Part shown: one piece after another, positions 1 through 64,000 of the stretch | Layout: each line of letters starts with the position of its first letter | How positions within the stretch are numbered: position 1 is the stretch's first letter | Sequence record: NC_023719.1 | Direction: 5' to 3' (one strand) | DNA: 64,000 nucleotides | Program-made: the position numbers and the translations under genes | Notes under the pieces: model-generated | Told to the model about the DNA's origin: nothing | Seen by the model: the letters and a program-made list of their open reading frames with translations, nothing else | The model's database searches: none

Positions 1-1
1 T

Positions 2-169
2 ATTTACTATACAAAAGTTAAATCCGGTAAGTTTTTATTTCCATGTAAGAAGAAAATATTAGTTAGACTTACTGTCGAAGAAGAATTATTTGTTTTAGAA
101 TGTATGACAAAAAATTTGGATTTACAAAAACTAACTATGGGATACGAATATGAAATAGAATATAAATGA
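2..169 (+). CDS. 5'-truncated member of the tandem ~95-aa paralogue family
   Basis: Manual translation IYYTKVKSGK...EEELFVLECMTKNLDLQKLTMGYEYEIEYK* matches the family C-terminal signature; not in the ORF track. Confidence 0.8.
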   Translation: MYYTKVKSGKFLFPCKKKILVRLTVEEELFVLECMTKNLDLQKLTMGYEYEIEYK

Positions 170-178
170 GGTTAAATT

Positions 179-457
179 ATGGTAAATAGGGGTGCGTACG
201 AAAAACTAGCTGATGTACAAATAAAAGGCGGCATCATTAAAGATCTTGTAAAACAAGATATAGAGTCAATATCAGATATAGAGATTTATCATAAGAAAGT
301 TAAAACTGGTAAACGCTATTTCTCTCGTAAAAAAGACGTAAGAGTTATTAAATTTATTATACGTAGTGAAGAGTTATTTGTTATTGAATGTATGACTAAG
401 AACTTAGATTTACAAGAATTAGCAGGCGGAAATGAGTATGAAATAGAATATAAGTGA
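179..457 (+). CDS. Hypothetical protein, tandem paralogue family
   Basis: GAGG RBS; shares KVKTGK, EELFVIECMTKNLD and EYEIEY motifs with neighbours. Confidence 0.85.
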   Translation: MVNRGAYEKLADVQIKGGIIKDLVKQDIESISDIEIYHKKVKTGKRYFSRKKDVRVIKFIIRSEELFVIECMTKNLDLQELAGGNEYEIEYK

Positions 458-466
458 GGGGAAATA

Positions 467-751
467 ATGTCTCAAAGTACAACATTCGATGTATTGCATA
501 ACGCAGCGATTGAAGCCTTTATTAAAAAGAAAGTTGAAGAAAGAGATTTAAAATCTATATTAGAAGTGGAAGTTCGTTTTAAATCAGTTAAAACTGGTAA
601 AAAAGTTTTCTTTTTCTTTTCAAAAAAGAAACAAATAGGTATTGTGAGATTTAAGGTTAATGAAGAGTTGTCTATTATAGAACACATGACAAAAGGATTA
701 GATTTTAAAGAATTAGCGGGTAAAAGAGAATATGAAATAATATACGTTTAA
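467..751 (+). CDS. Hypothetical protein, tandem paralogue family
   Basis: GAGGGG RBS; SILEVEV, VKTGK and EELSIIEHMTKGLDFKELAGKREYEIIYV motifs. Confidence 0.85.
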   Translation: MSQSTTFDVLHNAAIEAFIKKKVEERDLKSILEVEVRFKSVKTGKKVFFFFSKKKQIGIVRFKVNEELSIIEHMTKGLDFKELAGKREYEIIYV

Positions 752-775
752 GAAACAAGCGAGAGGAGAAGAACT

Positions 776-1075
776 ATGACTAAAGGCGAAATGTCTAATA
801 GAGATAAAGTTACTATTTTAAGAAATGCAGCTATTAAATCTTCCGTTAGAAAAAATATTGAACAAAGAGATTTAGAATCCATATTGGAAGTAGAAGTTTG
901 TTTCCAAATAGTTAAAACTGGTGAATACGTTTCACTAGTTGAAAATAGAGATGAAGCAGTAACTATTGTGAGATTTAAAGTCGATGAAGAATTATCTCTC
1001 ATAGAGCATATGATAAAGGGATTAGACTTTAAAGAATTAGCGGGTAAAAGAGAATATGAAATAATATATGTTTAA
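776..1075 (+). CDS. Hypothetical protein, tandem paralogue family
   Basis: AGGAG RBS; C-terminal half nearly identical to 467..751. Confidence 0.85.
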   Translation: MTKGEMSNRDKVTILRNAAIKSSVRKNIEQRDLESILEVEVCFQIVKTGEYVSLVENRDEAVTIVRFKVDEELSLIEHMIKGLDFKELAGKREYEIIYV

Positions 1076-1085
1076 GGAGCTTTTT

Positions 1086-1367
1086 ATGTCTGATAAAAAT
1101 GATTTCCATAGATTATTTAACAGTTTAGATATACAAAGAATTATGGATACAATTTCAGAGAAAAAATTCAAATCAATATTAGAAGTAGATATTAATTACA
1201 AGAAAATCCCAACGGGTAAAAAATTTCTTTTTTTCCAACGTAAAGAGATGATTTTTATTTTCAAATTTAAAGTTAATGAAGAGCTTTCAATTATTGAGCA
1301 TATGACAAAAGGCTTGAATTTCCAAGAATTAACAAAAGGTTGTAAGTATGAAATAGAATATGTATGA
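1086..1367 (+). CDS. Hypothetical protein, tandem paralogue family
   Basis: Start moved to ATG 1086 behind AAGGAG; SILEVDI, PTGK, EELSIIEHMTKGLNF, YEIEYV motifs. Confidence 0.8.
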   Translation: MSDKNDFHRLFNSLDIQRIMDTISEKKFKSILEVDINYKKIPTGKKFLFFQRKEMIFIFKFKVNEELSIIEHMTKGLNFQELTKGCKYEIEYV

Positions 1368-1377
1368 GGTGTTTAAA

Positions 1378-1668
1378 TTGCCTAACGATAAAGAGATAGA
1401 TGAATTCTATTTTAGTGCTATTCATTTTTTGATGGAACATTCAGTTAGAGAAGGTCCATTTAAAAGTATTGAAAAGGTAGAAGTAATAAGTAAAGAATTT
1501 AAATATACAAGGTTTTGTTTCACTCTCAAGAAATCTGTAACAGTTGTTAAGTTTGTTGTAAATGAAAGTATACTTGTTGCTGAAACTTTAATGAATAATT
1601 TAAATATTGAGAATTTCTTGAATTCTATATGTGGAAAGGAATACAAATGGGAAATTGAGTATATTTAA
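1378..1668 (+). CDS. Hypothetical protein, divergent member of the tandem paralogue family
   Basis: TTG start behind GAGGTG; SIEKVEV, VNESILVAETLMNNLN, WEIEYI align with the family. Confidence 0.7.
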   Translation: MPNDKEIDEFYFSAIHFLMEHSVREGPFKSIEKVEVISKEFKYTRFCFTLKKSVTVVKFVVNESILVAETLMNNLNIENFLNSICGKEYKWEIEYI

Positions 1669-1684
1669 TAAGAGGTGAATTGTT

Positions 1685-2227
1685 ATGGACCTTTATGAAG
1701 CTGGTAATATAAAGAGTCTTGAAAACCGGATAAAAGACACAATTTGGGTAGATAGTCAATCTTCTATTCAATATTTAATAAAAAAGAAGTATTTCCGTAA
1801 AAAAGTGATAAAAGATAAAGGTACTAAAAATGAATATGTTAGTTATTTCTTTTTTAGGTATAAAGAAGATAAGATGTTATTTATGAAAGAATATTACAAA
1901 AAATTATCAAAGACAGATGGTATAAGAGAAATACATGATAAAATTGGTTTATTATTTGGTTACCCGCCAAAGGCTGTGCAAAAATTTCACTCTAGAGATT
2001 ATACTTCCAACATTTATTTTAATTTTTGTGGTATGGTTTTCTCTTCTTACCCTGAGACAATTATAGAAGACGTGAAATGGCTTCTATTAAATAAACCTTT
2101 GATAGAAGGAGAAGTTATTGAAATAGAAAAAGGGGTTATCACTCTTAAAAGAGAATCAGTTACAATTGGAGATTATGATTGGGAAAGAAAGTTGCAAAAT
2201 TTAGTTTTAAAGTATAGTTCTAATTAG
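1685..2227 (+). CDS. Hypothetical protein
   Basis: 180-aa ORF, GAGGTG RBS, packed in operon; no family recognised. Confidence 0.7.
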   Translation: MDLYEAGNIKSLENRIKDTIWVDSQSSIQYLIKKKYFRKKVIKDKGTKNEYVSYFFFRYKEDKMLFMKEYYKKLSKTDGIREIHDKIGLLFGYPPKAVQKFHSRDYTSNIYFNFCGMVFSSYPETIIEDVKWLLLNKPLIEGEVIEIEKGVITLKRESVTIGDYDWERKLQNLVLKYSSN

Positions 2228-2242
2228 AAAGGAGAGTTATTT

Positions 2243-2851
2243 GTGGATTGGGGAGAAACAAAACTTAAAAGCATAAAAGAAGAGATATTGTATGTGTTTC
2301 CGTTTGGTTCAAAAGTTTATGGAAATGTTACAAAAAATTCTGATACAGATTTGATTGTAGTTGTTAAGGGCAACGAAGAATTGAAATATCAAATATGCGA
2401 TGATGACGGTGATATTCACGTGTATAGTAGAAAAACGTTTGAGGGATTAATAGATAGACATGATATCTCTGCATTAGAGTGTATTTTTTCTAACGATACA
2501 GATTTTGATTTTGTGTTAGATTTTGAGAAATTAAGAAGATCGATTTCTGCAGTTGCGTCTAATAGTTTTGTAAAGTGTAAGAAAAAATTAACTTCAGGCT
2601 CAGATTATAACCCGTACATAGCAAAGAAAAGTATGTTTCATTCAATAAGAATACTTGAATTTGGAATTCAAATTGCTAAGTATGGTAAAATTACAGATTT
2701 TGGTTGCGCCAATCACTATTATGAAATGCTGTTGGAGATGGATGATTGGGGAACTATTAAAAATTATTTTCAACCAATTGCAAATAAATTGAAATCTGAG
2801 TTTAAAAAATTAGCACCTTTAGATAAAGATATATATAACAAAAAATGGTAG
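2243..2851 (+). CDS. Pol-beta superfamily nucleotidyltransferase
   Basis: FPFGSKVYG-x(6)-SDTDLIVVV (hGS...DxD) signature and a later DIHVY strand. Confidence 0.8.
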   Translation: MDWGETKLKSIKEEILYVFPFGSKVYGNVTKNSDTDLIVVVKGNEELKYQICDDDGDIHVYSRKTFEGLIDRHDISALECIFSNDTDFDFVLDFEKLRRSISAVASNSFVKCKKKLTSGSDYNPYIAKKSMFHSIRILEFGIQIAKYGKITDFGCANHYYEMLLEMDDWGTIKNYFQPIANKLKSEFKKLAPLDKDIYNKKW

Positions 2852-2867
2852 AAAAGAGTGTGAACAT

Positions 2868-3239
2868 ATGGGTTATTTAAGTTTTTCTGACGCAAAAGAT
2901 GAAAGAAAGAAACTAGTGAATGGTTGGACTTATATTGAAAAAGCGCTTCCTGGATCTAAAGATGTATTACAACAAATATGTGCTATGTTAACTTTAGCCC
3001 ATTCTCCAACTTCTGTTCGTCAAAATAAAAAGAGTGAAAAGAAGAAAAATCTCGTAGTATATAAGTATCATATTGTTTTTGAAAATGGTAAGAAATTCGC
3101 TACTATTTATATTGATATAAATAATAAAGATAATTATAAAGTTAGATTGTTTTATAAAGATAAGAAACCACATGAAGCAAAAGTTGTTGGATTCTCTACT
3201 TTAGATGAATTACAAGAACATATCGCTGATTTCTTATAA
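2868..3239 (+). CDS. Hypothetical protein
   Basis: 123-aa ORF in operon. Confidence 0.65.
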   Translation: MGYLSFSDAKDERKKLVNGWTYIEKALPGSKDVLQQICAMLTLAHSPTSVRQNKKSEKKKNLVVYKYHIVFENGKKFATIYIDINNKDNYKVRLFYKDKKPHEAKVVGFSTLDELQEHIADFL

Positions 3240-3250
3240 GGAGAATATAA

Positions 3251-3640
3251 ATGAAAAAAAGATTGAAAAGAAAATCTAATAGTATATTAAATGTCAATGA
3301 TATATGCGTTAATTACGATTATGTACATGGTGCGTTAGAAAATATTACTTTTGGTCGCATTAGTCAATCAGAAGGACAACCTTTAGAAATATGGAAAGCA
3401 GAGGATGGTAACTTGGTTTTAATTAACGGTTACCATCGCTTTGTAGAAGGTATATTGAAGGGTTTAAATGAGTTTGATGTTATTTATGTTGAGTATGATG
3501 ATGAAAATAAAGAATATATTGATGAGTATAATCCTTCAGCATATGATTTCCTTAATAAGAATTCAAAATATAGAGGGTTAGAAGATTTCAAGAGTGAAGA
3601 AGAATTAGATGAACTCGCATCACTACTATTAGAAGGGTAG
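3251..3640 (+). CDS. ParB/sulfiredoxin-like domain protein with basic KRLKRKS leader
   Basis: QPLEIWKAEDGNLVLINGYHRFVEG resembles the ParB/Srx P-I-x-V...L-I-D-G-H-H-R motif. Confidence 0.6.
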   Translation: MKKRLKRKSNSILNVNDICVNYDYVHGALENITFGRISQSEGQPLEIWKAEDGNLVLINGYHRFVEGILKGLNEFDVIYVEYDDENKEYIDEYNPSAYDFLNKNSKYRGLEDFKSEEELDELASLLLEG

Positions 3641-3647
3641 GTAAATT

Positions 3648-3836
3648 ATGAAAAAGATTGAAACTTTACAAGATGTATCAGATTTTGTTGAAAAAGTAAA
3701 TAGTGTTTCAATAGATAACATAAATGATCTTTTTAAGCAATTAGAAATAAAGAAACAAAATGGTGAAAATGTAGATAAACAATTTGAAATGTTAGAAAAT
3801 TTTAAGAAAATGAAAACAATTTTTAACTCTAATTAG
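3648..3836 (+). CDS. Small hypothetical protein
   Basis: 62-aa ORF packed between neighbours. Confidence 0.55.
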   Translation: MKKIETLQDVSDFVEKVNSVSIDNINDLFKQLEIKKQNGENVDKQFEMLENFKKMKTIFNSN

Positions 3837-3849
3837 TAAGGAGATTTGC

Positions 3850-4137
3850 ATGGAAAAGATATATGAAGCTTTAAAAGGTGTAGTAGCTTCTGTTAAGTTG
3901 ATAAACCCTAATTTAAGTGATGAATTAGAGTTGGAATATAATGAAATTCAAGTTCGTTTTGCAAATAGCACTAATATGTTTTATTTTATAGAATTTGAAG
4001 ATGGGAAACTAAAGGTTTATGACTATGTGTTTTTAGATGGGCAAAAAAGAATTTACAATAATGTCGATTCTTTTATTAGTCATATAGAATTTAATTTTTC
4101 ACAATTAGTAAGTATAATTGAAAAAATATCAAAGTAA
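3850..4137 (+). CDS. Hypothetical protein
   Basis: AAGGAG RBS, 95 aa. Confidence 0.65.
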   Translation: MEKIYEALKGVVASVKLINPNLSDELELEYNEIQVRFANSTNMFYFIEFEDGKLKVYDYVFLDGQKRIYNNVDSFISHIEFNFSQLVSIIEKISK

Positions 4138-4153
4138 AGAAAGAGGTATTAAA

Positions 4154-4984
4154 ATGTCTAGAGATCAATTAGCTAAAATAGCAAAAGAAACAATTGAAAT
4201 CGTAAAAAAAGGCAGTTATGTAAATAAAAAGAAAAAGACAATATCAGTCAAAGATGATGTGGATTTTTCTGTAAAAAATACTAAGTTGTATTCACCAGAA
4301 GATGGAGATGAGTTACTTAAAAATTTAACTCAAAATGATATTTTACATCAAACAAAATTTGAATGTAAAAATGAAACAACTTTATTTGCTGCAAAGAGAC
4401 TATTAGATGAAGGTTTTAATAATGTAGTTGCTTTAAACTTTGCTTCAGCAAGAAATCCAGGTGGAGGTTTCTTAAAAGGGTCTTCAGCACAGGAAGAAAG
4501 TTTAGCAAGGTCTTCTGCATTGTATGATAGTATTTCTCAAATGAGAGAAATGTATGATTACAATTCTAAAAATAAGAGTGGATTATACTCTGACTATATG
4601 ATTTACTCGCCTTCAGTACCTGTATTTAGAGATAACACAGGGGAGTTACTAGAAAAAAGTTTTAATTGCTCCTTTGTTACTTCTCCGGCTGTTAATTTAA
4701 AAGTTTTACAACAGGAAGAAAAACAAAAGGCTAGAGTTGTCATGGAGCAACGAATCAGAAAGATACTTACTGTGGCACTAGAAAATAATTGTGATGCTAT
4801 TGTGCTTGGAGCGTTTGGTTGTGGTGTATTTGGAAATAGACCAGTAGATGTAGCTCAGATTTTTAGACAAGTTTTGAATAGTACACAGTTTAAGGGCAAA
4901 TTTAAAAAAGTATCATTTGCAGTTTACGACAAGACTCCTAATAAACAAATTTTTAATGTTTTTAAAAATACCTTTGGGAGATAA
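4154..4984 (+). CDS. Bacterial-type poly(ADP-ribose) glycohydrolase-like macrodomain (TIGR02452/DUF2263 family)
   Basis: LNFASARNPGGGFLKGSSAQEESLARSSAL (GGG-x6-8-QEE) and IVLGAFGCGVFGN motifs; start at ATG 4154 behind GAGG. Confidence 0.9.
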   Translation: MSRDQLAKIAKETIEIVKKGSYVNKKKKTISVKDDVDFSVKNTKLYSPEDGDELLKNLTQNDILHQTKFECKNETTLFAAKRLLDEGFNNVVALNFASARNPGGGFLKGSSAQEESLARSSALYDSISQMREMYDYNSKNKSGLYSDYMIYSPSVPVFRDNTGELLEKSFNCSFVTSPAVNLKVLQQEEKQKARVVMEQRIRKILTVALENNCDAIVLGAFGCGVFGNRPVDVAQIFRQVLNSTQFKGKFKKVSFAVYDKTPNKQIFNVFKNTFGR

Positions 4985-4991
4985 TTGATAT

Positions 4992-5222
4992 ATGGGTATT
5001 ACATTATATAAGATGAGGAAAATGATAGAAGATCATGAGTATGTTGAAGAAATGATAGATATGAGTGATTGGTATCTTGGTAAAGTATATTTACGCCTTA
5101 AATGTAATGATAAATACATTGCAGATATTTTAAGTGGTAACAATGAATTAGACGAATACATTAAACAAGTCAGTTTACTTGTGCCGTATAATTGTACTAT
5201 TGAATATGATATAGAAACATAA
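4992..5222 (+). CDS. Small hypothetical protein
   Basis: 76-aa ORF followed by a terminator. Confidence 0.55.
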   Translation: MGITLYKMRKMIEDHEYVEEMIDMSDWYLGKVYLRLKCNDKYIADILSGNNELDEYIKQVSLLVPYNCTIEYDIET

Positions 5223-5247
5223 GCAAACAAATTTTGTTTGCTTTTTT
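5221..5247 (+). terminator. Intrinsic terminator
   Basis: AAGCAAAC/GTTTGCTT stem followed by a T-run. Confidence 0.7.
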
Positions 5248-5275
5248 AATAAACATTTTTAAAGGGGATTTGGGG

Positions 5276-5680
5276 ATGTATAAGGCTACTGGTAAAATAG
5301 TATTTAATCCCGTAACAAGAGAAGGAGATATGCCAGATAAGTTATGGTGGGTGATGGTAGAATGCCCTCATGATATTATCGAATATTATAGGTATTGGGT
5401 AACTAAAAACAAAAACTTTAAAATAAGTTACCCACTATTTGGATCACATATATCTATCATTAGGAACGAAGAGCCACCTGATGAATTTAAACACTTGTGG
5501 GGTAAGAGAAATGGTATGGAAGTTGAGTTTACCTATACTCCAGACTTTGAAACAAACGGAAACTACTGGTGGTTAAAAGTGGATTGTCCACAATTAGATG
5601 ATATTAGAGAAGAGTTGGGTTTACCTAGAAAGCCTTTTTTTGATTATCATTTAAGTATAGGTAAACTCATAAGGGTATAA
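5276..5680 (+). CDS. 2H phosphoesterase superfamily protein
   Basis: Two HxS motifs, SHISII and YHLSIG, about 70 aa apart; start at ATG 5276. Confidence 0.7.
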   Translation: MYKATGKIVFNPVTREGDMPDKLWWVMVECPHDIIEYYRYWVTKNKNFKISYPLFGSHISIIRNEEPPDEFKHLWGKRNGMEVEFTYTPDFETNGNYWWLKVDCPQLDDIREELGLPRKPFFDYHLSIGKLIRV

Positions 5681-5731
5681 TTAACGCAATCAATATTCTT
5701 ATTAAGTTAAAAAGCAATGGAGGTGTAGTTA

Positions 5732-5935
5732 ATGAAAAAATTGATTAGTAAGTTTAAATCTTTTTTTGAGAGAGTTGGAGAACTTTTATTTAAAATTTTA
5801 GATCGTAGAGTATCTGTAGCTAAAGTAGCAAAAGCTGAAGATCTTGTAATTAGTAATGCTTCTTTAAAAAATATAAAAAGGGGAATGAGAAAAGTTTATA
5901 ATGAAGTGTATGGTGCCAGAGAAGATAAAAAATAA
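5732..5935 (+). CDS. Small basic hypothetical protein
   Basis: GGAGG RBS, 67 aa. Confidence 0.6.
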   Translation: MKKLISKFKSFFERVGELLFKILDRRVSVAKVAKAEDLVISNASLKNIKRGMRKVYNEVYGAREDKK

Positions 5936-5950
5936 AAAGAGGTGAAAGTT

Positions 5951-6238
5951 ATGCCAGGCGCTGTTAGATTAAATGATACGTGTAGTGGACATGACGATTT
6001 TGGTTCAAGACCTAATAATCAAGCGAGTACAGACGTGTTTGTGAATGGTAGAGGTGCTCATAGACAGGGAGATTCTTGGGCTGTACATTGTAACCCTGTT
6101 CCATCATGTCATGGCGGCAATGCTGCAAATGGAAGTCCTAATGTTTTTGTAAATGGAAAACCAATGTGTAGAATTGGTGATAGCGTGAATTGTGGTTCCA
6201 CAATGGTTAATGGTTCGAGTAATGTTTTTGTTAATTAA
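5951..6238 (+). CDS. PAAR-repeat spike-tip protein (T4 gp5.4-like)
   Basis: MPGAVRLND, VFVNGRGAHRQGD and VFVNGKPMCRIGD repeats with conserved His/Cys. Confidence 0.9.
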   Translation: MPGAVRLNDTCSGHDDFGSRPNNQASTDVFVNGRGAHRQGDSWAVHCNPVPSCHGGNAANGSPNVFVNGKPMCRIGDSVNCGSTMVNGSSNVFVN

Positions 6239-6266
6239 ACATTAATAGAGAAGAGGTTAGTAATAG

Positions 6267-6503
6267 ATGGGTATATTTGAAGAGATTTCTACATTTATTA
6301 AGATGGTTATTAAATCACCTATGAGAATAGTTTGTAAGAGAAAAAAAGATCATGATTGGTATAAACGTGGTGGTGGTTTTAACATTTTTGGAACTAAATA
6401 CCCTTATATTTGCAAAAAATGCGGTTGTAGAAGTAATGGTACCTTTGATGATTTAAAGAAGAAAGGGTTTAAAGGTAAAGCGAAAATTTATATTAAAAAA
6501 TAA
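6267..6503 (+). CDS. Small protein with possible zinc ribbon
   Basis: C-x5-H-D-W...YICKKCG pattern. Confidence 0.55.
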   Translation: MGIFEEISTFIKMVIKSPMRIVCKRKKDHDWYKRGGGFNIFGTKYPYICKKCGCRSNGTFDDLKKKGFKGKAKIYIKK

Positions 6504-6551
6504 TCTGTTAAATTAGATGACTATTTTACAGATAATATATTTATCAAATAA

Positions 6552-7056
6552 TTGAATTTCAATGCAGTTGACCACGTTTGCAAGGTGGGTAAACGTAATT
6601 TAGTAGGGCTATATCGGTATCGCTGCTGGATATAGGGAAAAATTACGTGGATAAGGACTAGTATCCTCGTGGAGTTCAGCGATAGAACAACTTCCCATGT
6701 TTGAAATTCAAAATGTCCCTAAGTTGCTAGGGGTTATTGAAAAGCAACCGGGTTAGAGAGGCTCATATAAGATACGGTATGAGTTGTAAGAGCTAAGAAG
6801 CCATTGTAAATTCTCTAATCAGGAGTGATGTTCACATGATAGGGCTTAGTGAACTAAATAAAATATGCTTAGTATCAATAAATTTAAGAGGTGAGAACAA
6901 TGTAGTACTTAACTGTGCTATTACCCCTATTTTCACAATTTTTAACGGGGGATTCCTTTTCAAGTTTGTTCTTAATAAACTTTGAGCCGATCGATGGTTA
7001 AAAGACGGAAAATTGTAAATAATTAAGCTGTCCTTCTGCGGAAGGACTAATTTTTT
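6552..7056 (+). ncRNA. Candidate large structured (ornate) non-coding RNA
   Basis: ~550-nt gap with no long ORF, visibly more G/C-rich than other intergenic gaps; many nested helices (6552-6562/6701-6711, 6593-6601/6640-6648, 6751-6760/6811-6820 and others), two loop pairings, ending in an intrinsic terminator. Confidence 0.75.
7030..7056 (+). terminator. Intrinsic terminator closing the candidate ncRNA
   Basis: GTCCTTC-TGCG-GAAGGAC followed by TAATTTTTT. Confidence 0.8.
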
Positions 7057-7084
7057 GTCAAAATTATGTTCTAGGAGTGTAGAT

Positions 7085-8068
7085 ATGAATAACGTATTTG
7101 ATTATGAAGATATTCAATTGGTACCAGCAAAGTGTATAGTTGAGAGCCGTTCCGAGTGTGATACATCTATTAGTTTAGGGAATCGAAAATTTAAATTACC
7201 AGTAGTTCCATCTAATATGCAAACGATTATTGATGAGAAAATAGCTGCTTATTTAGCAGAAAATGGCTATTTCTATGTAATGCATAGATTTGAACCCGAG
7301 ACTAGACTTGATTTTATTAAAGATATGCAAACTCGCAACTTATATGCTTCTATTAGTGTTGGTGTAAAAGAAGAAGAGTATCAATTTATTAATCAATTAG
7401 CTGATGAAAAACTTGTTCCAGAATATATCACTATTGATATAGCTCACGGACATTCTAATGCTGTTATTAAAATGATTCAACATATAAAGAAGATGTTACC
7501 AAATAGTTTTGTTATTGCTGGTAATGTTGGTACACCTGAAGCTGTTCGTGAACTTGAAAATGCAGGCGCAGATGCTACAAAAGTTGGTATTGGCCCAGGT
7601 AAAGTATGTATTACTAAAATCAAAACTGGTTTTGGTACTGGCGGCTGGCAGTTAGCTGCATTGCGTTGGTGTTCAAAAGTAGCTACTAAACCAATAATTG
7701 CTGATGGTGGTATTCGTACTAACGGTGATATTGCTAAATCTGTACGTTTTGGCGCTTCAATGGTTATGATTGGTTCGCTATTTGCGGGTCACGAGGAATC
7801 ACCAGGTGAGACGATAGAAAAAAATGGTAAATTATATAAAGAGTATTTTGGATCCGCTTCTGAATATCAAAAGGGTGAAAAGAAGAACGTTGAAGGAAAG
7901 AAGATACATGTAGAATGTAAAGGGAGTTTGAAAGATACGTTGATTGAAATGGAACAAGATCTTCAATCTTCAATTTCTTATGCTGGTGGTAAAGATTTAT
8001 TAGCAATTAGAAATGTAGATTATGTCGTTGTTAAGAACTCCATTTTCAATGGAGATAAAAGTTATTAG
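7085..8068 (+). CDS. guaC: GMP reductase
   Basis: [36 protein letters not shown] and [16 protein letters not shown] as in Bacillus-type GuaC; ATG 7085 behind AGGAG. Confidence 0.95.
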
Positions 8069-8079
8069 GAGGTTATTAA

Positions 8080-8334
8080 ATGCTTTCAGATACAAAACAA
8101 ATGTATAGTTTTATCAAGATGAGAGGTTTCAAACAATCAAAAGATGTACTAGGTACTTATTTTGATAAAGGTGATCACAAGCTAACAATTAATAAACAAG
8201 CTGGTTGGTTTATTTGTTATTATAATAGAAAATCTGGAATGTCATGGCAGTTAATAGCTAAAAGCCAAACTCTTGATAATTTCTCTTCAGCTTTAGGTTG
8301 GGTTGTTCAAGAAATACAGAAAAATCAACTATAA
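8080..8334 (+). CDS. Hypothetical protein
   Basis: GGAGG RBS, 84 aa. Confidence 0.65.
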   Translation: MLSDTKQMYSFIKMRGFKQSKDVLGTYFDKGDHKLTINKQAGWFICYYNRKSGMSWQLIAKSQTLDNFSSALGWVVQEIQKNQL

Positions 8335-8349
8335 GAAAGGCGGTTTAGA

Positions 8350-8829
8350 ATGATAACAGCTTTTAGAAGTGATTTAACTAAATTGCAAAACGTAGATTAT
8401 ATAGTGAACGCTGCGAATGCAAAAGGTCCCATGGATTCTGGAATAGCTGGGGCAATAAGAATAAATGGTGGAACTGAAATACAAGATGCTGCAATGTTAA
8501 TATGTTCTAAATTAAATTATCAACCTGGAGATATTTATGTTACACATGCTGGTAGATTATCATTTAAGAAAATAATTCACCTTGTAACAATGGAAAACCC
8601 AGGTGGAGTAACTTCATATGATATTGTTAGAAAATGCCTTCAGAATTTAATTTTATACTGTAAAGTTAATAATATTAAGAAAATCGCTTTACCAGCTTTA
8701 GGTACAGGTGTAGGTGGTTTAGATATTGATAAAATAGCAGGAATTTTTAAAGAAATATTGGGTAGTGTAGAAGAAATAGAGTTTTTAGTTGTAGATATTG
8801 ATCCAATGTTTATTTACAATTTTAAATGA
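8350..8829 (+). CDS. Macro domain protein (ADP-ribose binding/hydrolase)
   Basis: DYIVNAAN, GIAGAI-x3-GG, IIHLVT and IALPALGTGVGG macrodomain motifs. Confidence 0.9.
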   Translation: MITAFRSDLTKLQNVDYIVNAANAKGPMDSGIAGAIRINGGTEIQDAAMLICSKLNYQPGDIYVTHAGRLSFKKIIHLVTMENPGGVTSYDIVRKCLQNLILYCKVNNIKKIALPALGTGVGGLDIDKIAGIFKEILGSVEEIEFLVVDIDPMFIYNFK

Positions 8830-8863
8830 AATAAGTTGTTTTAAGAAAGATTATTTGATGTAT

Positions 8864-8900
8864 ATAGGATATAGCTAGTTTAGCTATATCCTATTTTTTT
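8864..8900 (+). terminator. Intrinsic terminator
   Basis: 14-bp perfect stem ATAGGATATAGCTA/TAGCTATATCCTAT plus T-run. Confidence 0.8.
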
Positions 8901-8928
8901 GATTTTAATATTGAAGAGGGTGTTTATA

Positions 8929-9849
8929 TTGAAAAGATTAAAGAGACAATCAAAAGTATTTAGACAATCAAGATTGAAAAAGAAATCTTGGGATGCAGTG
9001 AGTTTAAAACACTATACTAGTACCCAACATTTTATCGAGATAATGAACGAAGGCCAAATAACTCCTGGTGGTTACAATGGGAATATCTCAGGTGGTGGAC
9101 ATGTTAAGTATTTATCGATGAGTGATGGCAGCAATACTACAAAAAAAATGTCACCATCAGAAATAGATAGATTATTCTCTAGTGATTTATGGGAAATTGA
9201 TAAAGATTTATTGAACTATGTGAATGAAACGAAAGATACTGATGAATGGTACTCAAAACAAATTAATGTAAATATTATTCAACCTAGTCATGATCAAAAT
9301 GGTGTTTATTTAACTAATAGGTCTGATGAAAATGATTACGGAAAAGAAGCTGTTAATAATGGTTTAAGTGACGATTATCCTAACTTTGAAATAACTTTAG
9401 AATTTAATGTTCAAACTGATGCATTAGGTCCTGACTTAGATGATGGTAAAATAGATAAAGAGAGCGAAACTCCACTTTGGAGACAAACTATTGATTCTAT
9501 AGGTCAGTGTGTACATTATGGTCCTATTTCTATTGACTCAATTAGCCAAGTGATAATAAAGGATTATGGTCAAATAAATGGATATGAAATGAGGTTTTCA
9601 GATAGAGATAATTTTTTAAGTTGGGCTAGTGAATTTATAAGTTTTGAACAAGGTTTAAGTGCAGCAGATGCATATTCGCAAATTCAAAAAATGTATGAAG
9701 AATTTGACAATTATTATGAAGAAGAAGACTTTGATGATGAAAATATTAATATCAACGACGATGATGATTTTGATGATGATGATATTGATTTTGACATAGA
9801 TGATTTCGAATTCCCTGAAGATGAATTAAATGATGATGATTTAAAGTAG
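8929..9849 (+). CDS. Putative ADP-ribosyltransferase-fold protein, paralogue A, with basic leader and Asp-rich tail
   Basis: LKHYTS..EGQITPGG, GVYLT, ITLEFNV..LGPD, HYGPISIDSI resemble the H-x-T / VYL[ST] / GPI pattern of Tpt1/KptA-Arr-like ART folds; TTG start behind GAGGGTG. Confidence 0.55.
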   Translation: MKRLKRQSKVFRQSRLKKKSWDAVSLKHYTSTQHFIEIMNEGQITPGGYNGNISGGGHVKYLSMSDGSNTTKKMSPSEIDRLFSSDLWEIDKDLLNYVNETKDTDEWYSKQINVNIIQPSHDQNGVYLTNRSDENDYGKEAVNNGLSDDYPNFEITLEFNVQTDALGPDLDDGKIDKESETPLWRQTIDSIGQCVHYGPISIDSISQVIIKDYGQINGYEMRFSDRDNFLSWASEFISFEQGLSAADAYSQIQKMYEEFDNYYEEEDFDDENININDDDDFDDDDIDFDIDDFEFPEDELNDDDLK

Positions 9850-9914
9850 TTAAAATTGTAAAGATTAATCAAACTTATTCATATAATTATCTTGTCTAAG
9901 AAGGAGGATGAATA

Positions 9915-10751
9915 GTGAGCAACGCAGATATACAATATAATAAATTAGTATCTAACATTCTATTAAATGGATTGTGGGATAAAGATCAAGAAGTAAGAAC
10001 AAGATGGAAAGATGGTACCTCAGCTTACTCTAAAAGTATAATAGGGGCTCAGTTTAAATTTGATAATTCTGAAGTTCCAATTCTTACAACAAAAGAAGTA
10101 AAATGGGAAGCTGCTATTAAAGAAATCTTATGGATTTGGAAACAAAAAAGCAATGTAGTGCAAGATTTAAAAGATGTTGGTGTAAATATTTGGAATGATT
10201 GGGAATTAGCTGATGGCACTATTGGTAAAGCGTATGGGTATCAACTTGGCAAAAAATGTTTAAATTTAAATGGCGAAAAAGTAGATCAAGTTGATTATTT
10301 ATTACACAATTTAAAAAACACTCCCGCTTCCAGACGACACATTACTACATTATGGTCTATAGAAGATTTAAATGATATGAGTTTAACTCCTTGTGTTTGG
10401 AAAACTCAGTGGTTTGTAAAACAAAATAAATTGCATTTAATTGTAGAAGCTCGTTCGAGTGATACAGGTTTAGGGTTACCATTTAATATCTTTCAATACA
10501 ATGTTCTACAGAGAGTATTTGCTCAAGTTTTAGGTTATGAATTAGGCGATTATGTTTTCAACATTGGGGATGCCCATATCTACGAAAGACATATTGAACC
10601 TTTAACTTCTCAATTGGAATTACCTCAACATGATGTTCCAACTTTATGGATTAATCCAGAAAAGAAGAACTTTTACGATTTTGACATATCAGATTTCAAA
10701 TTAATTGGTTACGAGCATGGTCCTTTCATTAGATTACCAATAGCTATTTAG
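9915..10751 (+). CDS. thyA: Thymidylate synthase
   Basis: PILTTK, LTPC catalytic Cys, ARSSDTGLGLPFN and GDAHIYERH motifs. Confidence 0.95.
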   Translation: MSNADIQYNKLVSNILLNGLWDKDQEVRTRWKDGTSAYSKSIIGAQFKFDNSEVPILTTKEVKWEAAIKEILWIWKQKSNVVQDLKDVGVNIWNDWELADGTIGKAYGYQLGKKCLNLNGEKVDQVDYLLHNLKNTPASRRHITTLWSIEDLNDMSLTPCVWKTQWFVKQNKLHLIVEARSSDTGLGLPFNIFQYNVLQRVFAQVLGYELGDYVFNIGDAHIYERHIEPLTSQLELPQHDVPTLWINPEKKNFYDFDISDFKLIGYEHGPFIRLPIAI

Positions 10752-10762
10752 GAGGGTAAGAT

Positions 10763-11242
10763 TTGATTAATTTAATAGTAGCTTTAGATAAAAATAATCT
10801 AATAGGTAAAGATAATGACCTCCCTTGGCGTTTGCCTAGAGATTTACAGTACTTTAAGTCAAGAACTTTAAATAGTCCTATTGTTATGGGTAGAAAAACT
10901 TTCCAATCGCTTCCAGGTTTGTTACCAGATAGACAACATGTCATTTTAACGAAAAGTGGATATGCTGTAAGAACGCCAAGAGCTGAATCTCATTCTTCAG
11001 TTGAAAGTGTATTAGAAAAATTTAAAGACAAAGATATATACGTAATTGGTGGTTCTGAAATCTTTAATTTGTTTTTATCTTATGTAGATAGAATGTATGT
11101 TACTTACATCGATGAAGAATTCGAAGGAGATACTTATTTTCCAGATGTTTTAGATAATTGGAAAATGGTATCTAATGAAAAAGGGATAAAAGACGACAAA
11201 AACCCTTATGATTATTACTTTAGAGTATATGAAAAAAAATAA
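10763..11242 (+). CDS. dfrA: Dihydrofolate reductase
   Basis: LIGKDNDLPW, IVMGRKTF, YVIGGSEIF and EGDTYFP motifs; follows thyA. Confidence 0.95.
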   Translation: MINLIVALDKNNLIGKDNDLPWRLPRDLQYFKSRTLNSPIVMGRKTFQSLPGLLPDRQHVILTKSGYAVRTPRAESHSSVESVLEKFKDKDIYVIGGSEIFNLFLSYVDRMYVTYIDEEFEGDTYFPDVLDNWKMVSNEKGIKDDKNPYDYYFRVYEKK

Positions 11243-11329
11243 ATTTATAATTTTTAAAAGGTATTTTTTGGATTATAATTTTGATTTCTCGTCCCTATTA
11301 TGTATATGTAATGGGGAGGGGAAATTCAA

Positions 11330-11689
11330 ATGAAACGTCTTATTAAAAAGTCAGAAAAGACTTATGAAACTAAGAATGATAATAATGAAGTTGAACAGCG
11401 TGAAGAAGTAGATAATGAAGTTCATGAAGAAGTACAAGAAACAAATCATGAAGAAGTACATCCTGCAGATATGGAGAGAGAAGACCCTTATCTTGGAAGA
11501 TATGTAGAAATCACAAATCGTAGATCAAAGTATTATGGTTATCACGCAAGAGTAGATGATAAATTTTATACTGATAGATATAAAATTTACTTAGAACCAA
11601 AAAGAAGTGATGACGATGGTGGAAAAGGGTATATTATCAATTTTGTAGGTGTAAATGTTGCTTCTAACTGGTTTACTGTTGTTGAGTAA
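11330..11689 (+). CDS. Hypothetical protein with KRLIKKS leader, acidic linker and SH3/KOW-like C-terminus
   Basis: MKRLIKKSEK start; E/H/V-rich linker; GRYVEITNRRSKYYG..ARV strand pattern. Confidence 0.65.
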   Translation: MKRLIKKSEKTYETKNDNNEVEQREEVDNEVHEEVQETNHEEVHPADMEREDPYLGRYVEITNRRSKYYGYHARVDDKFYTDRYKIYLEPKRSDDDGGKGYIINFVGVNVASNWFTVVE

Positions 11690-11705
11690 GGGGAGATTAG
11701 TAAAA

Positions 11706-12029
11706 ATGACTTTAGATGAAATGCAGAAATGGTTTGAACTTTTTGCGGAAAAAGAAGGATGGCTCGAACATAAAAGTTTCGTGGATATTGGTTTTTTATT
11801 AGAAGAAGCTGGCGAAGTTGCAAGAGAAGTTCGGAGACACGAGATCGGTAGGCATGCACACGTAGATGAGAATGGTATGTCTAATAATGAAATGAAAGAA
11901 AAGTTAGCAGAAGAAATAGGAGATACATTACAGGCTCTATCAGTAATAGCATCTAGATATGATATTTCTCTAGCAGAAGCATTTAATATTCATAAAGAAA
12001 AAGTAATTAGAGAATATGGTGATATGTAA
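11706..12029 (+). CDS. MazG-like nucleotide pyrophosphohydrolase
   Basis: LLEEAGEVAREV...LAEEIGDTL (ExxE...ExxD) signature; start at ATG 11706. Confidence 0.85.
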   Translation: MTLDEMQKWFELFAEKEGWLEHKSFVDIGFLLEEAGEVAREVRRHEIGRHAHVDENGMSNNEMKEKLAEEIGDTLQALSVIASRYDISLAEAFNIHKEKVIREYGDM

Positions 12030-12082
12030 GTTGTACCGTTAATAATTATTTTTCTTTTTAAAACAGAAAGAGGTTAAAAATA

Positions 12083-12667
12083 ATGGCGAATAAAACTCGC
12101 ATATACTTTGACTGTGAATTTACAGGCTTACATCAAAATACAACTATGATTTCAATTGGGTTACTTGCTGATAATGGAGATTATTTTTATGCTGAGTTTA
12201 ATGACTACGATAGAGATCAAATAAACGACTGGTTAAAGGATAACGTACTAGCTAATTTGTTTTTCTTAAAACAAGTTGAAGAAAGACAATTAGTTTTTCC
12301 TAAGTCTATGAAAGTTGAAAAATATTTGATGTGTGGAAACACTAATCAAGTTGTTGAAAGATTAAAAGAGTGGTTGTCGAAATTTGAAGAAATAGAGATA
12401 TGGTCTGATTGTTTATCTTATGATTGGGTTCTATTTAATCAACTGTTTGGTGGAGCGCTCAATATACCAAAAAACATTTACTATATACCATTCGATATTT
12501 GTACGCTCTTTAAGATGAAAAATGTTGATCCAGATATTAGCAGAGAAGAATTTGGGAAAAATCACATAAGAGAAGATAACTATTTTAAATCTAATGTTAA
12601 AAAGCATAATTCTCTATGGGATGCATATTTAATAGAAGCTTGCTATAATAGATTGGAGGAAAAATAA
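12083..12667 (+). CDS. DEDD 3'-5' exoribonuclease (RNase AS/DUF5051-like)
   Basis: YFDCEFTGL, ISIGL, YDWVLF and HNSLWDA motifs. Confidence 0.8.
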   Translation: MANKTRIYFDCEFTGLHQNTTMISIGLLADNGDYFYAEFNDYDRDQINDWLKDNVLANLFFLKQVEERQLVFPKSMKVEKYLMCGNTNQVVERLKEWLSKFEEIEIWSDCLSYDWVLFNQLFGGALNIPKNIYYIPFDICTLFKMKNVDPDISREEFGKNHIREDNYFKSNVKKHNSLWDAYLIEACYNRLEEK

Positions 12668-13143
12668 TGGTAATGCCGTATAGTAACAAAACTATTCAAC
12701 ATCAACTAGATCTTTTTGACTCACCTATTGATTGGACGATTGATCAAAGTTATAATCCTGAAATCAAAAAATTAGAAAACACTATTAAGGGTATTTCTGA
12801 TAATATGCGTCAACAAATGCTTATTCTCCAAGGTTTAATTTTAGAATTACAGGGAAAAGCTAGTAACACTGGGAAATTTGACAAAAAATTATACGAAGAA
12901 ATAATGAAATATGCTGAAGTAGTTGAACAAACAAAGTCGACTTTAGGCGGTTTTAATGAATCACTAAATGGAGTAAAAGATATTATTGATTCTTTACAAG
13001 TAGGGCAAGAATTATTAGATGGTTTTAACGAATATAAAGAGAAACAAAAAGTGCGGCACCAAGATTTTTTCGTCGGTGGGGCAGACACTTTCATATCAGA
13101 TAATGTTAGAAATTATACTTTAAAACATAAGTTATATTTATAA
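12667..13143 (+). CDS. Hypothetical coiled-coil protein
   Basis: Overlaps the upstream stop; heptad-like composition. Confidence 0.65.
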   Translation: MVMPYSNKTIQHQLDLFDSPIDWTIDQSYNPEIKKLENTIKGISDNMRQQMLILQGLILELQGKASNTGKFDKKLYEEIMKYAEVVEQTKSTLGGFNESLNGVKDIIDSLQVGQELLDGFNEYKEKQKVRHQDFFVGGADTFISDNVRNYTLKHKLYL

Positions 13144-13170
13144 ATGTAGGTAAGGAAAGGGAGATTTGTT

Positions 13171-13473
13171 TTGAATTTTGATCCAATTAAGGAATTAAAA
13201 GATTTAGTAGTAGAAATAGAGGGAAAAGTGCCAACGGATATTATTGATTTATTAGATAAAAAAGTTGAGTATTACAAATCAAATGGTATTCATGATAGAA
13301 TGCACATTGGGAAAACGGATTGGGATCTAGTTAGTGCATCTGAATGGTTACTTAGTATGTTTATCGGAATTATTAAAAAGGGAAAAGAAGATAAACGAAA
13401 CTTTAATGTATTTGGTAATTGGTTAGAACACGTGTATCACTTCGTTATTAATAATAAACAAGGTTTTAAGTAA
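13171..13473 (+). CDS. Hypothetical protein
   Basis: GGGAG RBS; followed by a terminator hairpin near 13474-13497. Confidence 0.65.
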   Translation: MNFDPIKELKDLVVEIEGKVPTDIIDLLDKKVEYYKSNGIHDRMHIGKTDWDLVSASEWLLSMFIGIIKKGKEDKRNFNVFGNWLEHVYHFVINNKQGFK

Positions 13474-13574
13474 AGAGAGGTTTTCCTCTCTTTTTTTACA
13501 TAAAAGTGAATTAATTGTTATTACATTTTAACTCTTCTATATTCTTTATATGAATAGAAAGGAGGGGGAAAGTT

Positions 13575-13910
13575 GTGAGTGATTTTGATAAAACATTAAT
13601 GGGGAACATTGATGATGTTTTAAGAGATTTGCAAAATACAAAAGGGGTACGTTTAGATAAAGATAAAGTTGAGTTTTTAAAAATGATTTCAAAAACAAAA
13701 TACTCTGGACTAACAACTCCAAAACTAGTATCTTCAATGAATTTTTTAAAAGAGAAAAACGACGAATGGTTTGTTGAGCTATTAGATGATGGATTAGTTG
13801 AAAAGATTTCTTATCAAGCCCCTACAAGTAAAGTCAGACAAACATTTGAAGGTTGGTTTATCACTACTGCAGGAAGAAAAGTCTTAAAAGATGTCTTAAA
13901 GAAAATGTAA
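13575..13910 (+). CDS. Possible winged-helix DNA-binding protein
   Basis: LLDDGLVEK...WFITTAGRKVL resembles a wHTH wing and terminal helix. Confidence 0.45.
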   Translation: MSDFDKTLMGNIDDVLRDLQNTKGVRLDKDKVEFLKMISKTKYSGLTTPKLVSSMNFLKEKNDEWFVELLDDGLVEKISYQAPTSKVRQTFEGWFITTAGRKVLKDVLKKM

Positions 13911-13989
13911 GAGACAGTTAAACTCTGTCTCTTTTTTGATTAATATATAGGTATATTTAAATTTTCCAAATAAGAGAGGAAGTATACCT

Positions 13990-14466
13990 ATGAAACAATT
14001 TATCGAAGAAAAAGACATTTATATCGAAATGATGCAGCAATTAAAGGACAAATTCCATGACACGCTAGGTCACATTTTTGTTGATGAAATTTTAGTTATG
14101 ACAGATACTGAGTTTGAAATTAAGCCACCACGTGGAAAAGGTGGAGAAGATCCAAGTGAAGAAGCGATTGCGAAATGGGAAGATAAAAAACGTAAAGCTT
14201 GGAAATTTGAAATGAAGAAAATTCCAAAGTTATATCGAGATGCGCTTGATAAAAATAAAGAATTTGTTCTTATTGTTCGACAAAGCCTAGTTAAAGAATT
14301 AACAGATGCACAGGTTATTGCTCATGTTTATTCTGAAATGCGTAAAATCAATCATGAATATAAATTACAAAAACCAGATGTTCATACATTCTCTGATTTA
14401 GCGGAAAAATTAGGTCGTTCGGATTGGGACTCTGCTTATGATCTTCCTAATATTTTAGAAAATTAA
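13990..14466 (+). CDS. Phage metallopeptidase-like domain lacking HExxH, paralogue A
   Basis: LGHIFVDEI...EFVLIV...HVYSEMRKI...KPDVHTFSDLAEKLG aligns with 24493..24951. Confidence 0.5.
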   Translation: MKQFIEEKDIYIEMMQQLKDKFHDTLGHIFVDEILVMTDTEFEIKPPRGKGGEDPSEEAIAKWEDKKRKAWKFEMKKIPKLYRDALDKNKEFVLIVRQSLVKELTDAQVIAHVYSEMRKINHEYKLQKPDVHTFSDLAEKLGRSDWDSAYDLPNILEN

Positions 14467-14470
14467 GTGG

Positions 14471-14833
14471 GTGTTTAATTTGGATCAAGAGTTAATAGAT
14501 ATTCGACAAGATTTATTAAATATGCAACACCAAATAGCAAATTTAAGTATTTCAATTGAGAATTTAAGTAATCAAAATTTTACTCAACAAAACAATATTA
14601 ACATGATGGCTCAATCTATAAATATGCAAATTCAACTTTTAAATCAGATGAATCAAGTAATTAGCAATCTTACAAATAAGTTATCAGATATGGAGATTAA
14701 TTTTGATAATTCCGATAACTTCACTAAAGATATAATTGATGGCCAAAACGTTATTTTAGCTGAAATTAATGAGTTAAAGAATTCCATAGAAGGAATTCGA
14801 TTCTATATGTTAAATAGCAACTCAAATTTCTAA
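14471..14833 (+). CDS. Asn/Gln-rich coiled-coil protein
   Basis: Long heptad repeat. Confidence 0.6.
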   Translation: MFNLDQELIDIRQDLLNMQHQIANLSISIENLSNQNFTQQNNINMMAQSINMQIQLLNQMNQVISNLTNKLSDMEINFDNSDNFTKDIIDGQNVILAEINELKNSIEGIRFYMLNSNSNF

Positions 14834-14938
14834 TGTTATATTTTTCAACAGATGCCTATATTTTAAATATTGAATAGTTTCAAACAAAAGGCATGTGTTA
14901 GTTCAAAATAATCTTAGAAATTGGTGGTGAATTGGTAA

Positions 14939-15184
14939 ATGAAGTCTTCAAAGAGAGTTGATGAAAGAATCGTTAAAGATTATCGAATAATTGATTCTGC
15001 TTGGGATGAATTCTCTGATTACGTTGGTGAACATAATATAGGAACACCTTTGACTGTTAAACAATTTGAAGAAATATTTAGTAAACTAAATAGAAACAAT
15101 AAGTTTTCGCCAATGAAGGATTATATTTTGGAATCTTTCAGGAATGATTGTTATGCATGGCCATTTGTAGAAAAGAACCAATGA
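14939..15184 (+). CDS. Hypothetical protein
   Basis: 81-aa ORF behind GGTGGTG. Confidence 0.55.
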   Translation: MKSSKRVDERIVKDYRIIDSAWDEFSDYVGEHNIGTPLTVKQFEEIFSKLNRNNKFSPMKDYILESFRNDCYAWPFVEKNQ

Positions 15185-15265
15185 TTTATTGGTTCTTTTT
15201 TTTTAAAAAAAGCGGAAAAATACATATAATTCTTTTAATTAAAAAGAGAAAGGTTTGTTGTATCT

Positions 15266-15820
15266 TTGAAAAAACGAGGTTATTTAGAAATTATTTCAGG
15301 CGGAATGTACTCCGGCAAAAGCGAAGAATTAATAAGACGATTAAAAAGATGTAGTTTTGCAAATATTAAATTTCAATTATTTAAACCAGAAATTGACAAT
15401 AGGTATAGCGAGAACAAAGTAGTAACGCATGATAAAGATTCACAACTAAGCGCTCTATCAGTTAGTACTCCAAAAGAATTGATATCACTAGTTGAATCAG
15501 ATACTACGGTTGTTGGTATTGATGAAGTTCAATTCTTTGATGAAACAATTGTTGAAGTAATAGAGCAATTAAATGAAAAAGGTATAAGAGTCGTAGCTGC
15601 TGGATTAGATATGTATAGTACTGGGGAACCATTTGGTTCAACTGGAATTTTGATGGCAAAAGCTAAGTACGTAAGTAAACTACACGCAGTATGTGTAGTA
15701 TGTGGGAATAACGCTTATATTTCTAAGGCTATTAGTGAGAATGATAGTGCTAATAATGAAAGTACAGTTAAAGTTGGAAGCGTCGGGGATTATGTTGCAG
15801 TATGTGAAAATTGTAAATAA
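15266..15820 (+). CDS. tdk: Thymidine kinase
   Basis: GGMYSGKSEEL P-loop, GIDEVQFF, AGLD and CVVCG...CENC zinc site. Confidence 0.95.
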   Translation: MKKRGYLEIISGGMYSGKSEELIRRLKRCSFANIKFQLFKPEIDNRYSENKVVTHDKDSQLSALSVSTPKELISLVESDTTVVGIDEVQFFDETIVEVIEQLNEKGIRVVAAGLDMYSTGEPFGSTGILMAKAKYVSKLHAVCVVCGNNAYISKAISENDSANNESTVKVGSVGDYVAVCENCK

Positions 15821-15844
15821 AACAAATACAAAGGGGAGACACTT

Positions 15845-16192
15845 ATGTCAAAAGAAATAGGGAAGCAGGCGATAGTAACTGATCATGGCAGTCGAAGAAT
15901 AAAAGATAGACTAGGATTAAGCAAAAAAATAGCAGATAAGGTATCTCAAAAAGCGTTAGAGAACGGTGTTAGTCATAGTGAAACAAAGGGTAGCTTTAAA
16001 AAATATATAGATGCTTTATATTTAAAACATAAAAAAGCTAATAATATTAAGATTTATCACAGAAAGATTTATTTGTTTAGAAATGAAGTATTAATCACAG
16101 TATTAAATTTACCTAATAAATATTCTGTGGTTGCAGATAAATTACAAAGAATTAAAAACCAAGAGAAAGAAAAAACAAAAGAGTCTCAATGA
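15845..16192 (+). CDS. Hypothetical basic protein
   Basis: GGGGAG RBS; VTDHGSRRIKDR; followed by a terminator. Confidence 0.65.
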   Translation: MSKEIGKQAIVTDHGSRRIKDRLGLSKKIADKVSQKALENGVSHSETKGSFKKYIDALYLKHKKANNIKIYHRKIYLFRNEVLITVLNLPNKYSVVADKLQRIKNQEKEKTKESQ

Positions 16193-16379
16193 CTCTTTTT
16201 TATTTTGAAAAATTTTCTAAAATATTTTGGTATTTTTTCATGAAATCCATCATACATTGTATTATAAAGAATTATTATTTAGTGTTATATTTTCAATAGT
16301 TTTTAATAATATTAGTAATTATAATAATTTGTCTTCTTTTAAGAAAAAGTGATATTTTAATAAATTTAAAGTAGAGGGA

Positions 16380-16685
16380 GTGGTGAGATTGTTATGTATA
16401 AATTGTTTGCAAAATGCTACAAATAAACTTATAGCAGATGACATTATCATCCTTGAATATTTGAATAATCAGGGGGCAACAATTCCACAATGTACTATGT
16501 CAAGAGAAACTATAAAAGAAGAATTGAAGATGACAAATCATAAGTGTTATTCGTCAATTAGTCGTTTAGAATGTTTAGATATGATTGAACGTAAAGTTGG
16601 TACAAAATCAAGTAGATATTTTATTACAAAGAATGGTCAACATGTTTTGTATTTGGTGAATGATAAATTACAGGAGGTTGAATAA
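16380..16685 (+). CDS. Winged helix-turn-helix protein (TubR-like by position)
   Basis: MSRETIKEELKMT..CYSSISRLECLDMIER...YFITKNG wHTH pattern; abuts the tubulin gene. Confidence 0.65.
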   Translation: MVRLLCINCLQNATNKLIADDIIILEYLNNQGATIPQCTMSRETIKEELKMTNHKCYSSISRLECLDMIERKVGTKSSRYFITKNGQHVLYLVNDKLQEVE

Positions 16686-17816
16686 ATGGCTGGTACTAAA
16701 ATTGGTTTTCTTTGTTTTGGTGAAGGCGGTTCAAATGTTGGAGAGTATGCTGCTCAAAAAGGTTTTCCAGTAGTTGCAGTCAATAGCGCTAAAATAGATT
16801 TAGAAAAAATAAAAATAATTCCAAAAGATTGTAGGATTCACTTGGATGGCTGGGAAGGTGCTGGCAGAAATAGAGATGTAGGTAGGGAAGCAGTTCTATC
16901 TCACGCAGAAACAATCTTTGAAAAGATAAAAGATAAATTTAAAGATTGTGACATGGTGTTTTCAGTAGCTTCAACAGCTGGCGGTACAGGTTCAGGATCT
17001 TTAGCGGTTGGTATCGAACTTCTTTCAGAAATAAATAGTAAAGTTGGAGCGATAACTATTTTGCCAGACAAAAATGAAAGCCCAAAAGCTCATATGAATT
17101 CTTTAGAATGTTTCTCTGAGTTAAGCCAATACGAACAATTGAATAGTACGTTTATCATTGATAATGAAAAAGCAAATCAAGTATTTAAAGGCAAAGACAA
17201 AATTCAAATTTATCAATTATCTAATAATCAATTGATTGACAATTTAGCGGAAATATGCTCACTAACCGATCAACACGCTTTAGTTTCAAATTTTGATAAA
17301 AATGATCTACTTGAAATACTAAGTGAACGAGGAACCACTATAATTAGCAAGATAACAATACCAACAGAAGAATTGAAAGATGAAGTAGAAATTGTTAATG
17401 CAATTAGAAAATCTTGGGAAACTGTTTGTTCTTCTGACATTGGTGATGGGCAAATAGTAAAAGCTGGTGTATTTGGTAAAATACCAAAAGAATTAACTTC
17501 AATGATAGATTCAAGAAAAGTTTTTGAAGAAATTGGAATGCCATATGATATAATTGAATCTTACTATTTGAATACTGAACACTCTAATCATTGTATTTTC
17601 TATACTATTCTTTCTGGATTATCCTACCCAATTGAAAGATTGAAACAAATAGAAAGTGAAGTACAGATGATTGAACAAGAATTGATTAATAGAGTAGAAG
17701 TTTCTAGGACCCAAGTTTTTTCAACTAATAATTGGAACTCTAAGTTTAAACGACCTGAACAAAAACAAAATGTTAAAACATCGTTAAGTGATAGATTAAC
17801 AAGATTTACTAAGTAA
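16686..17816 (+). CDS. Tubulin/FtsZ-family GTPase (TubZ/PhuZ-like)
   Basis: FGEGGSNVG, GAGRNRDVG, AGGTGSG tubulin signature, IIDNEK and NFDKND T7-loop-like motif. Confidence 0.9.
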   Translation: MAGTKIGFLCFGEGGSNVGEYAAQKGFPVVAVNSAKIDLEKIKIIPKDCRIHLDGWEGAGRNRDVGREAVLSHAETIFEKIKDKFKDCDMVFSVASTAGGTGSGSLAVGIELLSEINSKVGAITILPDKNESPKAHMNSLECFSELSQYEQLNSTFIIDNEKANQVFKGKDKIQIYQLSNNQLIDNLAEICSLTDQHALVSNFDKNDLLEILSERGTTIISKITIPTEELKDEVEIVNAIRKSWETVCSSDIGDGQIVKAGVFGKIPKELTSMIDSRKVFEEIGMPYDIIESYYLNTEHSNHCIFYTILSGLSYPIERLKQIESEVQMIEQELINRVEVSRTQVFSTNNWNSKFKRPEQKQNVKTSLSDRLTRFTK

Positions 17817-17821
17817 TATTT

Positions 17822-17852
17822 AACAAGAGAGAATATTCTCTCTTGTTTTTTT
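17822..17852 (+). terminator. Intrinsic terminator
   Basis: AACAAGAGAGAA/TTCTCTCTTGTT stem plus T-run. Confidence 0.8.
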
Positions 17853-17879
17853 TATTGTTAGAATAAGGTTGGTGATACT

Positions 17880-18977
17880 TTGAAAAAAATCTACTTTTTT
17901 AAAGATGGGCATAAAGATATGCATAATTACTTGGGTAAAAAAGGCGCAAACCTATGCGAAATGTATAATATGGATTTGCCAGTACCAAATGGATTTATTA
18001 TACCCACATACTTAAATAGAGAAACAAAAGAATTAAGAAGAGAAATAGAAAATGCAATTGAAAAACTTGGAGGTAGGTTAGGAGAAGATTTATTTGTTTC
18101 AGTACGTTCAAGTGCTCCCACCTCAATGCCAGGAATGATGGATAGTTTTTTGAATATAAGTAATTATGATGACTTATTTAATTCTATAGAGCTAGTGGTT
18201 AATTCATGGAACAATAAAAGAGCTGTTACTTATAGGGAAAATAATGGTATCTCTGAAGGAGTGGGTACAGCTATAGTAATACAAAAAATGATCTTTGGAA
18301 ATAAAGACGAGAATTCTGGTTCTGGAGTTGTTTTTAGCAGAAATCCTAATAATGGAGAAGAAGGACTAGTCGGGGAGATATTGTTTAATTCTTTTGGTGA
18401 GGAATTAGTGCTTGGTAAAAAGACACCACTTTCAATTACTATATTAAAAGAAAAAATGCCCAACGTTTATACATTATTGGAAAATATATCAAAAAAGCTT
18501 GAAACTCATTTTTCATCTATGCAAGAAATAGAATTCACTATTGAAGAAAAAGAGTTATATGTATTGCAGACAAGAGAAGTAAAAAAGAAAAACAAAATAG
18601 TTAAGTTTAAAATAAAAGAAAAACAAAAAAATCCAATAACAATAGGTATAGCATCTTCTTATGGAGCGGCTACAGGGTTAGTTGTTTTTGATTCAAAGAA
18701 AGCAGTAGAATTAAAATCAAAAGGTAAAAACGTTATTTTAGTAAGACTTGAGACTAGTCCCGATGACATTGAGGGAATAATCGCTTGCGATGGCATTGTA
18801 ACTTTACAGGGTGGAGCAACTTCTCATGCAGCTGTTGTTGCTAGAAGTATGAATAAGCCATGTATTTGTGGCTGTCAATACTTAGATGTAAATGAATTAG
18901 AATGGATAACAATTGAAGGTCAAACTGGTAAAGTTTTTCTCGGTGAGTACGATTTAGAAATAGATGATAGTCTATAA
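17880..18977 (+). CDS. Truncated pyruvate phosphate dikinase-like protein (ATP-grasp plus phospho-His domain only)
   Basis: LGKKGANL..PVPNGF, VSVRSSAPTSMPGMMD, EFTIE..LQTR and GGATSHAAVVAR; ends without the C-terminal PEP/pyruvate barrel. Confidence 0.85.
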   Translation: MKKIYFFKDGHKDMHNYLGKKGANLCEMYNMDLPVPNGFIIPTYLNRETKELRREIENAIEKLGGRLGEDLFVSVRSSAPTSMPGMMDSFLNISNYDDLFNSIELVVNSWNNKRAVTYRENNGISEGVGTAIVIQKMIFGNKDENSGSGVVFSRNPNNGEEGLVGEILFNSFGEELVLGKKTPLSITILKEKMPNVYTLLENISKKLETHFSSMQEIEFTIEEKELYVLQTREVKKKNKIVKFKIKEKQKNPITIGIASSYGAATGLVVFDSKKAVELKSKGKNVILVRLETSPDDIEGIIACDGIVTLQGGATSHAAVVARSMNKPCICGCQYLDVNELEWITIEGQTGKVFLGEYDLEIDDSL

Positions 18978-19093
18978 TATATCATTCTTATATTATTTTT
19001 TACTGATAATTTAATTTAAAATATATTTCTATTTTAATTAATATAAATATATAGTAAATATATTAAGAATAAGAGAAAGAGAGGTGTTTTAAA

Positions 19094-19177
19094 ATGGGTT
19101 GCAAATGTAATGATTGTTGTTGTGGGTGCGAATGCAAAGATTGTGAAAATGGATGTTGTGATAAAAGTGAAGAATAA
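19094..19177 (+). CDS. Metallothionein-like 27-aa peptide
   Basis: MGCKCNDCCCGCECKDCENGCCDKSEE* (10 Cys); GAGGTG RBS at 19081; terminator directly downstream; below the ORF-track cutoff. Confidence 0.7.
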   Translation: MGCKCNDCCCGCECKDCENGCCDKSEE

Positions 19178-19187
19178 ATAATAAATG

Positions 19188-19219
19188 AGTCGATTAGTTA
19201 AAATCTAATCGACTTTTAT
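19188..19219 (+). terminator. Intrinsic terminator
   Basis: AGTCGATTAG/CTAATCGACT stem plus T-run. Confidence 0.75.
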
Positions 19220-19245
19220 TTATTATTTAAACATGAGGTGGTAAC

Positions 19246-19662
19246 TTGACTAGAAATATGATAGTAGAAATAGAAGAGTTTATAGATTCGTTAATAATAA
19301 TGCACAATATTATTAATGAAAACAACATAAGTTTTGAGTTAAAAAAATCAGATAATGGTGTATTAACTTTATTTTCTATTAGTGGAAATTTAATTATAAA
19401 TTCAATTAATGTAATAAAATTAGTTACAGTAACCGCAGAAGAAGATTTTTCTTGCACAGCGATGTGTGAAGTAAGTAGATTCAGTCCATTTTATAGAAAG
19501 TTACTAGACTATAAGAGCTCTCACGCTGGTTATATGAATTTAGATTTGGATAATTATCATAAAAAGTTTGAGTATAACTTTAGAGATTTAAAAAATTTTA
19601 ATGATTTCTTTATGAAAATGATATGGGACGTTTTTATCTCTAACTTTATTTCTTCAAAATAA
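19246..19662 (+). CDS. Hypothetical protein
   Basis: GAGGTGG RBS, 138 aa. Confidence 0.6.
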   Translation: MTRNMIVEIEEFIDSLIIMHNIINENNISFELKKSDNGVLTLFSISGNLIINSINVIKLVTVTAEEDFSCTAMCEVSRFSPFYRKLLDYKSSHAGYMNLDLDNYHKKFEYNFRDLKNFNDFFMKMIWDVFISNFISSK

Positions 19663-19747
19663 ACTTTTTAAAAACCATATAATTGATATATAATATATTG
19701 CAACTCTTATTTTAGATTTGAATTTTAAATAATAGGAGTTGTTTTTT

Positions 19748-20587
19748 TTGAAGAGATTAAAGAAAAAAGCTTGGGAAACCATTGAATTATATCATCACAC
19801 TAGTTCGCAGTTTTTTATGCAAGTGATGGAAGAAGGGCAACTTACTTCTGGTGGATACAATGGCAACATATCTGGAGGAGGTCACACTAGTATTTTCGAT
19901 GTATTTAGCGATGAAGACCCTTCATCTAATATATATTACCCTTTAATAATTTTAGATGAAATGATAAAAGTACCTAGTGATGATAAAAAAGTTACTAAAA
20001 CATTAACTGATTTAGTTAATAAAATGAAAGAAGAAAACCCTGATTGGCAATCTGAAGAAATAGAAGTAAGTGAGACTAAGCCTAGTGGAAACGAAATAGG
20101 CGTTTACTTAAGTAGTGATAAATACAATTCTGTTGGTTATGCTGAAGATGCAGTTTCTAAAGGCGATACAAGTAAATTAAACTTTGAAGTTACATTAGCT
20201 ATTAAGGTTCAAACTGATGCTTTAAGTCCGGATTACGATGATCTAGTTAGCCTTGAGTTAGATATTGATGATAGAAGTTCTGTTCCACTATGGAAACAAT
20301 CACTTAATCAAGTTGAACAGTGTGTTCATAATGGACCTATTGATTCTGAAAGCATAGTTAGTGTTACTTTTCATAGTTTAGAAAATGCTTATAATGATTC
20401 TGATGGGAAGTTTAATGATGAAGATGAATTTACTGAATTTGTAAGTCAATATATTAAAGAAGATGAGCCTATGTCTACAATGGAAGCGTTAAGTCAATTA
20501 GCTTTGATGGATTCAGAATATGCAAATACAGAAAGTTTAGTGATGTCTTCAAAGAAAATAAAGAGATTAAAAAAGTTTAATAAATAA
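19748..20587 (+). CDS. Putative ADP-ribosyltransferase-fold protein, paralogue B
   Basis: LYHHTSS..EGQLTSGGYNGNISGGGH, GVYLSS..VGYAEDAV, VQTDALSPD, HNGPIDSESI; clear paralogue of 8929..9849. Confidence 0.55.
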   Translation: MKRLKKKAWETIELYHHTSSQFFMQVMEEGQLTSGGYNGNISGGGHTSIFDVFSDEDPSSNIYYPLIILDEMIKVPSDDKKVTKTLTDLVNKMKEENPDWQSEEIEVSETKPSGNEIGVYLSSDKYNSVGYAEDAVSKGDTSKLNFEVTLAIKVQTDALSPDYDDLVSLELDIDDRSSVPLWKQSLNQVEQCVHNGPIDSESIVSVTFHSLENAYNDSDGKFNDEDEFTEFVSQYIKEDEPMSTMEALSQLALMDSEYANTESLVMSSKKIKRLKKFNK

Positions 20588-20666
20588 TAATTATTTAGTG
20601 ATTTTGTTAACTATTTATCGCTATTTTTATATAAATATATATCATATAAAAAAGGAGAGAATAGAT

Positions 20667-21236
20667 ATGAAACAACTATCACTAGGAAAGAAAATAGCAG
20701 TTGGTGTAGGTGCTATATTAGTATTTTTCATAATCGTTGCAGCAATTGGTTCTACTACTTTATGGAGTCAGCGTGGAAAGGTAGTAAAATTAGAAAACAA
20801 GATTGAAGCACGATATAACTTCAATAAATCAGATTACGATAAAATGTGGAAGACGTTTGTTGAAACTGCTAAAGTTACAGAATTACAAGCTGAGCAATTT
20901 AAAGATGTTTATACTGAATTAATTTCTGGACGATATGAAGACACAGATCTATTGTTTAAAATGGTTCAAGAATCAAACCCACAATTGGGAACTGAAGTAT
21001 ATACTAATTTGCAAAGACAAATCGCTGCAGATAGATCAACTTTTAACAATAACCAAAAAGCAATTCTCGACATTATTAATCAATACAATAATTACATTGA
21101 ACACGATGCAATTATTATAGCATTTATTACAAACCGCAAACCTATCGATAGTAGCAAGTATATTATCACTTCAGAAAGAACAGAAAAAGCATTTGAATCA
21201 GGCAAAGATGAAGTTATTGATTTGCAAAGCAAGTAA
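20667..21236 (+). CDS. LemA-like membrane-anchored protein
   Basis: N-terminal TM helix then LFKMVQESNPQL..YTNLQRQI...INQYNNYI, matching the LemA helical pattern. Confidence 0.55.
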   Translation: MKQLSLGKKIAVGVGAILVFFIIVAAIGSTTLWSQRGKVVKLENKIEARYNFNKSDYDKMWKTFVETAKVTELQAEQFKDVYTELISGRYEDTDLLFKMVQESNPQLGTEVYTNLQRQIAADRSTFNNNQKAILDIINQYNNYIEHDAIIIAFITNRKPIDSSKYIITSERTEKAFESGKDEVIDLQSK

Positions 21237-21286
21237 CAAATAGTATTAACTCTGTAAAATGTATAGTTATTTTGGGAGGTATACAA

Positions 21287-21433
21287 ATGGACAATGAAAT
21301 GTTCAAATTATTTGTTGAGAAGGTTGTTAACAATGAGTATTTGACAGATACAGAAAAGCTCAATGCCATTAAAGGATATTTAAATGATCCAGAAAATCTT
21401 ATCTATAATATGGTTCTAGATAAGAAAGAGTAA
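21287..21433 (+). CDS. Small hypothetical protein (48 aa)
   Basis: GGGAGG RBS; MDNEMFKLFVEKVVNNEYLTD...; manual translation. Confidence 0.55.
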   Translation: MDNEMFKLFVEKVVNNEYLTDTEKLNAIKGYLNDPENLIYNMVLDKKE

Positions 21434-21468
21434 TTATATAAACTCCTAAAAATGAGAGAGGTAATAGT

Positions 21469-22626
21469 ATGTTTTGGATTCCATTACTTATTCTAGGGAT
21501 ATTCATTATAGCTCTAGAAATTATCTTTACGCATAATTGGTTAAGGGCAATATTGATAATTGTAATAACAGCTTTTTTATCTGCTGCTACAATTGGGATT
21601 GATTATACTATTCAAACTACAGATACAGAAGTTTGGTCTGGGAGCGTTATAGAGTGGAGTCACGATGAAGAGTGGGATGAATGGCATCCACCAGTTACAA
21701 CGTGTACAACTGATTCAAATGGAAAACAAAATTGTACAACAACTCCAGGATATTGGGAACACCACTATGCTGAAAATCACATAAAAACTTCTGATAAAGG
21801 ATGGATTTATGTTGATAAGTCTCCAGATGGAAAACGATTTGATGACAATTGGCCAAATGATAGTTCAGTGCTAAAGAAATATTGGCCAGAAGGTACGCCT
21901 ACTGCATCTAGACATACTTACACGAATAAAGTAAATGCATCTTACAGTATCTACAAACATAAAGATGTTGATTTAGAAAAGTTTCCTGACTTACCTAACT
22001 ATCCAGACAAAGTAAGAGATAAAATGTTTATTGATAGAATAATCGGTAGTGTTCCAAATAAGGAGAAAGCAAGTGTATTGTTATCTCACCACAATACAAG
22101 ATTAAATAAACAAGTACCAGATCCAGAAAGAGAAAACAAAACTCGTTCTTGGAAACAAGTAAATATGATTTTTGTTAATGTTGGTGAAAATAAGTCTGAA
22201 GATTATGGTTTCGCTTTACAAGACAGTTGGGAAGGCGGAAATAAGAACGATTTCGTTGTATCTTTCAGTATGAACTCTGATGGAACTCTAAATTGGGTTT
22301 ATCCTTTTAGTTGGTCTGAAGTGGAAATACTAAAGTTAGAAGTAAGAGATTACATGATGGATCTTAAGAAAATTAATGACTTTGTTCCTGTAGTTGAAAA
22401 GGTTTCAACAATGGTTGAAGAAAAGTTTGAAAGAAAAGAGTTTGCTGATTTTGATTACTTACAAATTGATCCAAGCAATGGTGTTATTGTTCTAATTTGG
22501 GTATTTAGTATTTTAGCTATTATTGTAAATGCTTTTCTAATCTTTAAAGAAAAGCAAGATCAAAGCAATAGACGTAATACTGACAGACTTTATAATCCGC
22601 ATAGGTACTATAATCCAAGAAAATAG
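21469..22626 (+). CDS. Membrane protein with a large extracellular domain (TPM-like C-terminal part possible)
   Basis: Two N-terminal and one C-terminal TM helices; CTT..NCTT hairpin; WEGGNKNDFVVSF motif. Confidence 0.65.
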   Translation: MFWIPLLILGIFIIALEIIFTHNWLRAILIIVITAFLSAATIGIDYTIQTTDTEVWSGSVIEWSHDEEWDEWHPPVTTCTTDSNGKQNCTTTPGYWEHHYAENHIKTSDKGWIYVDKSPDGKRFDDNWPNDSSVLKKYWPEGTPTASRHTYTNKVNASYSIYKHKDVDLEKFPDLPNYPDKVRDKMFIDRIIGSVPNKEKASVLLSHHNTRLNKQVPDPERENKTRSWKQVNMIFVNVGENKSEDYGFALQDSWEGGNKNDFVVSFSMNSDGTLNWVYPFSWSEVEILKLEVRDYMMDLKKINDFVPVVEKVSTMVEEKFERKEFADFDYLQIDPSNGVIVLIWVFSILAIIVNAFLIFKEKQDQSNRRNTDRLYNPHRYYNPRK

Positions 22627-22640
22627 GAAGGGTGTTATAA

Positions 22641-22964
22641 ATGATTTGTGATACTAGAGACTTAAGAACTTCGTTAAAGCTAAATCAGGTTGCTGTTTGT
22701 ATCGATGAGCCAACACAAAAAGTCTATTGTTCGGAACAAGGTTTATTTCAAATTACGAATACGGGAACATCATTAGAATTCAGACCATCTTTATTTGAAG
22801 ATAAAAAGTGGTATATCGATGAAAAAGATGTAAATGTTATGTCTGATAATGAAATGAAAGTAAAACTGGAAGAATTAAACACTAAGCAAATAAAAATAAT
22901 TTCAATTGCGGTTTGCGTATTATGGTTTGTTTTTGTTGGTGGATGTACAATAGTAAATGCATAA
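22641..22964 (+). CDS. Hypothetical protein with C-terminal TM helix
   Basis: Hydrophobic C-terminus IISIAVCVLWFVFVGG. Confidence 0.6.
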   Translation: MICDTRDLRTSLKLNQVAVCIDEPTQKVYCSEQGLFQITNTGTSLEFRPSLFEDKKWYIDEKDVNVMSDNEMKVKLEELNTKQIKIISIAVCVLWFVFVGGCTIVNA

Positions 22965-23026
22965 ATATTTAAATAAATTAGAATATTTACTAATATTTAC
23001 AAATATCTTTTAAAATTTAAGAATAT

Positions 23027-23060
23027 AAAAAAACCTCTTAGAAAAACTAAGAGGTTTTTT
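23027..23060. terminator. Bidirectional intrinsic terminator between convergent genes
   Basis: A7-CCTCTTAG/CTAAGAGG-T6 with A- and T-runs on both sides. Confidence 0.85.
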
Positions 23061-23883
23061 AAATTAGATTTTCAAATGTTGTAAAGTGACATTTTAAATC
23101 TGAAGAATGTTTATCTATGAACTTAGAATAGTAATTATTTAGTTTGCTAAGTCTCTTTCTGTCGTTTAAGATGAAAATTATTGGTATAGTTACAGGAGCT
23201 TCGAATGGTTGCCAATCGTGACACTTGAAGTCAGAGCTATTAAAAAAATAATTATGATAAGCATCTATCTTCTTGTTGAGTACATCTTGATTTTCCGTAG
23301 ATAAGTCAATTTCAAAAAATGCATAATTGTCGTTTTCATTGTTAAGCCAATATGAAAAACAATCTGGTCTAATTTCGTACTCTTTTGATCCTACAGAATA
23401 CTTTAGTTTTATTTCTTGTTTCCAATCAAGTACTTCATATTTACTAGCTAACCCAGAAAATACCTCACTTACAGCAACAGTATGTCTCCATTTTTGGTTT
23501 AATTTTTTAATAGGTCTGAATAGTTTTATATCTAATAGTTTTGATCCAGGTCTTGTTAGTACATAATGATATTCCGAAGAGCCTTCCCCTATGGATAATC
23601 TTGGAGAAAATCTATCTACACACCCTAATGAGAATAATTTTTTCATAGTTTTTAAAGTTGATTTATCTGGTGAGTTACTATCTGGATAAAATATCTTAGC
23701 TATTTGAGAAGTAGTAACTATTTTGTTCATGTTGATCATTTTGAGTATTTTGATATCTTTGTCATTAAGCCTAAGTTTAAGTTCGTTTATATAGTGAGCA
23801 TTAGACTTTTTAACTGCTTCTTCGTGTAAATCTCTTAGCTTTCTATTCCTCTCCATTAATAGACAAACATCAGACGTAATCAT
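23059..23883 (-). CDS. Replication-relaxation family protein (putative relaxase)
   Basis: N-terminal wHTH (VTTSQIAKIFY), HTVAVSEV, IRPDCF, FFEIDLSTE and KIDAY motifs; the only convincing minus-strand gene. Confidence 0.85.
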   Translation of the reverse strand: MITSDVCLLMERNRKLRDLHEEAVKKSNAHYINELKLRLNDKDIKILKMINMNKIVTTSQIAKIFYPDSNSPDKSTLKTMKKLFSLGCVDRFSPRLSIGEGSSEYHYVLTRPGSKLLDIKLFRPIKKLNQKWRHTVAVSEVFSGLASKYEVLDWKQEIKLKYSVGSKEYEIRPDCFSYWLNNENDNYAFFEIDLSTENQDVLNKKIDAYHNYFFNSSDFKCHDWQPFEAPVTIPIIFILNDRKRLSKLNNYYSKFIDKHSSDLKCHFTTFENLI

Positions 23884-23934
23884 AAATAACCTCCTTTTAT
23901 TATATAGATATTCTAATTAATCAAAAATGATACC

Positions 23935-24065
23935 AGAAATTGGTTAATTTCTATGGTTAATTTCTTTTGATATTAACTGTGATGTGTCTCCAACTATAAA
24001 CAGTTGATGGATTTTTAAGGCGTGACCGTGCAAATCCTTCCTATCTCATTTTCAATGAGATGGAA
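23935..24065. promoter_or_regulatory. Cluster of inverted and direct repeats upstream of the relaxase (candidate oriT or operator)
   Basis: IR 23935-23941/23946-23952; 12-bp direct repeat TGGTTAATTTCT at 23941 and 23954; IR 24009-24014/24032-24037; IR 24043-24050/24054-24061. Confidence 0.4.
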
Positions 24066-24195
24066 CCTTGAGGAGGTTGGTGATAAAAAAAATGAAAAAT
24101 TTCTCAACGAAAAACTTTTTATTTTTTTGTGTCTCTTTTTTCGTCGTGGTGAATATAATGAAAATATAACAAAGAAAAAAAGATGGTGATAAATT

Positions 24196-24378
24196 TTGTT
24201 AGATAAAATAGAAGATTTAACTTTAGAATTTCTATTTGTTATTACTGATTTTGTTTATAAGATAGTAATTAACATAATAGAAAATTATATTGTTACAAGT
24301 GATGTCTGGCCAAAGTTGATTTTTGTAGGTATTATTTTCTGGATGTTTAAGAAGAAAAGAGTGGTGAGGAAAAAATAG
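24196..24378 (+). CDS. Small membrane protein
   Basis: 60 aa, TM helix followed by basic KKKRVVRKK tail. Confidence 0.5.
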   Translation: MLDKIEDLTLEFLFVITDFVYKIVINIIENYIVTSDVWPKLIFVGIIFWMFKKKRVVRKK

Positions 24379-24492
24379 ATAATTTCCTTATTATATAGGA
24401 AGGAAAAATAAATTTCTAATTCTTTGTAACATTTGATATTATTGTGAATATATTGATAATATAAGGTGGAAAATAAAAGGAGGAAACATAAC

Positions 24493-24951
24493 ATGGCTGA
24501 GTATTCGTTTGCTGATAGTAAATATGAGTCATTGGCTCAAGATTTAATTGATGCAGACCCAATTGATTTAGGTCATATCGATGTTAGTGCAATTGCTTTT
24601 CTGAATAAAGAAGAGAAAAATCCAAAGTGGCCTTTTAGAATAATACCAATAAGAGAACCACTAACTATGTTAACTAAGTTTGAGTATTACGTTGAAATAT
24701 GCGAATCACTATTAGAAAATGCAACTAAAGAACATATCGAATTACATATCTATAAAATTCTAAGACAAATTGATAAAGAGAGTGGAAGAATCATACATCC
24801 AAATGTTATTGAGTTTAGCGACATAATAGATTTGTTCGGTTATGACTGGCAAGAAAAGAAAATGTTACCTTCTATTATAGATCAATTAGATGCAAAGACA
24901 GTTGCAAATACTTTGGTAGGTAACACTAGTGGACCGCCTAGCGTAATTTAA
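24493..24951 (+). CDS. Phage metallopeptidase-like domain lacking HExxH, paralogue B
   Basis: LGHIDVSAI...FEYYVEI...HIYKILRQI...HPNVIEFSDIIDLFG; ATG 24493 behind GGAGG. Confidence 0.5.
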   Translation: MAEYSFADSKYESLAQDLIDADPIDLGHIDVSAIAFLNKEEKNPKWPFRIIPIREPLTMLTKFEYYVEICESLLENATKEHIELHIYKILRQIDKESGRIIHPNVIEFSDIIDLFGYDWQEKKMLPSIIDQLDAKTVANTLVGNTSGPPSVI

Positions 24952-24970
24952 AATAAAGGAGAGAAGGTAA

Positions 24971-25435
24971 ATGAAAAAACATTACGAAGTAGTCGGGACT
25001 ATTGCGGAGTTAGATCTTAGGGAGTTAATAACTGAAAAAGAAAATAGCTTCGACGTTAATAAAGAAAAATTAAAGTTTATAGTTTCTGCAGCACTTTCAA
25101 CTCTAATATTTTCATTAGTTTTTCAGGATCCATCTTTAGCAGCTAATGGTGAAATGATACAAACTGCTTCTTCCAATTTTAAAACTCCTACACAGTTAAA
25201 TCACATACTGGAATTTGTTAGTTGGATAATCGATTTATTGAAATACATTTTATCGGGAATTGCAGGTTTAATTTGTACATTCGCTGGTTATAAGTGGGCT
25301 ACATCTTTAGAAGGTAATGGCCAAGAAGCTGCTAAGAAAATTCTAAAGAATGCATTTGTAGGTGGCGTAATAGTTTGGACAGGTTCTTCAATAGCTGGAT
25401 TCTTTGTGGATAAAATGAATGAAATATTAGGGTAG
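24971..25435 (+). CDS. TrbC/VirB2-like pilin precursor
   Basis: Signal-like segment ending PSLAA, then two TM helices split by GYKW..EAAKKILKNAFVG. Confidence 0.6.
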   Translation: MKKHYEVVGTIAELDLRELITEKENSFDVNKEKLKFIVSAALSTLIFSLVFQDPSLAANGEMIQTASSNFKTPTQLNHILEFVSWIIDLLKYILSGIAGLICTFAGYKWATSLEGNGQEAAKKILKNAFVGGVIVWTGSSIAGFFVDKMNEILG

Positions 25436-25449
25436 TTTGGAGGGAGAAA

Positions 25450-25587
25450 ATGAGAGACCCATATAGTAAGATATTTGTTTATACAGTCGCAGGATTTTGC
25501 GGCGTTGCTGGTTTTATCATAACATATATTGCTATTGGTTATCTATTTAAGCCGGCGGAAACTTGGATTGAAAATAAAATGAGATAA
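25450..25587 (+). CDS. Small single-TM protein (45 aa) in the conjugation module
   Basis: GGAGGGAG RBS; MRDPYSKIFVYTVAGFCGVAGFIITYIAIGYLF...; manual translation. Confidence 0.55.
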   Translation: MRDPYSKIFVYTVAGFCGVAGFIITYIAIGYLFKPAETWIENKMR

Positions 25588-25621
25588 AAAATAAAAATTG
25601 ATAAAATAAGGGGGAAATTTA

Positions 25622-25771
25622 ATGTTTACTACTATTAGTGCAGTTGTTGGGACTGTTTTTCAATTTTATGTTGCCTCTAGAGTTTGCGTAGGTATTTTCA
25701 AAAATGTAAAAAACAAGTTAGAGAGTAATCAAGTTGAAAGTGAATCTCTAGACAGTAAGAAGGTGATTTAA
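25622..25771 (+). CDS. Small hydrophobic protein (49 aa) in the conjugation module
   Basis: AGGGGG RBS; stop abuts the start of the VirB6-like gene; manual translation. Confidence 0.5.
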   Translation: MFTTISAVVGTVFQFYVASRVCVGIFKNVKNKLESNQVESESLDSKKVI

Positions 25772-26731
25772 GTGGATTGGAGCTTAGGGATAACGGAATC
25801 TATTAAAAAAGAAGTCGGTGAAAGTTGGGAATTAATAAAAGAGAATATTGGAGATTTCTTCCTATATTTATCACAACAATTACAAGAAGGAGCAAATAGT
25901 TTTTTAGCAGAAATGCTAGATTTCGTACTCTATACTCCTTTAGTAGCTGATAATGAAATCATTTTATCTATTTGGGCGACAGTTAGAATTATTTCATTTG
26001 CACTCATTGGTGTAATGTTCGTTTGGGAAGGATTTAAGAAAGTTATTTCAACCGACAATATTATAAGACATGTGGAGTTTAAAGAAATGTTTGTAAGGAT
26101 GGTTTACGGAATAGTATTAGCTGTTTTTAGCTTAGACATTATTGATTTGATGATTAACTTTAACAATGTTTTAATCGATACAGTGAAAAGTTCTTTCCCA
26201 ATGACATTAGAATCTAAGTTAAATATAAATGGAGTATTCAGCTTCCTTATGGTATTAGCTTTAGTAATAGTTCAAGTTGTATTAGGAATAAAACTCGTCT
26301 TACAGTACTGGATGCGTATAGCAGAGATATGGCTCATGGCTGTATTAGGTCCTCTGGTATACGTACTATGGATAAACCCTGGCTCGAAATTAAGTGGAGT
26401 TTTATCGCAGTGGGTAAGCAGGCTTACAACTACAATATTTACTACATTCATATGGGCTTTAATTTTAGCAATTTATTCTGGTATGGTGAGTATGATAGCT
26501 TCTGCTGGCATGTTAGCTGGTTTCCCTACTCTAGGTCCAATTGCAGGAATTTGTTTATCAATAGCCATGTTGCTAATTATGATTGAAACACCAGCATTCT
26601 TAAGGAGTTTTATGGACAACCAACCTAATGCATTGCATTTAGTTAAGAAAGTTTATACCAACGTTAAATCAAGTACGCCTATGGGGTTTGCTAATAAAGC
26701 TGCTGGATGGATACTACCTAGTAAAACGTAA
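25772..26731 (+). CDS. VirB6/TrbL-like polytopic membrane protein
   Basis: Multiple TM helices with RIAEIWLMAVLGPL..VLWINP and QWVSRL, typical of Gram-positive VirB6-like proteins; gene context. Confidence 0.7.
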   Translation: MDWSLGITESIKKEVGESWELIKENIGDFFLYLSQQLQEGANSFLAEMLDFVLYTPLVADNEIILSIWATVRIISFALIGVMFVWEGFKKVISTDNIIRHVEFKEMFVRMVYGIVLAVFSLDIIDLMINFNNVLIDTVKSSFPMTLESKLNINGVFSFLMVLALVIVQVVLGIKLVLQYWMRIAEIWLMAVLGPLVYVLWINPGSKLSGVLSQWVSRLTTTIFTTFIWALILAIYSGMVSMIASAGMLAGFPTLGPIAGICLSIAMLLIMIETPAFLRSFMDNQPNALHLVKKVYTNVKSSTPMGFANKAAGWILPSKT

Positions 26732-26835
26732 TTTATTTAAATTACGTTTTTTTATTTTTTTAAATTATTTACCATATTTTAGGTCATTTTTCATCGTTAG
26801 TGAATATAATAATTATATAAGGAGGAGGAAATAAT

Positions 26836-27213
26836 ATGATAGAGAAAGAACCATTATGTGCTATACCAAGAAATTTAAATGAGCCAGATACTATTATCCA
26901 CTATCCTGTAAAGTTAAATTGGAAACAAATTAGTTATATTTGCGTAGGTGTAGCGGGAGCATATTTTGCTTTTCAAACTGGGTTACCTATTGAATATAAA
27001 ACTGCTTTAATGGCTGGTAGCGTTGGAACTTCATTAGTTACTAGTTTAATAAAATATGAAGATTCTACTATTGATGAATTGGTAATTGATAGTTTGCACT
27101 ATGCTCAGAAGAAAAATATCTATAGACAACTAGAGAAACGAGGTGCAATGAATGTCAAATTCAACTCTTATGAAGAAAAAATCACCGGAGATTATGCCTT
27201 TTCAGAGTTCTAG
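26836..27213 (+). CDS. PrgI-like (VirB3-analogue) membrane protein
   Basis: IPRNLNEPD..KLNWKQISYI plus two TM helices, directly before the VirB4-like gene. Confidence 0.7.
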   Translation: MIEKEPLCAIPRNLNEPDTIIHYPVKLNWKQISYICVGVAGAYFAFQTGLPIEYKTALMAGSVGTSLVTSLIKYEDSTIDELVIDSLHYAQKKNIYRQLEKRGAMNVKFNSYEEKITGDYAFSEF

Positions 27214-28843
27214 TCTCCGCAAAGTATTAAAGGTTTCATCAGTCAATTTAGGGTTTAAATCCTACAATGATAAACTTGCTATTGTTGAAAATTTCGGTAG
27301 ATTTTTAAACTCTTTAACTCATCCTATACAAATAGTTAGTGATACAAAGTTGATAAATCCAGATGAATGGCTATTAAAAATGCCAGATCAAGATTATTAT
27401 GAATTCTTAAAAGACTTAGTAAACTCTAGTAATGTTTCAGAGAAAATATTTTACATAGCTTATACTGCGCAAGATGAGTCAGAATTAAAGATAATAACAG
27501 ATGCTTTAAGGAGTGGAATTAAAAGGTGTCGTCTATTGGCAGAAGAAGTTGAACCCGAAATTTCACAAAGCATACCAGTGCTTAAACCAGGACATGTTAA
27601 AGTTGGTGATTGGTATAATCATACTTTGATAGTAAAGAATTGGCCACATAGCTGCGTATCGGGTTGGTTAGAAAACCTGTACAATTTAGACAAAAACATA
27701 ACTTTATCAATGTTTATAGAGCCACAAAATAAACAAGATTCTATTAAATACATTAGCAAGAGACTAGCAAGATTGCAATCTAACTCAATTATTAAAGATA
27801 AAGAAAATAAAACTAATGGCGAAGAAGATGAAAGTATTGCAACTGGTCTAAATATGAGAGAAGAACTAATGAGAAATGAAGGTAATTTCTTTTTCGTTAG
27901 TTATTACATTACTGTTAAAGCAAAAAGTTTAGAACAATTAAAAAGAGATACAAAATTTGTAAAAACTATTTTAAACGGAATGATGATTGAAACGTCTAAA
28001 GCTACTTTAAGACATGATGATGGATATAGATGTTCACTCCCACTTATGCAAAATAACCTTCGTTCTAAAGCTGCGTATACATTCACAACTACCCCACTAA
28101 AGAGATTTTTCCCTTTTATGTCTGCTAATATAGTTGATAAAGGCGGAATAATGATTGGTAGCAATTTATTAAATAATTCATTAATTTTCTTAGATCACTT
28201 TAGTTATTCAACAGCGAGTATGGTTGTTATAGGAAAGACTGGTTCTGGTAAATCATTTACTGTAAAAGCTCAAATAGATAAGCTGGTAAAACAGGGAGTG
28301 GAAGTAACTGTTTTAGATATAGAAAAAGAATTTGATAGGATGCAAAAGCATAAGAATTTAATAGTAAAACACTTTGGGACCAAGGTTGAACAGTACAAAC
28401 AATTCTTATTTGACTATTGGGAAGAAGTAAATAATGGACCTAAAAAACCAAGATTTTTAGTAATTGATGAGTTTTGGAGCTATAAAAAAGATCCGGAAAT
28501 AGCTGATTTATTGCAAAAAATGGCTAAGTTAGGAAGAAAGAGATGGTTAGGTATTTGTCCGATTACTCAAGAAGTAAATGATATGTTAAGTGATGAATTC
28601 TCTAAGAGTCTAATAAATAATTCCAGTATAAAAATTATTTTACAAATTGATCCTAATCAAAGAAAATTAGTACAAGAAACTTTTGGTTTGACAGATTCTG
28701 AAGTATCTTTCTTAATTGGTGCATCTGAGGGTGAAGGAATATTGTTCGCAGGTACAAATCATGTGCAATTTAAAACAATTGTATCAGATAAACAATATGC
28801 GCAAATAACGACAAAGCCACAGGAGTTATATCAAGTTAGTTAA
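27152..28843 (+). CDS. virB4: VirB4-like conjugation ATPase (compact)
   Basis: Walker A IGKTGSGKS, Walker B FLVIDEFW, K..RKRW..ITQ, INNSSIKIIL and FGLTDSEVSFL..GEG motifs. Confidence 0.8.
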   Translation: MSNSTLMKKKSPEIMPFQSSSLRKVLKVSSVNLGFKSYNDKLAIVENFGRFLNSLTHPIQIVSDTKLINPDEWLLKMPDQDYYEFLKDLVNSSNVSEKIFYIAYTAQDESELKIITDALRSGIKRCRLLAEEVEPEISQSIPVLKPGHVKVGDWYNHTLIVKNWPHSCVSGWLENLYNLDKNITLSMFIEPQNKQDSIKYISKRLARLQSNSIIKDKENKTNGEEDESIATGLNMREELMRNEGNFFFVSYYITVKAKSLEQLKRDTKFVKTILNGMMIETSKATLRHDDGYRCSLPLMQNNLRSKAAYTFTTTPLKRFFPFMSANIVDKGGIMIGSNLLNNSLIFLDHFSYSTASMVVIGKTGSGKSFTVKAQIDKLVKQGVEVTVLDIEKEFDRMQKHKNLIVKHFGTKVEQYKQFLFDYWEEVNNGPKKPRFLVIDEFWSYKKDPEIADLLQKMAKLGRKRWLGICPITQEVNDMLSDEFSKSLINNSSIKIILQIDPNQRKLVQETFGLTDSEVSFLIGASEGEGILFAGTNHVQFKTIVSDKQYAQITTKPQELYQVS

Positions 28844-28858
28844 GGAAGGAGTGTAATT

Positions 28859-31336
28859 GTGTTTAGTAAAAAAATTGAATATCCTAAAGATAGTATTGTC
28901 ATTAAATTGGAGAATGATATTGAATCTACTCATGATGATAGATCTAGTGAGGTTGAGAGTTTTTGGTCTAGTATTCATGGGTTACAAGATAAAAAAGAGC
29001 GACCAACATTTTCTTTTGAGATATTAAGTGACAAAAAAGGAGCAGCTTTTTATCTAGCTATACCTAAAAGATTTCAAAGTATAATTGGTAAAAAGTTAAA
29101 TGCAGTTTATCCATATATAGAAATTAAAGAAGTTGCTGATCCAGTTAAAGAGTTTAGTCCTAAGATAGATGAACACGTTTATAGTTGTGAGTTAAAGTTA
29201 ACAAATCATGAATCTTTTAATTTAAAGACATCGGGTTTAAGTAAGACATTTTTAAATAATTTATTAAATACTATGAACCATTTTAATGAGGATGATTCAT
29301 CATTAGTGCAAATTTTAATAAAACCGTTACCAGAATCTTGGAATCATAAAGCTCAAAGAAATTCAACTAGAGCAAGGGCAAAAAGTTTTCATAGTTCAAA
29401 TCCAATTGTAAAAGGATTAATGTTGATAGTAGATTTACTAGTAAGCTCGGTAATGTTAGTACTTGATTCAACAGTTACTAATGGACAACTTAAAAAATCA
29501 TTTAAAGAAGTATCCGCAACAACTACTAAAACAGAAAAAGATGATAAATTTTCAAAACCCTGTTTTAATGTTTCAGTTAGGATTGCATCTAAATCAAAAG
29601 ATGCAATTGTAGCAGAACAAACAGCTAAGAGTATATCAACAGTGTTCCAAAATTTAGATAGTGAAAACAAACTAAGACCTAAAAAAATAACTTTTAAATC
29701 TATAGAAGAAAGGTTTGAAGAACCAAAGACATTTAAAAATAGCGCGTTAAATGTACAAGAAATGTCCCAGTTTATACATTTACCTGGGAAAGGTGTATCC
29801 GCTGATAATGTCGGTAAAGGAAATGTAAAAATGCCATATGACAAAAATGTTCCATCTAAAGGAATAGTTTTTGGATATAGCCCGCAAAAAGATAATAAAC
29901 CTGTTGCTTTCCCTATGAAAGTTATTTCTTTAGAAAAATACGACGAATTATATGACGAATATGAAAAGCTAATCGATAACTTATGTAAGCCTAGATTGGT
30001 TTTAGGTCAAATGGGTACTGGGAAAAGTGAGTGGGTAGTTAATTATACTCTTAGTTTAATTAATGCGGGACTATCTGTAATTATTGTAGATCCTAAAAAT
30101 GATACTCAAGAAAGGTTAATACAATCAATATCTGAAGATAAAATAGATAAAATTGACTACTTAAATTTAGGAGATTTAATATTCCCTCCTGGTATGAATC
30201 TGCTGAGACGTAGAAACCCTGGCGACCCAACTGAAATATCATTAATTGTACAATCTTTAATAAGCTTCTTTAAGAAAGAATTTGGACGTTCGTGGGGCTT
30301 TGCGATGCAGCAATTAATTATGATGACTGGTAATGCTATCTTATTAGATGAAGTCGCAACTCTATACGAATTCCAATTAATGTTAACTAATAAAGAGTAT
30401 AGAGCAAAAATGATAGACAAGATAGAAGCGAAAATAGCTGAAAACTCTGGTGGTAAAGCAATGTTAAAAGAGTTACTACAATTCTGGAAACAGTTTCATA
30501 GTTGGCCAGAAAAAAATCAAATGGATCGCATTAGTTCCACAATGAATAAGATAGGCGTATTTATGAGTAATAGAATTGTAAGAGCTATAGTGTCTCAAGA
30601 AGAAAGTTATGATTTTAGAAAAGCTGGAGATAATGGAAGAATAACTATTGTTAATATTCCTGATGGAGAATTGCAAGATGAAAATAGAGAACTATTAGCA
30701 TCATTTATAAATAAAGCTATTTGGTTAGATTTCCGTTCGCGAGCATCTATGCCTATAAGAAAACGTTATCCAACTATGTGGTTAATTGAAGAAGCACACA
30801 TGGTTATGGATACTGAATTTATACCTGTCTTAACTCAATCTCGTGGATATCGTTTAGGCGTAACAGTATTAACTCAAGGCTTAACGAACTTTGATAATAA
30901 AGGTATGAGTGAACTTAAAGATTTAATTTTAACTAACTGCAAAAATAAAGTAGTTTTCCGTGTTGGGCCACAAGATGCTCGCGCATTAGCGGAAGAATTC
31001 TCTCCACTTACTTCATATGATTTAATGAATTGTCCAGATTATCATTTCTATTCTAAGATACTACTTGAAGATGGTAAAGTTTCAGATGTGTTCTTTGCGA
31101 ATTCACCACCAGTAGCACCTGAATTAAGAGATTATCAGAAATACAAAGAAGCAAGTAGATCTGGTAAATATACAATAGATGAAATAGAGGATAGACTAGA
31201 TTCAAGACATAACTTAGAAGATACATCTTCTATAATGAATTTAGGTTTATCTATGGAAGAGGAAAAAACAATTGTTAAAGAAGAAAAACCTAAAAAGAGA
31301 AGGGCTAAGCCAGGTCTAGAGTTTTTAGATAATTAA
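28859..31336 (+). CDS. virD4: VirD4/TraD-like type IV coupling protein
   Basis: Walker A LGQMGTGKS, IIVDPKND, Walker B LIEEAH, QSRGYRLGVTVLTQ and NCKNKVVFRVGPQDA. Confidence 0.8.
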   Translation: MFSKKIEYPKDSIVIKLENDIESTHDDRSSEVESFWSSIHGLQDKKERPTFSFEILSDKKGAAFYLAIPKRFQSIIGKKLNAVYPYIEIKEVADPVKEFSPKIDEHVYSCELKLTNHESFNLKTSGLSKTFLNNLLNTMNHFNEDDSSLVQILIKPLPESWNHKAQRNSTRARAKSFHSSNPIVKGLMLIVDLLVSSVMLVLDSTVTNGQLKKSFKEVSATTTKTEKDDKFSKPCFNVSVRIASKSKDAIVAEQTAKSISTVFQNLDSENKLRPKKITFKSIEERFEEPKTFKNSALNVQEMSQFIHLPGKGVSADNVGKGNVKMPYDKNVPSKGIVFGYSPQKDNKPVAFPMKVISLEKYDELYDEYEKLIDNLCKPRLVLGQMGTGKSEWVVNYTLSLINAGLSVIIVDPKNDTQERLIQSISEDKIDKIDYLNLGDLIFPPGMNLLRRRNPGDPTEISLIVQSLISFFKKEFGRSWGFAMQQLIMMTGNAILLDEVATLYEFQLMLTNKEYRAKMIDKIEAKIAENSGGKAMLKELLQFWKQFHSWPEKNQMDRISSTMNKIGVFMSNRIVRAIVSQEESYDFRKAGDNGRITIVNIPDGELQDENRELLASFINKAIWLDFRSRASMPIRKRYPTMWLIEEAHMVMDTEFIPVLTQSRGYRLGVTVLTQGLTNFDNKGMSELKDLILTNCKNKVVFRVGPQDARALAEEFSPLTSYDLMNCPDYHFYSKILLEDGKVSDVFFANSPPVAPELRDYQKYKEASRSGKYTIDEIEDRLDSRHNLEDTSSIMNLGLSMEEEKTIVKEEKPKKRRAKPGLEFLDN

Positions 31337-31360
31337 AAAGGGACGAAAGTTCCTTTTTTT
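31336..31360 (+). terminator. Intrinsic terminator ending the conjugation module
   Basis: AAAAGGGAC-GAAA-GTTCCTTTT (with a G-U pair) plus T-run. Confidence 0.75.
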
Positions 31361-31361
31361 A

Positions 31362-31390
31362 TTTACATAAAATATTGATTTTGATATAAT
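31362..31390 (+). promoter_or_regulatory. sigmaA-like promoter
   Basis: TTTACA-N17-TATAAT. Confidence 0.7.
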
Positions 31391-31421
31391 TAAAATATAA
31401 TATAAAGAAGGTGGAATTGTT

Positions 31422-31838
31422 ATGGTTGAAGAGATACTAATACAACAGTTGTATAGCGCTAGCTTACTTAGAAAAGAAATGTATAGTATTGAAGATGTAT
31501 TGTCAAAGCGCGTAGAATCATACTTTAAAAGTAAAGATTCTAAAGTAGATTTTGATGGTGATTTGATAAAAATGAATTCTCAAAGATATGAAGTTTTTGA
31601 TTTAAAAGGTATAATTTGCTGTAGTTGTGGATTAGAAGGTAGATTTTTTGCAAAAGAAAGAGGTAATGAGAGCTACCCTTATCATTTTAATTTATATGCT
31701 GTTAATGATAAAGGCGAGGAAGTACTTATGACTAAAGATCACATTGTACCAGTTTCAAAAGGTGGTAAAAATCACATTAGTAATTATCAAACCATGTGTA
31801 TTATTTGTAATGAAAAAAAGGGAAATCAAGAGGTTTAA
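31422..31838 (+). CDS. HNH endonuclease
   Basis: CCSCG...TKDHIVPVSKGGKNHISNYQTMCIICNEKKG. Confidence 0.85.
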   Translation: MVEEILIQQLYSASLLRKEMYSIEDVLSKRVESYFKSKDSKVDFDGDLIKMNSQRYEVFDLKGIICCSCGLEGRFFAKERGNESYPYHFNLYAVNDKGEEVLMTKDHIVPVSKGGKNHISNYQTMCIICNEKKGNQEV

Positions 31839-32296
31839 GTAATAATCTTTTTAGATAGAATTTCCATTGTAAGGATGATTTTCTTTGTTTTAATATTTAT
31901 TATTACCATGTAAAAAATATGGCTCAGAATTGAATCTAGTGATTTTAATGACAGAGTTTATATAGAATATCATTATAAAAAGGAAAATAGATTAAATCTA
32001 TTTTCCTTTTTTTGCGTTTTTTACATAAATAAGACGCACTTATTGTTATAATTACATATTAATTGTATTGGAATGAAATAAGCTTAGTTTGTTTTTTACT
32101 CTTTATTGGATTTTTTTTAAGAAAGTTGTTATAATTCATCAAAAAAATCCTATACTATTGATAGGTGAATGTAAAAATTATTCATTTTTTAAAGAGCTAT
32201 CTACTAAGTGAAATTAGACAGCTTCGTTATGTATAGAAAAATTGCATATTATCACTTTTCAAAAAGTGTTTTTTAAAAAGATAGGAGGCGTTACAT

Positions 32297-32809
32297 TTGT
32301 ACTTAGTGAAATCGAACGGGAATTACCATATCGTTATTTCAGATATTGATGTTTCCATTTCACCTTTACAAAGCGTTGAAATTGAAGATAACGTTTTTGA
32401 AAATTCTTCACACGCTAAAGATTTACTTGATAATAAGTTTATAGTAGCTGAAAAAGTTACTAAATTACCGAAAGTAGAAGAAAAAAAGAAAACTGAAGTT
32501 AAGAAAGAAAAAGCTGAAGTTTTCGTCGCTAGAGAAACAAAGAAAGTTGAAGAAGTTGAAAATGTTTTTGTAGCAGAAGTGAAAGAAGCTAAAACTAAAG
32601 CTAAGGCTGAAGTTGGAGCGGAGCAAGAAGTCATTACTAAAGAAGAAGTTTCTAAAGAGGAAACTAAAGCTGAGGTAAAACCAGTTGCTAAAAAGACTGA
32701 AGTTAAAAAAGCTGAACCTATTAAAGAAGAAGCTAAAGTTGAAGCAACTGAGGAAGAAAAAACTACTAAAAAAACTGTTACTAGAAGAAATACTAGAGCT
32801 AAAAAATAA
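32297..32809 (+). CDS. Lys/Glu-rich low-complexity protein, probably virion-associated
   Basis: Small N-terminal beta domain then KE/AE repeats; GGAGG RBS. Confidence 0.65.
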   Translation: MYLVKSNGNYHIVISDIDVSISPLQSVEIEDNVFENSSHAKDLLDNKFIVAEKVTKLPKVEEKKKTEVKKEKAEVFVARETKKVEEVENVFVAEVKEAKTKAKAEVGAEQEVITKEEVSKEETKAEVKPVAKKTEVKKAEPIKEEAKVEATEEEKTTKKTVTRRNTRAKK

Positions 32810-32823
32810 GGGGGATATTTTAA

Positions 32824-34083
32824 ATGTCAAAAAAATTAAATTGGTTAGATAAATTCGCTCAAGAGCAAGCTGAAAAACAAACAATGAAGAAGGTAGCATC
32901 TACTAAAAAAGTTGCTAATCAAATTATCGTAAGTCCAGAAGATGTACCAAGTGCTGAAGAAGGATCTACAATTGAGTTTAATGGTGAACAATTTAAAGTC
33001 GTAGACGCTAATTTCTCTGATGAAGTTGGCCCAGGTGTAGTATTAGAAAGAGCTGCTGCTTACGAAAATTTACAAGGTAATCCAATGGACGTTTCTATGG
33101 GTACACAAAGTGCTGGTATGGTACCAGCTTCTAATAATGGTCAACAATATCACTATGATTTAAATAACAATACTCAACAAACTTATAGCATTGAAGAAGA
33201 TGCTCAATATGGTATGTCTTCTGCACCAGCTACTGAACAACAAATTGCAGGGGAAAACGCAGTAGATCGTACAAATGTTCCAGGTAGATACACTCCATCG
33301 CCTGATTTAAGTTCTGCTAATGGTGTGGCTACTCCAGGTATGCCTACTGCTCCAGCGCCAGTTTCAGTTGATGCGCCAGCTGCAGCTCCAACAACTGAAC
33401 CAGCTCCAGCTGCTGAAACTCCAGTGGGAGATACTACAACTACTGAAGAACTAACTGTTGATGAAACTACTGAAACTCCAACTGAAGACAAAACTGAAGA
33501 AAAAGAAAACAAAATTCTTTCTAAAGTTAAAAGTTCTCTTCCAAAAAAAGAGAAAAAAGCAGTTTCTAAAAGAACTGCAATGAATACTTCTATTATCAAC
33601 TTAGCTTCTGATGTTTCTGATGCTATTGTTGCTGAAACTGAAGATGTATTAGAAGATGCTGAAGAAACAGTTAAGCAATTAGTTCCTTCACATTTAGCTA
33701 CAAAAGCTCTTCAACTATTAGAAGCGGAATTAGAAGAAGAAGGTATCGAAGCTTTATTTGATAAAGCTGATTCTTTAAGTAAAACTGCTGGTGAAGAAGA
33801 AGATTGTACTGAAGAAGAAATGAAAGAAATTGTTAAAAAAGTTGCTGAAGCTGTAGTGGAAGATATGGAAAAAACTCTTGCTGAAGCTGATGAAACAATG
33901 GATGAAGAAAGAGAAACTTTAGCTGATGGTGAAGATCAATTTGAATTAGAAGCTAAATTAAAAGCTATGGTTGAACGCAAATTACATGCTAAAGGTATTT
34001 ATACTCGTTTCGCTCGTACAGCTAAAAAAGCTCCAAAGAAAACAATTGCTCAAAAAATTCGTGAAGCTCGTAAAAATCGCTAA
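32824..34083 (+). CDS. Acidic low-complexity protein, possible scaffold or internal head protein
   Basis: Pro/Ala/Thr linker, Glu-rich helices, recurrent K/R-x-A motifs; highly biased codon use. Confidence 0.55.
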   Translation: MSKKLNWLDKFAQEQAEKQTMKKVASTKKVANQIIVSPEDVPSAEEGSTIEFNGEQFKVVDANFSDEVGPGVVLERAAAYENLQGNPMDVSMGTQSAGMVPASNNGQQYHYDLNNNTQQTYSIEEDAQYGMSSAPATEQQIAGENAVDRTNVPGRYTPSPDLSSANGVATPGMPTAPAPVSVDAPAAAPTTEPAPAAETPVGDTTTTEELTVDETTETPTEDKTEEKENKILSKVKSSLPKKEKKAVSKRTAMNTSIINLASDVSDAIVAETEDVLEDAEETVKQLVPSHLATKALQLLEAELEEEGIEALFDKADSLSKTAGEEEDCTEEEMKEIVKKVAEAVVEDMEKTLAEADETMDEERETLADGEDQFELEAKLKAMVERKLHAKGIYTRFARTAKKAPKKTIAQKIREARKNR

Positions 34084-34174
34084 TTAAAATAAAAACTTTT
34101 ATAATTTGTATTTTATAAGCAGATACTATAATTTAGTATCTGCTTTTTATTTGCTATTAAGGAGGCGGTTTAAA

Positions 34175-35323
34175 TTGTCGAAGATTTATCATAGAGGTCA
34201 AGATTTATTTTTATATGTGCAATTTAAAGATGAACAAAATAAACCATTAATTGAAATAGAAAGTCCAGTATTTACTATTAGTTATGAGAAAAATGGCGAC
34301 TACTATACTCTATTTGAGGAGCAAGAATTATTTCCGTTAGATCAATCACAAGGTGAATATTGTTTTAATATATCTTTGCCTGAAAATGCAGAGTACTCAA
34401 TATACGATATAGAATATTCTGCTAATACAGTGGACGGAAAAGTGGCGAGAGTGAATGAGAATTTCCATGTAATCCCTAAATCTGAAAAATACGCAGATGC
34501 AATAAAAGTTTATGGTTTTATTCACCAAACGAGAGTAGGTTATCCATTAATTAGTGCTATAGTTAAAATAAAGTTAGTAGATAATTCAAAAATTGTAGCA
34601 GAATCATATACTAACTTTGATGGTAGGTGGGAAGCATACTTATATCCAGGCGAATATGTTTTTGAATTTTGGAAATTCGGATTTAAAAGCGAAGAAATAG
34701 TAGCGCAAATTGGTGTTGAACATACTGAAATACAATTTGACAATGTTTCTTTAGAATCAGAAAATGAAATTAATACTGGCAATGGCATTTATACTATCTC
34801 AGATAATTTTGTTACTAGAGAAGGAACACCTTTAGAAGGTTTAACGGTTAAAGCGATAGATGTTCTAAAGATTGGTACGAGTAAAGAAGTTGCCGCGCAA
34901 GACATAACAAATAATAGTGGTGAATATAGAATATATTTAGACCCAGGTATCTATTTGCTTAAAGTAAATGGTAATTCACTATTAGAAGATTTTTCTCAAA
35001 CTTTCAGATTAAGAATAGAAGACAATGGGAAATTCACATTGGAGAATTTAACGCAAAATGTTGGAGTCCCAGCAGACGATCTAATGGTAGATCAAGGTAG
35101 TGGAAGTGTAACTATAGAAGATTATATAAAAGATACAAATGGAACTCCTATAGTTGATGTTCAAATTTGTGTATATAGAAAAAATGATATTAATACTTTA
35201 GTAGCGCAAGACTACACGGACCCAGCTGGAAAGTGGGCTGTGCATTTGGATCCTGATACTTATATATTTGAGTATTACCACCCAGAGTTCCATGAATTCC
35301 AAGAGGAAAAGCAAGTTAAGTAA
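34175..35323 (+). CDS. Virion structural protein with three transthyretin/CarboxypepD-like Ig repeats
   Basis: Repeats VAESYTNFDGRW..LYPGEY, AAQDITNNSGEY..LDPGIY and VAQDYTDPAGKW..LDPDTY. Confidence 0.65.
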   Translation: MSKIYHRGQDLFLYVQFKDEQNKPLIEIESPVFTISYEKNGDYYTLFEEQELFPLDQSQGEYCFNISLPENAEYSIYDIEYSANTVDGKVARVNENFHVIPKSEKYADAIKVYGFIHQTRVGYPLISAIVKIKLVDNSKIVAESYTNFDGRWEAYLYPGEYVFEFWKFGFKSEEIVAQIGVEHTEIQFDNVSLESENEINTGNGIYTISDNFVTREGTPLEGLTVKAIDVLKIGTSKEVAAQDITNNSGEYRIYLDPGIYLLKVNGNSLLEDFSQTFRLRIEDNGKFTLENLTQNVGVPADDLMVDQGSGSVTIEDYIKDTNGTPIVDVQICVYRKNDINTLVAQDYTDPAGKWAVHLDPDTYIFEYYHPEFHEFQEEKQVK

Positions 35324-35492
35324 GTATTAAATTTAATAAAAATTTAAATAAGATTATTGTTGAGGAGTGTAATAAATCTCAGTAGTAATCTTATTTTTTT
35401 TATGAAGGAATCAATATTGATTTGATTTTCTTGATTGAAAGAGAGAGTGTTAATAGTAAAAAAAATAAACACATAATAAGGTGGGCCACTTT

Positions 35493-36290
35493 ATGAAAAA
35501 TGAAGAGAGATACAAAGGCTATATTCAAGTAGATAACGATAAACTTGCTTCCTACTACGAAGGAAAAAATTTAGATGAACTATGTGCGAATCAATATTTA
35601 GTAACTGAAGATGGGCATGTTGTTAAATTTAATTGAGAAAGAATTGTTCATTTGAATTTACCAGAAATGAAAAACTTTAAAGCCAAAAACATCCATCAAA
35701 AGATGGCACTCGATTTATTACATGATAAGAGCACTCCTGCAAAATGCTTGGTAGGTATTGCGGGTTCAGGTAAGACAAGATTAGCTATTCAATATGGTTT
35801 ACATTTATTAGCAGAAGGCGACATTCAAAAAATCTTTATTACTCGTAACCCAGCTACTGTCGGTGAATCAATTGGTTTTTTACCTGGTGATAAGTCTGAA
35901 AAAATAAACTTTATCACACAACCAATTTTAGATAACTTAGAAAATGGTGAATTTGGTCTAGCACACATGATACAAAAAGAACAATTAGAATTTGATGCTC
36001 CAAACTTCTTACAAGGTCGAGATATCCGCCATGCATTAGTTATTGTAGACGAAGCTCAAATGATGGATAGAGCATTGGTGAAAATGCTTGGAAGTCGTGT
36101 TGGAGAAGGTTCACAAATTGTTTTTGTTGGTGACTATGAACAAGCATTCGATAAAAGATATAAAGGCGAAAATAACGGTCTATTGCACATGATTAATGCG
36201 CTTAAAGGCGAAAAAATCTTTGGCGTAATGGAACTTCAAGATAGCGTGCGCGGACCTGTAGCTGAAATGTTCGCTAAAATGGACATTTAA
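35493..36290 (+). pseudogene. phoH: PhoH-family ATPase interrupted by an in-frame TGA at 35634-35636
   Basis: GIAGSGKT, GFLPGD, LQGRDI and IVDEAQ motifs; upstream 47-codon ORF from ATG 35493 is in the same frame, separated by one TGA. Confidence 0.7.
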
Positions 36291-36370
36291 ATATATCATC
36301 ATAATAAATAGTTATTTTTTAAAACCCCTCTTCTATTCTCTTATTAAAAGAATAAAAAAGGGGTTTTATC

Positions 36371-36829
36371 GTGCCTACAATAAAGAATGTTTCAAATAAT
36401 AATATCATTATTTTTAATAAGATACTCGAACCTGGGAAATCAACAAATATTAATCGAGTACAATTAGATGAAATAGAAGATCTTATAAATAGCGAACAAT
36501 TAAAAATTGAACCACGTCAAAATAAGAAAGTAGAGAAGCCGAAAATGGAGACTGCAGCTATTGTAAATGAAATAGATAAGGAACAATTCTTAGAAGTAAA
36601 AGAGAGATTAATTCCAGCGTTTTTCAGTTTACATTTAAATGAAAGTTTAACTAAAGAACAATTAAAAGACTTGATATGGTTTTTTAAAAACGTTGGACCT
36701 ACATCTCAATTAGAAGATGAAGTTAAATCTTTAATGAATGATGTTGCTTCTGGAGAAGAATTAGTTGAAGTGCTTTTAAATAACTTATACCCTGAGTTAA
36801 TTAATAGTTATTTGAAAAATAATAATTAA
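36371..36829 (+). CDS. Hypothetical protein, probably structural
   Basis: 152 aa; N-terminus loosely resembles that of 32297..32809. Confidence 0.6.
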   Translation: MPTIKNVSNNNIIIFNKILEPGKSTNINRVQLDEIEDLINSEQLKIEPRQNKKVEKPKMETAAIVNEIDKEQFLEVKERLIPAFFSLHLNESLTKEQLKDLIWFFKNVGPTSQLEDEVKSLMNDVASGEELVEVLLNNLYPELINSYLKNNN

Positions 36830-36917
36830 TTAGTAAAGAAATTTTTATTTGAAGTTCGCTTATTATATTTATGGTAGACTGTAAAGTTTACTATTATATA
36901 GTTAGGGGTGATATTCT

Positions 36918-37139
36918 ATGGCTAAGTACAAATTAAAAGGCAATATCGATGGAGTAGAGCAAGTTTTCCTAGTTTTACACGAAAAAGGAAAAGATACTCA
37001 AATGTTAACTATGGTTGAAGGCGTTGAATACGAACTTACTTTAAACCAAGTAAACATGTTACCAAAAGACAAAGATGGTAAAGTTATTGGTTTATTTGAA
37101 GAAGTCGTAGCACCACCAGAAGTAGACCCAGAAGGTTAA
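36918..37139 (+). CDS. Small hypothetical protein
   Basis: AGGGGTG RBS, followed by a terminator. Confidence 0.65.
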   Translation: MAKYKLKGNIDGVEQVFLVLHEKGKDTQMLTMVEGVEYELTLNQVNMLPKDKDGKVIGLFEEVVAPPEVDPEG

Positions 37140-37257
37140 TAGTACTAAAAAGAAGCAAGATAAAACTTGCTTCTTTTTTATGAATAATAATTGTTAATTT
37201 TGATATTTATTTATAAGACGACAATAGTCGTTAAAAAAAATATTGGAGGTGTTAAAT

Positions 37258-37797
37258 ATGGCTGTTATTTTAACTCCCATTAATCAAGTAGCTTCTCACC
37301 CTACATCAAAAAGAGAAAGAGAATTGATTCAACAACTAAGAGTTATGCTTAAAGATTTACCTCAAGACGTAAATAGAACTTTAAACACATTAGTTGAAGA
37401 AGATAGAGGTGAACGCTGGTCAGATATGCAATTGTTGATTTATTTGCAACAAGCTATTGCAGATATTAATGCTGAACCGGCTCATACTAGTTATGAACTT
37501 GATAATTTTCCGGAACCATGGAAAGCGTGTGTTATTAATGGTTCAATGATCTTCGCTTTAATTGCGGAAGGTATCCTTCAGGTGGGTGAACAATTTTCGT
37601 ATTCGGATAATGGTATTTCATTATCTATCAATCTTGCTCAAGGTTATCAGTCTATGGCTCAAATGCTTTTAGCAGGCTATACTCAATTGAAGAAAGATAT
37701 TAAACGAGCTATGAGACCAACTGCCGCTGGCGTTAAGTCGAGTCCAGCTCCGGTGCGAATTAGATCTTATGCTCCGCGTCAGTGGACGTATAGATAA
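37258..37797 (+). CDS. Probable head-tail adaptor (neck) protein
   Basis: LRVMLKD...WSDMQL..YLQQAIADIN...FSYSDNGISLS helical neck-protein pattern; ATG behind GGAGG. Confidence 0.5.
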   Translation: MAVILTPINQVASHPTSKRERELIQQLRVMLKDLPQDVNRTLNTLVEEDRGERWSDMQLLIYLQQAIADINAEPAHTSYELDNFPEPWKACVINGSMIFALIAEGILQVGEQFSYSDNGISLSINLAQGYQSMAQMLLAGYTQLKKDIKRAMRPTAAGVKSSPAPVRIRSYAPRQWTYR

Positions 37798-37838
37798 TAA
37801 TCATTTAGTGATGGAAAGAGGCTATATGCCTCTTTTTA

Positions 37839-37867
37839 TTTACATAAAATCAATAATATGATATAAT
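37839..37867 (+). promoter_or_regulatory. sigmaA-like promoter
   Basis: TTTACA-N17-TATAAT with TG near -10, right after a terminator. Confidence 0.7.
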
Positions 37868-37904
37868 ATCTTTATAAGGAAATAAAAGAAAGGAGAAAAA
37901 AGTA

Positions 37905-38225
37905 ATGGGGGCTTTTTATAAAAAAACATGTCCAATATGTAATAATAAATTAACTAAAGAGAGGGTTAATTCAGTTAGGCGAATAGAATGTCCTAATCAA
38001 TGTTATGGTTACTTCAGATTTTCATCACAAGATGAATTGTATCAAGTGCAGGTTAGGGTTTTTGGGAAGTCGTTTGATGTATATAATGTAATTCAGGGCA
38101 ATAGGAAAACATATAAACAAACAAGCAATATTACAAAAGAAATAAATTACTGGAAAGAAGATGAACGATATCTATTAAAATTATTGACAATAGATAAAAA
38201 TGAACGTCTTCAGTGGCCAAAGTAA
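37905..38225 (+). CDS. Hypothetical protein with zinc-ribbon N-terminus
   Basis: CPICNN...ECPNQC. Confidence 0.65.
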   Translation: MGAFYKKTCPICNNKLTKERVNSVRRIECPNQCYGYFRFSSQDELYQVQVRVFGKSFDVYNVIQGNRKTYKQTSNITKEINYWKEDERYLLKLLTIDKNERLQWPK

Positions 38226-38301
38226 TAAGAGACCCATGGTCTCTTTTTTTTTATGTTTTGATTTTTACAATTGCGGAAGATTTCTTTGTTAATAAAAATT
38301 G

Positions 38302-38330
38302 TTTACAAAATCACAAAAATATGGTATAAT
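38302..38330 (+). promoter_or_regulatory. sigmaA-like promoter
   Basis: TTTACA-N17-TATAAT. Confidence 0.7.
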
Positions 38331-38371
38331 AATATTATAAGGAACAAAGAAAAATTAAGGAGGGGAATCAA

Positions 38372-39505
38372 GTGGTAAATTATGTTGTTTTAGATCTTGA
38401 AGCAAATAATGATGAAATAATTGAAATTGGTGCTATAAAATTAGATAAGAATTTAAAAACCATTGGTAAGTTTAGGACGTTTGTAAAACCTCTTAATCAA
38501 ATTAGGCTTTCTAGTTTTATAAGAGACTTAACTAAAATAAAACAAGTAGATATTGATAATGCCAAAACTTTTGACAAGGTTTATGATAAGTTTTTAAATT
38601 GGGTAGGGAATGATTCTATCATAATAACTTGGAGTAATACTGATAAGTATTTCTTAAATAAGGAATTTAATAGATACAAAATTACAAATAAAGATATTTT
38701 TAAAAGATTCTTAAATATCCAGAGAAGGGTTTCGCAAATTTTATTAAGTAATGATGAAGTAGGGTTAAAGCGCGTTTTGAAGAAATTAAAAATAGAACCC
38801 CGTGGTCAATTTCATAGGGCTTTAGATGATGCTATTAATACGTCTAGGGTAATGGTGAAATTATTTAACTTATTAGGTCAATTCAATATTACAAAAAATG
38901 GTTATGCAGTTTTGAACACTGAGGGACCTACCAAAATAGATAAACAACGCTACAAAAATCAAATGAATAAACTCACTATGGGAGAGTTAGAAGAAAGAAT
39001 TAGCGTACTTAACTCTGTTATGGATAGTGAATTCGAGAAAGAAAAAATTGAAAAAAAATACTTATTTAGTATTACTAGCGAGAAATATAAAATAATAAAA
39101 TCTATTTGGATGGAGAAAAAGAAATTAGAGATACTAACATCTCAAGATATGGATATTGCGCAAATAATTTTATTCACTAATAATGTCAATAGATTGTTTA
39201 CTCATAAAAATGAATTTATATTAAAAAACAATTTAGATGAAAAAGAGTTGCTTTTTGATAAAGAAAGTCAAAAAGAAATTAAACGACTAAAGACAGTGGC
39301 TAAAAGATATAATAAGATTGATTATTTAGAAATAACTAAAGAAGCAGTAATAAAAAATTATAAAGCTATTGTTTCTTTAATCCATAGAATACTTATGACT
39401 CCATCTTTTAATGTCAATTATAAAGAAGATTTGTCAGAAATTTTAAAATCTACCGAAAGAAAATTAAGCAAATTAATTACAAGTCGTGGGAAGGTGGCTA
39501 GTTAA
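38372..39505 (+). CDS. DEDDh 3'-5' exonuclease (KapD/ERI1-like) with C-terminal extension
   Basis: VLDLEA, IIEIGA, TWSNTD and FHRALDDA motifs. Confidence 0.85.
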   Translation: MVNYVVLDLEANNDEIIEIGAIKLDKNLKTIGKFRTFVKPLNQIRLSSFIRDLTKIKQVDIDNAKTFDKVYDKFLNWVGNDSIIITWSNTDKYFLNKEFNRYKITNKDIFKRFLNIQRRVSQILLSNDEVGLKRVLKKLKIEPRGQFHRALDDAINTSRVMVKLFNLLGQFNITKNGYAVLNTEGPTKIDKQRYKNQMNKLTMGELEERISVLNSVMDSEFEKEKIEKKYLFSITSEKYKIIKSIWMEKKKLEILTSQDMDIAQIILFTNNVNRLFTHKNEFILKNNLDEKELLFDKESQKEIKRLKTVAKRYNKIDYLEITKEAVIKNYKAIVSLIHRILMTPSFNVNYKEDLSEILKSTERKLSKLITSRGKVAS

Positions 39506-39841
39506 GTGGATTATAAACCCATGTTAATTGAAGCATTAAAAGAAATAGATAAGTGGTATAGCATAAGAAATGAATTGCGTTTAAATGAAAATGAACTTTT
39601 TTATATTGATTTCTATAGAGATATACGCGCTAATTGTTCTCTTATTCGTTCAAAATTTAAAAGTTGGAATACCGTAGAATATGTAAGTAATATGGGCTAT
39701 AAACTTCATAGTGAAATAAAAGAATTCATAAGACTAATTAGCCCACTTATAGAGAGTAATCCTGCTCACAAAGATAAGTTGGGAGAAATAAAAGATAATT
39801 TAGAGACATTGATTGTGATATTTGAATTATCTGATTGTTAA
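39506..39841 (+). CDS. Hypothetical protein
   Basis: Abuts the upstream gene; 111 aa, helical. Confidence 0.6.
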   Translation: MDYKPMLIEALKEIDKWYSIRNELRLNENELFYIDFYRDIRANCSLIRSKFKSWNTVEYVSNMGYKLHSEIKEFIRLISPLIESNPAHKDKLGEIKDNLETLIVIFELSDC

Positions 39842-39856
39842 AGAAAGGAGATTAAG

Positions 39857-40213
39857 ATGATTGAAAGGATTAATGAATATAATTATGAAAAATTTAAAGA
39901 AATGATTTATGAGATAAGTCAAAATAAATATAGAATGTTTGGACATTTAAATAGGTATCTTTTAACTTTAGAACAAGAAAAAATCGCAAGGAGAATAGAA
40001 TCACTTGTAAAGACTGTCGCTAGATATAATGTACAGTTGCGAGTGATGAAAGATTTCCCTCAATTAAATGACTTTAAAGGTGAATTGAGTGACTTAAGTT
40101 ATGTAATTAGAGAAACTAAATCAAATGAGGGACTCCAAAATGAATACTGCTTCTTAATAGAAAAATGGGAGAGTGATTTAATTAGCTTAGAAATAATGGT
40201 CGCGCTAAACTAA
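39857..40213 (+). CDS. Hypothetical protein
   Basis: AAGGAG RBS, 118 aa. Confidence 0.65.
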   Translation: MIERINEYNYEKFKEMIYEISQNKYRMFGHLNRYLLTLEQEKIARRIESLVKTVARYNVQLRVMKDFPQLNDFKGELSDLSYVIRETKSNEGLQNEYCFLIEKWESDLISLEIMVALN

Positions 40214-40282
40214 AAATGGTGTTAAAAAAAATTAAAAGCCTTCTTATAATATATGTATATTATATTATGAGGAGGCTTTTTT

Positions 40283-41287
40283 ATGACGACAGAAATGAAA
40301 AAATACATGGATATCCCACGACTTGGACACAAAACAACAGTAGATTATTTTTCGCACATTGCATCTAAAGGGCTTGAAATTCAAATTGGTGTTAAATTAG
40401 ATGGTTCAAATGGACAATTTGAAGTAAATGAAAAAGGAGAGTTACTTGTTTATTCACGAAATCACTTGTTAGATGAAGAAAACAACTTACAAGGATTTTA
40501 TCAATACGTGACTGAAAAAGTTGATCCTGCAAAAATACCAGCAGGTTTCAAGATTTTTGGTGAATGGCTAGTGCCACACAAAATAGTTTATCCAAAAGAT
40601 ATGTATCGACAATTTTATTTATTCAGCGTTTATGATTCGAATAATAAAGAATACATTTCACCTAAGTCTGACACTTATAAACAAATTTCAAATTATATTG
40701 TTGGCGAATTAGGAATGAAGTCTGAGATTATTTTATATGAAGGTATTTACCAAGGGGTAGGGCATATCGGTGAAATATTGAAAAAAGTTACACGTGATGA
40801 TGAAGAGTATGTTAATAAAGAAGTAGAATCTATTGATGATGTTTTCCATGAAGGCATCGTAATTAAAGCTCACGATTATCGCGATCGATATGGTGATCAA
40901 TTGTTTGTAAAAGTTGTTGGCGAACGTTTTAAAGAAATCAAGAAAGTAAAATATAAAAATAAATCAAAAGGTCCTGATACTTCTGTTGAAGGTCAAATTG
41001 TTGAATTTGCAGTTACAGAAGCGCGGGTTGAAAAAATGCTTTATAAATTAGTTGATGAAGGCATTTTGACTCCAGATTTTACTTTGGAAGATATGAATAC
41101 AATTGCTAAAAACTTACCAAAACGAATTTATGAAGATGTTTTCAAAGAAGAAGCAGATACAATCGCCGATCAATTTGGAGAATACGATATTAAAGCGGTA
41201 GGTAAAAAATTAAACGGCAAAGCTTTATCGTTAGCAAAAGTTATTATCAACAATCGAATTGAAGAAAAATTGAAACAAATGGAATGA
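40283..41287 (+). CDS. RNA ligase, Rnl2-like
   Basis: Motif I KLDGSN, III FGEW, IIIa FYLFSV, IV EGIVIK, V FVKV. Confidence 0.8.
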   Translation: MTTEMKKYMDIPRLGHKTTVDYFSHIASKGLEIQIGVKLDGSNGQFEVNEKGELLVYSRNHLLDEENNLQGFYQYVTEKVDPAKIPAGFKIFGEWLVPHKIVYPKDMYRQFYLFSVYDSNNKEYISPKSDTYKQISNYIVGELGMKSEIILYEGIYQGVGHIGEILKKVTRDDEEYVNKEVESIDDVFHEGIVIKAHDYRDRYGDQLFVKVVGERFKEIKKVKYKNKSKGPDTSVEGQIVEFAVTEARVEKMLYKLVDEGILTPDFTLEDMNTIAKNLPKRIYEDVFKEEADTIADQFGEYDIKAVGKKLNGKALSLAKVIINNRIEEKLKQME

Positions 41288-41419
41288 TTTTCACCCTTAA
41301 AACCTACTATTTTTTAAATAGTAGGTTTTTAAGAAGGAAAATACATAAATCAATTTTCTAATCACTCAGGGTGAATTATTTGATTATATAATAATTATAT
41401 TATATGAGGTGTAGATGAA

Positions 41420-41869
41420 ATGAATATTGAAATTTGGACAGATGGAACATCAAGGCCAAAAATGACAAATAAAAAAAATAAAGGGAAAGATGGACATTCT
41501 GCGGGTTCAATGGTTATTAAAAGTAATGACAGCGTATTACTTCAAGAATCTTTTTATCTTGGGGTTATAGATAATAATCAAGCAGAGTATTGTTCATTTA
41601 TTAAAGCATTAAAGTGCGCTATAGATCTAAATGTAGAACATGTTGTTTTTTATACTGATAGTAATTTAATAGAAAAGCAGATGAATAATAAGTATTCTGC
41701 GCATAAAGATTCAATAATTCCTTATTATGATGAGGCAAAGAATTTATTACAATCATTAAAATCATGGGAAGTAGTTTGGATTCCACGGACAGAAAATAGA
41801 GAAGCTGATAAATTAGCTTATGAATTTATTAAACAATGGCAATTAGAAAACATAACAAGAGATATATAA
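41420..41869 (+). CDS. rnhA: Ribonuclease HI-like protein
   Basis: WTDGTS, NNQAEY, YTDSNL and RTENREADKLA catalytic motifs. Confidence 0.9.
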   Translation: MNIEIWTDGTSRPKMTNKKNKGKDGHSAGSMVIKSNDSVLLQESFYLGVIDNNQAEYCSFIKALKCAIDLNVEHVVFYTDSNLIEKQMNNKYSAHKDSIIPYYDEAKNLLQSLKSWEVVWIPRTENREADKLAYEFIKQWQLENITRDI

Positions 41870-41913
41870 AGTCACACATTTTCTATTTTAAATAGAAGAA
41901 GTATTTTAAATTT

Positions 41914-42135
41914 GTGTTTGAGGTGAATGATTTGAGAAGATTGATTAGAAAATTAAATAGCGAAAAAGAGGTTTATGTTCCTCTAAACGAATTAGATGAA
42001 GCAGATGTAAAATTTAATAGATGCCCAATATGTAAGGGTGCTGATGAATTGAAAAGAGAAAATGGTTTTAAACATTGCCCTAATTGTAAATCAAAATATA
42101 AGACTTTTGATGGTAATGTGTATATTGTACAATAG
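41914..42135 (+). CDS. Small zinc-ribbon protein
   Basis: CPIC...CPNC; RRLIRK near the N-terminus. Confidence 0.65.
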   Translation: MFEVNDLRRLIRKLNSEKEVYVPLNELDEADVKFNRCPICKGADELKRENGFKHCPNCKSKYKTFDGNVYIVQ

Positions 42136-42146
42136 GAGGGAGTTAA

Positions 42147-42689
42147 ATGGAAGCACCGCGAATTACTATTTATTATAGGATATTAAGTAATGTTGATGAA
42201 ACTCCAGTAACAAATTTCATGTTTATAGATTCTACGAAAGATTTAACTTTAAATTATGGTCATATTGACCCAACTAAAGGTGGAGAATCTCCTTATATTA
42301 TAGAGTTTGATATATGGAATAATGAACCTGCTTTTGCTGCAGGTATGTTACCAGATAGAGTTAAGGATGCTAAAAATTGTACCTTTGAAGTTTGGGATAA
42401 CGCGAATTTAAATTCTATGAATAATTTAATTAAAGATAAAAAAATGTTTGTACATGCAAGATGTATTACTAAAACTAGAAATTCTAAATGGTTACCTATT
42501 GCTGGAGCGTACGTATCTCTCGACAAAGATGGTATATTTGGTAACGTTGATAAGACTAATGAGGGAGTTTTAAGTGGTCAACCGGGTGGTGATCACACTA
42601 TCATACAAACAAAATTAGTTTTGCCAGAGTTGGTTGGTTACAATAAAAATTTCAATTTCGTATTTAATTTTGGATACGATTACGATTAA
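42147..42689 (+). CDS. Probable virion structural protein
   Basis: Beta-rich 180-aa ORF at the head of the neck/tail cluster. Confidence 0.55.
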   Translation: MEAPRITIYYRILSNVDETPVTNFMFIDSTKDLTLNYGHIDPTKGGESPYIIEFDIWNNEPAFAAGMLPDRVKDAKNCTFEVWDNANLNSMNNLIKDKKMFVHARCITKTRNSKWLPIAGAYVSLDKDGIFGNVDKTNEGVLSGQPGGDHTIIQTKLVLPELVGYNKNFNFVFNFGYDYD

Positions 42690-42719
42690 ATATTAGTTTA
42701 TAAGTTAGGGGGTGGTTTT

Positions 42720-43589
42720 TTGAAAAGAAAAGGTAGTTTTGTAATAAAAGTATCTACGTATAAGAAGAGATTTTCAAGGATAACGTATGCACAATTAACT
42801 AACAATGGTTCTCCAATACAGGTTGTATGCAATGAAGAGGGGATTATTACTACTGCATTATCTGGAAGAATAACAAAATCTCGCTCAGCTTATTCTGATG
42901 GCATAAAAAATGCGAAAATTACAGCGTATAAGGATGGTAAAGTTTATGATTACACTTATACTCATAATGGAATAAATGAAGATGGAGAATATGATGCTAG
43001 GTTAGCTGGTAGTTATTCTTTGTTTTTAGAAAATGGCAAATATGACATAAGAATAGAAAGTGAATTATATAATAGAACTATAAAGAATTATCTTGTTGAA
43101 GATGGAATAAAGCTTTACAGAAAAACAATAAGGATGGGTCAAATAAAAGCTAAATACCCATTAGATGATGTAGTTAGAGAAGGATATTCAATAAATAATT
43201 TAGTTACTTTTGTTTCTTATTCAAAACAAGAGAATTGCGACTATAACGAAGCATTAGAACACACCGCGAAAGAAGCGTTAATAGTTGGTGTAATAAGAGA
43301 TCAGCACAATTTACCAACTGAGGATGCTGAATTAATAGTGGCAGATAGTAAAACAAAAGTTATAAAAGCTTTTATAAGAACTAAAGGAGATGGAAAATTT
43401 TCTTTTGTTTTAGAACCTGGGAAATATGATGTTATCTTAAGATCAACTAAGCATAGTGCGAAAATTGTAAGAGATTATGATTTTGTTGATTTTAGAAATG
43501 GATTTTTGTTAGATTTATTTAATATTGATAATGAAAATTACAATAATTCTTTAAAAAGTGGTGGTGAATGGTTATGGATTTCCAAATAA
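42720..43589 (+). CDS. Virion structural protein with CarboxypepD-like Ig repeats
   Basis: LFLENGKYDIRI and RTKGDGKFSFVLEPGKYDVIL repeats resemble those of 34175..35323. Confidence 0.6.
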   Translation: MKRKGSFVIKVSTYKKRFSRITYAQLTNNGSPIQVVCNEEGIITTALSGRITKSRSAYSDGIKNAKITAYKDGKVYDYTYTHNGINEDGEYDARLAGSYSLFLENGKYDIRIESELYNRTIKNYLVEDGIKLYRKTIRMGQIKAKYPLDDVVREGYSINNLVTFVSYSKQENCDYNEALEHTAKEALIVGVIRDQHNLPTEDAELIVADSKTKVIKAFIRTKGDGKFSFVLEPGKYDVILRSTKHSAKIVRDYDFVDFRNGFLLDLFNIDNENYNNSLKSGGEWLWISK

Positions 43590-44425
43590 ACGAGAGAAGA
43601 TTGCCTGCACCAATAAACATAACTGTTTCTATCCCAAAAGGGCCTGGACATTTATTGATAGTTTGGGATAGCGTTAAAAATCCAGATTTAAATAAGTATC
43701 CAGATGGTGAGCCTAAAATTATAAAAGTTAAATATAACGTATACAGAGGCCTTTCTATAGGTGGTATTTTCTATAAGATGAATAAACAACCATTAGAGCA
43801 ATTACGTTTTGAAGATGAAAAAGTTGGTAGAAACCCTAATACTCAATATTTTTATAAAGTCTCTACTGTTGCGGAATTTGATGATGGTTATGAAAAATAC
43901 GATGTTGAAGGTGAGTTATCTTCACCAGTTATTTTTCACATACCAACTACTAATAAGTGGTTTAAGAAAATAAATGAAAGAAACATGTGGATATTAAAAA
44001 ATACAGGCGTTTTAATGGATTTATATATTAGAAAAACTGATGGAGAACGCTGTGATAAATGTTTAAGTCAAACAAGAGGACAAGGATATGCTGATTGTTT
44101 AGAATGTTTTGGTACTACATATAAAGGTGGATATGAGCCTATGACTCAATTATATGTAAGACAAAAACCTGCAACACAACAATTAGAATTAACTCCTCAC
44201 GGTTATGTTCAAAACAGTACTCCAGGCGCATGGACAATTTCAAATGTTAAACTTACAAATAGAGATTTATTGATTAATCCAGAAGGTAAGATATTCTCTA
44301 TTACGGGTTCCCATGTTAGTCACGCTGCTGGTTATTTGTTTCACCAAGAATTAACAATGAGAGAGTTAGACCCAACAGATAGACTTTATAAAATAAAGAG
44401 AACAACTTTATACCCAGAATGGTAG
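43568..44425 (+). CDS. Probable neck/head-closure protein with FN3-like and Cys4 segments
   Basis: LIVWDSV..YNVYRG..YFYKVSTV (FN3-like) and CDKC...CLECFGT.YKGGY; position before the tail genes. Confidence 0.55.
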   Translation: MVMDFQINERRLPAPINITVSIPKGPGHLLIVWDSVKNPDLNKYPDGEPKIIKVKYNVYRGLSIGGIFYKMNKQPLEQLRFEDEKVGRNPNTQYFYKVSTVAEFDDGYEKYDVEGELSSPVIFHIPTTNKWFKKINERNMWILKNTGVLMDLYIRKTDGERCDKCLSQTRGQGYADCLECFGTTYKGGYEPMTQLYVRQKPATQQLELTPHGYVQNSTPGAWTISNVKLTNRDLLINPEGKIFSITGSHVSHAAGYLFHQELTMRELDPTDRLYKIKRTTLYPEW

Positions 44426-44496
44426 TGTTTTGTGTTAAATATTACAAATAAACTATCTATAATAATTATAGAGATTACAAGTTAGGAGACTAGAGA

Positions 44497-44841
44497 ATGA
44501 GAAGTAGAAAAATTACCATTGAGAATATTACTGGTAAAAGAATTGACGGTATTATTACTAATCAACCTATTGAGTTAACGGATCAACAGTTATCAGCAAT
44601 TGCTGAGGGAGTATTGCAAGTATTGTACAATATGGGGGTTTATTCTGGAGTAGAATTTAATTACGATTTAAAGCTCGATGATGGTACTAAATTTTATGTT
44701 CATGGTACAGACGTAACTGTTTTACCAGCAAATCAAGATTCTTATACTAGACGAATTAGAAATAATAGTCAAGTTGTTTCTAAACAAGATAAAAAAGATG
44801 ATGATTTCTTAAGAGAAATGGAAAAAATGGAAAGAAATTAA
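44497..44841 (+). CDS. Hypothetical protein
   Basis: AGGAG RBS, followed by a terminator. Confidence 0.6.
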   Translation: MRSRKITIENITGKRIDGIITNQPIELTDQQLSAIAEGVLQVLYNMGVYSGVEFNYDLKLDDGTKFYVHGTDVTVLPANQDSYTRRIRNNSQVVSKQDKKDDDFLREMEKMERN

Positions 44842-44995
44842 TAAAATGTTATTTTTATGAAAACCGTAACTTAATTAGTTACGGTTTTTAATTTTGTGAA
44901 AATAGAGCCTGTTATATTTTTATAAAGCTTGAATATACTAAATACGTAATACTGGACTATCTTTGTATTATAAATATCTTTGGAGGTGGTATCAA

Positions 44996-45559
44996 ATGAG
45001 AGCCTCCGCTCTAAAGTATACAAAAGATGTGATAATTGATTTATTGAAAGGTTTTTTAGCGAATTATGAGAATTATCAAAATTTCTGTGAAATAGATTTT
45101 TCTCATGCAATGGTATACGATAAAGAACCTAATGAGTTGAGATCATTTCCATTGGCGATAGTTTCCGGTAGTAATGGACAAGTTATCACTGGTGGGTTAC
45201 AGGATTTTGCTCATGAAATTCACAATCAGTTTGGTGATTTAGTAGCTTACCGTTATGGTGGAATGTATGAGTTTAATATCACTATTGATTTAGGTACTAG
45301 AAGTACGTTTGATAGGGAATTATTTTCAGACTTGATAGCTATGGCGTTAAGGGTTCATTTGAGAAGACATATTGAGAGAGAGGGTATTATCATTAAAGAC
45401 ATGAGATATGGTGGGGAAGCAGAAATACCTTATGATAGTGATAAAGTATATGCTTCTAGTATACAATTTACCACTTGGTCAGAATGGTATAAAGATATTG
45501 ACTTACTTGATATCGCTGATATTAACCTTAATTTTAATAGAGATTTGAATAACCCTTAA
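44996..45559 (+). CDS. Probable tail terminator/completion protein
   Basis: FPLAIVSG...ITIDLGTRSTFDRELFSDLI pattern; directly upstream of the sheath gene. Confidence 0.55.
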   Translation: MRASALKYTKDVIIDLLKGFLANYENYQNFCEIDFSHAMVYDKEPNELRSFPLAIVSGSNGQVITGGLQDFAHEIHNQFGDLVAYRYGGMYEFNITIDLGTRSTFDRELFSDLIAMALRVHLRRHIEREGIIIKDMRYGGEAEIPYDSDKVYASSIQFTTWSEWYKDIDLLDIADINLNFNRDLNNP

Positions 45560-45641
45560 CTATTAAGGAACACGGTAATTATGGTAACTTCTTCTTATTA
45601 GGAGTTAAATATTATAAATGCAATTAAAGGAGGTAACAAAC

Positions 45642-47381
45642 ATGCCATATAAAAAACCCGGCGCTTATGCTCGCTTTGTAAAAACTGCTTCTGCTATAAC
45701 TTCAGTTGGTGCTACTCGAGTTATGGCTATTGTTGGTACTGGTAGAATGTATTTCGATAGTCTTAATGAGAATATCGTAAGAAACAACAAAGCTATTTCT
45801 GATGAATTAGCTCGTAAAGGAGTATATGAAGTTTATGCAGTAACTAATAAATCAGTTAAACCTGCTGATTTAGACCCTAGCAATGAAGCTGTTTTAAAAA
45901 GTAAAGTAAGAGTTTATGAAAAAGATGTTGATTATACTATAGCTGTTGATGAAGCAACTGGTACAGCGAGAATCGTATGGGAAAAAGAGGCTGGTGCAGA
46001 TGCTGTAGTTACTACAGAAACGTTTGCTGACACTCATCCTTTACATGAAATCGTTTCAGCTACTGTTCATGAAGAGCACCTAATTACTGACGGTTCATAT
46101 AGAATTCAATTTACTTATATTGATAGTGCTGATAGCAGCTTTAATACTTTCGCTATTATCAATAATAAAAATGAGGAAGTTCTTGGTGAATATACATTCA
46201 CTAATACTGCTTTAATTAATGTTATCCCAGGCTTAACAATGACTGTAAGAGATTTCTCTGCTGCAAATGTTGGAGATTCTGTTAAAATTGATTGTACAGC
46301 TGCTAAAATTAAAGCTGGTTTGTTCGATGCAGATCAAACAACTTTCTACATTCACTATAACTATAAGAAAATGGATGCAGCTTTAGAACCTAAAGTATTC
46401 TCTGATTACAATAGTGTTGTTGCTGAATATGGTAACTATGAAGTTACTGCTTCTGGTAAAGTTATCAACTCATTATCATTAGGTGCAGAAATCGCATTTA
46501 CTAATGGTGTTACTCCAATCGTGTTAGTACAAGCGAAAAACGATACTGCTTATGAAATCAACACTGCGATTGATAAATTAAGAAAAGATGTTGTTGGAGT
46601 TTCTGTTATTTCAACTATTGTACCATTAAGTACTGCAAATGGTGTACGTTTACACGTATCTGCTCACGTCCTTGATATGTCTGATGAAGAAGTGGGAAGA
46701 GAACGTATGGCTTATGTTGGTATTAATAAAAACGAATCTTATGGCGAAGCTGCTTTACTTACTAAAGGTTTTAATAATGAACGTTTAGTATGTGTAGCTC
46801 CAGGTTCTGCTGTTAAAGAAATTCGTGACTTAGAAACTGGTAAAGTTAGTTTAAGAAATCTAGATGCTAGCTATCTTGCAGTAGCGGTAGCTACATTAGG
46901 TCTTAAAAATGACCCTGCCGAGCCATTAACAAATAAACCAATTACTGGATTCAGTTCAATCGGTTCAGTATATACTGAATTTGAAAAGAACCATATGGCT
47001 GAAAATGGAGTACTTATTTTAGAACAAAGTGGTAACAATATCAAAGTAAGACATGGTATCACTACTGCTGCTACTGAAGTAAATACTGCAGAGATTACAT
47101 TAGTTCAAATTAAAGACTATGTAATTGAATCGGTTAGAAAATATCTTGGCGAAATTTATATCGGTAGAAAATTAATGCCTACTGTTGTAACTGATGTTCA
47201 AACTACATTAACAAATATCTTATCTCAATTTGTATCTCAAGAAGTAATTCTTGGTTACGGTTCAGTAGATGTTGTTCGTTCTGAAGATGATCCAAGAGCG
47301 ATTGATGTTAAGTTTGAAATCGAAGCAGTTTATCCATTAAACTACATCAACATTGCATTCTCATTCTCTGGTGTAAACTAA
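45642..47381 (+). CDS. Contractile tail sheath protein
   Basis: MPYKKPGAYAR N-terminus; C-terminal VRHGITT..EITLVQIKDY..VKFEIEAVYPLNYINI sheath domain. Confidence 0.9.
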   Translation: MPYKKPGAYARFVKTASAITSVGATRVMAIVGTGRMYFDSLNENIVRNNKAISDELARKGVYEVYAVTNKSVKPADLDPSNEAVLKSKVRVYEKDVDYTIAVDEATGTARIVWEKEAGADAVVTTETFADTHPLHEIVSATVHEEHLITDGSYRIQFTYIDSADSSFNTFAIINNKNEEVLGEYTFTNTALINVIPGLTMTVRDFSAANVGDSVKIDCTAAKIKAGLFDADQTTFYIHYNYKKMDAALEPKVFSDYNSVVAEYGNYEVTASGKVINSLSLGAEIAFTNGVTPIVLVQAKNDTAYEINTAIDKLRKDVVGVSVISTIVPLSTANGVRLHVSAHVLDMSDEEVGRERMAYVGINKNESYGEAALLTKGFNNERLVCVAPGSAVKEIRDLETGKVSLRNLDASYLAVAVATLGLKNDPAEPLTNKPITGFSSIGSVYTEFEKNHMAENGVLILEQSGNNIKVRHGITTAATEVNTAEITLVQIKDYVIESVRKYLGEIYIGRKLMPTVVTDVQTTLTNILSQFVSQEVILGYGSVDVVRSEDDPRAIDVKFEIEAVYPLNYINIAFSFSGVN

Positions 47382-47466
47382 TAATTTTAAATCACAACAA
47401 CTGTTATTTGCTAAGGGTTTTTCCCTTAGCAAATAATTATATTAAGTTAAGAGGGGTGAAAAAAGT

Positions 47467-48195
47467 ATGGCAATTCAAAAAGTTAATGGTACGCAATCTG
47501 GTATACATTCAGCATATTCTTCTGCTTCCAATAAAAACTTAAATACTTACCGTGCATCAGGCATGGTCGATATGGAGAACAACCCTGGTGGTTTAGCCAT
47601 TACCACTACCAATATAGAAGTTTGGTCAAATGGCGTAAAAGTAGGTTTCATGCAATCTGCTTCTCCATCAGAATCTCGTAATATTGTGAAAGTACAAGAA
47701 TTAGGAACTGAAGGCGTTGTTCAAGCTGTACCGGGTAACACAAACGGTGGACAATTATCTATTTCTAGGTTCGCATTATATAATTCAACTTTATTTGCTG
47801 CTTTAGGTTTAACACCAAGTGGTACACATAGTGTCCCTACTTCTTTACACACTACTTATAATGCAGCTGAAGATGCTCCTTATAATGTTGGTGCTGGTAA
47901 GAATCCATTTAAAACATTGAAAGACCAAAGAGTTCCAATTGAAATTAAAATGAAAACAAGAAAGCCTATCGATTATTCAGGTTCTGACGGTTGGTATGAA
48001 GAAGCATATGTTGACTGCTGGTTATCTTCATATAGTAAAACAATTGCTTCTAACACAATAACTATTACTGAACAAGCTACAATTCAATACAGTGATATTT
48101 ATGTTGCTCCTGTTAATGATACTATTGGCGGTACAACTGGTAATACTCCGGCTGCAGATAGTAGAAATGCGACTGGTAGAGTACTTAGAAAATAA
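47467..48195 (+). CDS. Tail tube protein 1
   Basis: Follows the sheath; VGFMQS..SESRNI..GVVQAVPGNTNGGQL..R..LY and YVDCWLSSYSK. Confidence 0.8.
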   Translation: MAIQKVNGTQSGIHSAYSSASNKNLNTYRASGMVDMENNPGGLAITTTNIEVWSNGVKVGFMQSASPSESRNIVKVQELGTEGVVQAVPGNTNGGQLSISRFALYNSTLFAALGLTPSGTHSVPTSLHTTYNAAEDAPYNVGAGKNPFKTLKDQRVPIEIKMKTRKPIDYSGSDGWYEEAYVDCWLSSYSKTIASNTITITEQATIQYSDIYVAPVNDTIGGTTGNTPAADSRNATGRVLRK

Positions 48196-48218
48196 TTAGA
48201 AATCGAGAGGTGATATAA

Positions 48219-48785
48219 ATGCCGAATATTTTTAATGATGGTCAAACCCAACATTTGAATTCCCAAAGAGCCTATGGTTGGGACAGAACGGTTAATACTG
48301 ATTTAGCTGCTGGTACTAGAATGGTACCAAACTCCCCAACACAAAATGGTTTATTGCAAACTAGTACGAATATTAGAATAAAAATGAATGGCGATGTTAT
48401 TGGTATGGTTCAATCCTTAGCAGTATCAGAGTCACGTAATATTAATAAGTTGCAAGCAGTTGGTCAAGAGGGTGTTGTTCAAGCCGTACCAAGTAATACA
48501 AATGGTGGTCAATTAACAGTTTCTCGTATTGCATTATACGATAGAAAAATGATTGACGTTACTGGTATTAACAACAATGATATTGGTGTATTTGTTACAT
48601 TACGCCAACAACGTGTTCCATTTGAAATTTCATGTGAAACACCAAGTAATGCCGGCGAAGATACAGTTTTTGGTGATATCACAACATATTATGATTGCTG
48701 GATTTCTTCTTACAGTAAATCATACTCTGTTCAATCTATTACAGTTGCCGAAAACTTAACAATTCAATACTCAGACTTATTATAA
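48219..48785 (+). CDS. Tail tube protein 2 (paralogue)
   Basis: IGMVQS..SESRNI..GVVQAVPSNTNGGQL and YYDCWISSYSK, strongly similar to tube 1. Confidence 0.8.
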   Translation: MPNIFNDGQTQHLNSQRAYGWDRTVNTDLAAGTRMVPNSPTQNGLLQTSTNIRIKMNGDVIGMVQSLAVSESRNINKLQAVGQEGVVQAVPSNTNGGQLTVSRIALYDRKMIDVTGINNNDIGVFVTLRQQRVPFEISCETPSNAGEDTVFGDITTYYDCWISSYSKSYSVQSITVAENLTIQYSDLL

Positions 48786-48787
48786 TC

Positions 48788-48820
48788 AATAGGACTCTTA
48801 AAAGGAGTCCTATTTTATTT
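48788..48820 (+). terminator. Intrinsic terminator
   Basis: AATAGGACTC/GAGTCCTATT stem plus T-run. Confidence 0.75.
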
Positions 48821-48943
48821 ATATTTTGCATTTGCTTGTAATAAATACATAACTTTCAGTTATTCTTTAAATGTAAAACAAAAATGAAAAGATTCTTATT
48901 GAATTCATGAATCTTAAATATACAACGAAGGGGTTTTAAAATA

Positions 48944-49291
48944 ATGAGAAAATCGTTAGAAGATTTAGTATTTGTTGGTAGAATTGAAGAAAGCTTTAAA
49001 GTATACGGAAACGATTTCGTTTTAACTACACTAACATCAAGCGAACAATTATCTGCTACAGCGGCGACTGACCGTTATGATAATTTATCTAGAGTAAATG
49101 CGCTTAAGATTGAAATTCTTGCTCGTTCAATGAAAAAAGTTGGAGATATTGAACTTAATGATTTACAAGAAACTTTAGATTTTGTTGGTACAATGCAAAT
49201 GCCAATGATTAACGAATTGTTTGGTAAATATGAAATTTTACAAAAGAAACAAGAAGAAGCATTAAAGGACTTGAATGAATTAAAAAACTAG
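48944..49291 (+). CDS. Tail assembly chaperone (G-like)
   Basis: Between the tube and tape-measure genes; ends at the slippery heptamer A-AAA-AAC. Confidence 0.8.
   Translation: MRKSLEDLVFVGRIEESFKVYGNDFVLTTLTSSEQLSATAATDRYDNLSRVNALKIEILARSMKKVGDIELNDLQETLDFVGTMQMPMINELFGKYEILQKKQEEALKDLNELKN
49282..49288 (+). other. Programmed -1 ribosomal frameshift site
   Basis: A AAA AAC just before TAG; the -1 frame is open from 49279 into ORF 49327..50046. Confidence 0.8.
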
Positions 49292-50046
49292 CAAGCGACA
49301 CTTATAGTCGTATTCGATGGAAAGTAATGAAAGCCATTGGGTTGCCACCATCTGACCCGCGGGTAAGCCAGATGAATGACGCTCAATGGCTTTGGTGCTA
49401 TTTTAATGAAGTTCAAGATGAAAAGGAAGAAGCAGATAGCTGGAAGTCTCGCTTTGACTATTTAACTTACTTTATTAATTTCGATATGGCTAAAAGTGTC
49501 CATGAAATGAATGGTAATAACAGTAGAAAATCAAAATACCAGCAGGATGGTTTACACGGTAATAGTCAATTCAACAAAGAGATGCGCGCCGCTACTTTAG
49601 GTTATGATCCATCTAGCGGTTTATCAGTTGATGAATTTTTACAAAGTAAATTACAACCCAAAGAGAAATCTGTAGAAGGGGATACAACACCAGACTTAAT
49701 GAATGATAGCTTTGAAGAATTGCTAGCTAGTGGTGGTTTTGTAGAAGTTGCAGATGCGTCTCAAGGAATAGGGAATTCAAAAGAACATGTAGATGACTTC
49801 TTAGATAGAGCATTTGAAGATGAGCGACGAGTAATAATGCAGGATCAGTTAAGAAAACAAGAACAATTAAGAAAACAAGAAATGATGAAAGATGCACCTA
49901 TTGGTATTGAAGAAGAAGATTGGGATAAATTAAACAGCCCTGATGATAGTCATTCTTCATCTAACATAGAAGTTCCAAAAAATGACGAAGAGATAATAAG
50001 AGAGTCAGAAGAACAAGATTTAGATATTTTTGATTTTGATGATTAA
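49282..50046 (+). CDS. Tail assembly chaperone frameshift extension (GT-like)
   Basis: -1 frame reads KKLASDTYSRIRWKVMKAIGLPPSDPR...; no clear RBS before ATG 49327. Confidence 0.75.
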   Translation, partial: KKLASDTYSRIRWKVMKAIGLPPSDPRVSQMNDAQWLWCYFNEVQDEKEEADSWKSRFDYLTYFINFDMAKSVHEMNGNNSRKSKYQQDGLHGNSQFNKEMRAATLGYDPSSGLSVDEFLQSKLQPKEKSVEGDTTPDLMNDSFEELLASGGFVEVADASQGIGNSKEHVDDFLDRAFEDERRVIMQDQLRKQEQLRKQEMMKDAPIGIEEEDWDKLNSPDDSHSSSNIEVPKNDEEIIRESEEQDLDIFDFDD

Positions 50047-50075
50047 CGTTATTGTAAAAAGAGGGTGGTGGTAAA

Positions 50076-53000
50076 ATGAGTGAAAATAAAGTTATCAAAG
50101 CCATTATGGGTCAAATTAATGATTCATTTGAAAAAGTTGAAAACTATAAAATTAATGGTAACGCAGATGGTGCTATTCAAGAATTAGATAAATTAATGGA
50201 TAAACTTGGCGACGTTGAGCAGCAATTTAAAACTGCTGGTGGAGATGCATTCACTAAAAATATCCAAGAATCTTTTGCAAATGCAAAAGCACAAGTTCAA
50301 GATTATATGAACTTCTTAAATAGTTCAAAAGATCAACTTGAATTTGGAGAAATATCCAGAAATGCAGCACAAAACTTTGATAATTTAAAGAATAAATTCA
50401 ACGAATTAAATCAATCATTAAATGGAATTGTCAGCAATCCAGCTTTAGATGATTTCACTAAGAAATTAGAATCTATTAAAGACGTAAATCTAGATATTAG
50501 TGAAAAAGTTAGACAATTCGATAGCCAACTTGGTGAAATGGGTAAGTCTGTAGAGAAGTTAAAACAAAATATAGAATCTCAACTTCAACTTATTGACTTT
50601 GGTAGCATAGGTGGTAATGAAGCTTTGTCGAGTTTTGACAAAGTATTATCATCAATTTTAGAGCGTGTTAATGCAACGAAAGATCAAGTGAATTCAGAAG
50701 TTAGCAAAATGCTTTCTCCAGAACATATTTCATCAGATGGTGCAACTGAAAAGATAAACAGTTTCGTAAACGACGTTAAAAGAATGGGCGAAGAAATCAT
50801 TCAAACAAGTAATGAAATAAAAGCTAGCTTTGGTTCATTATTTTCAAACTTATCTAACGATGTAGATGATAATACTATTTCTATGTTGGAAAGGCTATCA
50901 GATGTAATCGGTTCACTAAAAGATAATAATATAGAGATTAAAAACCCACTCTCAGACTTAATAACTTCATTAAAATCTATTAATGAAAAAGACATTGATA
51001 TGGTAGCTAATTTATCGAATGCTCTAAACGACATGCTAAACATGAAATTTGACCAAGGGAACAATACCGTCTTTGGTATAATGGAACTTAATAATGGTTT
51101 AAACTCTATGAAAAGCACTATTGAAGATGCTGCTAATGTTTTTAAGAGTCTTTTTGATGTTGTTAATAATGACAATTCATTTAATAACTTTGCAAATCAA
51201 ATGAAAGATATGCAAGCTAAGATGAACGAAATGAATAGTGCAATGAATGAAATATCATCTTCATCGATGGCTACTATTAACAGTTTACAAACACAAACTT
51301 CTCATTTATTTAATCCAAGGTACAGTGAACCATTATCTGGAGCTTATGGAGATAACAATATTAATCCAAGAAATCCTAGACCAGATCAATTTTATGGTTC
51401 AGCGGGTTCAATGGGTCAAGATTTTTATCAAGATAGAAGTTACCAAAATATGATGAATCAAATGCATTCTACTCAAAATAATTTAGGTAGAATGTTATGG
51501 AATAACTATGACGAAGAAAGATATGGTCATGGTGGAGATGCCCCTTGGATAACAAGAAGTGGAAATAGAACAAAAGAAGCTTTAATTGAAAACAATGAAA
51601 TATCTGCTTTAATAAATCTTTTAAGTTCAGATAAAGGACTCAAAAGAAGCATTAGAGACTTACCTAACAATGTTAATGCTTACGGCTCTGGTGGGGCAGA
51701 TGATCAATTCGCAACTATCGAAAAACGAGTAGAAAAATATGTTCAAAATATAGAGCAACTATTATCTAAGTTTAGTAATATGAAAAACATAGATGCAGAT
51801 GGTTCTTTTGATGATATTCTATTAGAAATGATTAATAACGGTAAAAACTTTGTTAATAAGTTTGACGATGTATTGAGTGAATTGCCATCAGAAATGAGAA
51901 GAAAGTTAAAAGGTAATAGCACAATTGACGAATATAGAAAAATGGCTGACCAATATAATGCAGAAGCATTAGATAGAACAGTAAATTCAGACCTTAGAGG
52001 TAAATATGCTAGTGAAAATGCTTACACTGGCGATGGAACTGATTTCTTTTTACAAATGCTAAGCGGCTCAAAAATGAAAGGTGGAGCGGCTTCTTTAAGT
52101 TCAGCTATGCAAGGCCTGTCTTCAAATTATGATTATGACCCATCACTACGTTCGAAAATGTTATCAGCTAGTAGCTATAATGATAACATGCTAAGCAGAC
52201 ATGACAAACTATTATCATCTTTGGACGGTGGAGATCATAACTTGATTATGAAAAATGCTACTGAATTCATGGAAAGTGGAAAACTAAGTCTTGGTCAAAA
52301 CACTGGAATCATGAGCAGTTTGGCAGCTTCTTTAAGTACGTCTGGTGGAAAAGATTCTGAGAAAACACTTAGTTTCTTAAAAGATATGGATAGTCAAGCT
52401 AGAGAAACTGGTTCAGCTATTAAAGACATTATGGAGAATCTTATCCAAATGATGGAGTTGAAAGCTGTAACACTCGAAGGTGATGAAAGGTCTAAATTCG
52501 AAGAACAATTAGATAAAATAAAAGAAAAGCTTAAAGGCGTTAATGAAGAAATGGCTCGTTCTTCAGAAATACGCACTGATGCTTTTGTTTCTGCTGCATC
52601 TTCATTTGGTGAAGATGATTATGATAGAGCTGACGATGAATCTATAAGTTATTTATCAAAAAGACATAGTCAAGGTTATAGTAGAATACAGAGAAATACT
52701 AGCAATTTAAGAAGTCATGCTTATGCTGCTAAAATGGCAAATATGTCTGGTAATCCTTTAAGAGGATATAGAAGGGGAGACTTGTCAAATAACAGATTAG
52801 ATAATATATCAGATATATCTAGAGACTTAGAAGCAAGAATGTATAAGATTAATGGTCTTAGATCTGAATTTGACGAAGCAGCAGCCGATCCAACAAGAAA
52901 AGATGAAGCAAGAGATAAATTATATCAATTAAATGACAACCAATCTCAAATGAATAATTTAGCTAAGCAATTAGCTAAGCAAACTCAAATGAGTGATAAA

Positions 53001-56000
53001 GATTTAAAAGATGCTCCACCGGAAGTTAAGAATGTTTATAACGCTGTACAAGAAATGCTTGATTCTACAAAGACTTCAAATGTAGAAATGATGCAATTGA
53101 ACGAATTATTAGGCTTAGATGAGTTAAATGAAGATTTAATTAAAACAAACCAAGAATTAGATAAAGTAAGAAATAGCAATTGGGATAAATTTAAAAGTGG
53201 AATTAAAGATGTAGGGGATACTATTAAGAATAGTATAATTAGTCCTTTACAATCTGTTGGTGGTACTGCTTCTAATTTAGCTAAATCTGGTCTTGGCGCA
53301 ATGGGATTAGGTTCGCTAAGTTCTTTAGCTGTCAATCCATTTAGTTTAAGTAGTATAATGGGTGGAGTATTCTCACTAGCTGGAGATATGTTCCAATCTG
53401 ATATCGCGCAAGGTCAAGCGAAAAACACTTTAAGATCTTCTGAAATGATGGTTTATGGTGCTAATTCCGGTTCCAATGTAAATGATATGATGTCTAGAGG
53501 TTTACAATACCAAGATGATAGTTATGGTCTTATTAACTATTCAGACTTAACTAGAACATATTCAGGCTTAGCTAGTAACGTAGTAGGTCAATACGGTCAA
53601 GCGAGCTCGTTAGCTCAAAAAGATATGAATGATTTCGCAGACACGAGTTTGGCTTTACAAAAAGGTTATGGTATTGGTGAAGGCACTGTTAATGACGCTA
53701 TTAATACATTTTATAAAGAATTAAGAATGAATGTTAACGAAACTGAATACGAATTAGCAAAAATTGGACAAACAGCTCAATCATTAAATGTACCATTTGG
53801 TAAACATTTAGAAAATGTAACTAGTATGGCAAAGCAGTATAAATCTATGGGGTTTGAAGCTGAATATGCAAGTGAAGTTGTTGGTAACTTAATGTTCCAA
53901 CATGGCATGACTTATGACGACGCCTCTAGTATTGCTATGAAATCCGCTAATGCAGTAACTGGAATGAGCGATGGATGGACTGCGTTTACAGGAATGATGA
54001 ACGGATATTCAGGTAATCCATTAGAAGCTGTAGTTGGTCTTCAATATGGTTATAATCAAGATGGCACTATTAAAGACGGTGTTATAGATCAACGAATTGA
54101 AAATCTTCAAACTAAATACAATATGATGAGTATGCTAGGTGGTTCTGCTGGTGATTACGCTGTAGCTAAAACTTTAAGTAATGATGGTTTTAGTAATAGG
54201 GAAGCCGGTATGATTTTAGATGCTATGAAAAATGGCGATACTGATTTCATGAGAGACATGTTTACTAAAAACATGGAAGGAACGCTAGAAGATGGAGAAA
54301 AATTAGATCCTAATAATCCAGATGAATATTTCAAACAAGTATTTGATAAGATTAATCAATCTGCTGAAGAGCAATTATCAGTAACAGAGAAAATACTTGC
54401 AACATATAGACAAGGAATAGATGAAATTGTCTTTGCAAACCAAGATTTATTTGATTCATTAACTCCTTTAATTGGTGTAGTTGATGATTTAATGAGTAAA
54501 CTTGGAGATTTCGTTGGTGGTTTAGATGACTTTATTTCTTCTATGAAAGATATGTATCAAAATAGTTTCTTATCCGACTGGGGTATGAGTGACTTCTTAA
54601 CTGCTGGATTAGTTGGTGGTGGTCTTTATGGCGCTGCTAAGGTTGGTTCTAAAGCATTAGCAAGAAGAGCATTTTCTGGTGGAGGAAGTAGAGGCGGAAA
54701 TTCTAGAAATCGTGGTGGAGATGACGATGATAGCGATAGAAGACGCGGTACAGGTTCCGGTTCTAGAAGTATTGATGTAGATACAGATACTCATGGTAGT
54801 TCCAAATGGTCTAAGTTTAAGAAAGCTGGTAAAGCTGGTGGTAAAGCCGGCTTATTACTTGGTGGTGGAGCTCTTTTAGCCGAAATGCTATTGGGTGGTG
54901 GTGAAGAAGCTTCAGCTGCCGAAAACGATTGGGGTGCTATGCTAGGTGGTAGTGGTTATAACCCTGGTGGAGATTCTGTTGAAACGCCTGAAAGCGTATC
55001 AGTATTAAAAGATATTTACAACTTATTAGCTGGAAATGGAGTTTCTTTAAATCTTAGCGGTGCAACTGGTTCAAGTTCTTCCACAGCTGCAGAAGAAGCC
55101 GCAGCTATCGCTACTGCAACTAGTGGTGGAGCTGGAATGCTGCAAAATGCTCTTTTAATTGGTGGAGCTGGAGTAGTTGGCGGAGGAGCTATGTCTCTGT
55201 ATAGAGATAGGAACAGTAAAGGTGGAACAACTACATTCTTAAATAATTCTCAATCTGCTAGACAAGCTGCTATTGATGCAGAAGATGAAGCGAGAAGAGC
55301 GAGAGTTCAACAATCTTATGAGATGAATAGAGCATCTGGCCAGACCGCTTCTGAAGCTAAATTAAATGCAGATAGGGAAGAATCGCTAAGAAGTAGAAGT
55401 GCGTTTAATAGAATGAGCCAAGCTGACTATGAAGATTTATTTAAAACTAGCAATACTAAGGGAATAAAGGGAGCGTTAAAAGGATTAAAAGGTGTTAAAG
55501 CAGCTCCTGTTATTGGTAGTGCATTAAGTCTTGGTTTAAGTGCATGGCAAGTTAATGATGAGTTTAATGATATTAATGCGTTGGCTCACATGACTGGTGC
55601 AAAAACCGGAACAGCAAAAGCTGGTTCAGTAGGAGATGCTAGTTTATCAGCTACTTTAATGGGACTTGGTGCCGTTGGCGGTTCATTCATCCCTGGGCTT
55701 GGGAATATAGCTGGAGCGATTGTCGGTGGTGGACTTGGTCTTGGTTTAGACTGGCTAGGAGATAAAACTGGCGCTAAAGATTGGGTATTAGACAAATTAG
55801 GTATGGGTAGTGAAGATGTAAAAGATTCGCTAGCTACATCTGGTCAGCAAGCGGCTGCTAAGAGTTATCAGAAGAGAATGGGACAATACGGTTATGGTTC
55901 TATTAATGATGATTTTGCTTTAATAGCTTCAAGTTCTCAGCAAAAACATGGAAAATATTTATCTGGTCTATCTCAAGAAGAAAAAGATGCTTGGTCATCT

Positions 56001-58757
56001 AAGTTCACAGAAGAATATTTATCTAAAATAGCTGATGGAGTCGATCCTTCTAAGGCTGAAGCATTAGCGAAAGATCAAGCAGATAAACTTGTTGAAATTC
56101 AGTTAGGCACAGAGGACGTAAAAGAGTTAAACAAAGAGCAACTTGGTCAAATGCTTGAATTATACTCTTTAACTGGAGAGAATAAAGAAGCTTTATTAGA
56201 ATATAGTGACACATATTTTAAACGCGAAGAAGATTCAAGAAAAGTATTGGACGCAACCTCTGAAGCTACAGGGTTATCTTTAGAGCAATTAATTCAAATA
56301 GGCGAAAGTATGAACCTACTTCCTTCTGAGTTAGCGGCTTTAATAGCGATAAATTCTGGTGGTAGCGATAATGTTAAATCAGCATTTACAAGTAATGCAA
56401 AAATTGAAGACATGAGAAAAGATTTAGAAAAGAACAAAGGTTTATCTAAAGGCACTATTGAAGATACAATTGCTCATATGGTTAGTTCAGCTGGTGACTT
56501 AACAGCCAAAGGGGTAAGCCAAAAAGAAATGTCTAGATATGCTACTTATTATGCTGGAAGTTATCAATCTGGTAAATCAGAAGAAGAAGCAGCAGCTATG
56601 GCTGAAAAGCAATTGTATGCAGATAGACAAGCAGATGAAGTTCTTAATGGTAAAGGTCTAATGTCTAAAGTTTCAAAATATGCTAAAGACCTAGGGTTTA
56701 CTGGAGCTAGAGCGGTTGGTTCAAGTATAACAAACGCTCAAGTAAAAGACGCTATTTCAACTACTGCAGCAGCTTCTGGTATGACTGAATGGCAAATAAA
56801 ACAATCACTACAAAGACAAGGTATTAACGAAAAAATGTTTACTAGTTATCTTTTACAAAATGCGGATAGAGATGACGCTGGTATTAAAGGTAAATTAGGT
56901 AAATCAGAGGTAAGTAAATTCTTAGGTAACAAATCAAACGCTGACGCGATAGGAAGTACGATGGCTAAATCATTAGGTTATAGTGAACAACAATTGGCTA
57001 AAATGGAAAAGTCTTACCAACAAGCAGATGTTCATAAAGAAGAAAATCAAAAGTTCTTAAATGAGAAAATACTTTATACAGAAGAATATCAAGGTAGTAA
57101 TCACAATGACGCTAAAACACAAAGAAAAGATTTGCAAGATTTAAACCAAAAATTTGAAACCACTTTACAAAAATCAGATCAAGAATTTAGAGATAAATTA
57201 CAGGATGCTAAGAAGAAAGCAGACTCTGAAAACACGACATCCGTTGTTGATGCAATTGGTTCATTAGGTACTTTATTAGGAACAAGATTATCAGAACTAG
57301 GCACTGCGTTATCTTCTATGAGTGGCATGGGTGGAAGTGGTGGAATCTATAGTGGCGGTGGCGGAGATCCTACAGCGCTAAAGAAAGCTGACATTAAAAG
57401 TAAATCTTCATTATCTGCTAAAGAACTTGATGCATGGATAGCGTCTAAAGCTCCAAAGAATTCATTGATGTTAGGCATGGGTAAAGCGTTTAAAGAAGCA
57501 GAAGAGAAATCTGGGTTAAACGCTGAATATTTAATTGCTCACGCTGCGCATGAAACTGGATGGGGAACTAGTAGAATAGCAAGAGATAAAGGAAACTTCT
57601 TTGGAATTGGCGCTTTTGATGCAACTCCTTACACTAGTGCATATGGTATGGGCGGTACAGGTAGCAATAAGTACTATGGTGGTATAGTAGAAGGCGCTAT
57701 GTGGATAGCTGAGAACTATGCAAATAAAGGTCAAAACACTTTAGATTCTATGCGTAACAATGGTGGTAAACACGAGTATGCTACTGATCCATTATGGGAT
57801 GAGAAAATTGCTGGTATTTGGGCAGGTGCTCCATCTGCCCCAGGAGGTAGTGGTAGTTATAGCGGAAACGTTGCATCATACTATTTAGGCAATCAATTTA
57901 CTAAAACTTCTGGTTATAAAGAAGCAGGCCGAAAAGATCATATAGGATTAGACTTAGCTGCTCCAGCGGGTACTGATATTTATGCTTTAGCAGCAGGTAC
58001 AGTTAAATCTACTGGTAGTCATAGTTCTGCGGGCAACTATGTTACAATTGAACACGACGATGGCTCGTTAACAAAATATTATCATATGTTAACAAAAGCG
58101 TTAGTTAAAGAAGGGGAAAAAGTAGCAGCTGGACAACACATAGGTGATGTGGGTAGTACTGGTAAAAGTACAGGTAATCACCTGCACTTAGAATATTGGA
58201 AAAATGGACAGCATTATAATCCAAACGATATATTGAAAAAAGTAGCTGGTATAGGCGGATTTAGTGGAGACCCTAATGAAACAGGTGGTACTGGAGCATT
58301 GCAGAAAGCAATAACTGCTAATACCGAAGCTGTTGGTAAAACAACAGATGCTTTAAAATCAAACACTCAAGCTATCTCAAGACCAATATTAACTAATGCT
58401 TCAGCATATGATCCGTTTTCTGGAATACATCCAACTAACTCTTTAGATTATAATAGATATACTTTTGATTTGTATAAGAAAGTTGGAATGGACAATATTT
58501 CTGAGAATGAATCTGGTGTTAATTATCAAGAGTTATCTAAGAAAGCTAGAAACGCATTTGATATTAACGTTAAAACTGCTATTGATCCATCATCACACCC
58601 TAATTTTACTCAATTACTTGATAAACATTTAAAGGTTGCAGTTAAAGCTGCTGTTTCTGAAGCAACTGAAAGTTTAGATAGTAACTATGCTTCTCAGTTT
58701 AGTGAAATTTGGAATACGGTAAGTTCAACAATTGACAATAGTAAAACTATAAAATAG
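50076..58757 (+). CDS. Tape measure protein with C-terminal GH73-like glucosaminidase and M23 peptidase
   Basis: 2893-aa helical/Gly-rich protein after the chaperones; AHAAHETGWG..GNFFGIGA..YATDP and HIGLDLA..YYHM..HLHLE motifs. Confidence 0.9.
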   Translation: MSENKVIKAIMGQINDSFEKVENYKINGNADGAIQELDKLMDKLGDVEQQFKTAGGDAFTKNIQESFANAKAQVQDYMNFLNSSKDQLEFGEISRNAAQNFDNLKNKFNELNQSLNGIVSNPALDDFTKKLESIKDVNLDISEKVRQFDSQLGEMGKSVEKLKQNIESQLQLIDFGSIGGNEALSSFDKVLSSILERVNATKDQVNSEVSKMLSPEHISSDGATEKINSFVNDVKRMGEEIIQTSNEIKASFGSLFSNLSNDVDDNTISMLERLSDVIGSLKDNNIEIKNPLSDLITSLKSINEKDIDMVANLSNALNDMLNMKFDQGNNTVFGIMELNNGLNSMKSTIEDAANVFKSLFDVVNNDNSFNNFANQMKDMQAKMNEMNSAMNEISSSSMATINSLQTQTSHLFNPRYSEPLSGAYGDNNINPRNPRPDQFYGSAGSMGQDFYQDRSYQNMMNQMHSTQNNLGRMLWNNYDEERYGHGGDAPWITRSGNRTKEALIENNEISALINLLSSDKGLKRSIRDLPNNVNAYGSGGADDQFATIEKRVEKYVQNIEQLLSKFSNMKNIDADGSFDDILLEMINNGKNFVNKFDDVLSELPSEMRRKLKGNSTIDEYRKMADQYNAEALDRTVNSDLRGKYASENAYTGDGTDFFLQMLSGSKMKGGAASLSSAMQGLSSNYDYDPSLRSKMLSASSYNDNMLSRHDKLLSSLDGGDHNLIMKNATEFMESGKLSLGQNTGIMSSLAASLSTSGGKDSEKTLSFLKDMDSQARETGSAIKDIMENLIQMMELKAVTLEGDERSKFEEQLDKIKEKLKGVNEEMARSSEIRTDAFVSAASSFGEDDYDRADDESISYLSKRHSQGYSRIQRNTSNLRSHAYAAKMANMSGNPLRGYRRGDLSNNRLDNISDISRDLEARMYKINGLRSEFDEAAADPTRKDEARDKLYQLNDNQSQMNNLAKQLAKQTQMSDKDLKDAPPEVKNVYNAVQEMLDSTKTSNVEMMQLNELLGLDELNEDLIKTNQELDKVRNSNWDKFKSGIKDVGDTIKNSIISPLQSVGGTASNLAKSGLGAMGLGSLSSLAVNPFSLSSIMGGVFSLAGDMFQSDIAQGQAKNTLRSSEMMVYGANSGSNVNDMMSRGLQYQDDSYGLINYSDLTRTYSGLASNVVGQYGQASSLAQKDMNDFADTSLALQKGYGIGEGTVNDAINTFYKELRMNVNETEYELAKIGQTAQSLNVPFGKHLENVTSMAKQYKSMGFEAEYASEVVGNLMFQHGMTYDDASSIAMKSANAVTGMSDGWTAFTGMMNGYSGNPLEAVVGLQYGYNQDGTIKDGVIDQRIENLQTKYNMMSMLGGSAGDYAVAKTLSNDGFSNREAGMILDAMKNGDTDFMRDMFTKNMEGTLEDGEKLDPNNPDEYFKQVFDKINQSAEEQLSVTEKILATYRQGIDEIVFANQDLFDSLTPLIGVVDDLMSKLGDFVGGLDDFISSMKDMYQNSFLSDWGMSDFLTAGLVGGGLYGAAKVGSKALARRAFSGGGSRGGNSRNRGGDDDDSDRRRGTGSGSRSIDVDTDTHGSSKWSKFKKAGKAGGKAGLLLGGGALLAEMLLGGGEEASAAENDWGAMLGGSGYNPGGDSVETPESVSVLKDIYNLLAGNGVSLNLSGATGSSSSTAAEEAAAIATATSGGAGMLQNALLIGGAGVVGGGAMSLYRDRNSKGGTTTFLNNSQSARQAAIDAEDEARRARVQQSYEMNRASGQTASEAKLNADREESLRSRSAFNRMSQADYEDLFKTSNTKGIKGALKGLKGVKAAPVIGSALSLGLSAWQVNDEFNDINALAHMTGAKTGTAKAGSVGDASLSATLMGLGAVGGSFIPGLGNIAGAIVGGGLGLGLDWLGDKTGAKDWVLDKLGMGSEDVKDSLATSGQQAAAKSYQKRMGQYGYGSINDDFALIASSSQQKHGKYLSGLSQEEKDAWSSKFTEEYLSKIADGVDPSKAEALAKDQADKLVEIQLGTEDVKELNKEQLGQMLELYSLTGENKEALLEYSDTYFKREEDSRKVLDATSEATGLSLEQLIQIGESMNLLPSELAALIAINSGGSDNVKSAFTSNAKIEDMRKDLEKNKGLSKGTIEDTIAHMVSSAGDLTAKGVSQKEMSRYATYYAGSYQSGKSEEEAAAMAEKQLYADRQADEVLNGKGLMSKVSKYAKDLGFTGARAVGSSITNAQVKDAISTTAAASGMTEWQIKQSLQRQGINEKMFTSYLLQNADRDDAGIKGKLGKSEVSKFLGNKSNADAIGSTMAKSLGYSEQQLAKMEKSYQQADVHKEENQKFLNEKILYTEEYQGSNHNDAKTQRKDLQDLNQKFETTLQKSDQEFRDKLQDAKKKADSENTTSVVDAIGSLGTLLGTRLSELGTALSSMSGMGGSGGIYSGGGGDPTALKKADIKSKSSLSAKELDAWIASKAPKNSLMLGMGKAFKEAEEKSGLNAEYLIAHAAHETGWGTSRIARDKGNFFGIGAFDATPYTSAYGMGGTGSNKYYGGIVEGAMWIAENYANKGQNTLDSMRNNGGKHEYATDPLWDEKIAGIWAGAPSAPGGSGSYSGNVASYYLGNQFTKTSGYKEAGRKDHIGLDLAAPAGTDIYALAAGTVKSTGSHSSAGNYVTIEHDDGSLTKYYHMLTKALVKEGEKVAAGQHIGDVGSTGKSTGNHLHLEYWKNGQHYNPNDILKKVAGIGGFSGDPNETGGTGALQKAITANTEAVGKTTDALKSNTQAISRPILTNASAYDPFSGIHPTNSLDYNRYTFDLYKKVGMDNISENESGVNYQELSKKARNAFDINVKTAIDPSSHPNFTQLLDKHLKVAVKAAVSEATESLDSNYASQFSEIWNTVSSTIDNSKTIK

Positions 58758-58817
58758 ACTAAAAAGGGGAGAATTATTTTCTCCCTTTCTTAGTATTAAT
58801 ATTATGAGGTGATAAAA

Positions 58818-60272
58818 ATGACTACAGGGCCATTTGCAAATTCTTATGAACCAACTGTTATTCATACTATTAATAGCACTACTATTGGTAGAAAACCAGT
58901 AGATGACATGTGGCAAAATAATGGTGAATCTAATAAGTATTACGAGGCTCAAAAAAGAGCTGATATGTATGCGAAATTAAAGGAAAGAACTCCAATGGTT
59001 ATTGAATATAAACAAACTCCAGATGAGTGGAAATCATTTACAATGTATATTAATCCTGATAGATTATCAATAACTAATCAAAAAGTAAAAGGTAAAGCTT
59101 ATACACGCGGTGGTATATTTTACCATCACTGGGGAGATGATAACCCGATATTAACATTGTCTGGTACTACTGGTTTTTCTGGTATGAAAGGAATTCAGAC
59201 ATTGGAACAGATTTACCATGCTTCTGGTACTTTATTAAAATATCAAAAATTTGGACCTGAAAAATATGCGCAAAGAACAAATTTCCAACCACCTGATGTA
59301 AATTTAAATTCTCCAGTTTCTGTTGTTGAAGCCGCTATGAATAAAACAACAACGAGTTTGGTTGAAGCATTAAAAGGTTTTGTTGAAAAAGATTCAGCAA
59401 AAAAAGAAAAATGGGAAGAATATAAAAATTTACAAAAACAACTTGAAGAAGCACAAAAAAATAGCACTAATAGTGTTACTGACAAACTTCATATTGCATC
59501 TATAAACTTAAAGCAAAGAAGGCTAAGAGAAACTTACGGTTTCCCAGAAGGAAGTTATTATAACTTATCTAAGACAACTCTACCTAATAATGAAAAAGAA
59601 ACAAACAATCAAAAAGCGTTGAGTTTGGTTGCTATCAATAATTATATGGCTTTAAATAAAGTGGGAGATATACTTTCTAAAGTTAGAAAAGCAGAAGAAG
59701 AGGTAGATAAGACAGTGGCGAATAATAAAACTATAACTTCTGCTAATAATTATAAAAAAATAGCTTCAACTGTATTTAAAAATAAACTCCCAGGTATTGA
59801 TAATGAATTAATATCACAATTAGCAAGTCAAAAAGCATCTTACTATAAAGCTGGGACAGAAGATATTCGTATTTTAAACGGTGATTCAAGTCCTTACTCA
59901 AATTTACAAGATAGTCCAATACCATATAGAGAAGATTTAACTGGGCAAATGGTTCAAATATCGCAAGACAGAACTGCAGCTTTAGAGTCTTTTATGCAAG
60001 ATATGGCTAAATTGGAAGAAACTGAAAAAAAATACTATGAAGAATTAAGAGATAATGCTTTTGATGATGTTATGGATGATGTAAACGACGAATGGAAACC
60101 AAGGGTAATATTTATTTACTTTGATAATAAAGCTTATATGGGACATTTTGATGCATTTTCTTATTCGCAAGAAGCAGCTAATCCGTACTATATAAGATAT
60201 GAAATGAGAATAACAATCACTAAAGAGATATTAAGTACAAAGAAAGAGAATAAGATTAAAAAGTTAACATAA
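58818..60272 (+). CDS. Baseplate/tail-tube initiator-like protein with a large helical insertion
   Basis: MYINPDRL..TRGG..HWGD..LTLSGTTG N-terminal half and YMGHFDAFSYSQEA..YEMRI C-terminal half; position after the TMP. Confidence 0.6.
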   Translation: MTTGPFANSYEPTVIHTINSTTIGRKPVDDMWQNNGESNKYYEAQKRADMYAKLKERTPMVIEYKQTPDEWKSFTMYINPDRLSITNQKVKGKAYTRGGIFYHHWGDDNPILTLSGTTGFSGMKGIQTLEQIYHASGTLLKYQKFGPEKYAQRTNFQPPDVNLNSPVSVVEAAMNKTTTSLVEALKGFVEKDSAKKEKWEEYKNLQKQLEEAQKNSTNSVTDKLHIASINLKQRRLRETYGFPEGSYYNLSKTTLPNNEKETNNQKALSLVAINNYMALNKVGDILSKVRKAEEEVDKTVANNKTITSANNYKKIASTVFKNKLPGIDNELISQLASQKASYYKAGTEDIRILNGDSSPYSNLQDSPIPYREDLTGQMVQISQDRTAALESFMQDMAKLEETEKKYYEELRDNAFDDVMDDVNDEWKPRVIFIYFDNKAYMGHFDAFSYSQEAANPYYIRYEMRITITKEILSTKKENKIKKLT

Positions 60273-60296
60273 TAAAGGCTTAAAAGAGGTGACATT

Positions 60297-62819
60297 ATGG
60301 CAAATACGGAAATAAAACATACCGTAAAAAAGGGTGATACCCTTTGGGATATAGCTAAGAAATATCTAGGTGATGGTACAAAATGGAAAGAAATTTACAA
60401 TTTAAATAAGAGTCAAATTAAAGATCCTCATTGGATATACCCTGGTCAAGTATTTATCATTAAAAAAGGTGAAACCGTTGTACCTGTCGCTAAGCCTCCA
60501 GCACCTAAACCAGAGCCAGCTCCTGTGCAGTCTTCAAAAGTTGATCCATTAAAGTTATCTTATGAAAATAGATATAGTAGAACAAAAGAACTAGATAGTA
60601 CACAACATGATCCAAGTCAAATGAAAATTGTAGACTTCAAACAAGATTATACTGTTGTTGTACGTAAAAAATTATATTACGCTATAAATCAAGATGATAA
60701 CGAAAAATATATAAAGATGTTTCAACTTAATAATTTTATGCAAATTAGAACATCAAACTCTGTTTACGGTAAAGGTTCAGCTAGTATAACAATAAAAGGC
60801 GGAGAGAGAGTTGTAGTAGCTGATAAAGATGTTATTAAAGAAAAAACTGGTGGATGGAAATTTGAAACATTTTTAGCAAGTTGGAATAGTATTATGCACG
60901 AAACATCTGGTAAGGAAGAAAATGGAATAGAATATAATAACACAATGAAAGTTAGAGAACATAAATATGGATGGGCTTATGCTGAAAAATGTGATATTGA
61001 ACCTATGGATGAAGTTTACATTTTTTCTAAAAGTAGAAAGCTAAAAAATAAAGATGGTTCTTATCCTTTTAAACAAATATTCTTTGGCTACATTACAGCA
61101 GTAACAAAATCTTATACTGCTGGACAAACTGGTCCAATGATAAGTATACAAGTTGATGATCACTTAAAACTTTTAGATATATCTAGGGTTGCTAATAGAC
61201 CTGCGCTAGATATGACGACTGTTGTCCCAGGGTCTAGACTTGATGGTCATGGTTTCTGGGTATTAGAAGATGATTATAGATACAATGGTATTAATCCTGA
61301 TACTTTAGAACCATTAAGTTCGGGTGCAAGTTTCGTGTTAACGAATTCATTTGCTGGTCTAGAGGCACATAAGATAATTAAACGTTTATGCATCGAGGCT
61401 GGAATACCTCTTAACAAATTAACTCAAAGAATAGAACAAACTGAACGAGTACCGTTTGCTGTTCAGATAAGGGAAAATTTTGGCGACATATTTAGTGGAG
61501 ACTTTGAAAAACGATTAACCTATTGCGAAAAAGCAGCTAATGTCTTAAATTTTGAATTTTTTGCTGATGAAGAAGGCAACATAGTATTTAAAATACCAAC
61601 ATGGAATATAGGCGTAAATAGAAAACCGCTAAACAATTGCGGTCAAGATGTTACTTATTTATATGATGTAGGAGGAGCTCTACATAGAGAACCTCAAAAG
61701 AAAGAATATGAAACAAAAGAAGTAACTAAAACTAAAACTGTGCAGAAAACAACAAAACAAGCGATAACACATACTGTGAAAAAAGGAGATACTCTTTGGG
61801 ATATAGCCGCTAAATACTTAGGTAAACCAACTCTTTGGCCTCAAATTTACAATTTAAATAAGAGTCAAATTAAAGATCCTCATTGGATATATCCAGGGCA
61901 AGTATTTACAATTCAAAAAGAAGTAACTCAATCTGTACAAGAACAATATGTTGAAAAAATTAAAGTTGAAAAAAAATCTGAACCAGTCGATAATTCTAAT
62001 AATCCTTCTGTTTCTAAGATGACTGATAAGCTGATACCAGTAGCGTACCCATGGGAGATTATTTCTTTCACTTTTACCGATACAGATAAAGAAGTGTATA
62101 CTGCTGCAACTGTAACGGCAGATACTCCACTTATTAGTTTAGCAAACGAAGGTGTAGTAATGGCGGTTACTAGAGCAGTTCAAGATCCTGGCTTAATTGC
62201 AAAATTCGGCGTTAGAGTAGCTCCACCCGTAACGACTCCATTAGTGGGAGGATATAAGGGCGCAGAAATATATGCTAATATGCAAATTATAAGGTCATTA
62301 GCTAATAGATATACTGGAACTCTACAGATGGTAGAAGAATCTTCAATAAGGGTGGGAGATCCAATAAGATTCCATATTTATGATGAAATACCATTTGCAG
62401 AACAAATGGCTAGAGATAAGAAAAATGCTAATAGTGAAAAAAATGCGCAAGCTGTATTTTATGTTGATCAAATTGATAGATCAATTTCAATTAATGGTGT
62501 ATCAACAATGTCATTATCGTTAAAAGCGGGAAGAATGATGGGTATGCCATCTATATATGATAAATGTACAGAACTTTATAGACCATTCTTTGAAAAGAGT
62601 GCAGATTTACCGCAAACGCCTGAAGATCCAAAAGTTTCTCAAGCTGGTGGAACTTATAAAGTTAAAAAAGGAGATTCTTTATGGAAGATAGCTGTAACTG
62701 TTTATGGAAATGGCGCTAAATGGAATGTAATTTATGAAGCGAACAGGAAAGATATGAAACGAGGTCCTTTAACTCAACCCGATAGGGTTTATGAAGGTCA
62801 AGTCTTAAAAATACCGTAA
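60297..62819 (+). CDS. Baseplate hub protein with three LysM domains
   Basis: HTVKKGDTLWDIA twice and YKVKKGDSLWKIA; hub-like FFADEEGNIVFK and IRVGDPI..FYVDQIDRS. Confidence 0.8.
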   Translation: MANTEIKHTVKKGDTLWDIAKKYLGDGTKWKEIYNLNKSQIKDPHWIYPGQVFIIKKGETVVPVAKPPAPKPEPAPVQSSKVDPLKLSYENRYSRTKELDSTQHDPSQMKIVDFKQDYTVVVRKKLYYAINQDDNEKYIKMFQLNNFMQIRTSNSVYGKGSASITIKGGERVVVADKDVIKEKTGGWKFETFLASWNSIMHETSGKEENGIEYNNTMKVREHKYGWAYAEKCDIEPMDEVYIFSKSRKLKNKDGSYPFKQIFFGYITAVTKSYTAGQTGPMISIQVDDHLKLLDISRVANRPALDMTTVVPGSRLDGHGFWVLEDDYRYNGINPDTLEPLSSGASFVLTNSFAGLEAHKIIKRLCIEAGIPLNKLTQRIEQTERVPFAVQIRENFGDIFSGDFEKRLTYCEKAANVLNFEFFADEEGNIVFKIPTWNIGVNRKPLNNCGQDVTYLYDVGGALHREPQKKEYETKEVTKTKTVQKTTKQAITHTVKKGDTLWDIAAKYLGKPTLWPQIYNLNKSQIKDPHWIYPGQVFTIQKEVTQSVQEQYVEKIKVEKKSEPVDNSNNPSVSKMTDKLIPVAYPWEIISFTFTDTDKEVYTAATVTADTPLISLANEGVVMAVTRAVQDPGLIAKFGVRVAPPVTTPLVGGYKGAEIYANMQIIRSLANRYTGTLQMVEESSIRVGDPIRFHIYDEIPFAEQMARDKKNANSEKNAQAVFYVDQIDRSISINGVSTMSLSLKAGRMMGMPSIYDKCTELYRPFFEKSADLPQTPEDPKVSQAGGTYKVKKGDSLWKIAVTVYGNGAKWNVIYEANRKDMKRGPLTQPDRVYEGQVLKIP
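60391..60439 (+). repeat. 49-bp exact direct repeat, copy 1 (LysM1)
   Basis: AAATTTACAATTTAAATAAGAGTCAAATTAAAGATCCTCATTGGATATA, also at 61843-61891. Confidence 0.9.
61843..61891 (+). repeat. 49-bp exact direct repeat, copy 2 (LysM2)
   Basis: Identical to 60391-60439. Confidence 0.9.
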
Positions 62820-62825
62820 TTTATC

Positions 62826-62858
62826 AAACAACTCTTAATTTTAAGGGTTGTTTTTTTA
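62826..62858 (+). terminator. Intrinsic terminator
   Basis: AAACAACTCTTAA/TTAAGGGTTGTTT stem plus T-run. Confidence 0.75.
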
Positions 62859-62959
62859 TTTTGTAAAATAAAAAGTGATTTAATAACTATTTATTTTAGT
62901 AGGAGTATGAAAATAGATAATGCAAATGTTTTTCAAATAACAATAAAAGAAAGTTAAAG

Positions 62960-63973
62960 GTGATTAATGTGAATGTAAATAATTCATCTAGTGAAGGCAA
63001 CCAAATAGCATCGGGACCATCTTCTGGATTCGTTAGATCAACAATGACAAGTAATTCAGCAAATAAGCCTGTTTATGATGGAAAAGTTGATGAATACGGT
63101 AGCGTTAGACTAAGAATTGGTATTGTTGATAACCCTATGATAAAAAGAAATGCTGGTTCTAAAATAGAACCAACTGACCCATACAATATTGTCAATTTAA
63201 GAACTGGACATATAACAGTTAGATGGGCAGAGCAAGATGGTGGAGTAGTTAGGTCTTCTTCGTTTGGTTCATATGGAAAAGAAGGAGAGACTTCTGATAA
63301 AGAATCATTGGCTCTTACTCACCCAATGATATGGGCTAATGATAGTAATTGGTGCGGCATGAACTACTTACCGCCTATTGGTTCAGTTGTAGTAGTAGGT
63401 TTTAGAAAACATAATCAACCAATAGTGTTAGGCTATATACAGCCACATTATGAAGTTGTTACTGATATAGAATTAGGGGAAATAATGAATAAAGGTTTTG
63501 GTAATAATACTTCTCACTGGAAAATGCATGATGAACAAGAACATAAGGCTTGGGTAATGCAAAATGAATCAAGACCTGTAAAACATTTAAAAGATCAAGA
63601 TGGTAGGAAATATGAATGGAAACCCGCTCCTTATACTGTCGGATTAAAACTTAGATTAAAAGCTTGGATTGATCCATTTAACCCAGATGATAAAAAAGAA
63701 ATGGTAGAAATATATGCATATAAAATAAAAGATGGTGTTTTGTTGCATCATAGCTCATTAGAGGTAAGACCTGAAAAAGTGCACACGTGGTCCGAAGATC
63801 CTATAAATGGAAAAGTTCGTTCAGAACAAGTCATAACTCCAAGCTATGCTAAAATCGGAACATCGAAGACAGACTCTCCATCTTCATCATCTACTACTTG
63901 GTCACCTGGTTCTATAGTATCTGATGCAACAGACTTAATAAAAATGACAGCGGGAGTAATACAATTAAATTAG
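62960..63973 (+). CDS. Baseplate central spike (gp5/VgrG OB-fold-like)
   Basis: GMNYLPPIGSVVVVGF OB-fold motif; follows the hub gene. Confidence 0.65.
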   Translation: MINVNVNNSSSEGNQIASGPSSGFVRSTMTSNSANKPVYDGKVDEYGSVRLRIGIVDNPMIKRNAGSKIEPTDPYNIVNLRTGHITVRWAEQDGGVVRSSSFGSYGKEGETSDKESLALTHPMIWANDSNWCGMNYLPPIGSVVVVGFRKHNQPIVLGYIQPHYEVVTDIELGEIMNKGFGNNTSHWKMHDEQEHKAWVMQNESRPVKHLKDQDGRKYEWKPAPYTVGLKLRLKAWIDPFNPDDKKEMVEIYAYKIKDGVLLHHSSLEVRPEKVHTWSEDPINGKVRSEQVITPSYAKIGTSKTDSPSSSSTTWSPGSIVSDATDLIKMTAGVIQLN

Positions 63974-64000
63974 AGGTGTAAGGGATGAGTATAGATGTTC

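Follow-up and report, generated by a model that had tools for sequence, protein, structure and literature searches.

A short basic N-terminal tag on unrelated acidic proteins of phage G: a candidate head-targeting label

The HK97 protease carries a C-terminal targeting signal and encapsulins make use of cargo-loading peptides, which in both cases are terminal and dock inside HK97-fold shells. The C-terminus of P22 gp8 and the scaffold helix of 80alpha, the latter pairing with the capsid N-arm, are basic coat-binding helices. In T4, the head genes follow the order 20-67-68-21-22-23 and the internal proteins are basic. The capsid targeting sequence (CTS) of T4, 10–20 residues long, stands at the N-terminus of core and internal proteins and of the ADP-ribosyltransferase Alt (PMC5694885), its presence on IPI–III, Alt and core proteins being taken from the summary of Mullaney and Black (1996) in PMC5694885. 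Head cargo with N-terminal targeting regions is also found in the jumbo phages phiKZ and SPN3US, together with families of head-protein paralogs, the propeptides being 80–160 residues long with A/S/G-x-E ends and the protease of the T4 type (PMC5694885, PMC10052503).

The stretch of DNA analyzed here (the window, 64,000 nucleotides of record NC_023719.1) corresponds to positions 62001–126000 of the genome of phage G, a giant Bacillus/Lysinibacillus phage. No larger phage is known to have been cultivated, and for two thirds of the phage G genes no function is known. A first-pass annotation of the window had cited four basic leaders on otherwise unrelated proteins and read them as a possible capsid-targeting signal. 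All four were found where it had placed them and the RefSeq gene starts agree. A further motif, RRLIRK, is real but had been placed at 41914, whereas it forms the N-terminus of gp172, whose annotated TTG start lies at window position 41932. The five genes are as follows:

gp111, 3251..3640, + strand: 129 aa, ATG start; leader MKKRLKRKS (3251–3277), then an acidic body
gp123, 8929..9849, + strand: 306 aa, TTG start; a domain of the ADP-ribosyltransferase (ART)-fold family, then a highly acidic tail
gp126, 11330..11689, + strand: 119 aa, ATG start; leader MKRLIKKS, then an acidic body without a recognized fold
gp141, 19748..20587, + strand: 279 aa, TTG start; leader MKRLKKKAW and an ART-fold domain
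gp172, 41932..42135, + strand: 67 aa, TTG start; zinc-ribbon-like, leader MRRLIRKLNS

The leader of gp123 is doubled (MKRLKRQS at 8929–8952 and SRLKKKS at 8968–8988, SRLKKKSW being residues 14–21), and gp141 has a second copy of the motif, KRLKK at 20561–20575, in its disordered C-terminal tail (KIKRLKK near the C-terminus). The leader is conserved as MKRLIRKS in the gp126 ortholog of a related phage (L060, 42% identity), and the start of gp172 is supported by an ortholog beginning MKRLMKVSN. The four examples fall into three downstream families and not four, gp123 and gp141 being paralogs (39% identity). The designation of gp111 as ParB-like is less firm: it shares a DG..G.HR motif with gp284, which is the sole basis for the name, as Pfam gave no match. 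The gene of gp123 lies directly 3' of the macro-domain gene gp122.

The consensus of the tag in phage G proteins is M-K-R-L-(I/V/K)-(K/R)-K-(S/A), which is basic, N-terminal and eight residues in length. Its strict form is present on approximately 23 phage G proteins and its loose form on 32, and it marks about 4–5% of the proteome. A genome-wide scan of the 695 phage G ORFs placed the tag far above chance. The core (loose) motif, [KRST]-R-L-x-[KRS] scored within the first 12 residues, was identified in 32 ORFs against an expectation of 1.0 ± 1.0 (maximum 6) from 2000 column-preserving permutations, by which chance and a Lys-rich N-terminal bias are ruled out. Internally, just 15 occurrences were found in 137,612 residues. 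The tripeptide KRL occupies residues 2–4 in 18 of the 695 ORFs, with the runner-up tripeptide occurring four times. When a position-specific scoring matrix (PSSM) was used, 23 N-terminal leaders scored 16 or more (gp111, 22.6), compared to 12.8 for the top internal match. The final residue of the tag is small (S or A) in 22 of the 32 carriers. No published description of this tag was found in the literature searched.

Selection on the tag acts at the peptide level and not on the DNA, as indicated by synonymous codon variation (Arg as AGA, CGT, CGA, and CGC; Leu as TTA, TTG, CTT, and CTA, at genome-typical frequencies) and by the little information held at the wobble positions. Upstream of the tag, the ribosome-binding site alone is conserved. 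The same codon variation and low wobble information rule out a conserved DNA or RNA element. A Sec, Tat or lipoprotein signal peptide is likewise ruled out, as all 32 carriers lack an h-region: no carrier has a 12-residue window starting at residues 6–40 with a mean Kyte-Doolittle hydropathy above 1.8.

The modular nature of the leader proved to be genuine, genome-wide and retained in relatives, with at least ten unrelated families carrying it. The domains behind the tag include ART-fold, ParB-like, GNAT, SLOG, deoxyribosyltransferase-like, ferritin/Dps-like and WYL-like types. The tag is located in a flexible tail outside the recognizable enzyme domains, and Pfam domains begin past it (for example, the SLOG domain starts at residue 14, the deoxyribosyltransferase-like domain at 25 and the ferritin domain at 102). 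There are also ART-fold and GNAT paralogs that lack the tag. A tblastn search of the phage collection with gp336 had phage G itself as its sole match. The first-pass description of these proteins as otherwise acidic was borne out: all carriers are unusually acidic beyond the tag, with a median net charge of −11 per 100 residues, whereas the other phage G proteins have a median of −1.7 (p = 1e-12), and tag carriers are acidic in a second genome also (p = 5e-8).

The gp123/gp141 family (phrog_13493) has an ART beta-sandwich fold in its AlphaFold2 model (gp141 family, pLDDT 82). All 50 structural neighbors listed are of the ART fold or a close ART-like fold, at middling Z scores of up to 7.5, and the best Foldseek matches, whose E-values are weak (0.026 or more), are ART toxins; PARP matches of the paralogs were all sub-threshold. 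Within the family His16 and Tyr120 are invariant, with Asp162, 164, and 165 as candidates for the acidic residue of a possible catalytic triad of the H-Y-E or R-S-E type. Most gp141-family members carry an additional motif near the C-terminus, and such C-terminal copies would not be needed by a purely cleavable propeptide.

The tag is concentrated in the head-assembly block of phage G (gp9–gp21), where it is present on six of 13 genes (gp9, 10, 12, 13, 17, and 20) compared to 26 of 682 elsewhere (p = 8e-6). In the corresponding block of the 379-kb relative G001, 6 of 23 genes are tagged (p = 8e-5), and a homolog of gp172 sits inside this block. Gene gp20 directly follows that of the prohead protease gp19, identified by its match to phrog_18299 (2.6e-19), and lies between the protease and capsid genes. 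The protease was the only protein recognized when the head-module orphans were searched against PHROGs and Pfam. Phage G and each of the eight relatives that yielded the gene have a tagged gp20-family protein, and R and L of the motif are invariant among them. A model of gp20 predicts a helical hairpin followed by a disordered acidic tail, and a profile of the family gave no match among PDB sequences. From its position, composition and helical model, we infer that gp20 is a scaffold or core protein.

The capsid protein of phage G is trimmed by 27 residues (PMC5646251), and counting 27 residues places the cut after Leu-Ala and before Gln. Apart from the small residue at the end of the tag, neither the tags nor the residues behind them resemble this deduced cleavage site, nor was a T4-like protease site found there. 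Internal density has been observed beneath the vertices of the phage G head, its DNA packing density is low and bubblegrams revealed no inner body of the phiKZ type (PMC5646251). The tagged ferritin-like gp346 has been detected in particle proteomics (PMC12484599). This is weak evidence for packaging, as the same particle data set also contains many replication enzymes. In its accessible portion, Buchan 2025 makes no mention of tagged gene products other than gp346, and no tagged protein is labeled as a virion structural protein in 14 record stretches.

The tag is kept genome-wide in related metagenomic jumbo phages. Orthologs of gp296, gp284, gp126, gp172, and gp10 retain it at overall identities of 35–52%, KRL occupies residues 2–4 in 18 of the 446 ORFs of G001, and the DNA pattern of the tag gave 3–11 matches in each of five relatives compared to none for a reversed control. 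Changes within the motif are shared by carriers of one lineage. Arg is found at motif position 5 in six of six carriers of the L047 lineage and Lys in four cargo orthologs of a near relative, the scaffold-like protein having Arg in both; at position 4, G001 prefers Val and phage G Ile. Such concerted lineage changes suggest that one common receptor recognizes the tag.

It is plausible, with the case for and against about evenly balanced, that the tag is a head-targeting label analogous to the T4 CTS, a portable docking peptide that recruits proteins into the assembling prohead. The capsid-targeting reading of the first-pass annotation has circumstantial support, namely the enrichment in the head block and the scaffold-position protein gp20. 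As with the CTS, a short N-terminal peptide is common to unrelated proteins. It is present on proteins at scaffold positions within the head module, which are putative core or scaffold proteins, and on ART-fold carriers, as the CTS is on an ADP-ribosyltransferase. The genes also run much as in T4, from the portal through small core proteins and the protease to the putative scaffold and the capsid. The two differ in that the tag sequence, basic KRLxKK(S/A), is unrelated to the CTS, the CTS is removed at a gp21 site (L/I-x-E) for which phage G has no evident counterpart, the phage G protease belongs to another family, the carriers are acidic unlike the basic T4 internal proteins, and some have C-terminal copies. 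With HK97 and the encapsulins, phage G has in common a short terminal peptide on unrelated cargo and an HK97-fold shell, and one of its tagged proteins is ferritin-like, a classic type of encapsulin cargo; however, as a rule their peptides lie at the C-terminus and are hydrophobic or rich in Gly, and they have no sequence similarity to the tag. P22 and 80alpha likewise place a terminal basic amphipathic helix on a scaffold-type protein, for which binding to an acidic capsid N-arm is proposed in phage G, but here the helix is N-terminal, approximately eight residues long and copied onto approximately 25 non-scaffold proteins. Phages phiKZ and SPN3US resemble phage G in their N-terminally targeted head cargo and paralog families, and differ from it in their long propeptides, the ends of these and their T4-type protease, while the phiKZ-like inner body is lacking in phage G.

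A fuller scheme can be put forward tentatively, as one possible form of head targeting. The tag would fold as a two-turn amphipathic basic helix, with M1, L4, I5, and A/S8 on one face, and bind a conserved acidic component of the head. The favored receptor is the propeptide at the N-terminus of the capsid protein, whose 27 residues are acidic and invariant. The tag, shared with the scaffold, would in this way load a large set of acidic NAD- and nucleotide-directed enzymes for co-injection and would be freed once the protease cuts off the capsid propeptide. The enclosed enzymes (ART-fold, ParB-like, GNAT, SLOG, deoxyribosyltransferase-like, and Dps-like) would be delivered with the DNA, while the ADP-ribose erasers, which lack the tag (PARG gp114, macro gp122, and glycohydrolase gp234), would remain cytoplasmic. 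If docking on the propeptide is true, this packaging logic would be distinct from that of T4. If head targeting is true, it would show cargo sorting in HK97-fold phages without a T4-type protease and tie scaffold binding to cargo loading, provide a first handle on the non-DNA contents of the head and on enzymes possibly acting in the first seconds of infection, and offer a ready-made, very short tag for loading foreign proteins into large HK97-type shells.

An unlikely but serious alternative is that the tag docks on some other common partner unrelated to packaging, which the head proteins would use for their own reasons. Candidates for such a partner are an AAA+ protease or adaptor of host or phage, in which case the tag would act as a timed degron, as well as a chaperone and some phage-made compartment or cytoskeletal hub, for instance tubulin gp138. 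The motif does behave like a generic linear motif, being short, located in disordered tails and found at either terminus in the gp141 family, many carriers are encoded outside the structural modules, and the concerted lineage changes imply a single receptor without naming which. Head-block enrichment in two genomes and the constant presence of the tag on the protein between the protease and capsid genes argue against this reading; no candidate partner has been identified, and the N-motifs of ClpX, a class of degron, fit the sequence poorly. Should packaging prove wrong, a conserved motif on acidic bodies across a jumbo clade would still indicate an undescribed interaction hub.

We consider it distinctly improbable that the tag is an amphipathic basic helix binding non-specifically to anionic surfaces (membrane lipids or nucleic acid), by which acidic enzymes would be gathered at membrane or DNA. 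Hydrophobic positions 1, 4, 5, and 8 do share one helical face with Lys/Arg opposite, K-R-L occurs in the membrane-targeting helices of MinD and FtsA, and such surfaces would repel acidic bodies that lacked a helix of this kind. For lipid binding, eight residues that offer no more than Met, Leu, Ile, and Ala are nevertheless weak, the invariance of Arg-Leu and the lineage-specific concerted substitutions favor a specific pocket, and the enrichment in the head module is left unexplained; a secretion-signal variant founders on the missing hydrophobic stretch behind the tag in all 32 carriers. That the tag is a by-product of paralog descent, of a preference for A-rich Lys codons at initiation or of an mRNA operator that overlaps the start codon and serves a translational regulator is highly improbable and has been largely refuted. 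While gp123/gp141 and several other carriers are paralogs, and no residue is more frequent than Lys at positions 2–10 of phage G proteins, the tag is present in ten or more unrelated families and missing from some paralogs, and composition-preserving permutations yield approximately one carrier in place of 32. The by-product reading is also contradicted by the free synonymous variation (including AGA versus CGN for Arg), by TTG or GTG starts in 7 of the 23 strict carriers and by the C-terminal copies.

When 2.9 million viral contigs were searched with the strict-tag DNA pattern, 72 stretches were obtained. These consisted of out-of-frame or very short matches, a genuine signal peptide that recurred, and acidic proteins, the last of these, among the matches listed, occurring mostly in large contigs. 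Given this mixed nature, AT-rich phages in general do not carry the tag. In a scan of the region, sigma-70-type promoter sites were no more numerous than in shuffles. A genome-wide search for upstream motifs identified a strong class (CAGTTTACA, spacer, TGATATAAT) clustered at 375–475 kb, which does not tell tagged and structural genes apart. Many of the tagged genes are located among genes of nucleotide metabolism, a point against packaging.

By megablast the window is 100% identical to Bacillus phage G (JN638751/NC_023719), in which it spans plus-strand genome positions 62001–126000. ORFs were called on the whole phage G genome (30% G+C, with nearly all genes on the plus strand), each start codon being chosen by its ribosome-binding site, and the starts so called match RefSeq in every case checked. 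Among the 695 ORFs, KRL occupies residues 2–4 in 18, the runner-up tripeptide occurring 4 times, and 23 proteins begin M-(K)-[KR]-R-L (strict carriers). The core motif [KRST]-R-L-[IKVLMRFT]-[KRS] was found within the first 12 residues of 32 ORFs, as against 1.0 ± 1.0 (maximum 6) when each N-terminal column was permuted among the proteins in 2000 trials, so the tag noticed in the first-pass annotation is commoner at N-termini than expected by chance. Inside proteins it occurs only 15 times in 137,612 residues. On a PSSM derived from the leaders, the 23 N-termini reach 16–25 and no other proteome site exceeds 12.8. Their consensus reads M-K-R-L-(I>K>L,R,V,M)-(K>R)-(K)-(S/A). The tag is not mentioned in Buchan 2025, Hua 2017, the phage G tail paper, the comparative jumbo-phage survey or a 2026 review. 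Among 2.9 million viral contigs, matches to its strict DNA pattern are rare, and those outside large contigs are mostly a true signal peptide or out of frame.

The four leaders originally cited are real, coinciding with the N-termini of annotated genes:

Window 3251, plus strand: ATG start and leader of gp111
Window 8929, plus strand: TTG start and leader of gp123
Window 11330, plus strand: ATG start and leader of gp126
Window 19748, plus strand: TTG start and leader of gp141

A good ribosome-binding site at the correct spacing precedes both TTG starts. The products gp123 and gp141 are 39% identical over about 250 residues (BLAST) and both match phrog_13493, which marks them as paralogs, so that the four examples represent three families. 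A further motif, RRLIRK, had been placed at 41914; the motif is present, but its position is that of the N-terminal leader of gp172 (annotated TTG start at 41932, MRRLIRKLNS), whose ortholog in a related phage starts MKRLMKVSN.

Judged from its codons, the tag is under selection as an amino-acid sequence, since the ribosome-binding site is the only conserved element upstream of the 23 strict leaders, information within the tag amounts to 1–2.5 bits at first and second codon positions and about 0.4–0.5 at the wobble position, and 7 of the 23 use TTG or GTG starts. Synonymous codons are also varied, for arginine (AGA 14, CGT 5, CGA 3, CGC 1) and for leucine (TTA 12, TTG 7, CTT 3, CTA 1), with a choice near genome-wide usage.

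The domains identified behind the tag were as follows:

gp284: ParB_N (Pfam, 3e-9)
gp334: nucleoside deoxyribosyltransferase-like (Pfam, 8e-16)
gp345: SLOG (Pfam, 3e-6)
gp346: ferritin-like (Pfam, 1.6e-13)
gp508: GNAT (Pfam, 2.5e-5)
gp296: WYL-like (weak Pfam match)
gp53, gp251, gp336, gp610: PARP/diphtheria-toxin-type (sub-threshold Pfam matches)

Because these domains start downstream of the tag and some paralogs are untagged (ART-like ORFs starting MKTLYHSTS and MEKVYHGTS, and GNAT-family paralogs of gp508), the tag is an add-on to many folds. A secretion signal was ruled out, as no hydrophobic stretch follows the tag in any of the 32 carriers. The description of these proteins as otherwise acidic was borne out: without their first 12 residues, the carriers have a median net charge of −11 per 100 residues, compared with −1.7 in the other 663 ORFs (Mann-Whitney p = 1e-12).

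The last group of four, in which an (F/Y/M)-H-G-T-S strand lies 2–10 residues past the tag, is connected by BLAST to gp123, gp141 and gp233. An AlphaFold2 model of gp141 (11 homologs, pLDDT 82) is disordered at the tag (residues 1–10) and over the last 14 C-terminal residues. All 50 of its 50 listed structural neighbours are of the ADP-ribosyltransferase (ART) fold or close ART-like relatives, including TreX, Tpt1, heat-labile enterotoxin A, PltA, DarT and PARP domains; with Z reaching a middling 7.5, the predicted structure supports a shared ART fold and does not speak for function.

Tagged genes are concentrated in the head block gp9–gp21, where 6 of 13 ORFs (gp9, gp10, gp12, gp13, gp17 and gp20) carry the tag compared with 26 of 682 elsewhere (Fisher p = 8e-6). 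Within this block gp19 is a head maturation protease (phrog_18299, 2.6e-19). Directly downstream lies gp20, for which no protein family or PDB match was found and which was modelled as a helical hairpin (residues 16–99) with a disordered acidic tail; from its position, shape and charge we infer a scaffold or core protein. In position, the small tagged proteins encoded from portal to protease correspond to T4 gp67 and gp68. The phage G capsid protein gp27 (genome 23289–24137, outside the window) keeps 255 of its 282 residues in the virion, the first 27 being absent by N-terminal sequencing (PMC5646251). The removed stretch, cut after Leu-Ala by our own count, is acidic and, from residue 9 onward, hardly varies among relatives; for these reasons it is the favoured candidate receptor of the basic tag. 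Extra internal density under the capsid vertices and an unusually low DNA packing density have been reported, and no phiKZ-like inner body was found (PMC5646251).

A portal-protein search returned 13 viral contigs with portals 60–84% identical, in which the order portal, gp15-like, small proteins, protease, gp20-like, gp21-like and capsid protein is kept. In all 8 relatives in which its gene was found, the gp20-like protein starts with the tag. Matches to a degenerate DNA pattern for M-K-R-L-(I/V/M)-(K/R) numbered 11, 3, 4, 6 and 7 in five relatives, and a reversed control pattern gave 0 in the same five. In the complete 379-kb relative G001, 18 of 446 ORFs have KRL at residues 2–4; the core motif sits at 17 N-termini and turns up internally 7 times over 98,271 residues. 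The G001 carriers are also acidic (−12.5 vs −1.0, p = 5e-8), and the head block of this relative has 6 of 23 ORFs tagged compared with 11 of 423 elsewhere (p = 8e-5), along with three further M-(K/R)-R-L starts of degenerate form. The tag is retained in orthologs of gp296, gp284, gp126, gp172 and gp10 at 35–52% overall identity. With gp141 as query, a word search recovered eight metagenomic homologs, all starting MKRLKKKA or a close variant, on contigs that share the phage G neighbourhood (tubulin, PPDK fragment, TrbL and VirB4-like genes) and bear additional tagged genes nearby. Most also have (K)RL(K/I/R)(K/R) near the C-terminus, and these copies show it to be a linear docking motif of a general kind, which need not be a cleavable propeptide.

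Variation among lineages bears on what the tag binds. At motif position 5, arginine is found in 6 of 6 carriers of contig L047 and lysine in the four cargo orthologs of its close relative, with arginine in the scaffold-like protein of both; position 4 prefers valine in G001 and isoleucine in phage G, and head genes of some lineages bear S-R-L-(K/R)-K. Co-evolution with one receptor would be expected to leave such concerted differences. The tag might bind some other common partner, which we consider rather unlikely; non-specific binding to membrane or nucleic acid seems less likely still, and the Arg and Leu of the tag are invariant in the gp20-like alignment. That the similarity is a by-product is highly improbable.

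The best-supported reading, to which we give about even chances, makes the tag a docking signal for head targeting, the analogue of the T4 capsid targeting sequence. In T4 that sequence is found on core and internal proteins and on the ADP-ribosyltransferase Alt (PMC5694885), and the phage G tag is likewise carried by putative head scaffold/core-region proteins and by enzymes. As a set, the enzymes agree with what phages are known, or have been proposed, to inject. Against head targeting, however, stand the C-terminal copies, the lack of an obvious protease site after the tag, and the annotation, in which no carrier is labelled virion structural across 14 stretches of the phage G record; the only carrier reported in the particle proteome is gp346, and that proteome is permissive, also listing many replication enzymes (PMC12484599).

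Genes for ADP-ribose erasers, none of them tagged, lie beside or near tagged ART-fold genes:

Window 4154–4984: gp114, microbial-type PARG (3e-53)
Window 8350–8829: gp122, macro domain (7e-25), directly upstream of gp123
Genome 163172–164823: gp233 and gp234, the ADP-ribosylglycohydrolase gp234 being divergent from gp233

A pairing of this last type recurs in the metagenomic relative L029; among the gp141 homologs, one adjoins an ADP-ribosylglycohydrolase in the way gp233 adjoins gp234. Speculatively, the tag would sequester ADP-ribose "writers" while untagged "erasers" were retained in the cytoplasm. A terminator-like hairpin with a 14-bp stem and T-run (window 8864–8894) lies just upstream of gp123, which therefore probably begins a new transcript after gp122; such sites are three to four times commoner in window 2800–21300 than in shuffles (15 vs 4.2).

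Conflict-related genes abound in the gp111–gp123 part of the genome. Between these two tagged genes lie gp116 (window 5276–5680), a homolog of the anti-CBASS nuclease Acb1 (Buchan 2025), and the PAAR-domain protein gp118 (5951–6238; record annotation). The GMP reductase gene gp120 (7095–8057) shares 74% DNA identity with a gene found in Staphylococcus phage 42E and relatives, which points to horizontal exchange between phages of Firmicutes. Upstream of gp141 are the tubulin/FtsZ-like gp138 and the pyruvate-phosphate-dikinase fragment gp139 (16686–18977), a trio with conserved synteny in a metagenomic relative; the C-terminal tails of the tubulins are loosely tag-like (DRLTRF in phage G, DRLSKF in a relative). 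A conjugation-like module (gp153, gp155, gp156) occupies 25772–31336, with gp153 (TrbL/VirB6-like, 1.8e-11), gp155 (VirB4/TraG-type P-loop ATPase, 1.6e-15) and then an 825-aa orphan, and is kept in relative L025 a few kb from gp141-like genes. Outside the window, a strong promoter class comprising CAGTTTACA, about 17 nt and TGATATAAT, often with TATAAGG, is concentrated at genome 375–475 kb, where about 76 upstream regions have it; this is probably the host-polymerase early region.

Follow-up and report, generated by a model that had tools for sequence, protein, structure and literature searches.

The flagged interval of the window, that is, of the whole 64,000-nucleotide stretch analysed, may well hold three separate NAD/ADP-ribose units of phage G rather than one operon, a reading to which we give about even weight. 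The units are a macrodomain/ART pair, an orphan PARG and a 2H phosphoesterase, and they lie within a genome-wide NAD/ADP-ribose repertoire. The window corresponds to bases 62001-126000 of Bacillus phage G (NC_023719.1; 100% identity), and window coordinates equal record coordinates minus 62000. All three flagged genes (gp114, gp122 and gp123) are present as described, and the first-pass annotation had identified them correctly as PARG-like, macrodomain and ART-like according to profile and structure matches. The macrodomain gene gp122 does lie directly 5' of the ART-fold gene gp123. The features concerned are the following:

4154-4984, plus strand: gp114, bacterial-type poly(ADP-ribose) glycohydrolase (TIGR02452/DUF2263), an orphan without ART link
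5276-5680, plus strand: gp116, 2H phosphoesterase with two H-x-S motifs
8350-8829, plus strand: gp122, predicted stand-alone MacroD-like macrodomain (159 aa), eraser upstream of the ART gp123
8864-8894, plus strand: terminator-like hairpin (14-bp stem, then a T-run) between the macro and ART genes
8929-9849, plus strand: gp123, predicted ART-fold protein with H28-Y127-Q193 triad, N-terminal MKRLK leader and acidic C-terminal tail
19748-20587, plus strand: gp141, paralog of gp123 within the window (39% identity)

The proposal that PARG, macrodomain and ART form one coordinated unit did not hold. The PARG gene is located 3.4 kb upstream of the macrodomain gene, and the unrelated genes in between (a PAAR gene and a GMP reductase gene) are accompanied by terminator-like hairpins. 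In 80 metagenomic loci checked for co-occurrence, the gp123 family was absent from the 6-kb neighbourhood of PARG in every case, while NrtR, KptA, ARH or macro homologs were found within 6 kb in 41. Such a distribution of PARG homologs does not indicate a three-gene system.

Macrodomain gp122 and the putative ART-eraser pairs

The match of gp122 to PF01661 (Macro) was clear (7.4e-25; 87.6 bits versus a cut-off of 22). The nearest solved structure was TTHA0132 (2DX6; 5e-15), to which the N-x-x-N motif (NAAN) and the glycine-rich phosphate loop GTGVGG were aligned. The catalytic Asp of the MacroD loop G-V-D-G-A-I is absent from gp122, which has G-I-A-G-A-I in common with TTHA0132; we take this loop to resemble the Asp-less AF1521/viral type. 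Membership of gp122 in the DarG antitoxins was rejected: gp122 reached 58 bits with NF048014 (equivalog cut-off 250), only positions 11-145 of 338 were matched, and the 159-aa protein lacks the C-terminal DarT-binding domain. Judged by its sequence, gp122 is MacroD-like rather than DarG/TARG1-like. Its macrodomain is already annotated in GenBank.

Phage G has ten ART-fold paralogs, gp123 among them, a number consistent with the 'at least 10 ARTs' reported in 2022 (PMC9503650). Five of the ten have TTG start codons, and that of gp123 is located behind a GAGGG ribosome-binding site. The paralog gp141 was recovered with gp123 by tblastn (9e-49), with the A2 profile (1.8e-71) and as BFVD structural match (4e-25); it adjoins tubulin/PPDK genes and the gene for virion protein gp142, and has relatives at the same position. 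Two of the paralogs adjoin erasers of unrelated folds: (i) gp123 with the macrodomain gp122; (ii) gp233 with gp234, a DraG/Tri1-like ARH (ADP_ribosyl_GH, 2.9e-61; DraG/Tri1 models also matched). The adjacent genes gp233 and gp234 are divergently transcribed and located outside the window. When the ten ARTs were placed at random, the probability that at least two of the four erasers have an ART neighbour was P = 0.0046, in a permutation test framed only after the pattern had been seen. The suggested link between writers and erasers is thus plausible in so far as both pairs recur in metagenomic relatives and P is about 0.005, but it does not extend to the PARG, which is not in a pair.

The order macro-ART-ThyA is kept in two diverged metagenomic relatives, L019 and L029, whose gp122 counterparts share 74% identity with the phage G protein. 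Since macro and ART have stayed adjacent only as part of a longer syntenic block (macro-ART-ThyA-DHFR-gp126-MazG-exonuclease), collinearity alone could account for their order; in L020/L021 and L028, gp123-like genes occur without a nearby macrodomain. Within the block the ART is 39% identical, compared to 57-82% for seven flanking genes; its divergence greatly exceeds that of most genes around it, and it appears to be fast-evolving. A hairpin with T-run separates the macro and ART genes in all three genomes (phage G, L019, L029), with differing stem sequences, and the one between gp122 and gp123 argues against simple co-transcription. The divergent ARH/ART pair is kept in L018, L022 and L024, where the outer neighbours differ and ART identity goes down to 35%.

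It is possible, though not probable, that gp122 and gp114, and also gp234, are orphan antitoxins which mainly erase the marks of host defence ARTs (DarT-like, CmdT-like or RNA-targeting toxins) from phage DNA or RNA, and that the ART adjacency is incidental synteny. Two stand-alone phage erasers, the macrodomain protein AdfM (PMC13309987) and the NADAR protein AdfN (PMC11825919), have been established experimentally to neutralise DarTG. DarG models are matched in their macro part by gp122 and by gp437. Cells are shielded by bacterial PARGs against a toxin that ADP-ribosylates RNA, and gp116 is annotated as the anti-CBASS protein Acb1. Furthermore, a Pfam Tad4 match directly upstream of the macrodomain in L029 suggests that this neighbourhood collects anti-defence genes. 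However, gp122 groups with the MacroD/TTHA0132 type, far below the DarG equivalog cut-off and without the DarG C-terminal domain. Such counter-defence also leaves unexplained why two unrelated eraser folds each reside beside a paralog of one ART family, and why ARH and ART remain neighbours although the genes around them differ.

PARG gp114 and 2H phosphoesterase gp116

Over its full length, gp114 matched both PF10021 (PARG_cat_microb; 3.4e-53, 180 bits versus a cut-off of 23.5) and TIGR02452 (6e-92, 308 bits versus a cut-off of 50). The family is defined by the signature GGG-X6-8-QEE and a diphosphate-binding G-rich loop; alignment to the Thermomonospora curvata PARG 3SIG (3e-60) revealed an intact GGG-X7-QEE and the G-rich loop GAFGCG in gp114. 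Likewise, the similarity to the bacterial-type PARGs of T. curvata, D. radiodurans (DRB0099) and S. coelicolor (SCO0909) covers the full length and all signature motifs. The bacterial-type PARG of phage G, including its signature, was reported in 2014 (PMC4245714). By analogy to the tested bacterial homologs, gp114 would most likely strip ADP-ribose from nucleic-acid ends, from 2'-OH groups or from ribose-ribose bonds, and it would act independently of the macro-ART pair. It might also, though this seems doubtful, cleave defence signals with a ribose-ribose link, such as gcADPR.

gp116 was matched by phrog_12204 (1e-55) and by PF22547 (2H-SAK; 3.4e-5), the latter with 24.6 bits and hence below the cut-off of 27. 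No PDB entry, Acb1 included, was matched by sequence. The protein has been published as Acb1-like (anti-CBASS) on the basis of HHpred (PMC12484599). As an enzyme in its own right, it may break down cyclic nucleotides in the manner of Acb1 or process ADP-ribose cyclic phosphate.

In cellular genomes, the homologs of gp114 are clustered under NrtR regulation together with KptA, macro, NADAR and ARH genes, and have the KptA/Tpt1 ART as partner, whereas gp114 is an orphan in the phage. An unlikely explanation is that PARG, macrodomain, 2H protein, ARH and Nudix all serve a KptA/Tpt1 pathway of RNA repair and by-product clearance, to which gp123 is unrelated; ADP-ribose 1''-2'' cyclic phosphate and ADP-ribose-1''-phosphate would be cleared, and ADP-ribosylated phosphate ends of RNA or DNA un-capped. 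In line with it, in half of the metagenomic loci PARG shares its strand with KptA, macro, ARH or NrtR-type Nudix genes, and PARG, NADAR, Macro, KptA, phosphoesterase and ARH are joined in one operon of L056 (NrtR-Prs-PARG-...-NADAR-Macro-KptA-phosphoesterase-ARH). 5'-Phosphate-ADP-ribose formed by Tpt1-type enzymes is a PARG substrate, phage G possesses its own KptA (gp280), an NrtR-like Nudix (gp273), a full NAD salvage island and several RNA ligases, and a KptA-2H-Macro scheme for jumbo phages has been discussed (PMC7824862). In phage G, however, the genes are scattered (66, 70, 164, 200 and 205 kb) instead of being clustered with KptA, and the conserved macro-gp123 and ARH-gp233 pairs are left unexplained.

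ART fold and predicted catalytic triad of gp123

The ART-fold candidate gp123 is invisible to ordinary domain searches (no match in Pfam, NCBIfam or PADLOC) and was substantiated by its family profile and an AlphaFold2 model. The profile, built from 69 sequences, matched Tpt1 (7e-5) and DarT1 (7e-4) in the PDB; six of the 69 family members matched PF00644 (PARP) and one matched Tox-ART-HYD1. The model (pLDDT 86.5) matched almost exclusively ART-fold structures in structure searches: such families made up about 47 of the top 50 in a VIA wide search and most Foldseek matches in PDB, AFDB and Atlas. Taken one by one, the matches are modest (Z 5-7.5; Foldseek E of 0.1 or higher versus PDB). gp123 is predicted from the model to belong to the H-Y-[EDQ] clade of the ART superfamily, with the split beta-sheet ART fold.

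This clade is defined by His on strand 1, Tyr on strand 3 and E, D or Q at the start of strand 5. H28, aligned with H-G-T of Tpt1 and H-F-T of DarT1, is conserved in 65 of 68 family members and Y/F127 in 68 of 69, while position 193 is Q in 55 of 69 and E in six. Q193 was placed at the predicted catalytic strand by the order of secondary structures (after an acidic loop and a helix), not by residue-level superposition. Two other assignments were rejected. With respect to KptA/Tpt1, which comes closest to the gp123 core in sequence-profile searches and in structural superposition alike, there was no match to PF01885 (PTS_2-RNA), the N-terminal RNA-binding lobe (criterion: R-H-R-R tetrad) is lacking, and hhalign with the phage G KptA aligned only 18 columns around LYHGT. 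An R-S-E ART of the T4 Alt/ModA/ModB type does not fit because strand 1 has His instead of Arg, and no Alt or Mod proteins were among the BFVD structural matches.

Changes of E to Q inactivate many ARTs. It seems improbable that gp123 and the other paralogs are inactive ART-fold proteins which bind NAD+ or ADP-ribose or serve as decoys, so that no writer is present beside the macrodomain. In favour of inactivity, each of the aligned phage G paralogs has Gln in place of the catalytic Glu, gp123 has no direct ART match in Pfam or PADLOC, and the pseudo-PARP domains of TASOR and PARP13 are among the fold matches. Against it, His and Tyr of the NAD pocket are nearly invariant in 69 diverged sequences, the recognised H-Y-[EDQ] clade includes Q (PMC9503650), and pairing with a hydrolase is most sensible if a mark is written.

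Proposed working of the pairs and relation to known systems

For the macro/ART pair as a writer and its eraser, we infer that gp123 ADP-ribosylates a host macromolecule with NAD+ during takeover, and that gp122 would remove this mark, thereby protecting the phage or essential molecules or limiting the reaction in time. gp233 and gp234 would do likewise for another linkage. An excess of eraser over writer may be favoured since the eraser gene, which starts with ATG, precedes the hairpin and the ART gene with its TTG follows it. A position-specific N-terminal leader, M-K-R-L-I/K-K-K, may be common to the ARTs, a DrHyd-Nudix enzyme and some nine unknown proteins. On a reading that we consider doubtful, it would be a shared targeting signal, by which the proteins are packaged into the capsid and injected, like T4 Alt, or exported with the help of the T4SS-like phage genes. 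Phage G and its relatives would then possess some ten fast-diversifying H-Y-Q ART effectors, individually checked by dedicated erasers of different folds taken from the bacterial NrtR-PARG-Macro-KptA-ARH operon.

The logic of gp122/gp123 would be analogous to that of DarT/DarG, DraT/DraG and Tre1/Tri1. As in the type II/IV toxin-antitoxin system DarT/DarG, an ART-fold gene adjoins a macrodomain gene. The gp123 family profile and model match DarT weakly, but gp123 itself has no match to DarT models; gp122 matches the macro part of DarG models, but is predicted to be MacroD-like and has no DarT-binding C-terminal domain. Further differences are the eraser-first order, the H-Y-Q triad, the lytic megaphage context and the hairpin that splits the genes. 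gp233/gp234 resembles DraT/DraG, Tre1/Tri1 and the ART-ARG pairs of Aeromonas phages in combining an ART with a DraG/Tri1-like hydrolase of the ADP-ribosylarginine type; however, DraT and Tre1 belong to the R-S-E family, whereas the gp233 ART family is H-Y-Q and its pair is divergently transcribed. The macro-KptA and ARH-KptA adjacencies of bacteria are mirrored by macro-gp123 and ARH-gp233. AdfM of PhiKZ and AdfN of T4 are likewise stand-alone ADP-ribose hydrolases of large phages. They remove host DarT marks from DNA, whereas gp122 is a predicted eraser next to an ART and not a close homolog; no Pseudomonas phage was among the organism names listed for its tblastn matches.

ADP-ribosylation plays a central part in the conflict between phages and bacteria (T4 Alt/Mod, DarTG, CmdTAC, AdfM, AdfN). 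The statement of the first-pass annotation that it knew of no description of such a system in a Bacillota phage is too strong: PARG, macrodomain and the number of ARTs are all found in earlier publications or GenBank, and phage erasers that neutralise DarTG are established. The parts were largely known before, but the pairing of a predicted writer with an eraser adds a useful detail that can be tested. Phage G, to our knowledge the only cultivated megaphage, appears to combine all classes of eraser with a family of ten writers, with KptA and with a complete NAD+ salvage island. The pairs gp123/gp122 and gp233/gp234, together with gp114 acting on nucleic-acid ADP-ribose, could reveal new ART targets in Bacillota, and the pairs could indicate by what means a virus keeps its own toxic enzymes in check. 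This would widen principles that are already known, without establishing a new one.

ART fold and predicted triad of gp123

The window corresponds to bases 62001-126000 of Bacillus phage G (NC_023719.1/JN638751.1, 497,513 bp) at 100% identity; neither an Rfam family nor a tRNA was found in it. Domain, profile and structure matches confirmed the identities proposed in the first-pass annotation for its PARG-like gene, its macrodomain gene and the adjacent gene for an ADP-ribosyltransferase (ART)-like protein:

gp114, 4154-4984: microbial PARG catalytic domain (3.4e-53; TIGR02452, 6e-92)
gp122, 8350-8829: macrodomain, 159 aa (7.4e-25)
gp123, 8929-9849: ART fold; TTG start with a GAGGG site ahead

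gp114 matched the PARG structures of T. curvata (3e-60) and D. radiodurans (2e-50) and carries the GGG-X7-QEE signature as well as the GAFGCG loop. The solved structures nearest to gp122 were TTHA0132, PARP14/PARP9 macro1, YmdB and MacroD-type enzymes. DarG macrodomains scored far lower than the TTHA0132/MacroD-type relatives, and the gp122 loop reads GIAGAI and thus lacks the MacroD Asp.

Searched alone, gp123 gave no informative match in Pfam, PHROG function, NCBIfam, PADLOC or PDB sequences. Seven relatives were retrieved by a word-indexed search and 82 by a profile search of 1.8 billion representatives. In a 69-sequence family alignment (A2), matches to the PARP catalytic domain came from six members (best 3.8e-6) and a match to Tox-ART-HYD1 from one. 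When compared with the PDB, the A2 profile detected yeast Tpt1 (7.4e-5) and E. coli DarT1 (6.6e-4), with the LYHGTS family motif aligned to the H-G-T or H-F-T strand of these enzymes. AlphaFold2 modelled gp123 at a pLDDT of 86.5 with the 69-sequence alignment and of 36 with single-sequence input. When 48,161 chains were scanned with the gp123 model by a method independent of Foldseek, ART-fold proteins made up about 47 of the 50 best matches, headed by TreX (Z 7.5), Tpt1 (Z 7.4 at 2.2 Å) and DarT1 (6.8), with LT, PltA, pertussis S1, scabin, Arr, PARPs and pierisin below. Foldseek searches (PDB, AFDB) and the ESM Atlas returned the same ART families, each with a weak score. The ART fold of gp123 is regarded as established. 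On membership tests, gp123 was rejected as a KptA, DarT or Alt/Mod protein.

Near-invariant positions in the family are H28, T30, Y/F127, Y137, an acidic loop (D164-D172), W184, Q193 and G198. Their strand order predicts an H-Y-Q triad for gp123, which would place it within the published H-Y-[EDQ] clade of ARTs (PMC9503650). We infer that gp123 is catalytically active. Residues 262-306 (window 9712-9849) form an Asp/Glu-rich tail of about 45 residues, modelled with low confidence. This tail is unique to gp123, its relatives ending in basic RLKK, and could be autoinhibitory or nucleic-acid-mimicking.

ART paralogs and a shared N-terminal leader

With the A2 profile, ten paralogs were detected in the whole phage G genome (gp53, gp123, gp141, gp233, gp251, gp336, gp531, gp532, gp568 and gp610), a number that fits the 'at least 10 ARTs' published for this phage (PMC9503650). 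The genuine KptA, gp280, matched the profile weakly. Structure matches in BFVD confirmed the paralogy of the gp123 family, and five of the ten genes start with TTG. Phage G was the sole match when gp123 was compared by tblastn with 50,697 phage records, and a related-locus search of IMG/VR with another alignment (A1), gp114 or gp122 recovered only phage G itself. A soil metagenome run of 2023 (X1) contained 89% of the 31-mers sampled from window 8000-10000; therefore, a near-identical phage G is present in the environment or was included in that run.

Eight of the ten ART paralogs, the DrHyd-type protein gp334 and nine unknown proteins share a leader, M-K-R-L-[IVLKR]-K-[KA]. Its N-terminal position is specific: among ORFs of 100 aa or more the regex matched 21 times, and 19 of these matches fell in the N-terminal 25 residues. 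The leader is conserved among metagenomic relatives. It is repeated as RLKK in gp141 and several metagenomic relatives, at the C-terminus in each case, and gp233 has it as RLRR. The leader may serve as a signal for targeting, packaging or export.

Phage G genes encoding the leader
gp111, window 3251-3640
gp123, window 8929-9849
gp126, window 11330-11689
gp141, window 19748-20587
Elsewhere in phage G: gp17, gp38, gp53, gp57, gp233, gp251, gp296, gp334, gp336, gp345, gp508, gp531, gp610, gp675

Proposed writer-eraser pairs

Besides gp122 and gp123, the ART gp233 and the ADP-ribosylglycohydrolase (ARH) gp234 (2.9e-61; closest to DraG and Tri1) are encoded by divergent neighbours in phage G. A looser third case is gp334 (DrHyd-type domain, annotated as NUDIX hydrolase), located two genes from the ART gp336. 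The second macrodomain of the phage, gp437, has no ART neighbour. If ten ARTs were placed randomly among 673 genes, at least two of four erasers would adjoin an ART with P = 0.0046, in a test framed post hoc.

Both arrangements recur in metagenomic loci. Two loci, L019 and L029, share the gene order macrodomain (74% identical), ART (42% and 39%) and ThyA, and in three others (L018, L022, L024) an ARH gene (50-66% identical) is divergent to an ART gene (62%, 40% and 35%) while the outer neighbours differ. A hairpin with a T-run was found between the macrodomain and ART genes in all three genomes concerned (phage G, at 8864-8894 of the window; L019; L029), with differing stem sequences. Seven flanking genes of L029 are 57-82% identical to those of phage G, as against 39% for the ART, which suggests either that this gene is engaged in an arms race or that a paralog has replaced it. 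Counter-examples are L020/L021 and L028, where no macrodomain gene lies near the gp123-like genes; ARTs of the gp141 type adjoin tubulin/PPDK genes instead. The macro-ART adjacency is part of a larger collinear block and therefore carries less weight as evidence than the ARH-ART pair.

Several further features were observed around these genes. In L029, the gp121 homolog and the macrodomain gene are separated by an inserted gene (3242-3412) of 56 aa that matches Pfam Tad4 and is absent from the corresponding site of phage G. Downstream of the ART in L019 (1777-3784), a GIY-YIG/NUMOD3 homing-endonuclease gene splits the thymidylate synthase gene; that of phage G (gp124) is uninterrupted. Conjugation/T4SS-like genes (gp153, gp155 and gp156; window 25772-31336), including TrbL, a VirB4/TraG-type ATPase and an MsbA-like protein, follow the gp141-type ART, an arrangement shared with relatives (L003, L028).

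The PARG gp114 and its context

The first-pass annotation had tentatively joined all three genes in one coordinated system. This interpretation was supported in part, with gp122/gp123 as a plausible writer-eraser pair. A single PARG-macro-ART operon was rejected because gp114 lies 3.4 kb upstream of gp122 and the interval holds unrelated genes as well as two terminator-like hairpins. The genes in this interval are a small ORF and those for the 2H enzyme gp116, a PAAR protein and a GMP reductase.

The neighbours of PARG homologs (38-54% identity) were surveyed at 80 metagenomic loci, within 6 kb and on the same strand. At least one homolog of gp273, gp280, gp234 or the macrodomain was present at 41 loci, and the gp123 family at none of the 80.

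Homologs near metagenomic PARG genes (loci out of 80)
gp273 (NrtR-type Nudix): 27
gp280 (KptA): 21
gp234 (ARH): 15
macrodomain: 14

At one locus (L056), the operon reads NrtR, Prs-like, PARG, two genes without Pfam match, adenylosuccinate-synthetase-like, NADAR, Macro, KptA, metallophosphoesterase and ARH. This cellular cluster (L056 2943-12755) recurs at 40 other PARG loci (L034-L111); Macro or ARH often lies directly upstream of KptA, mirroring macro-gp123 and ARH-gp233 of phage G. Phage G has homologs of most genes of the NrtR-PARG-Macro-KptA-ARH cluster, but dispersed. At 200-207 kb, KptA and the NrtR-like gp273 belong to an NAD salvage island. This island (phage G 200123-207372; L009), outside the window, comprises gp273 followed by PncA-like, NAPRT, KptA, NadD-like and NadE genes; gp273 is an NrtR-type regulator whose NUDIX domain and NrtR winged helix both scored above cut-offs.

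Bacterial PARGs strip 2'-OH and 5'-phosphate ADP-ribose from RNA and shield cells against an RNA-targeting ART (PMC11833690). By analogy, removal of ADP-ribose from RNA 2'-OH or 5'-phosphate is the most likely activity class of gp114. Partnership with a phage ART that forms poly-ADP-ribose is unlikely because the Glu that PARPs require for chain elongation is absent from all aligned phage G paralogs.

Between gp114 and gp122, the PAAR-motif protein gp118 (5942-6238; 2.3e-12) is encoded among early/metabolic genes, distant from the tail module; directly after it comes gp119 (6267-6503), a small basic ORF rich in Cys. The next 550 bp (6504-7054) contain no ORF, tRNA or Rfam family and end in a terminator-like hairpin (7030-7047) ahead of the GMP reductase gene gp120 (7086-8068). 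The DNA of gp120 is 74% identical to that of a gene in Staphylococcus phage 42E and related records, and GC rises locally (0.34 vs about 0.29), which together suggest a comparatively recent horizontal acquisition. Elsewhere in the window, gp109 (2243-2851) has a Pol-beta-type nucleotidyltransferase domain (NTP_transf_2 barely above cut-off) and gp132 (13990-14466) is a putative phage metallopeptidase. Outside it, about 28 genes of similar size (gp447-gp474, roughly 180-220 aa each; phage G 353893-371001; L012) are arrayed head to tail, all without annotation.

The bacterial-type PARG of phage G has been reported (PMC4245714), gp116 has been published as Acb1-like (PMC12484599), and gp122 carries an 'Appr-1-p processing' note in GenBank. 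A 2025 multi-omics paper on phage G makes no mention of gp114, gp122, gp123, gp233 or gp234. The literature examined does not spell out the predicted H-Y-Q triad of gp123 across its family, either of the two conserved pairs of writer and eraser, the hairpin conserved between macro and ART, or the leader that these proteins share; that phages pair ARTs with erasers, and that orphan erasers act in counter-defence, are already known as general ideas. The pair gp122/gp123 is best seen as an instance of the known pairs of an ART with an eraser, accompanied by an orphan PARG and a 2H enzyme.

Follow-up and report, generated by a model that had tools for sequence, protein, structure and literature searches.

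A divergent family of probable ADP-ribosyltransferases in Bacillus phage G, with candidate erasers

Background

Several kinds of ADP-ribosyltransferase (ART) provide a reference for the genes described here. DarT1 and DarT2 (DUF4433) are the single-stranded DNA ADP-ribosyltransferases of DarTG systems, bacterial toxin-antitoxin loci in which DarT2 is partnered by the macrodomain protein DarG. The RNA 2'-phosphotransferase Tpt1/KptA belongs to the H-H-h clade and carries an N-terminal winged-helix RNA lobe in addition to its NAD lobe. Diphtheria toxin and the PARPs are H-Y-E ARTs. The rifampin ADP-ribosyltransferase Arr, whose target is a small molecule, is a minimal H-Y-D enzyme in which the role of the Glu presumably falls to an Asp of the loop that follows strand 4. 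Phages also encode ARTs that reprogramme the host (for example, Alt, ModA and ModB of T4), while in DraT-DraG and Tre1-Tri1 an ART is paired with a DraG-type arginine hydrolase.

The window analysed here is a 64,000-nucleotide stretch of the Bacillus phage G genome (record NC_023719.1, positions 62001-126000). Two of its genes, gp123 and gp141, are probably two of ten phage G copies of a divergent ART family of the H-Y-[EDQ] clade. Among solved proteins, those closest to this family are DarT and Tpt1, the latter through its NAD lobe.

Identification of the genes and their family

Both genes lie on the + strand, are annotated as hypothetical and use a TTG start with an upstream ribosome-binding site. 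Their features are as follows:

8929..9849, + strand: gp123, 306 aa, predicted ART fold; N-terminal RLK[RK] motif doubled and a long, acidic C-terminal tail
9010..9021, + strand: gp123 strand-1 motif H28-Y-T-S, bearing the predicted NAD-binding His
9103..9282, + strand: gp123 variable insert (residues 59-118), separating strand 2 from strand 3
9301..9312, + strand: gp123 strand-3 motif G-V-Y127-L; a second Tyr, Y137, follows 10 residues further on
9418..9444, + strand: gp123 acidic loop D-A-L-G-P-D169-L-D-D, which follows strand 4 and occupies the place of the ARTT loop
9505..9528, + strand: gp123 strand-5 motif Q193-C-V-H-Y-G-P-I, with Gln at the catalytic-Glu position of H-Y-E ARTs
19748..20587, + strand: gp141, 279 aa, predicted ART fold; RLKK near both termini (residues 3-6 and 273-276)
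19793..19804, + strand: gp141 strand-1 motif H16-H-T-S (motif and AlphaFold2 model)
19886..20080, + strand: gp141 variable insert, residues 47-111, predicted strand-strand-helix-strand-helix-strand
20099..20140, + strand: gp141 G-V-Y120-L (strand 3) to Y131 (family conservation)
20216..20242, + strand: gp141 acidic loop D-A-L-S-P-D162-Y-D-D (family conservation)
20318..20341, + strand: gp141 strand-5 motif Q191-C-V-H-N-G-P-I (conservation and AlphaFold2 model)

BLASTP aligns the two proteins over 264 residues with 39% identity (E 5e-54), a similarity far past chance which marks them as true paralogues. The initial annotation had placed both ORFs correctly, and every block that it listed as common to them is present (H-x-T-S, GGYNGNISGGGH, GVYL, DAL.PD.DD, PLW.Q and QCVH.GPI). 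It was right that the two are homologous but its count was incomplete: a family HMM identifies ten paralogues in the whole phage G genome, two of them inside the window. None of the models in Pfam, NCBIfam, PHROG or PADLOC gives the family a name, and a search of 185,579 genomes of bacteria and archaea yielded no member. The description 'new family' therefore holds as far as these models are concerned, but the phage G ARTs had already been counted: Iyer et al. 2022 (PMC9503650, section 3.3.1) give 'at least 10 ARTs' for this phage, a number equal to our ten copies. Because of this published survey, we consider the family to be a known kind of enzyme.

Evidence for the ART fold

AlphaFold2 models were confident for both gp123 (pLDDT 86.4, pTM 0.72) and gp141 (pLDDT 90.5, pTM 0.76). 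In an unbiased VIA-align scan of 48,161 PDB chains, the top 50 were exclusively members of the ART superfamily, with Z values of 7.5 for TreX, 7.4, 7.0 and 6.5 for Tpt1, 7.0 for LT, 6.4 for DarT1, 5.5 for Arr and 4-5 for PARPs. The top Foldseek hits in the PDB were also ARTs only, but with E-values above 1e-3; when 91 Foldseek hits were looked at a second time, 62 had Z>=5. Searches of AFDB clusters (DUF4433/DarT at E 1.3e-3 and 2.6e-3), the ESM Atlas (DUF3990, DarT, DUF3841, Lart1 and scabin) and BFVD likewise returned ART-superfamily proteins.

Sequence profiles lead to the same enzymes. Against PDB sequences, the profile of the short paralogues matched E. coli C7 DarT1 (8baq) over strands 1-4 at E 9.4e-5, the best significant match among solved proteins, and yeast Tpt1 at 3e-3; the full-family profile matched Tpt1 at 0.019. 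Neither gp123 and gp141 nor the other phage G paralogues reach the gathering score of a Pfam ART model. Their sub-threshold Pfam matches are confined to the ART clan (PARP, Tox-ART-HYD1, Diphtheria_C and DUF3990), and precomputed hits to PF00644 (PARP) exist for three gp53-like relatives. The proposal of an ART fold with an H..Y core is thus borne out, and the models match ARTs rather than lacking the split-sheet NAD-binding fold.

It is very unlikely that this likeness is a chance resemblance of a common alpha/beta arrangement in proteins of unrelated function. All single structural matches have Z below 8 and those of 5-7.5 fall in a range that the tool notes as possible by chance. Nevertheless, the 50 best chains all belong to one superfamily, DarT1 is reached independently by a sequence profile, the order and spacing of the motifs agree with H/Y/Y/[E/Q], and the genes are linked to two unrelated ADP-ribose hydrolase families.

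Comparison with described ARTs

The family resembles DarT in its H-x-T strand-1 motif, in structure (Z 5.5-6.4) and in the macrodomain partner of gp123, comparable to DarG for DarT2. It differs in failing to match Pfam's DarT model, in having Gln for the catalytic Glu, in the order of the genes (in phage G the macrodomain gene precedes the ART) and in being carried by a lytic megaphage. With Tpt1/KptA, the family segment LYHxTS..I...G.I.P aligns with L.HGT..I...G.I.P, and these are the structural matches of lowest rmsd (2.2-2.7 A, Z 6.5-7.4, identity up to 21%). However, strand 3 carries Tyr in the family and His in Tpt1, and the winged-helix lobe is missing, and with it the Arg-His that this lobe contributes to the catalytic tetrad.

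Features shared with diphtheria toxin and the PARPs include the His, the Tyr, a further Tyr 10-11 residues on, a polar residue starting strand 5 and the weak Pfam PARP and Diphtheria_C hits. In contrast to these enzymes, the family has Gln on strand 5, an additional invariant Asp in the loop that follows strand 4, and no helical regulatory or translocation domain. Arr is similar as a small ART core devoid of accessory domains, but gives no significant sequence hit. The likeness to T4 Alt/ModA/ModB and to DraT and Tre1 is a functional analogy; these have an R-S-E active site, as opposed to H-Y-Q. As regards the suggested delivery with the virion, the gp123 and gp141 proteins carry no MuF, portal or capsid-targeting fusion.

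Conserved residues and putative active site

Among 75 sequences (gp141 numbering), H16 and T18 are each conserved in 74, W182 in 71 and Q191, at the canonical catalytic Glu position, in 67. The position of Y120 is occupied by Tyr (65) or Phe (10), that of Y131 by Tyr in 69, and that of D162, the P-D Asp of the acidic loop, by Asp (72) or Asn (3). We take the His, two Tyr and Gln to correspond to diphtheria toxin H21, Y54, Y65 and E148 and, presumably, to PARP1 H862/Y896/Y907/E988, with the invariant Asp in addition; this Asp would be the counterpart of that in Arr.

The split beta-sheet would provide a cleft for NAD+, where H16, Y120 and Y131, judged by motif position, would hold the ribose and nicotinamide. 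Gln191 would take the place of Glu148 in diphtheria toxin and of Glu988 in PARP1, and Asp162 is the likely carboxylate. The roles suggested for D162 and Q191 are derived only from motif order and secondary structure.

A change from E to Q abolishes transfer activity in many toxins. The presence of Gln, together with that of a pseudo-PARP and IcmQ among the structural matches, would suit catalytically dead pseudo-ARTs that bind only NAD+, ADP-ribose or a partner (compare PARP13, the TASOR pseudo-PARP and IcmQ). We consider this unlikely: across the 75 sequences, the His, both Tyr, the Asp and the Gln persist down to about 20% identity, a non-writer would not readily account for the conserved pairing with erasers, and the H-Y-[EDQ] clade includes Q and D forms by definition (PMC9503650).

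The variable insert

The segment between GGGH and GVYL (60 aa in gp123, 65 aa in gp141) had been described as unrelated in the two proteins, or swapped. In fact, BLASTP aligns it almost without gaps, at 20% identity compared with 45% for the core. When profiles are built from the insert alone, that of the gp141-like group aligns with that of the gp123-like group at a probability of 94%, E 1.1e-7 and a score of 38 (the top score of the controls, one reversed and 30 column-shuffled, was 13.2), and the order of elements, strand-strand-helix-strand-helix-strand, is the same in both AlphaFold models. Since the profiles align beyond the controls and the predicted order is shared, the insert is a single homologous subdomain that diverges faster than the core, and not a replacement.

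Searched alone, the gp141 insert gave no recognisable domain match. It is missing from about 20 of 46 relatives (roughly half of the wider family), including gp233, which has an eraser partner. This and the homology of the two inserts argue against the suggestion that the insert sets the targets. Its location between strands 2 and 3 is that of the PARP D-loop and the cholera toxin active-site loop, and its probable role would be to gate the NAD site or contact the substrate.

Neighbouring candidate erasers and genomic context

Two features lie directly upstream of gp123:

8350..8829, + strand: gp122, a stand-alone MacroD/YmdB-type macrodomain, candidate ADP-ribose eraser
8864..8894, + strand: terminator-like hairpin (14-bp stem and T run) between gp122 and gp123

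gp122 matches Pfam Macro (E 7e-25) and, in NCBIfam, a generic ADP-ribose-binding protein (2e-22) and DarG (7.5e-16). Its best PDB relatives are TTHA0132 (5e-15), PARP14 macro1 and YmdB, with DarG macrodomains weaker (9e-7); unlike DarG, it lacks the C-terminal domain. The macrodomain-then-ART order recurs in a related phage contig, L006, whose macrodomain is 74% identical to gp122. A second paralogue, gp233, faces gp234, a DraG-type ADP-ribosylhydrolase gene (ADP_ribosyl_GH; DraG E 5e-43, Tri1 E 5e-34), an arrangement also found in the related megaphages L007 and L008. Only these two of the ten phage G paralogues adjoin an eraser; gp141 does not. Among syntenic genes, the ARTs diverge fastest (35-42% identity, against 45-74% for their neighbours). 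Phage G also has an NAD salvage cluster (gp273-gp283) and a genuine KptA (gp280).

These pairs might be toxin-antitoxin or superinfection-exclusion modules, in which an ART toxin is checked by its eraser instead of serving as a host-takeover effector. Iyer et al. (PMC9503650) describe ART-ARG toxin-antitoxin pairs in phages, the divergent ART/ARH pair is similar to DraT-DraG and Tre1-Tri1, and at gp122-gp123 the antidote gene comes first, with the hairpin (one site observed, 0.3 expected) ahead of the ART. Yet no equivalent hairpin was found in L006, eight of the ten paralogues have no partner, and the family's absence from the bacterial and archaeal genomes searched is unlike typical mobile toxin-antitoxin modules. 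We regard this as decidedly unlikely; it concerns biological role, not chemistry, and overlaps with the ART reading that we prefer.

The substrates of MacroD-type macrodomains include ADPr-1''-phosphate and O-acetyl-ADPr. There is a minor but real chance that the family uses NAD+ without tagging macromolecules, as NADases, as enzymes that make or process small ADP-ribose derivatives, or as Tpt1-like phosphate-directed transferases, the macrodomain and ARH clearing small ADP-ribose products. The close Tpt1 matches in structure and sequence, the presence of ART-fold NADases such as Tne2 among the structural matches and the NAD salvage genes are in keeping with this. It is less easily reconciled with a domain that begins at strand 1, with no RNA-binding lobe, in a phage that already has a true KptA. 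In addition, the gp233 partner is of the DraG/Tri1, protein-arginine eraser type, and a set of ten rapidly diverging paralogues is more readily explained by a variety of macromolecular targets than by a single reaction on a small molecule.

Proposed function

As ARTs, the proteins would transfer ADP-ribose to a host, or possibly a phage, macromolecule and free nicotinamide, which could be recycled by the phage PncA/NaPRT/NaMNAT/NAD-synthetase genes. Kinship with DarT1 and Tpt1 and the basic termini point by analogy to nucleic acid as a target, while the DraG-type partner points to protein arginine for gp233; targets may vary between paralogues. The mark made by at least two of the paralogues would be reversible or self-limited, because putative dedicated erasers are encoded alongside (gp122 by gp123 and gp234 by gp233). 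Since some copies adjoin ADP-ribose-removing enzymes, phage G probably ADP-ribosylates host molecules reversibly.

Identity and paralogy of gp123 and gp141

The window is 100% identical (megablast) to part of the 497,513-bp genome of Bacillus phage G (NC_023719), its position 1 corresponding to position 62001 of the record. Two of its genes, both deposited without function, are considered here:

8929-9849: gp123, 306 aa
19748-20587: gp141, 279 aa

Each has a TTG start codon with a ribosome-binding site upstream, and the two proteins share the beginning M-K-R-L-K. The initial annotation had described them as paralogues resembling ADP-ribosyltransferases (ARTs) on the basis of a series of shared motifs. 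All of these motifs are found in both proteins, and the paralogy is confirmed by BLASTP (39% identity over 264 residues, E 5e-54).

The segment between GGGH and GVYL, here called the insert, had been taken as unrelated in the two proteins. This does not hold. With a length of 60 aa in gp123 and of 65 aa in gp141, the two inserts align nearly without gaps, at 20% identity compared with 45% in the remaining domain. Insert-only profiles of the gp141-like and gp123-like groups match each other (hhalign probability 94%, E 1.1e-7, score 38; the top score among one reversed and 30 column-shuffled controls was 13.2), and the order strand-strand-helix-strand-helix-strand is common to both AlphaFold2 models. 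Taken together, the alignment, the profile match and the element order identify the insert as one subdomain and not a swapped cassette; it is evolving faster than the core. Its length among 46 relatives is 60-81 aa in about 22, 0-14 aa (absent or very short) in about 20 and 97-144 aa in four. When only the insert was searched against the ESM Atlas, no domain was credibly matched.

The C-terminal tail of gp123 (9715-9846) is composed of about 45 residues, almost purely Asp, Glu, Phe and Ile, and is also present in the nearest relative (P0006). It stands in place of the basic C-terminal motif of other members and might mimic nucleic acid or act in auto-inhibition.

Evidence for the ART fold

Neither protein matches a named family in Pfam, NCBIfam, PADLOC or PHROGs (the sole match is PHROG 13493, 'unknown function'), and single-sequence PDB searches returned low-complexity matches to the acidic tail only. 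AlphaFold2, supplied with the family alignment, gave models with a pLDDT of 90.5 and pTM of 0.76 for gp141 and a pLDDT of 86.4 and pTM of 0.72 for gp123. The top Foldseek matches in the PDB are exclusively ARTs (TreX/TreTu, PltA, pertussis S1, cholera A1, DarT and scabin). They are weak (best E 0.02). When re-checked with VIA-align, 62 of the 91 chains reached a Z of at least 5, with 116-120 residues aligned, that is, the whole domain.

The deciding evidence for the predicted fold, and against the very unlikely alternative of chance resemblance, comes from a Foldseek-independent scan of the gp123 model against 48,161 representative PDB chains. The best 50 all belong to the ART superfamily. They include TreX (Z 7.5), Tpt1 (7.4, 7.0 and 6.5), LT (7.0), pertussis S1 (6.6), DarT1 (6.4), DUF952 (6.2), scabin (6.2) and Arr (5.5), together with pierisin, many PARPs, CNF, TccC3, IcmQ and Tne2; no single chain gave a Z above 8. 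The split beta-sheet NAD-binding arrangement (two three-stranded units), without which the reading of the initial annotation would have fallen, is present in the predicted models. Judged on these models, gp123 and gp141 almost certainly have an ART fold. Among AFDB clusters, matches were to DUF4433/DarT (E 1.3e-3 and 2.6e-3), DUF3841 and DUF952, and in the ESM Atlas to DUF3990, DarT, Lart1 and scabin-like families.

Profile comparisons point in the same direction and show detectable homology to established ART families. A profile of the short paralogues (A4) matches Escherichia coli C7 DarT1 (8baq_A, E 9.4e-5, strands 1 to 4) and yeast Tpt1 (E 3e-3); with the full-family profile, Tpt1 is matched at E 0.019. 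Weak Pfam matches of single members concern ART-clan families only (PARP, Tox-ART-HYD1, Diphtheria_C and DUF3990), and precomputed PARP matches exist in three gp53-like relatives. A divergent paralogue on a metagenomic contig (L007:10967-11824) connects the two sides: it matches the family by hhalign (E 4e-13) and also Pfam PARP (E 1.9e-5), the latter with a score of 24.7 bits, just below the gathering cut-off of 26.7.

Predicted active site and comparison with known ARTs

Conservation was counted in 75 family sequences, with positions set on the predicted secondary structure of the gp141 model.

Conserved positions of the family (gp141 numbering)
H16: 74 of 75; strand 1 (predicted strand 11-19), H-x-[ST]
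T18: 74 of 75
Y120: 65 Y, 10 F; strand 3 (predicted strand 118-122)
Y131: 69 Y, 4 F, 2 H; subsequent helix (predicted 131-137)
D162: 72 D, 3 N; loop after strand 4, the ARTT position
W182: 71 of 75
Q191: 67 Q, 2 E, 2 H (of 75); opens strand 5 (predicted 191-195)
G196: 71 of 75

The order and spacing of these residues match those of diphtheria toxin (H21/Y54/Y65/E148) and PARP1 (H862/Y896/Y907/E988). On this basis the family is an H-Y-Q member of the H-Y-[EDQ] clade with an additional invariant Asp: mapped on the model, it has the strand-1 His, the strand-3 Tyr, a second Tyr about 11 residues further on and a strand-5 Gln. At this last position the characterised enzymes of the clade have Glu, and it is here that the less likely alternative of a pseudo-enzyme must be weighed against the conservation of the remaining site. 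In Arr, the carboxylate is supplied by Asp84; by analogy, we infer that it is supplied by D162 in the present family. The clade definition used is that of Aravind and colleagues, as quoted in the text of PMC9503650.

The family differs from each of the better-known groups. For DarT (PF14487), none of the 43 members scanned gave a match to the Pfam model of this family and none was found with PADLOC; the likeness to DarT1 is remote and at profile level only. The catalytic residue of DarT, an enzyme that recognises ssDNA motifs, is a Glu in the ARTT loop, whereas the family has Gln instead. Tpt1/KptA proteins (PF01885) possess an N-terminal RNA lobe with the Arg-His of the catalytic tetrad. The family is without this lobe, its domain opening directly with strand 1, some 10 residues into the protein. 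Its alignment with Tpt1 is limited to strand 1 and the helix motif, and Pfam and NCBIfam Tpt1 scores fall well under the cut-offs. Finally, members of the R-S-E clade (T4 Alt/Mod, cholera-like toxins, DraT) carry a strand-1 Arg, a strand-3 S-T-S and a strand-5 E-x-E/Q-x-E, where the family has H-x-T-S, G-V-Y-L and Q-C-V-H; the likeness is at fold level only.

Family size and distribution

A word search of 5.8 billion proteins retrieved nine family proteins only, while exhaustive HMMER against 1.84 billion cluster representatives retrieved 40. The whole phage G genome was rebuilt from the annotated record and the family HMM run against all ORFs of at least 50 aa, which identified ten paralogues.

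Phage G paralogues (E-value with the family HMM)
gp123: 1e-90
gp141: 5e-88
gp233: 3e-60
gp336: 5e-22
gp531: 2e-18
gp53: 2e-18
gp251: 6e-14
gp568: 9e-12
gp532: 4e-11
gp610: 2e-9

Independently of the HMM, the top structural relatives of gp141 among predicted viral structures (Foldseek) are gp233, gp336, gp53, gp568, gp610, gp532 and gp251.

Among 50,697 deposited phage genomes (tblastn), the family occurs in phage G only. An alignment-based locus search identified no member in the genomes of 185,579 bacterial and archaeal species and, in IMG/VR, only phage G itself and one 175-kb contig. The five metagenomic contigs that carry relatives (L002, L006, L007, L008 and L011) are all fragments of G-like megaphages; apart from the relatives, the genes they carry are homologous to phage G genes and in synteny with them. 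Wherever syntenic genes were compared, divergence is greatest in the family members, which share 35-42% identity, compared with 45-74% for the genes around them. Relatives have two or three tandem copies at the position of gp141.

L002, which carries TubZ, Replic_Relax, TrbL and VirB4-like genes, was considered as a conjugative plasmid. This was rejected because the genes are syntenic with phage G homologues and because the same type IV secretion system (T4SS)-like genes lie within the window itself. The T4SS-like (TrbL-like and VirB4/TraG-like) and Replic_Relax genes at 25772-31336 share 47-53% identity with those at L002:10089-14457. Since G-like phages keep such genes, short phage fragments can pass for conjugative plasmids.

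Close to gp141, gp139 (17880-18977) encodes a protein that is pyruvate-phosphate-dikinase-like but truncated, ATP-grasp (PPDK_N) and swivel (PEP-utilizers) being its only domains. The gene follows the TubZ-like tubulin gene gp138, and the order tubulin-kinase-ART copies is retained in one G-like contig.

Genomic context and partner hydrolases

The gene before gp123, gp122, encodes a 159-aa macrodomain (Pfam 7e-25) of the MacroD/YmdB/TTHA0132 type. The order macrodomain-ART-thymidylate synthase is also found in L006, so that the gp122-gp123 adjacency is conserved. A second paralogue, gp233, is transcribed divergently from gp234, an ADP-ribosylglycohydrolase (ARH) matching DraG (5e-43) and the Tri1 chain of 6dre (5e-34). 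Divergent ART/ARH pairs also occur in L007 and L008, the ART in L008 being a natural two-domain fusion. The linkage of two unrelated ADP-ribose hydrolase families ('erasers') to the ART genes ('writers') across lineages in which the ARTs have drifted to 35-42% identity gives strong contextual support to a writer role. gp141 has no eraser neighbour. A small-molecule or NADase role is a less likely alternative.

A toxin-antitoxin role is a further, unlikely alternative, concerning the eraser-paired copies only. The pairing itself recalls DarTG, but the DarG-type macrodomain antitoxin has a C-terminal DarT-binding domain, whereas gp122 is a macrodomain alone and is nearer to the MacroD/YmdB type (5e-15) than to DarG macrodomains (9e-7).

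Between gp122 and gp123 lies a terminator-like hairpin (8864-8894; a 14-bp stem followed by a T run), which would yield more eraser than writer transcript. The possibility that it is a conserved attenuator received no support, as no such hairpin was found in L006. In L006, the gp123 homologue adjoins a thymidylate synthase gene (L006:1777-3784) that is divided in two by a GIY-YIG/NUMOD3 homing-endonuclease gene, in what looks like an intron-like insertion.

Outside the window, phage G carries an NAD+ salvage/repair cluster:

Phage G 200123-207372 (L016:624-7873): gp273-gp283, including gp273 (Nudix hydrolase), gp275 (PncA-like nicotinamidase), gp277 (nicotinate phosphoribosyltransferase, NaPRT), gp280 (a true KptA), gp281 (NaMN adenylyltransferase) and gp283 (NAD synthetase)

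A shared terminal motif

Nearly all members open with (M)-K-R-L-[IK]-K-K (R3 and L4 are each present in 65 of the 66 sequences that include those positions). A C-terminal R-L-[KR]-[KR] motif occurs in 20 of 46 members (at 20564-20575 in gp141), while gp123 has two N-terminal copies instead of a C-terminal one. The motif also forms the junction of the tandem fusion (P0011, L008:1959-3296; ..S-S-K-N-R-L-K-K-K-A-W..). In phage G it heads 24 ORFs outside the family, whereas its internal frequency would predict 2.6 (Poisson 1.5e-15). Two of these are in the window (gp126 at 11330-11689 and an ORF at 3251-3640), others, including gp9, gp10, gp17 and gp20, are in the head-gene module, and one is the Nudix protein gp334, encoded two genes upstream of the ART paralogue gp336.

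The motif could simply reflect a translation-start preference. That it is a portable terminal tag, for example a signal for capsid targeting or ejection, or one recognised by the phage's own ClpXP (gp257/gp258), is a rather unlikely idea. If true, a whole group of phage G effectors, among them ten ARTs that differ in their targets, would be labelled for delivery or for destruction at a set time, and the tag would be a targeting code so far undescribed for megaphages. Concerning the virion, the Pfam scan of gp123 and gp141 showed no fused MuF or portal domain. gp141 adjoins gp142 (PHROG 'virion structural protein'), its other neighbours being replication and partition genes. The phage G tail paper does not mention these genes.

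Transcription and environmental traces

No phage G infection RNA-seq was found among indexed runs. Two metatranscriptome contigs fall within gp141: one of 219 nt from wastewater (19803-20021, one mismatch) and one of 172 nt from soil (20348-20519, no mismatches). These may be DNA carry-over, and the hint of transcription is faint. A soil metagenome contains near-identical phage G DNA (five differences in 3.5 kb).

Proposed mechanism and targets

We consider it somewhat probable that members of the family are active, macromolecule-modifying ARTs. In the proposed scheme, NAD+ would be held in the ART cleft of the gp123/gp141-type proteins and ADP-ribose moved onto host, and possibly phage, macromolecules. 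For some paralogues the mark would be reversed or confined by a dedicated eraser, and the nicotinamide freed could be recycled by the gp273-gp283 salvage enzymes. The insert follows strand 2 and precedes strand 3, a position occupied by the D-loop in PARPs and by the active-site loop in cholera toxin; gating of the site or contact with the substrate is a plausible role for it.

The kinship with DarT1 and Tpt1 and the basic termini favour a nucleic-acid target. For gp233, the DraG/Tri1-type partner favours a protein-arginine target, while the MacroD-type partner of gp123 would fit acidic residues or phosphate-linked nucleic-acid ends.

Significance

The initial annotation had proposed a new family of phage ARTs. 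The gp123/gp141 family, with the superfamily and clade features described, is indeed unnamed in protein-family libraries and is uncharacterised. The kind of enzyme, however, is known, and the survey text of Iyer et al. 2022 (PMC9503650) states that phage G encodes at least 10 ARTs. Our own count of ten family members agrees with this figure (an agreement in number). Since the enzyme class is well known and the count published, the result has its value as an annotation and a promising starting point for experiments, not as a new kind of system. In the 2025 multi-omics re-annotation, two thirds of phage G genes still carry the label hypothetical; ADP-ribosylation and the genes of this family do not come up in its main text.

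Phage G is the only megaphage in long cultivation, and ten of its hypothetical genes can now be viewed as one fast-evolving predicted ART family, some copies of which are accompanied by conserved erasers of two chemically different types, with a full NAD salvage pathway in the same genome. For work on how ART specificity arises, the family provides a natural series: it ranges from a minimal 140-aa core to insert-bearing versions, and its H-Y-Q site is accompanied by an invariant Asp. One minimal paralogue is gp336. The combination of ten ARTs, erasers and salvage provides a testable picture in which reversible ADP-ribosylation would be a major tool of host manipulation by megaphages.

Follow-up and report, generated by a model that had tools for sequence, protein, structure and literature searches.

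What can a pyruvate phosphate dikinase (PPDK) do without its PEP/pyruvate-binding barrel? The question is raised by gp139 of Bacillus phage G, a mini-PPDK of 365 amino acids encoded in the window analysed here, a stretch of 64,000 nucleotides that represents positions 62001–126000 of the 497,513-bp phage genome. The coding sequence (17880–18977 of the window, + strand; JN638751/NC_023719, 79880–80977) begins with TTG and ends with TAA, and its product is labelled ‘pyruvate phosphate dikinase’ in GenBank and ‘kinase’ in RefSeq. A purine-rich, Shine-Dalgarno-like stretch, AAGGTTGGTGA (17865–17875, + strand), read directly 5 nt upstream of the TTG codon, is likely the ribosome-binding site. The N-terminus is complete because the homologues open with the same MK.IYFF, and at the other end the frame does not continue into the 270 bp of AT-rich spacer that follow. 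A terminator-like hairpin with an 11-bp stem and a T run (17822–17857, + strand) lies between the preceding tubulin gene and gp139. A comparable hairpin is found 33–35 nt upstream of the mini-PPDK start codon in two relatives (L006 and L011), so that all three contexts scanned, phage G among them, have one. Downstream, a second terminator-like hairpin beyond a Cys-rich micro-ORF (19187–19225, + strand) likely terminates the transcript on which gp139 lies. The host of phage G has since been re-assigned to Lysinibacillus.

Only two Pfam families match gp139, PPDK_N (PF01326, 1.8e-46) and PEP-utilizers (PF00391, 1.5e-21). They correspond to an ATP-grasp nucleotide-binding domain (residues 1–236; 17880–18587) and, after a short Lys-rich linker (about residues 237–256; 18588–18647), to a phospho-histidine swivel domain of the PEP-utilizers mobile type that includes a short tail (residues 257–365; 18648–18977), all on the + strand. 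The closest solved structure is the PPDK of C. symbiosum (1dik, E 1e-78), to which gp139 aligns in three blocks: residues 2–97 with 3–113, residues 96–236 with 201–341 and residues 256–341 with 395–480 of the cellular enzyme. Compared with the latter, gp139 lacks a helical sub-domain of about 88 residues in the nucleotide-binding domain (C. symbiosum 113–200), most of the helical linker and the PEP/pyruvate TIM barrel in its entirety. All residues regarded as catalytically essential in C. symbiosum PPDK have aligned counterparts: K22, R92, G101 and M103 of C. symbiosum correspond to K21, R76, G85 and M87 of gp139, D321, E323, Q335 and R337 to E216, E218, Q230 and R232 (the replacement of D321 by glutamate being conservative), and T453 and H455 to T314 and H316. 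The codon of His316, the counterpart of the catalytic His455, is CAT at 18825–18827 (+ strand), and the residue is part of the motif GGATSHAAVVAR (residues 311–322), of which T314-S315-H316 are invariant across 50 aligned sequences. By these alignments, the catalytic apparatus for ATP-dependent self-phosphorylation is intact. The Pfam matches and the residue alignment confirm the first-pass annotation in its description of a 365-residue protein with intact nucleotide-binding motifs and a clean stop, and its background, a PPDK of about 870–900 aa and a rifampin phosphotransferase that reuses both domains, agrees with the PDB matches.

The same annotation had seen no barrel nearby, and this can be extended to the whole phage: a search with PF02896 (PEP-utilizers_C barrel), positive in 14 of 14 control genomes, found nothing at E ≤ 10 across the 497,513 bp of its genome, which also means that no split C-terminal gene is present that would restore PPDK activity. 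The genome holds a single PPDK_N locus and a single PEP-utilizers locus. With 361.7 bits gp139 stays below the cut-off of 843.45 of the pyruvate phosphate dikinase model TIGR01828. On its own, gp139 cannot make or use PEP.

An AlphaFold2 model of gp139, built on a 50-sequence alignment, reached a mean pLDDT of 93.3 and a pTM of 0.88. In Foldseek comparisons it matched C. symbiosum PPDK with TM scores of 0.92 (1kbl), 0.91 (1jde) and 0.88 (1dik), crystal forms in which the His domain packs on the nucleotide domain, but only with 0.5–0.6 the barrel-facing conformers (maize 1vbg, 2r82 and the Flaveria structures); PEP synthase, rifampin phosphotransferase and HpeI were weaker matches. The predicted fold thus places His316 at the ATP site and, since it overlays the conformers with the histidine at that site, would represent an autophosphorylation-competent unit.

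A word-based protein search retrieved six more mini-PPDKs of 351–376 aa, all from Logan metagenome assemblies, which are 55–64% identical to gp139 over 97–98% of its length and lie on contigs of G-like phage DNA from uncultured phages. The seven proteins, hereafter the G clade, are 51–65% identical to each other, have common ends (the C-terminus lies 0–11 residues past the His domain in 7/7) and have both internal deletions in common. The truncation is therefore conserved in the closest relatives, none of which is a full-length PPDK. Among 119 invariant columns are the ATP-site residues and the GG.TSHAA motif, with the exception of R232, which is a lysine in one member; His316 is kept in all seven. 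These data bear directly on the view that gp139 is the decaying, non-functional remnant of a captured host PPDK. It is true that gp139 has shrunk to under half its ancestral length and that a terminator-like hairpin stands just upstream. However, seven divergent lineages have kept the ends, the deletions and, apart from one R-to-K change, the catalytic residues, no internal stops occur in the mini-PPDK genes and the fold model is confident. Moreover, a near-identical phage G strain in a soil metagenome differs in the gene at just two positions (codons 143 and 277), both synonymous third-position changes (n = 2). The remnant explanation is effectively refuted, and conservation and predicted fold together argue that gp139 is a genuine, selected, minimal ATP-grasp and swivel-histidine enzyme.

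Relaxation is seen at other positions. We screened for deviations from residues common to at least 90% of cellular PPDKs and give them in C. symbiosum numbering. In the G clade D321 is replaced by E, R286 and D318 are variable, R341 has become K, R or I, and G339 is V or I; the Pro of the ASPGA motif is changed to Y or F and the Thr of NPSTGE to N, K or D. In the AQGED loop the Q shared by nearly all other PPDKs is an F in gp139 itself. None of the deviations of the clade removes a residue that, to our knowledge, is essential. The relaxed arginines, together with a halved linker, may reflect the loss of the barrel-docking cycle.

Where the G clade came from was addressed with an alignment of 123 PPDK-like sequences, in which we compared the insert region (between gp139 residues 90 and 110) and the linker (between residues 232 and 262). 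Long-type PPDKs have an insert region of 101–108 residues and a linker of 59–67, followed by a barrel. A group of 15 short-type PPDKs, with source labels Dehalococcoidia, Chloroflexi, Methylarchaceae and Desulfobacteraceae, has an insert region of 19 residues, a linker of 61–67 and, when complete, a barrel; these proteins are normally barrel-fused, as in an 813-aa example from Chloroflexi (L012). The G clade combines an insert region of 19 residues with a linker of only 28–30 and ends 0–11 residues beyond the His domain, whereas the linker comprises 59–67 residues in every PPDK-like sequence examined outside the clade. Short-type PPDKs are 42–49% identical to gp139 over the shared domains and resemble it in the deleted helical sub-domain with the identical 19-residue spacing. 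In a FastTree phylogeny (LG+gamma, columns limited to those of gp139) the G clade is monophyletic (support 1.0) and the short-type clade (0.995) is its sister (support of the union 0.90). Other phage PPDK-like proteins and the VadK-like actinobacterial protein L107 fall outside this union. The top-scoring cellular match to gp139, a full-length PPDK from Chloroflexi, is of the short type as well. Since the best cellular matches, among 185,579 species represented by one genome each, are only 38–45% identical to gp139, the G clade seems to be confined to phages in the collections searched. Tree and spacings suggest that its probable source was a captured short-type PPDK, which later lost the barrel and half of the linker.

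The first-pass annotation had treated a PPDK without barrel as unprecedented. This does not hold, as barrel-less PPDK derivatives are known in Actinobacteria and recur in other phages. VadK (Rv1127c) of M. tuberculosis, described in a 2026 paper, is a PPDK without the barrel that autophosphorylates on His422 with ATP and Mg, is required for growth on propionate or cholesterol and for virulence, pulls down methylcitrate synthase and dehydratase and is found in several actinobacterial genera (PMC13400623). Like gp139 it consists of ATP-binding and phospho-His domains without a PEP/pyruvate barrel and has its histidine in a TSH motif. By analogy the same chemistry, autophosphorylation with ATP and Mg, would be expected for the phage protein, which is about 125 aa shorter. 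For a phage there is no ground to expect the interaction with methylcitrate enzymes. Homology and the VadK precedent lend good support to the proposal of the first-pass annotation that gp139 may be a stand-alone generator of phosphohistidine. The two truncations nevertheless appear to be convergent and of independent origin, because L107 (a 578-aa open frame from G086) falls outside the G clade and, unlike gp139, has about 60 residues of the helical insert and a full linker of 63 residues. The model NF004531, to which gp139 scores 298.5 bits (cut-off 456), is also passed by full-length actinobacterial PPDKs and is thus not VadK-specific, according to a survey of 101 genomes that includes three unpublished ones (G004, G051 and G091), none of which is the source of L107.

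In phages we found three barrel-less architectures, the G clade of 351–376 aa, a two-domain protein of 541 aa on a 425-kb IMG/VR contig (L099/L100) and a group of 560–740 aa from Vibrio, Rhizobium, Rhodobacter and Stenotrophomonas phages and from IMG/VR contigs. The last group shares with gp139 the two N-terminal domains, but is of the long type with a helical insert, forms a separate clade and continues after the His domain with a C-terminal domain of 100–216 aa without assigned identity, which gp139 lacks. Its genes adjoin one or two DSP-type phosphatases and a conserved protein of about 330 aa (Vibrio, Rhizobium and Rhodobacter phages and the IMG/VR contig L092). The PHROG 18609 profile, to which the 600–740-aa proteins of this group belong, matches gp139 with 2.7e-164, while a scan of viral contigs with the single gp139 sequence found nothing and PADLOC gave no match. 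The ‘PPDK’ genes of phages figure in the literature as putative auxiliary metabolic genes only, with no experimental work (PMC12038007, PMC7326821), and two broad overviews of jumbo phages make no mention of them. More distant are rifampin phosphotransferase, PEP synthase and other water dikinases, which have an ATP-grasp and a swivelling phospho-His domain as gp139 has (TM ≈ 0.5–0.58), yet differ in domain order and in an obligatory substrate domain. No substrate domain intervenes in gp139, which scored far below the cut-offs, with 72.6 bits for the rifampin phosphotransferase model NF041857 (cut-off 999) and 140 bits for another water-dikinase NCBIfam model (cut-off 740). Canonical PPDK (EC 2.7.9.1) has the TIM barrel and both linker helices, all of which are absent from gp139.

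We therefore consider it probable, though by no means settled, that gp139 is a functional, self-contained, PPDK-derived phosphohistidine (di)kinase that charges itself on His316 and acts in trans. In the proposed cycle the ATP-grasp domain would bind Mg-ATP and the β-phosphoryl group would pass to His316 on the attached swivel domain. AMP and PPi would be released if phosphate accepts the γ-phosphate, as in PPDK, or AMP and Pi if water does so, as in PEP synthase or rifampin phosphotransferase. Barrel-less constructs of C. symbiosum PPDK made in the Dunaway-Mariano laboratory reportedly still perform the ATP/Pi partial reactions. Because neither gp139 nor the phage has an acceptor domain, the charged His domain must then act in trans. 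Either the phosphoryl group could be passed on to another molecule, or the domain could, as proposed for VadK, bind and regulate an enzyme of the host or the phage depending on its phosphorylation. Autophosphorylation, the fate of the γ-phosphate and action in trans are what we infer here. The acceptors named by the first-pass annotation, a host protein, a small molecule or a nucleotide precursor, are purely conjectural, and the analogy with VadK points to phospho-dependent binding and regulation as much as to transfer. Several observations count against the reading of gp139 as a self-charging kinase that acts in trans. No acceptor, phosphatase or partner gene turned up, the half-length linker could restrict the swivel towards an external acceptor, R286, R341, G339 and D318 are relaxed, an F is present in the AQGED loop, a hairpin stands upstream of the gene and none of the RNA runs searched contained it.

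The neighbourhood of the gene was inspected for a possible acceptor. The order of a TubR-like gene of 98 aa, tubulin and mini-PPDK is found in phage G and in the contigs P0005, P0006 and P0007 (four of five informative contexts); in the P0004 contig gp140, gp142 and gp144 recur on the 3′ side and in the P0008 contig the neighbours differ. An operon of tubulin and mini-PPDK was rejected: the hairpin lies between them in 3/3 contexts and the whole region is syntenic anyway. We do not infer a functional tie to tubulin because the T-tailed hairpin separates the two genes. The product of the following gene, gp140, was likewise discarded as a partner. It has no family and no recognisable fold (its Atlas model is of low confidence), a homologue follows the mini-PPDK in only one relative (27% identity), the P0005 and L007 contexts have none among the genes called 3′ of the mini-PPDK, and the overlapping ORF that follows it in L007 is no relative of gp140. 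Beyond general synteny no gene is consistently coupled to the mini-PPDK. Phage G was also searched for the parts that accompany such enzymes elsewhere: it has no counterpart of the C-terminal domain of the PPDK-like protein of the Vibrio phage, no DSP phosphatase (PF22784, PF00782), no PHPT1/Ocnus-type phosphohistidine phosphatase and no receiver domain, and for the module partner of about 330 aa of other phages it gives only a chance match of 13 bits.

Several other explanations were weighed. If no macromolecular acceptor existed at all, gp139 could work at the level of nucleotides, either by ping-pong half-reactions or as an ATP-to-AMP converter by hydrolysis of the phospho-enzyme, forming AMP and NTP or dNTP from ATP and NMP or dNMP, recycling AMP and PPi or altering the energy charge of the host; a variant would be a direct pyrophosphoryl exchange from ATP to NMP that feeds nucleotide pools. 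Both retained domains are those which catalyse the reversible nucleotide partial reactions in the established PPDK mechanism, so short a linker would be in keeping with a His domain confined to the ATP site, and gp139 is located downstream of a gp120–135 block with GMP reductase, thymidylate synthase, DHFR, a MazG-like protein and thymidine kinase. In addition, ATP is reported to accumulate in a vadK deletion mutant (PMC13400623). However, the residues lining the ATP site are those of PPDK and give no sign of relaxed nucleotide specificity, ordinary kinases could do such work, and the tubulin unit and hairpins separate the nucleotide genes from gp139, which makes this explanation unlikely. We are somewhat more doubtful that gp139 is the kinase module of a multi-subunit dikinase for a small molecule or polymer, with the substrate part on a separate phage protein, for which rifampin phosphotransferase, glucan water dikinase, phenylphosphate synthase and HpeHI provide models. 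The fold search did retrieve rifampin phosphotransferase and HpeI, other phages replace the barrel by the 100–216-aa C-terminal domain beside DSP phosphatases, and one relative has the gp140 homologue next to the gene. Yet the C-terminal domain, the phosphatases and the 330-aa partner are without counterpart in phage G, gp140 has no recognisable fold and is missing after the mini-PPDK in P0005 and L007, and general synteny is all that couples any gene to the mini-PPDK.

The charged His domain might, instead, borrow a barrel from the host and dock on that of PPDK, PEP synthase or Enzyme I. Such a hybrid would interconvert ATP, Pi and pyruvate with AMP, PPi and PEP and thereby shift the PEP and ATP pools of the host during infection. 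The sister relationship to the short-type PPDKs implies that the His domain once served a barrel, and PF02896 is present in three Bacillota/Actinomycetota genomes tested in addition to all 14 controls. Against this, each host barrel is covalently joined to a His domain of its own, gp139 is missing the C-terminal linker helices by which this domain is positioned on the barrel, and we know of no documented natural trans system of this kind. Cellular ‘split PPDKs’ from metagenomes (P0013, P0022 and P0028) were rejected as a precedent for it, being artefacts or pseudogenes; one frame is shifted by +1 in the linker, another meets an in-frame stop within the His domain and the third is broken within the barrel, none of which is a natural split. 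We regard complementation of a host barrel as distinctly improbable. PTS Enzyme I, which naturally phosphorylates HPr, has a His domain homologous to that of PPDK, and for this reason an HPr homologue in phage G deserves mention, gp197 (genome positions 135707–135961, outside the window; PF00381, 52.5 bits). Its best alignment is to Crh, and it has Thr where His15 and Asn where Ser46 would be expected. As a phospho-acceptor gp197 is ruled out for the canonical route, the acceptor His15 being missing, and by its sequence it looks more like a mimic than an acceptor. One may speculate, with very little confidence, that gp139 is an ATP-driven surrogate of Enzyme I that phosphorylates host HPr, PRD-type regulators or another His/Asp acceptor while gp197 blocks the normal partners; giant phages would then take over the carbon-status signalling of their hosts.

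Phosphohistidine signalling is poorly mapped beyond two-component systems and the PTS, and VadK has only recently revealed a PPDK that was stripped of its barrel and turned into a regulator. The phage G clade took this evolutionary step independently, in viruses, and went further, down to 365 aa, without the helical sub-domain and with half the linker. What we rate as new is this more minimal, phage-borne variant, barrel-less PPDK derivatives as such being already known. Taken with the 541-aa and 600–740-aa forms, it points to barrel-less dikinases as a class of phage enzymes that recurs but has been left unstudied. We know of no smaller natural ATP-grasp and swivel-histidine unit than gp139, which may serve as a compact model for the swivel mechanism and for phosphohistidine chemistry and is a candidate tool by which the phage could rewire the energy or carbon metabolism of its host. 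Note that the ESM Atlas contains many bacterial clusters with PF01326 and PF00391 only, with representatives of 373–539 aa, to which fragments may contribute.

The mini-PPDK gene of phage G (gp139) is preceded by a T-tailed, terminator-like hairpin at window 17822-17857, and the same type of element lies 5' of the mini-PPDK start in two uncultured G-like relatives, at 2043-2071 in L011 and at 9937-9978 in L006. The hairpin sequences of these three diverged phages are unlike one another, and the distance from hairpin to start codon is 33-35 nt in all of them. As the spacer left after the hairpin is so short, there is no space for a sigma-70-type promoter directly 5' of the gene. Either read-through or a signal specific to the phage is probably required for mini-PPDK to be expressed.

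The spacer downstream of gp139 carries a Cys-rich micro-ORF of 27 codons on the + strand (window 19095-19178), which begins MGCKCNDCCCGC..., has a strong ribosome-binding site and is followed by a hairpin (19187-19215). The equivalent spacer of the relative L010 contains no ORF of at least 20 aa and thus lacks a counterpart. Further downstream lies gp141 (282 aa, + strand, window 19739-20587), which belongs to PHROG 13493 and has no Pfam match. At its position the contig P0005, another relative, features two called genes close to gp141 in size (279 and 277 aa). In the most divergent relative, L007, a 162-aa ORF (6977-7465, + strand) overlaps the mini-PPDK stop codon in an ATGA; this overlap suggests that the two genes are translationally coupled. 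No homologue of the 162-aa ORF is present in phage G.

A second, independent case of the barrel-less two-domain architecture was found on another jumbo-phage contig: a long-type PPDK-like protein of 541 aa, encoded at 7980-9605 of loci L099/L100 (two IMG/VR contigs, 425 kb and 107 kb long), among whose neighbours the sole Pfam match is a dephospho-CoA kinase. In addition, a conserved phage module (L001 4995-9161, L002 4998-10209, L003 4303-9547 and L092 7072-12451) combines a PPDK-like protein of 640-734 aa with one or two DSP/PTP phosphatases and a hypothetical protein of ~330 aa; the Vibrio phage copy has an additional CsrA-like gene. The PPDK-like gene of this module is regarded in the literature as a metabolic PPDK. 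Pfam did not find a barrel domain in its product, which ends in an uncharacterised C-terminal domain of ~180-215 aa.

Two short-type PPDK genes on metagenome contigs (L008 11200-11340 and L009 2720-2960) were each called as two genes. We rejected them as natural split PPDKs because one reading frame is broken by a +1 frameshift and the other by an in-frame stop within the His domain; the breaks are likely assembly errors or pseudogenes. The NCBIfam model NF004531 (PRK05878; 534 positions, 'pyruvate, phosphate dikinase') was run on 101 Actinomycetota genomes, three of them unpublished (G004, G051, G091). Both ordinary actinobacterial PPDKs of ~900 aa and truncated forms passed, so the model is unusable for recognising proteins of the VadK type.

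Outside the window, phage G encodes an HPr/Crh-like protein, gp197 (genome 135707-135961, + strand; L115:1489-1743; PF00381, 52.5 bits). Both phosphorylation sites are gone, since the His15 position is Thr and the Ser46 position Asn. It is possible that gp197 mimics the HPr/Crh of the host.

A phage G strain in a soil metagenome (run X1) showed two differences, both synonymous, over about 1.2 kb of window 17700-19300. Phage G itself or a virus very closely related to it thus occurs in nature beyond the original isolate.
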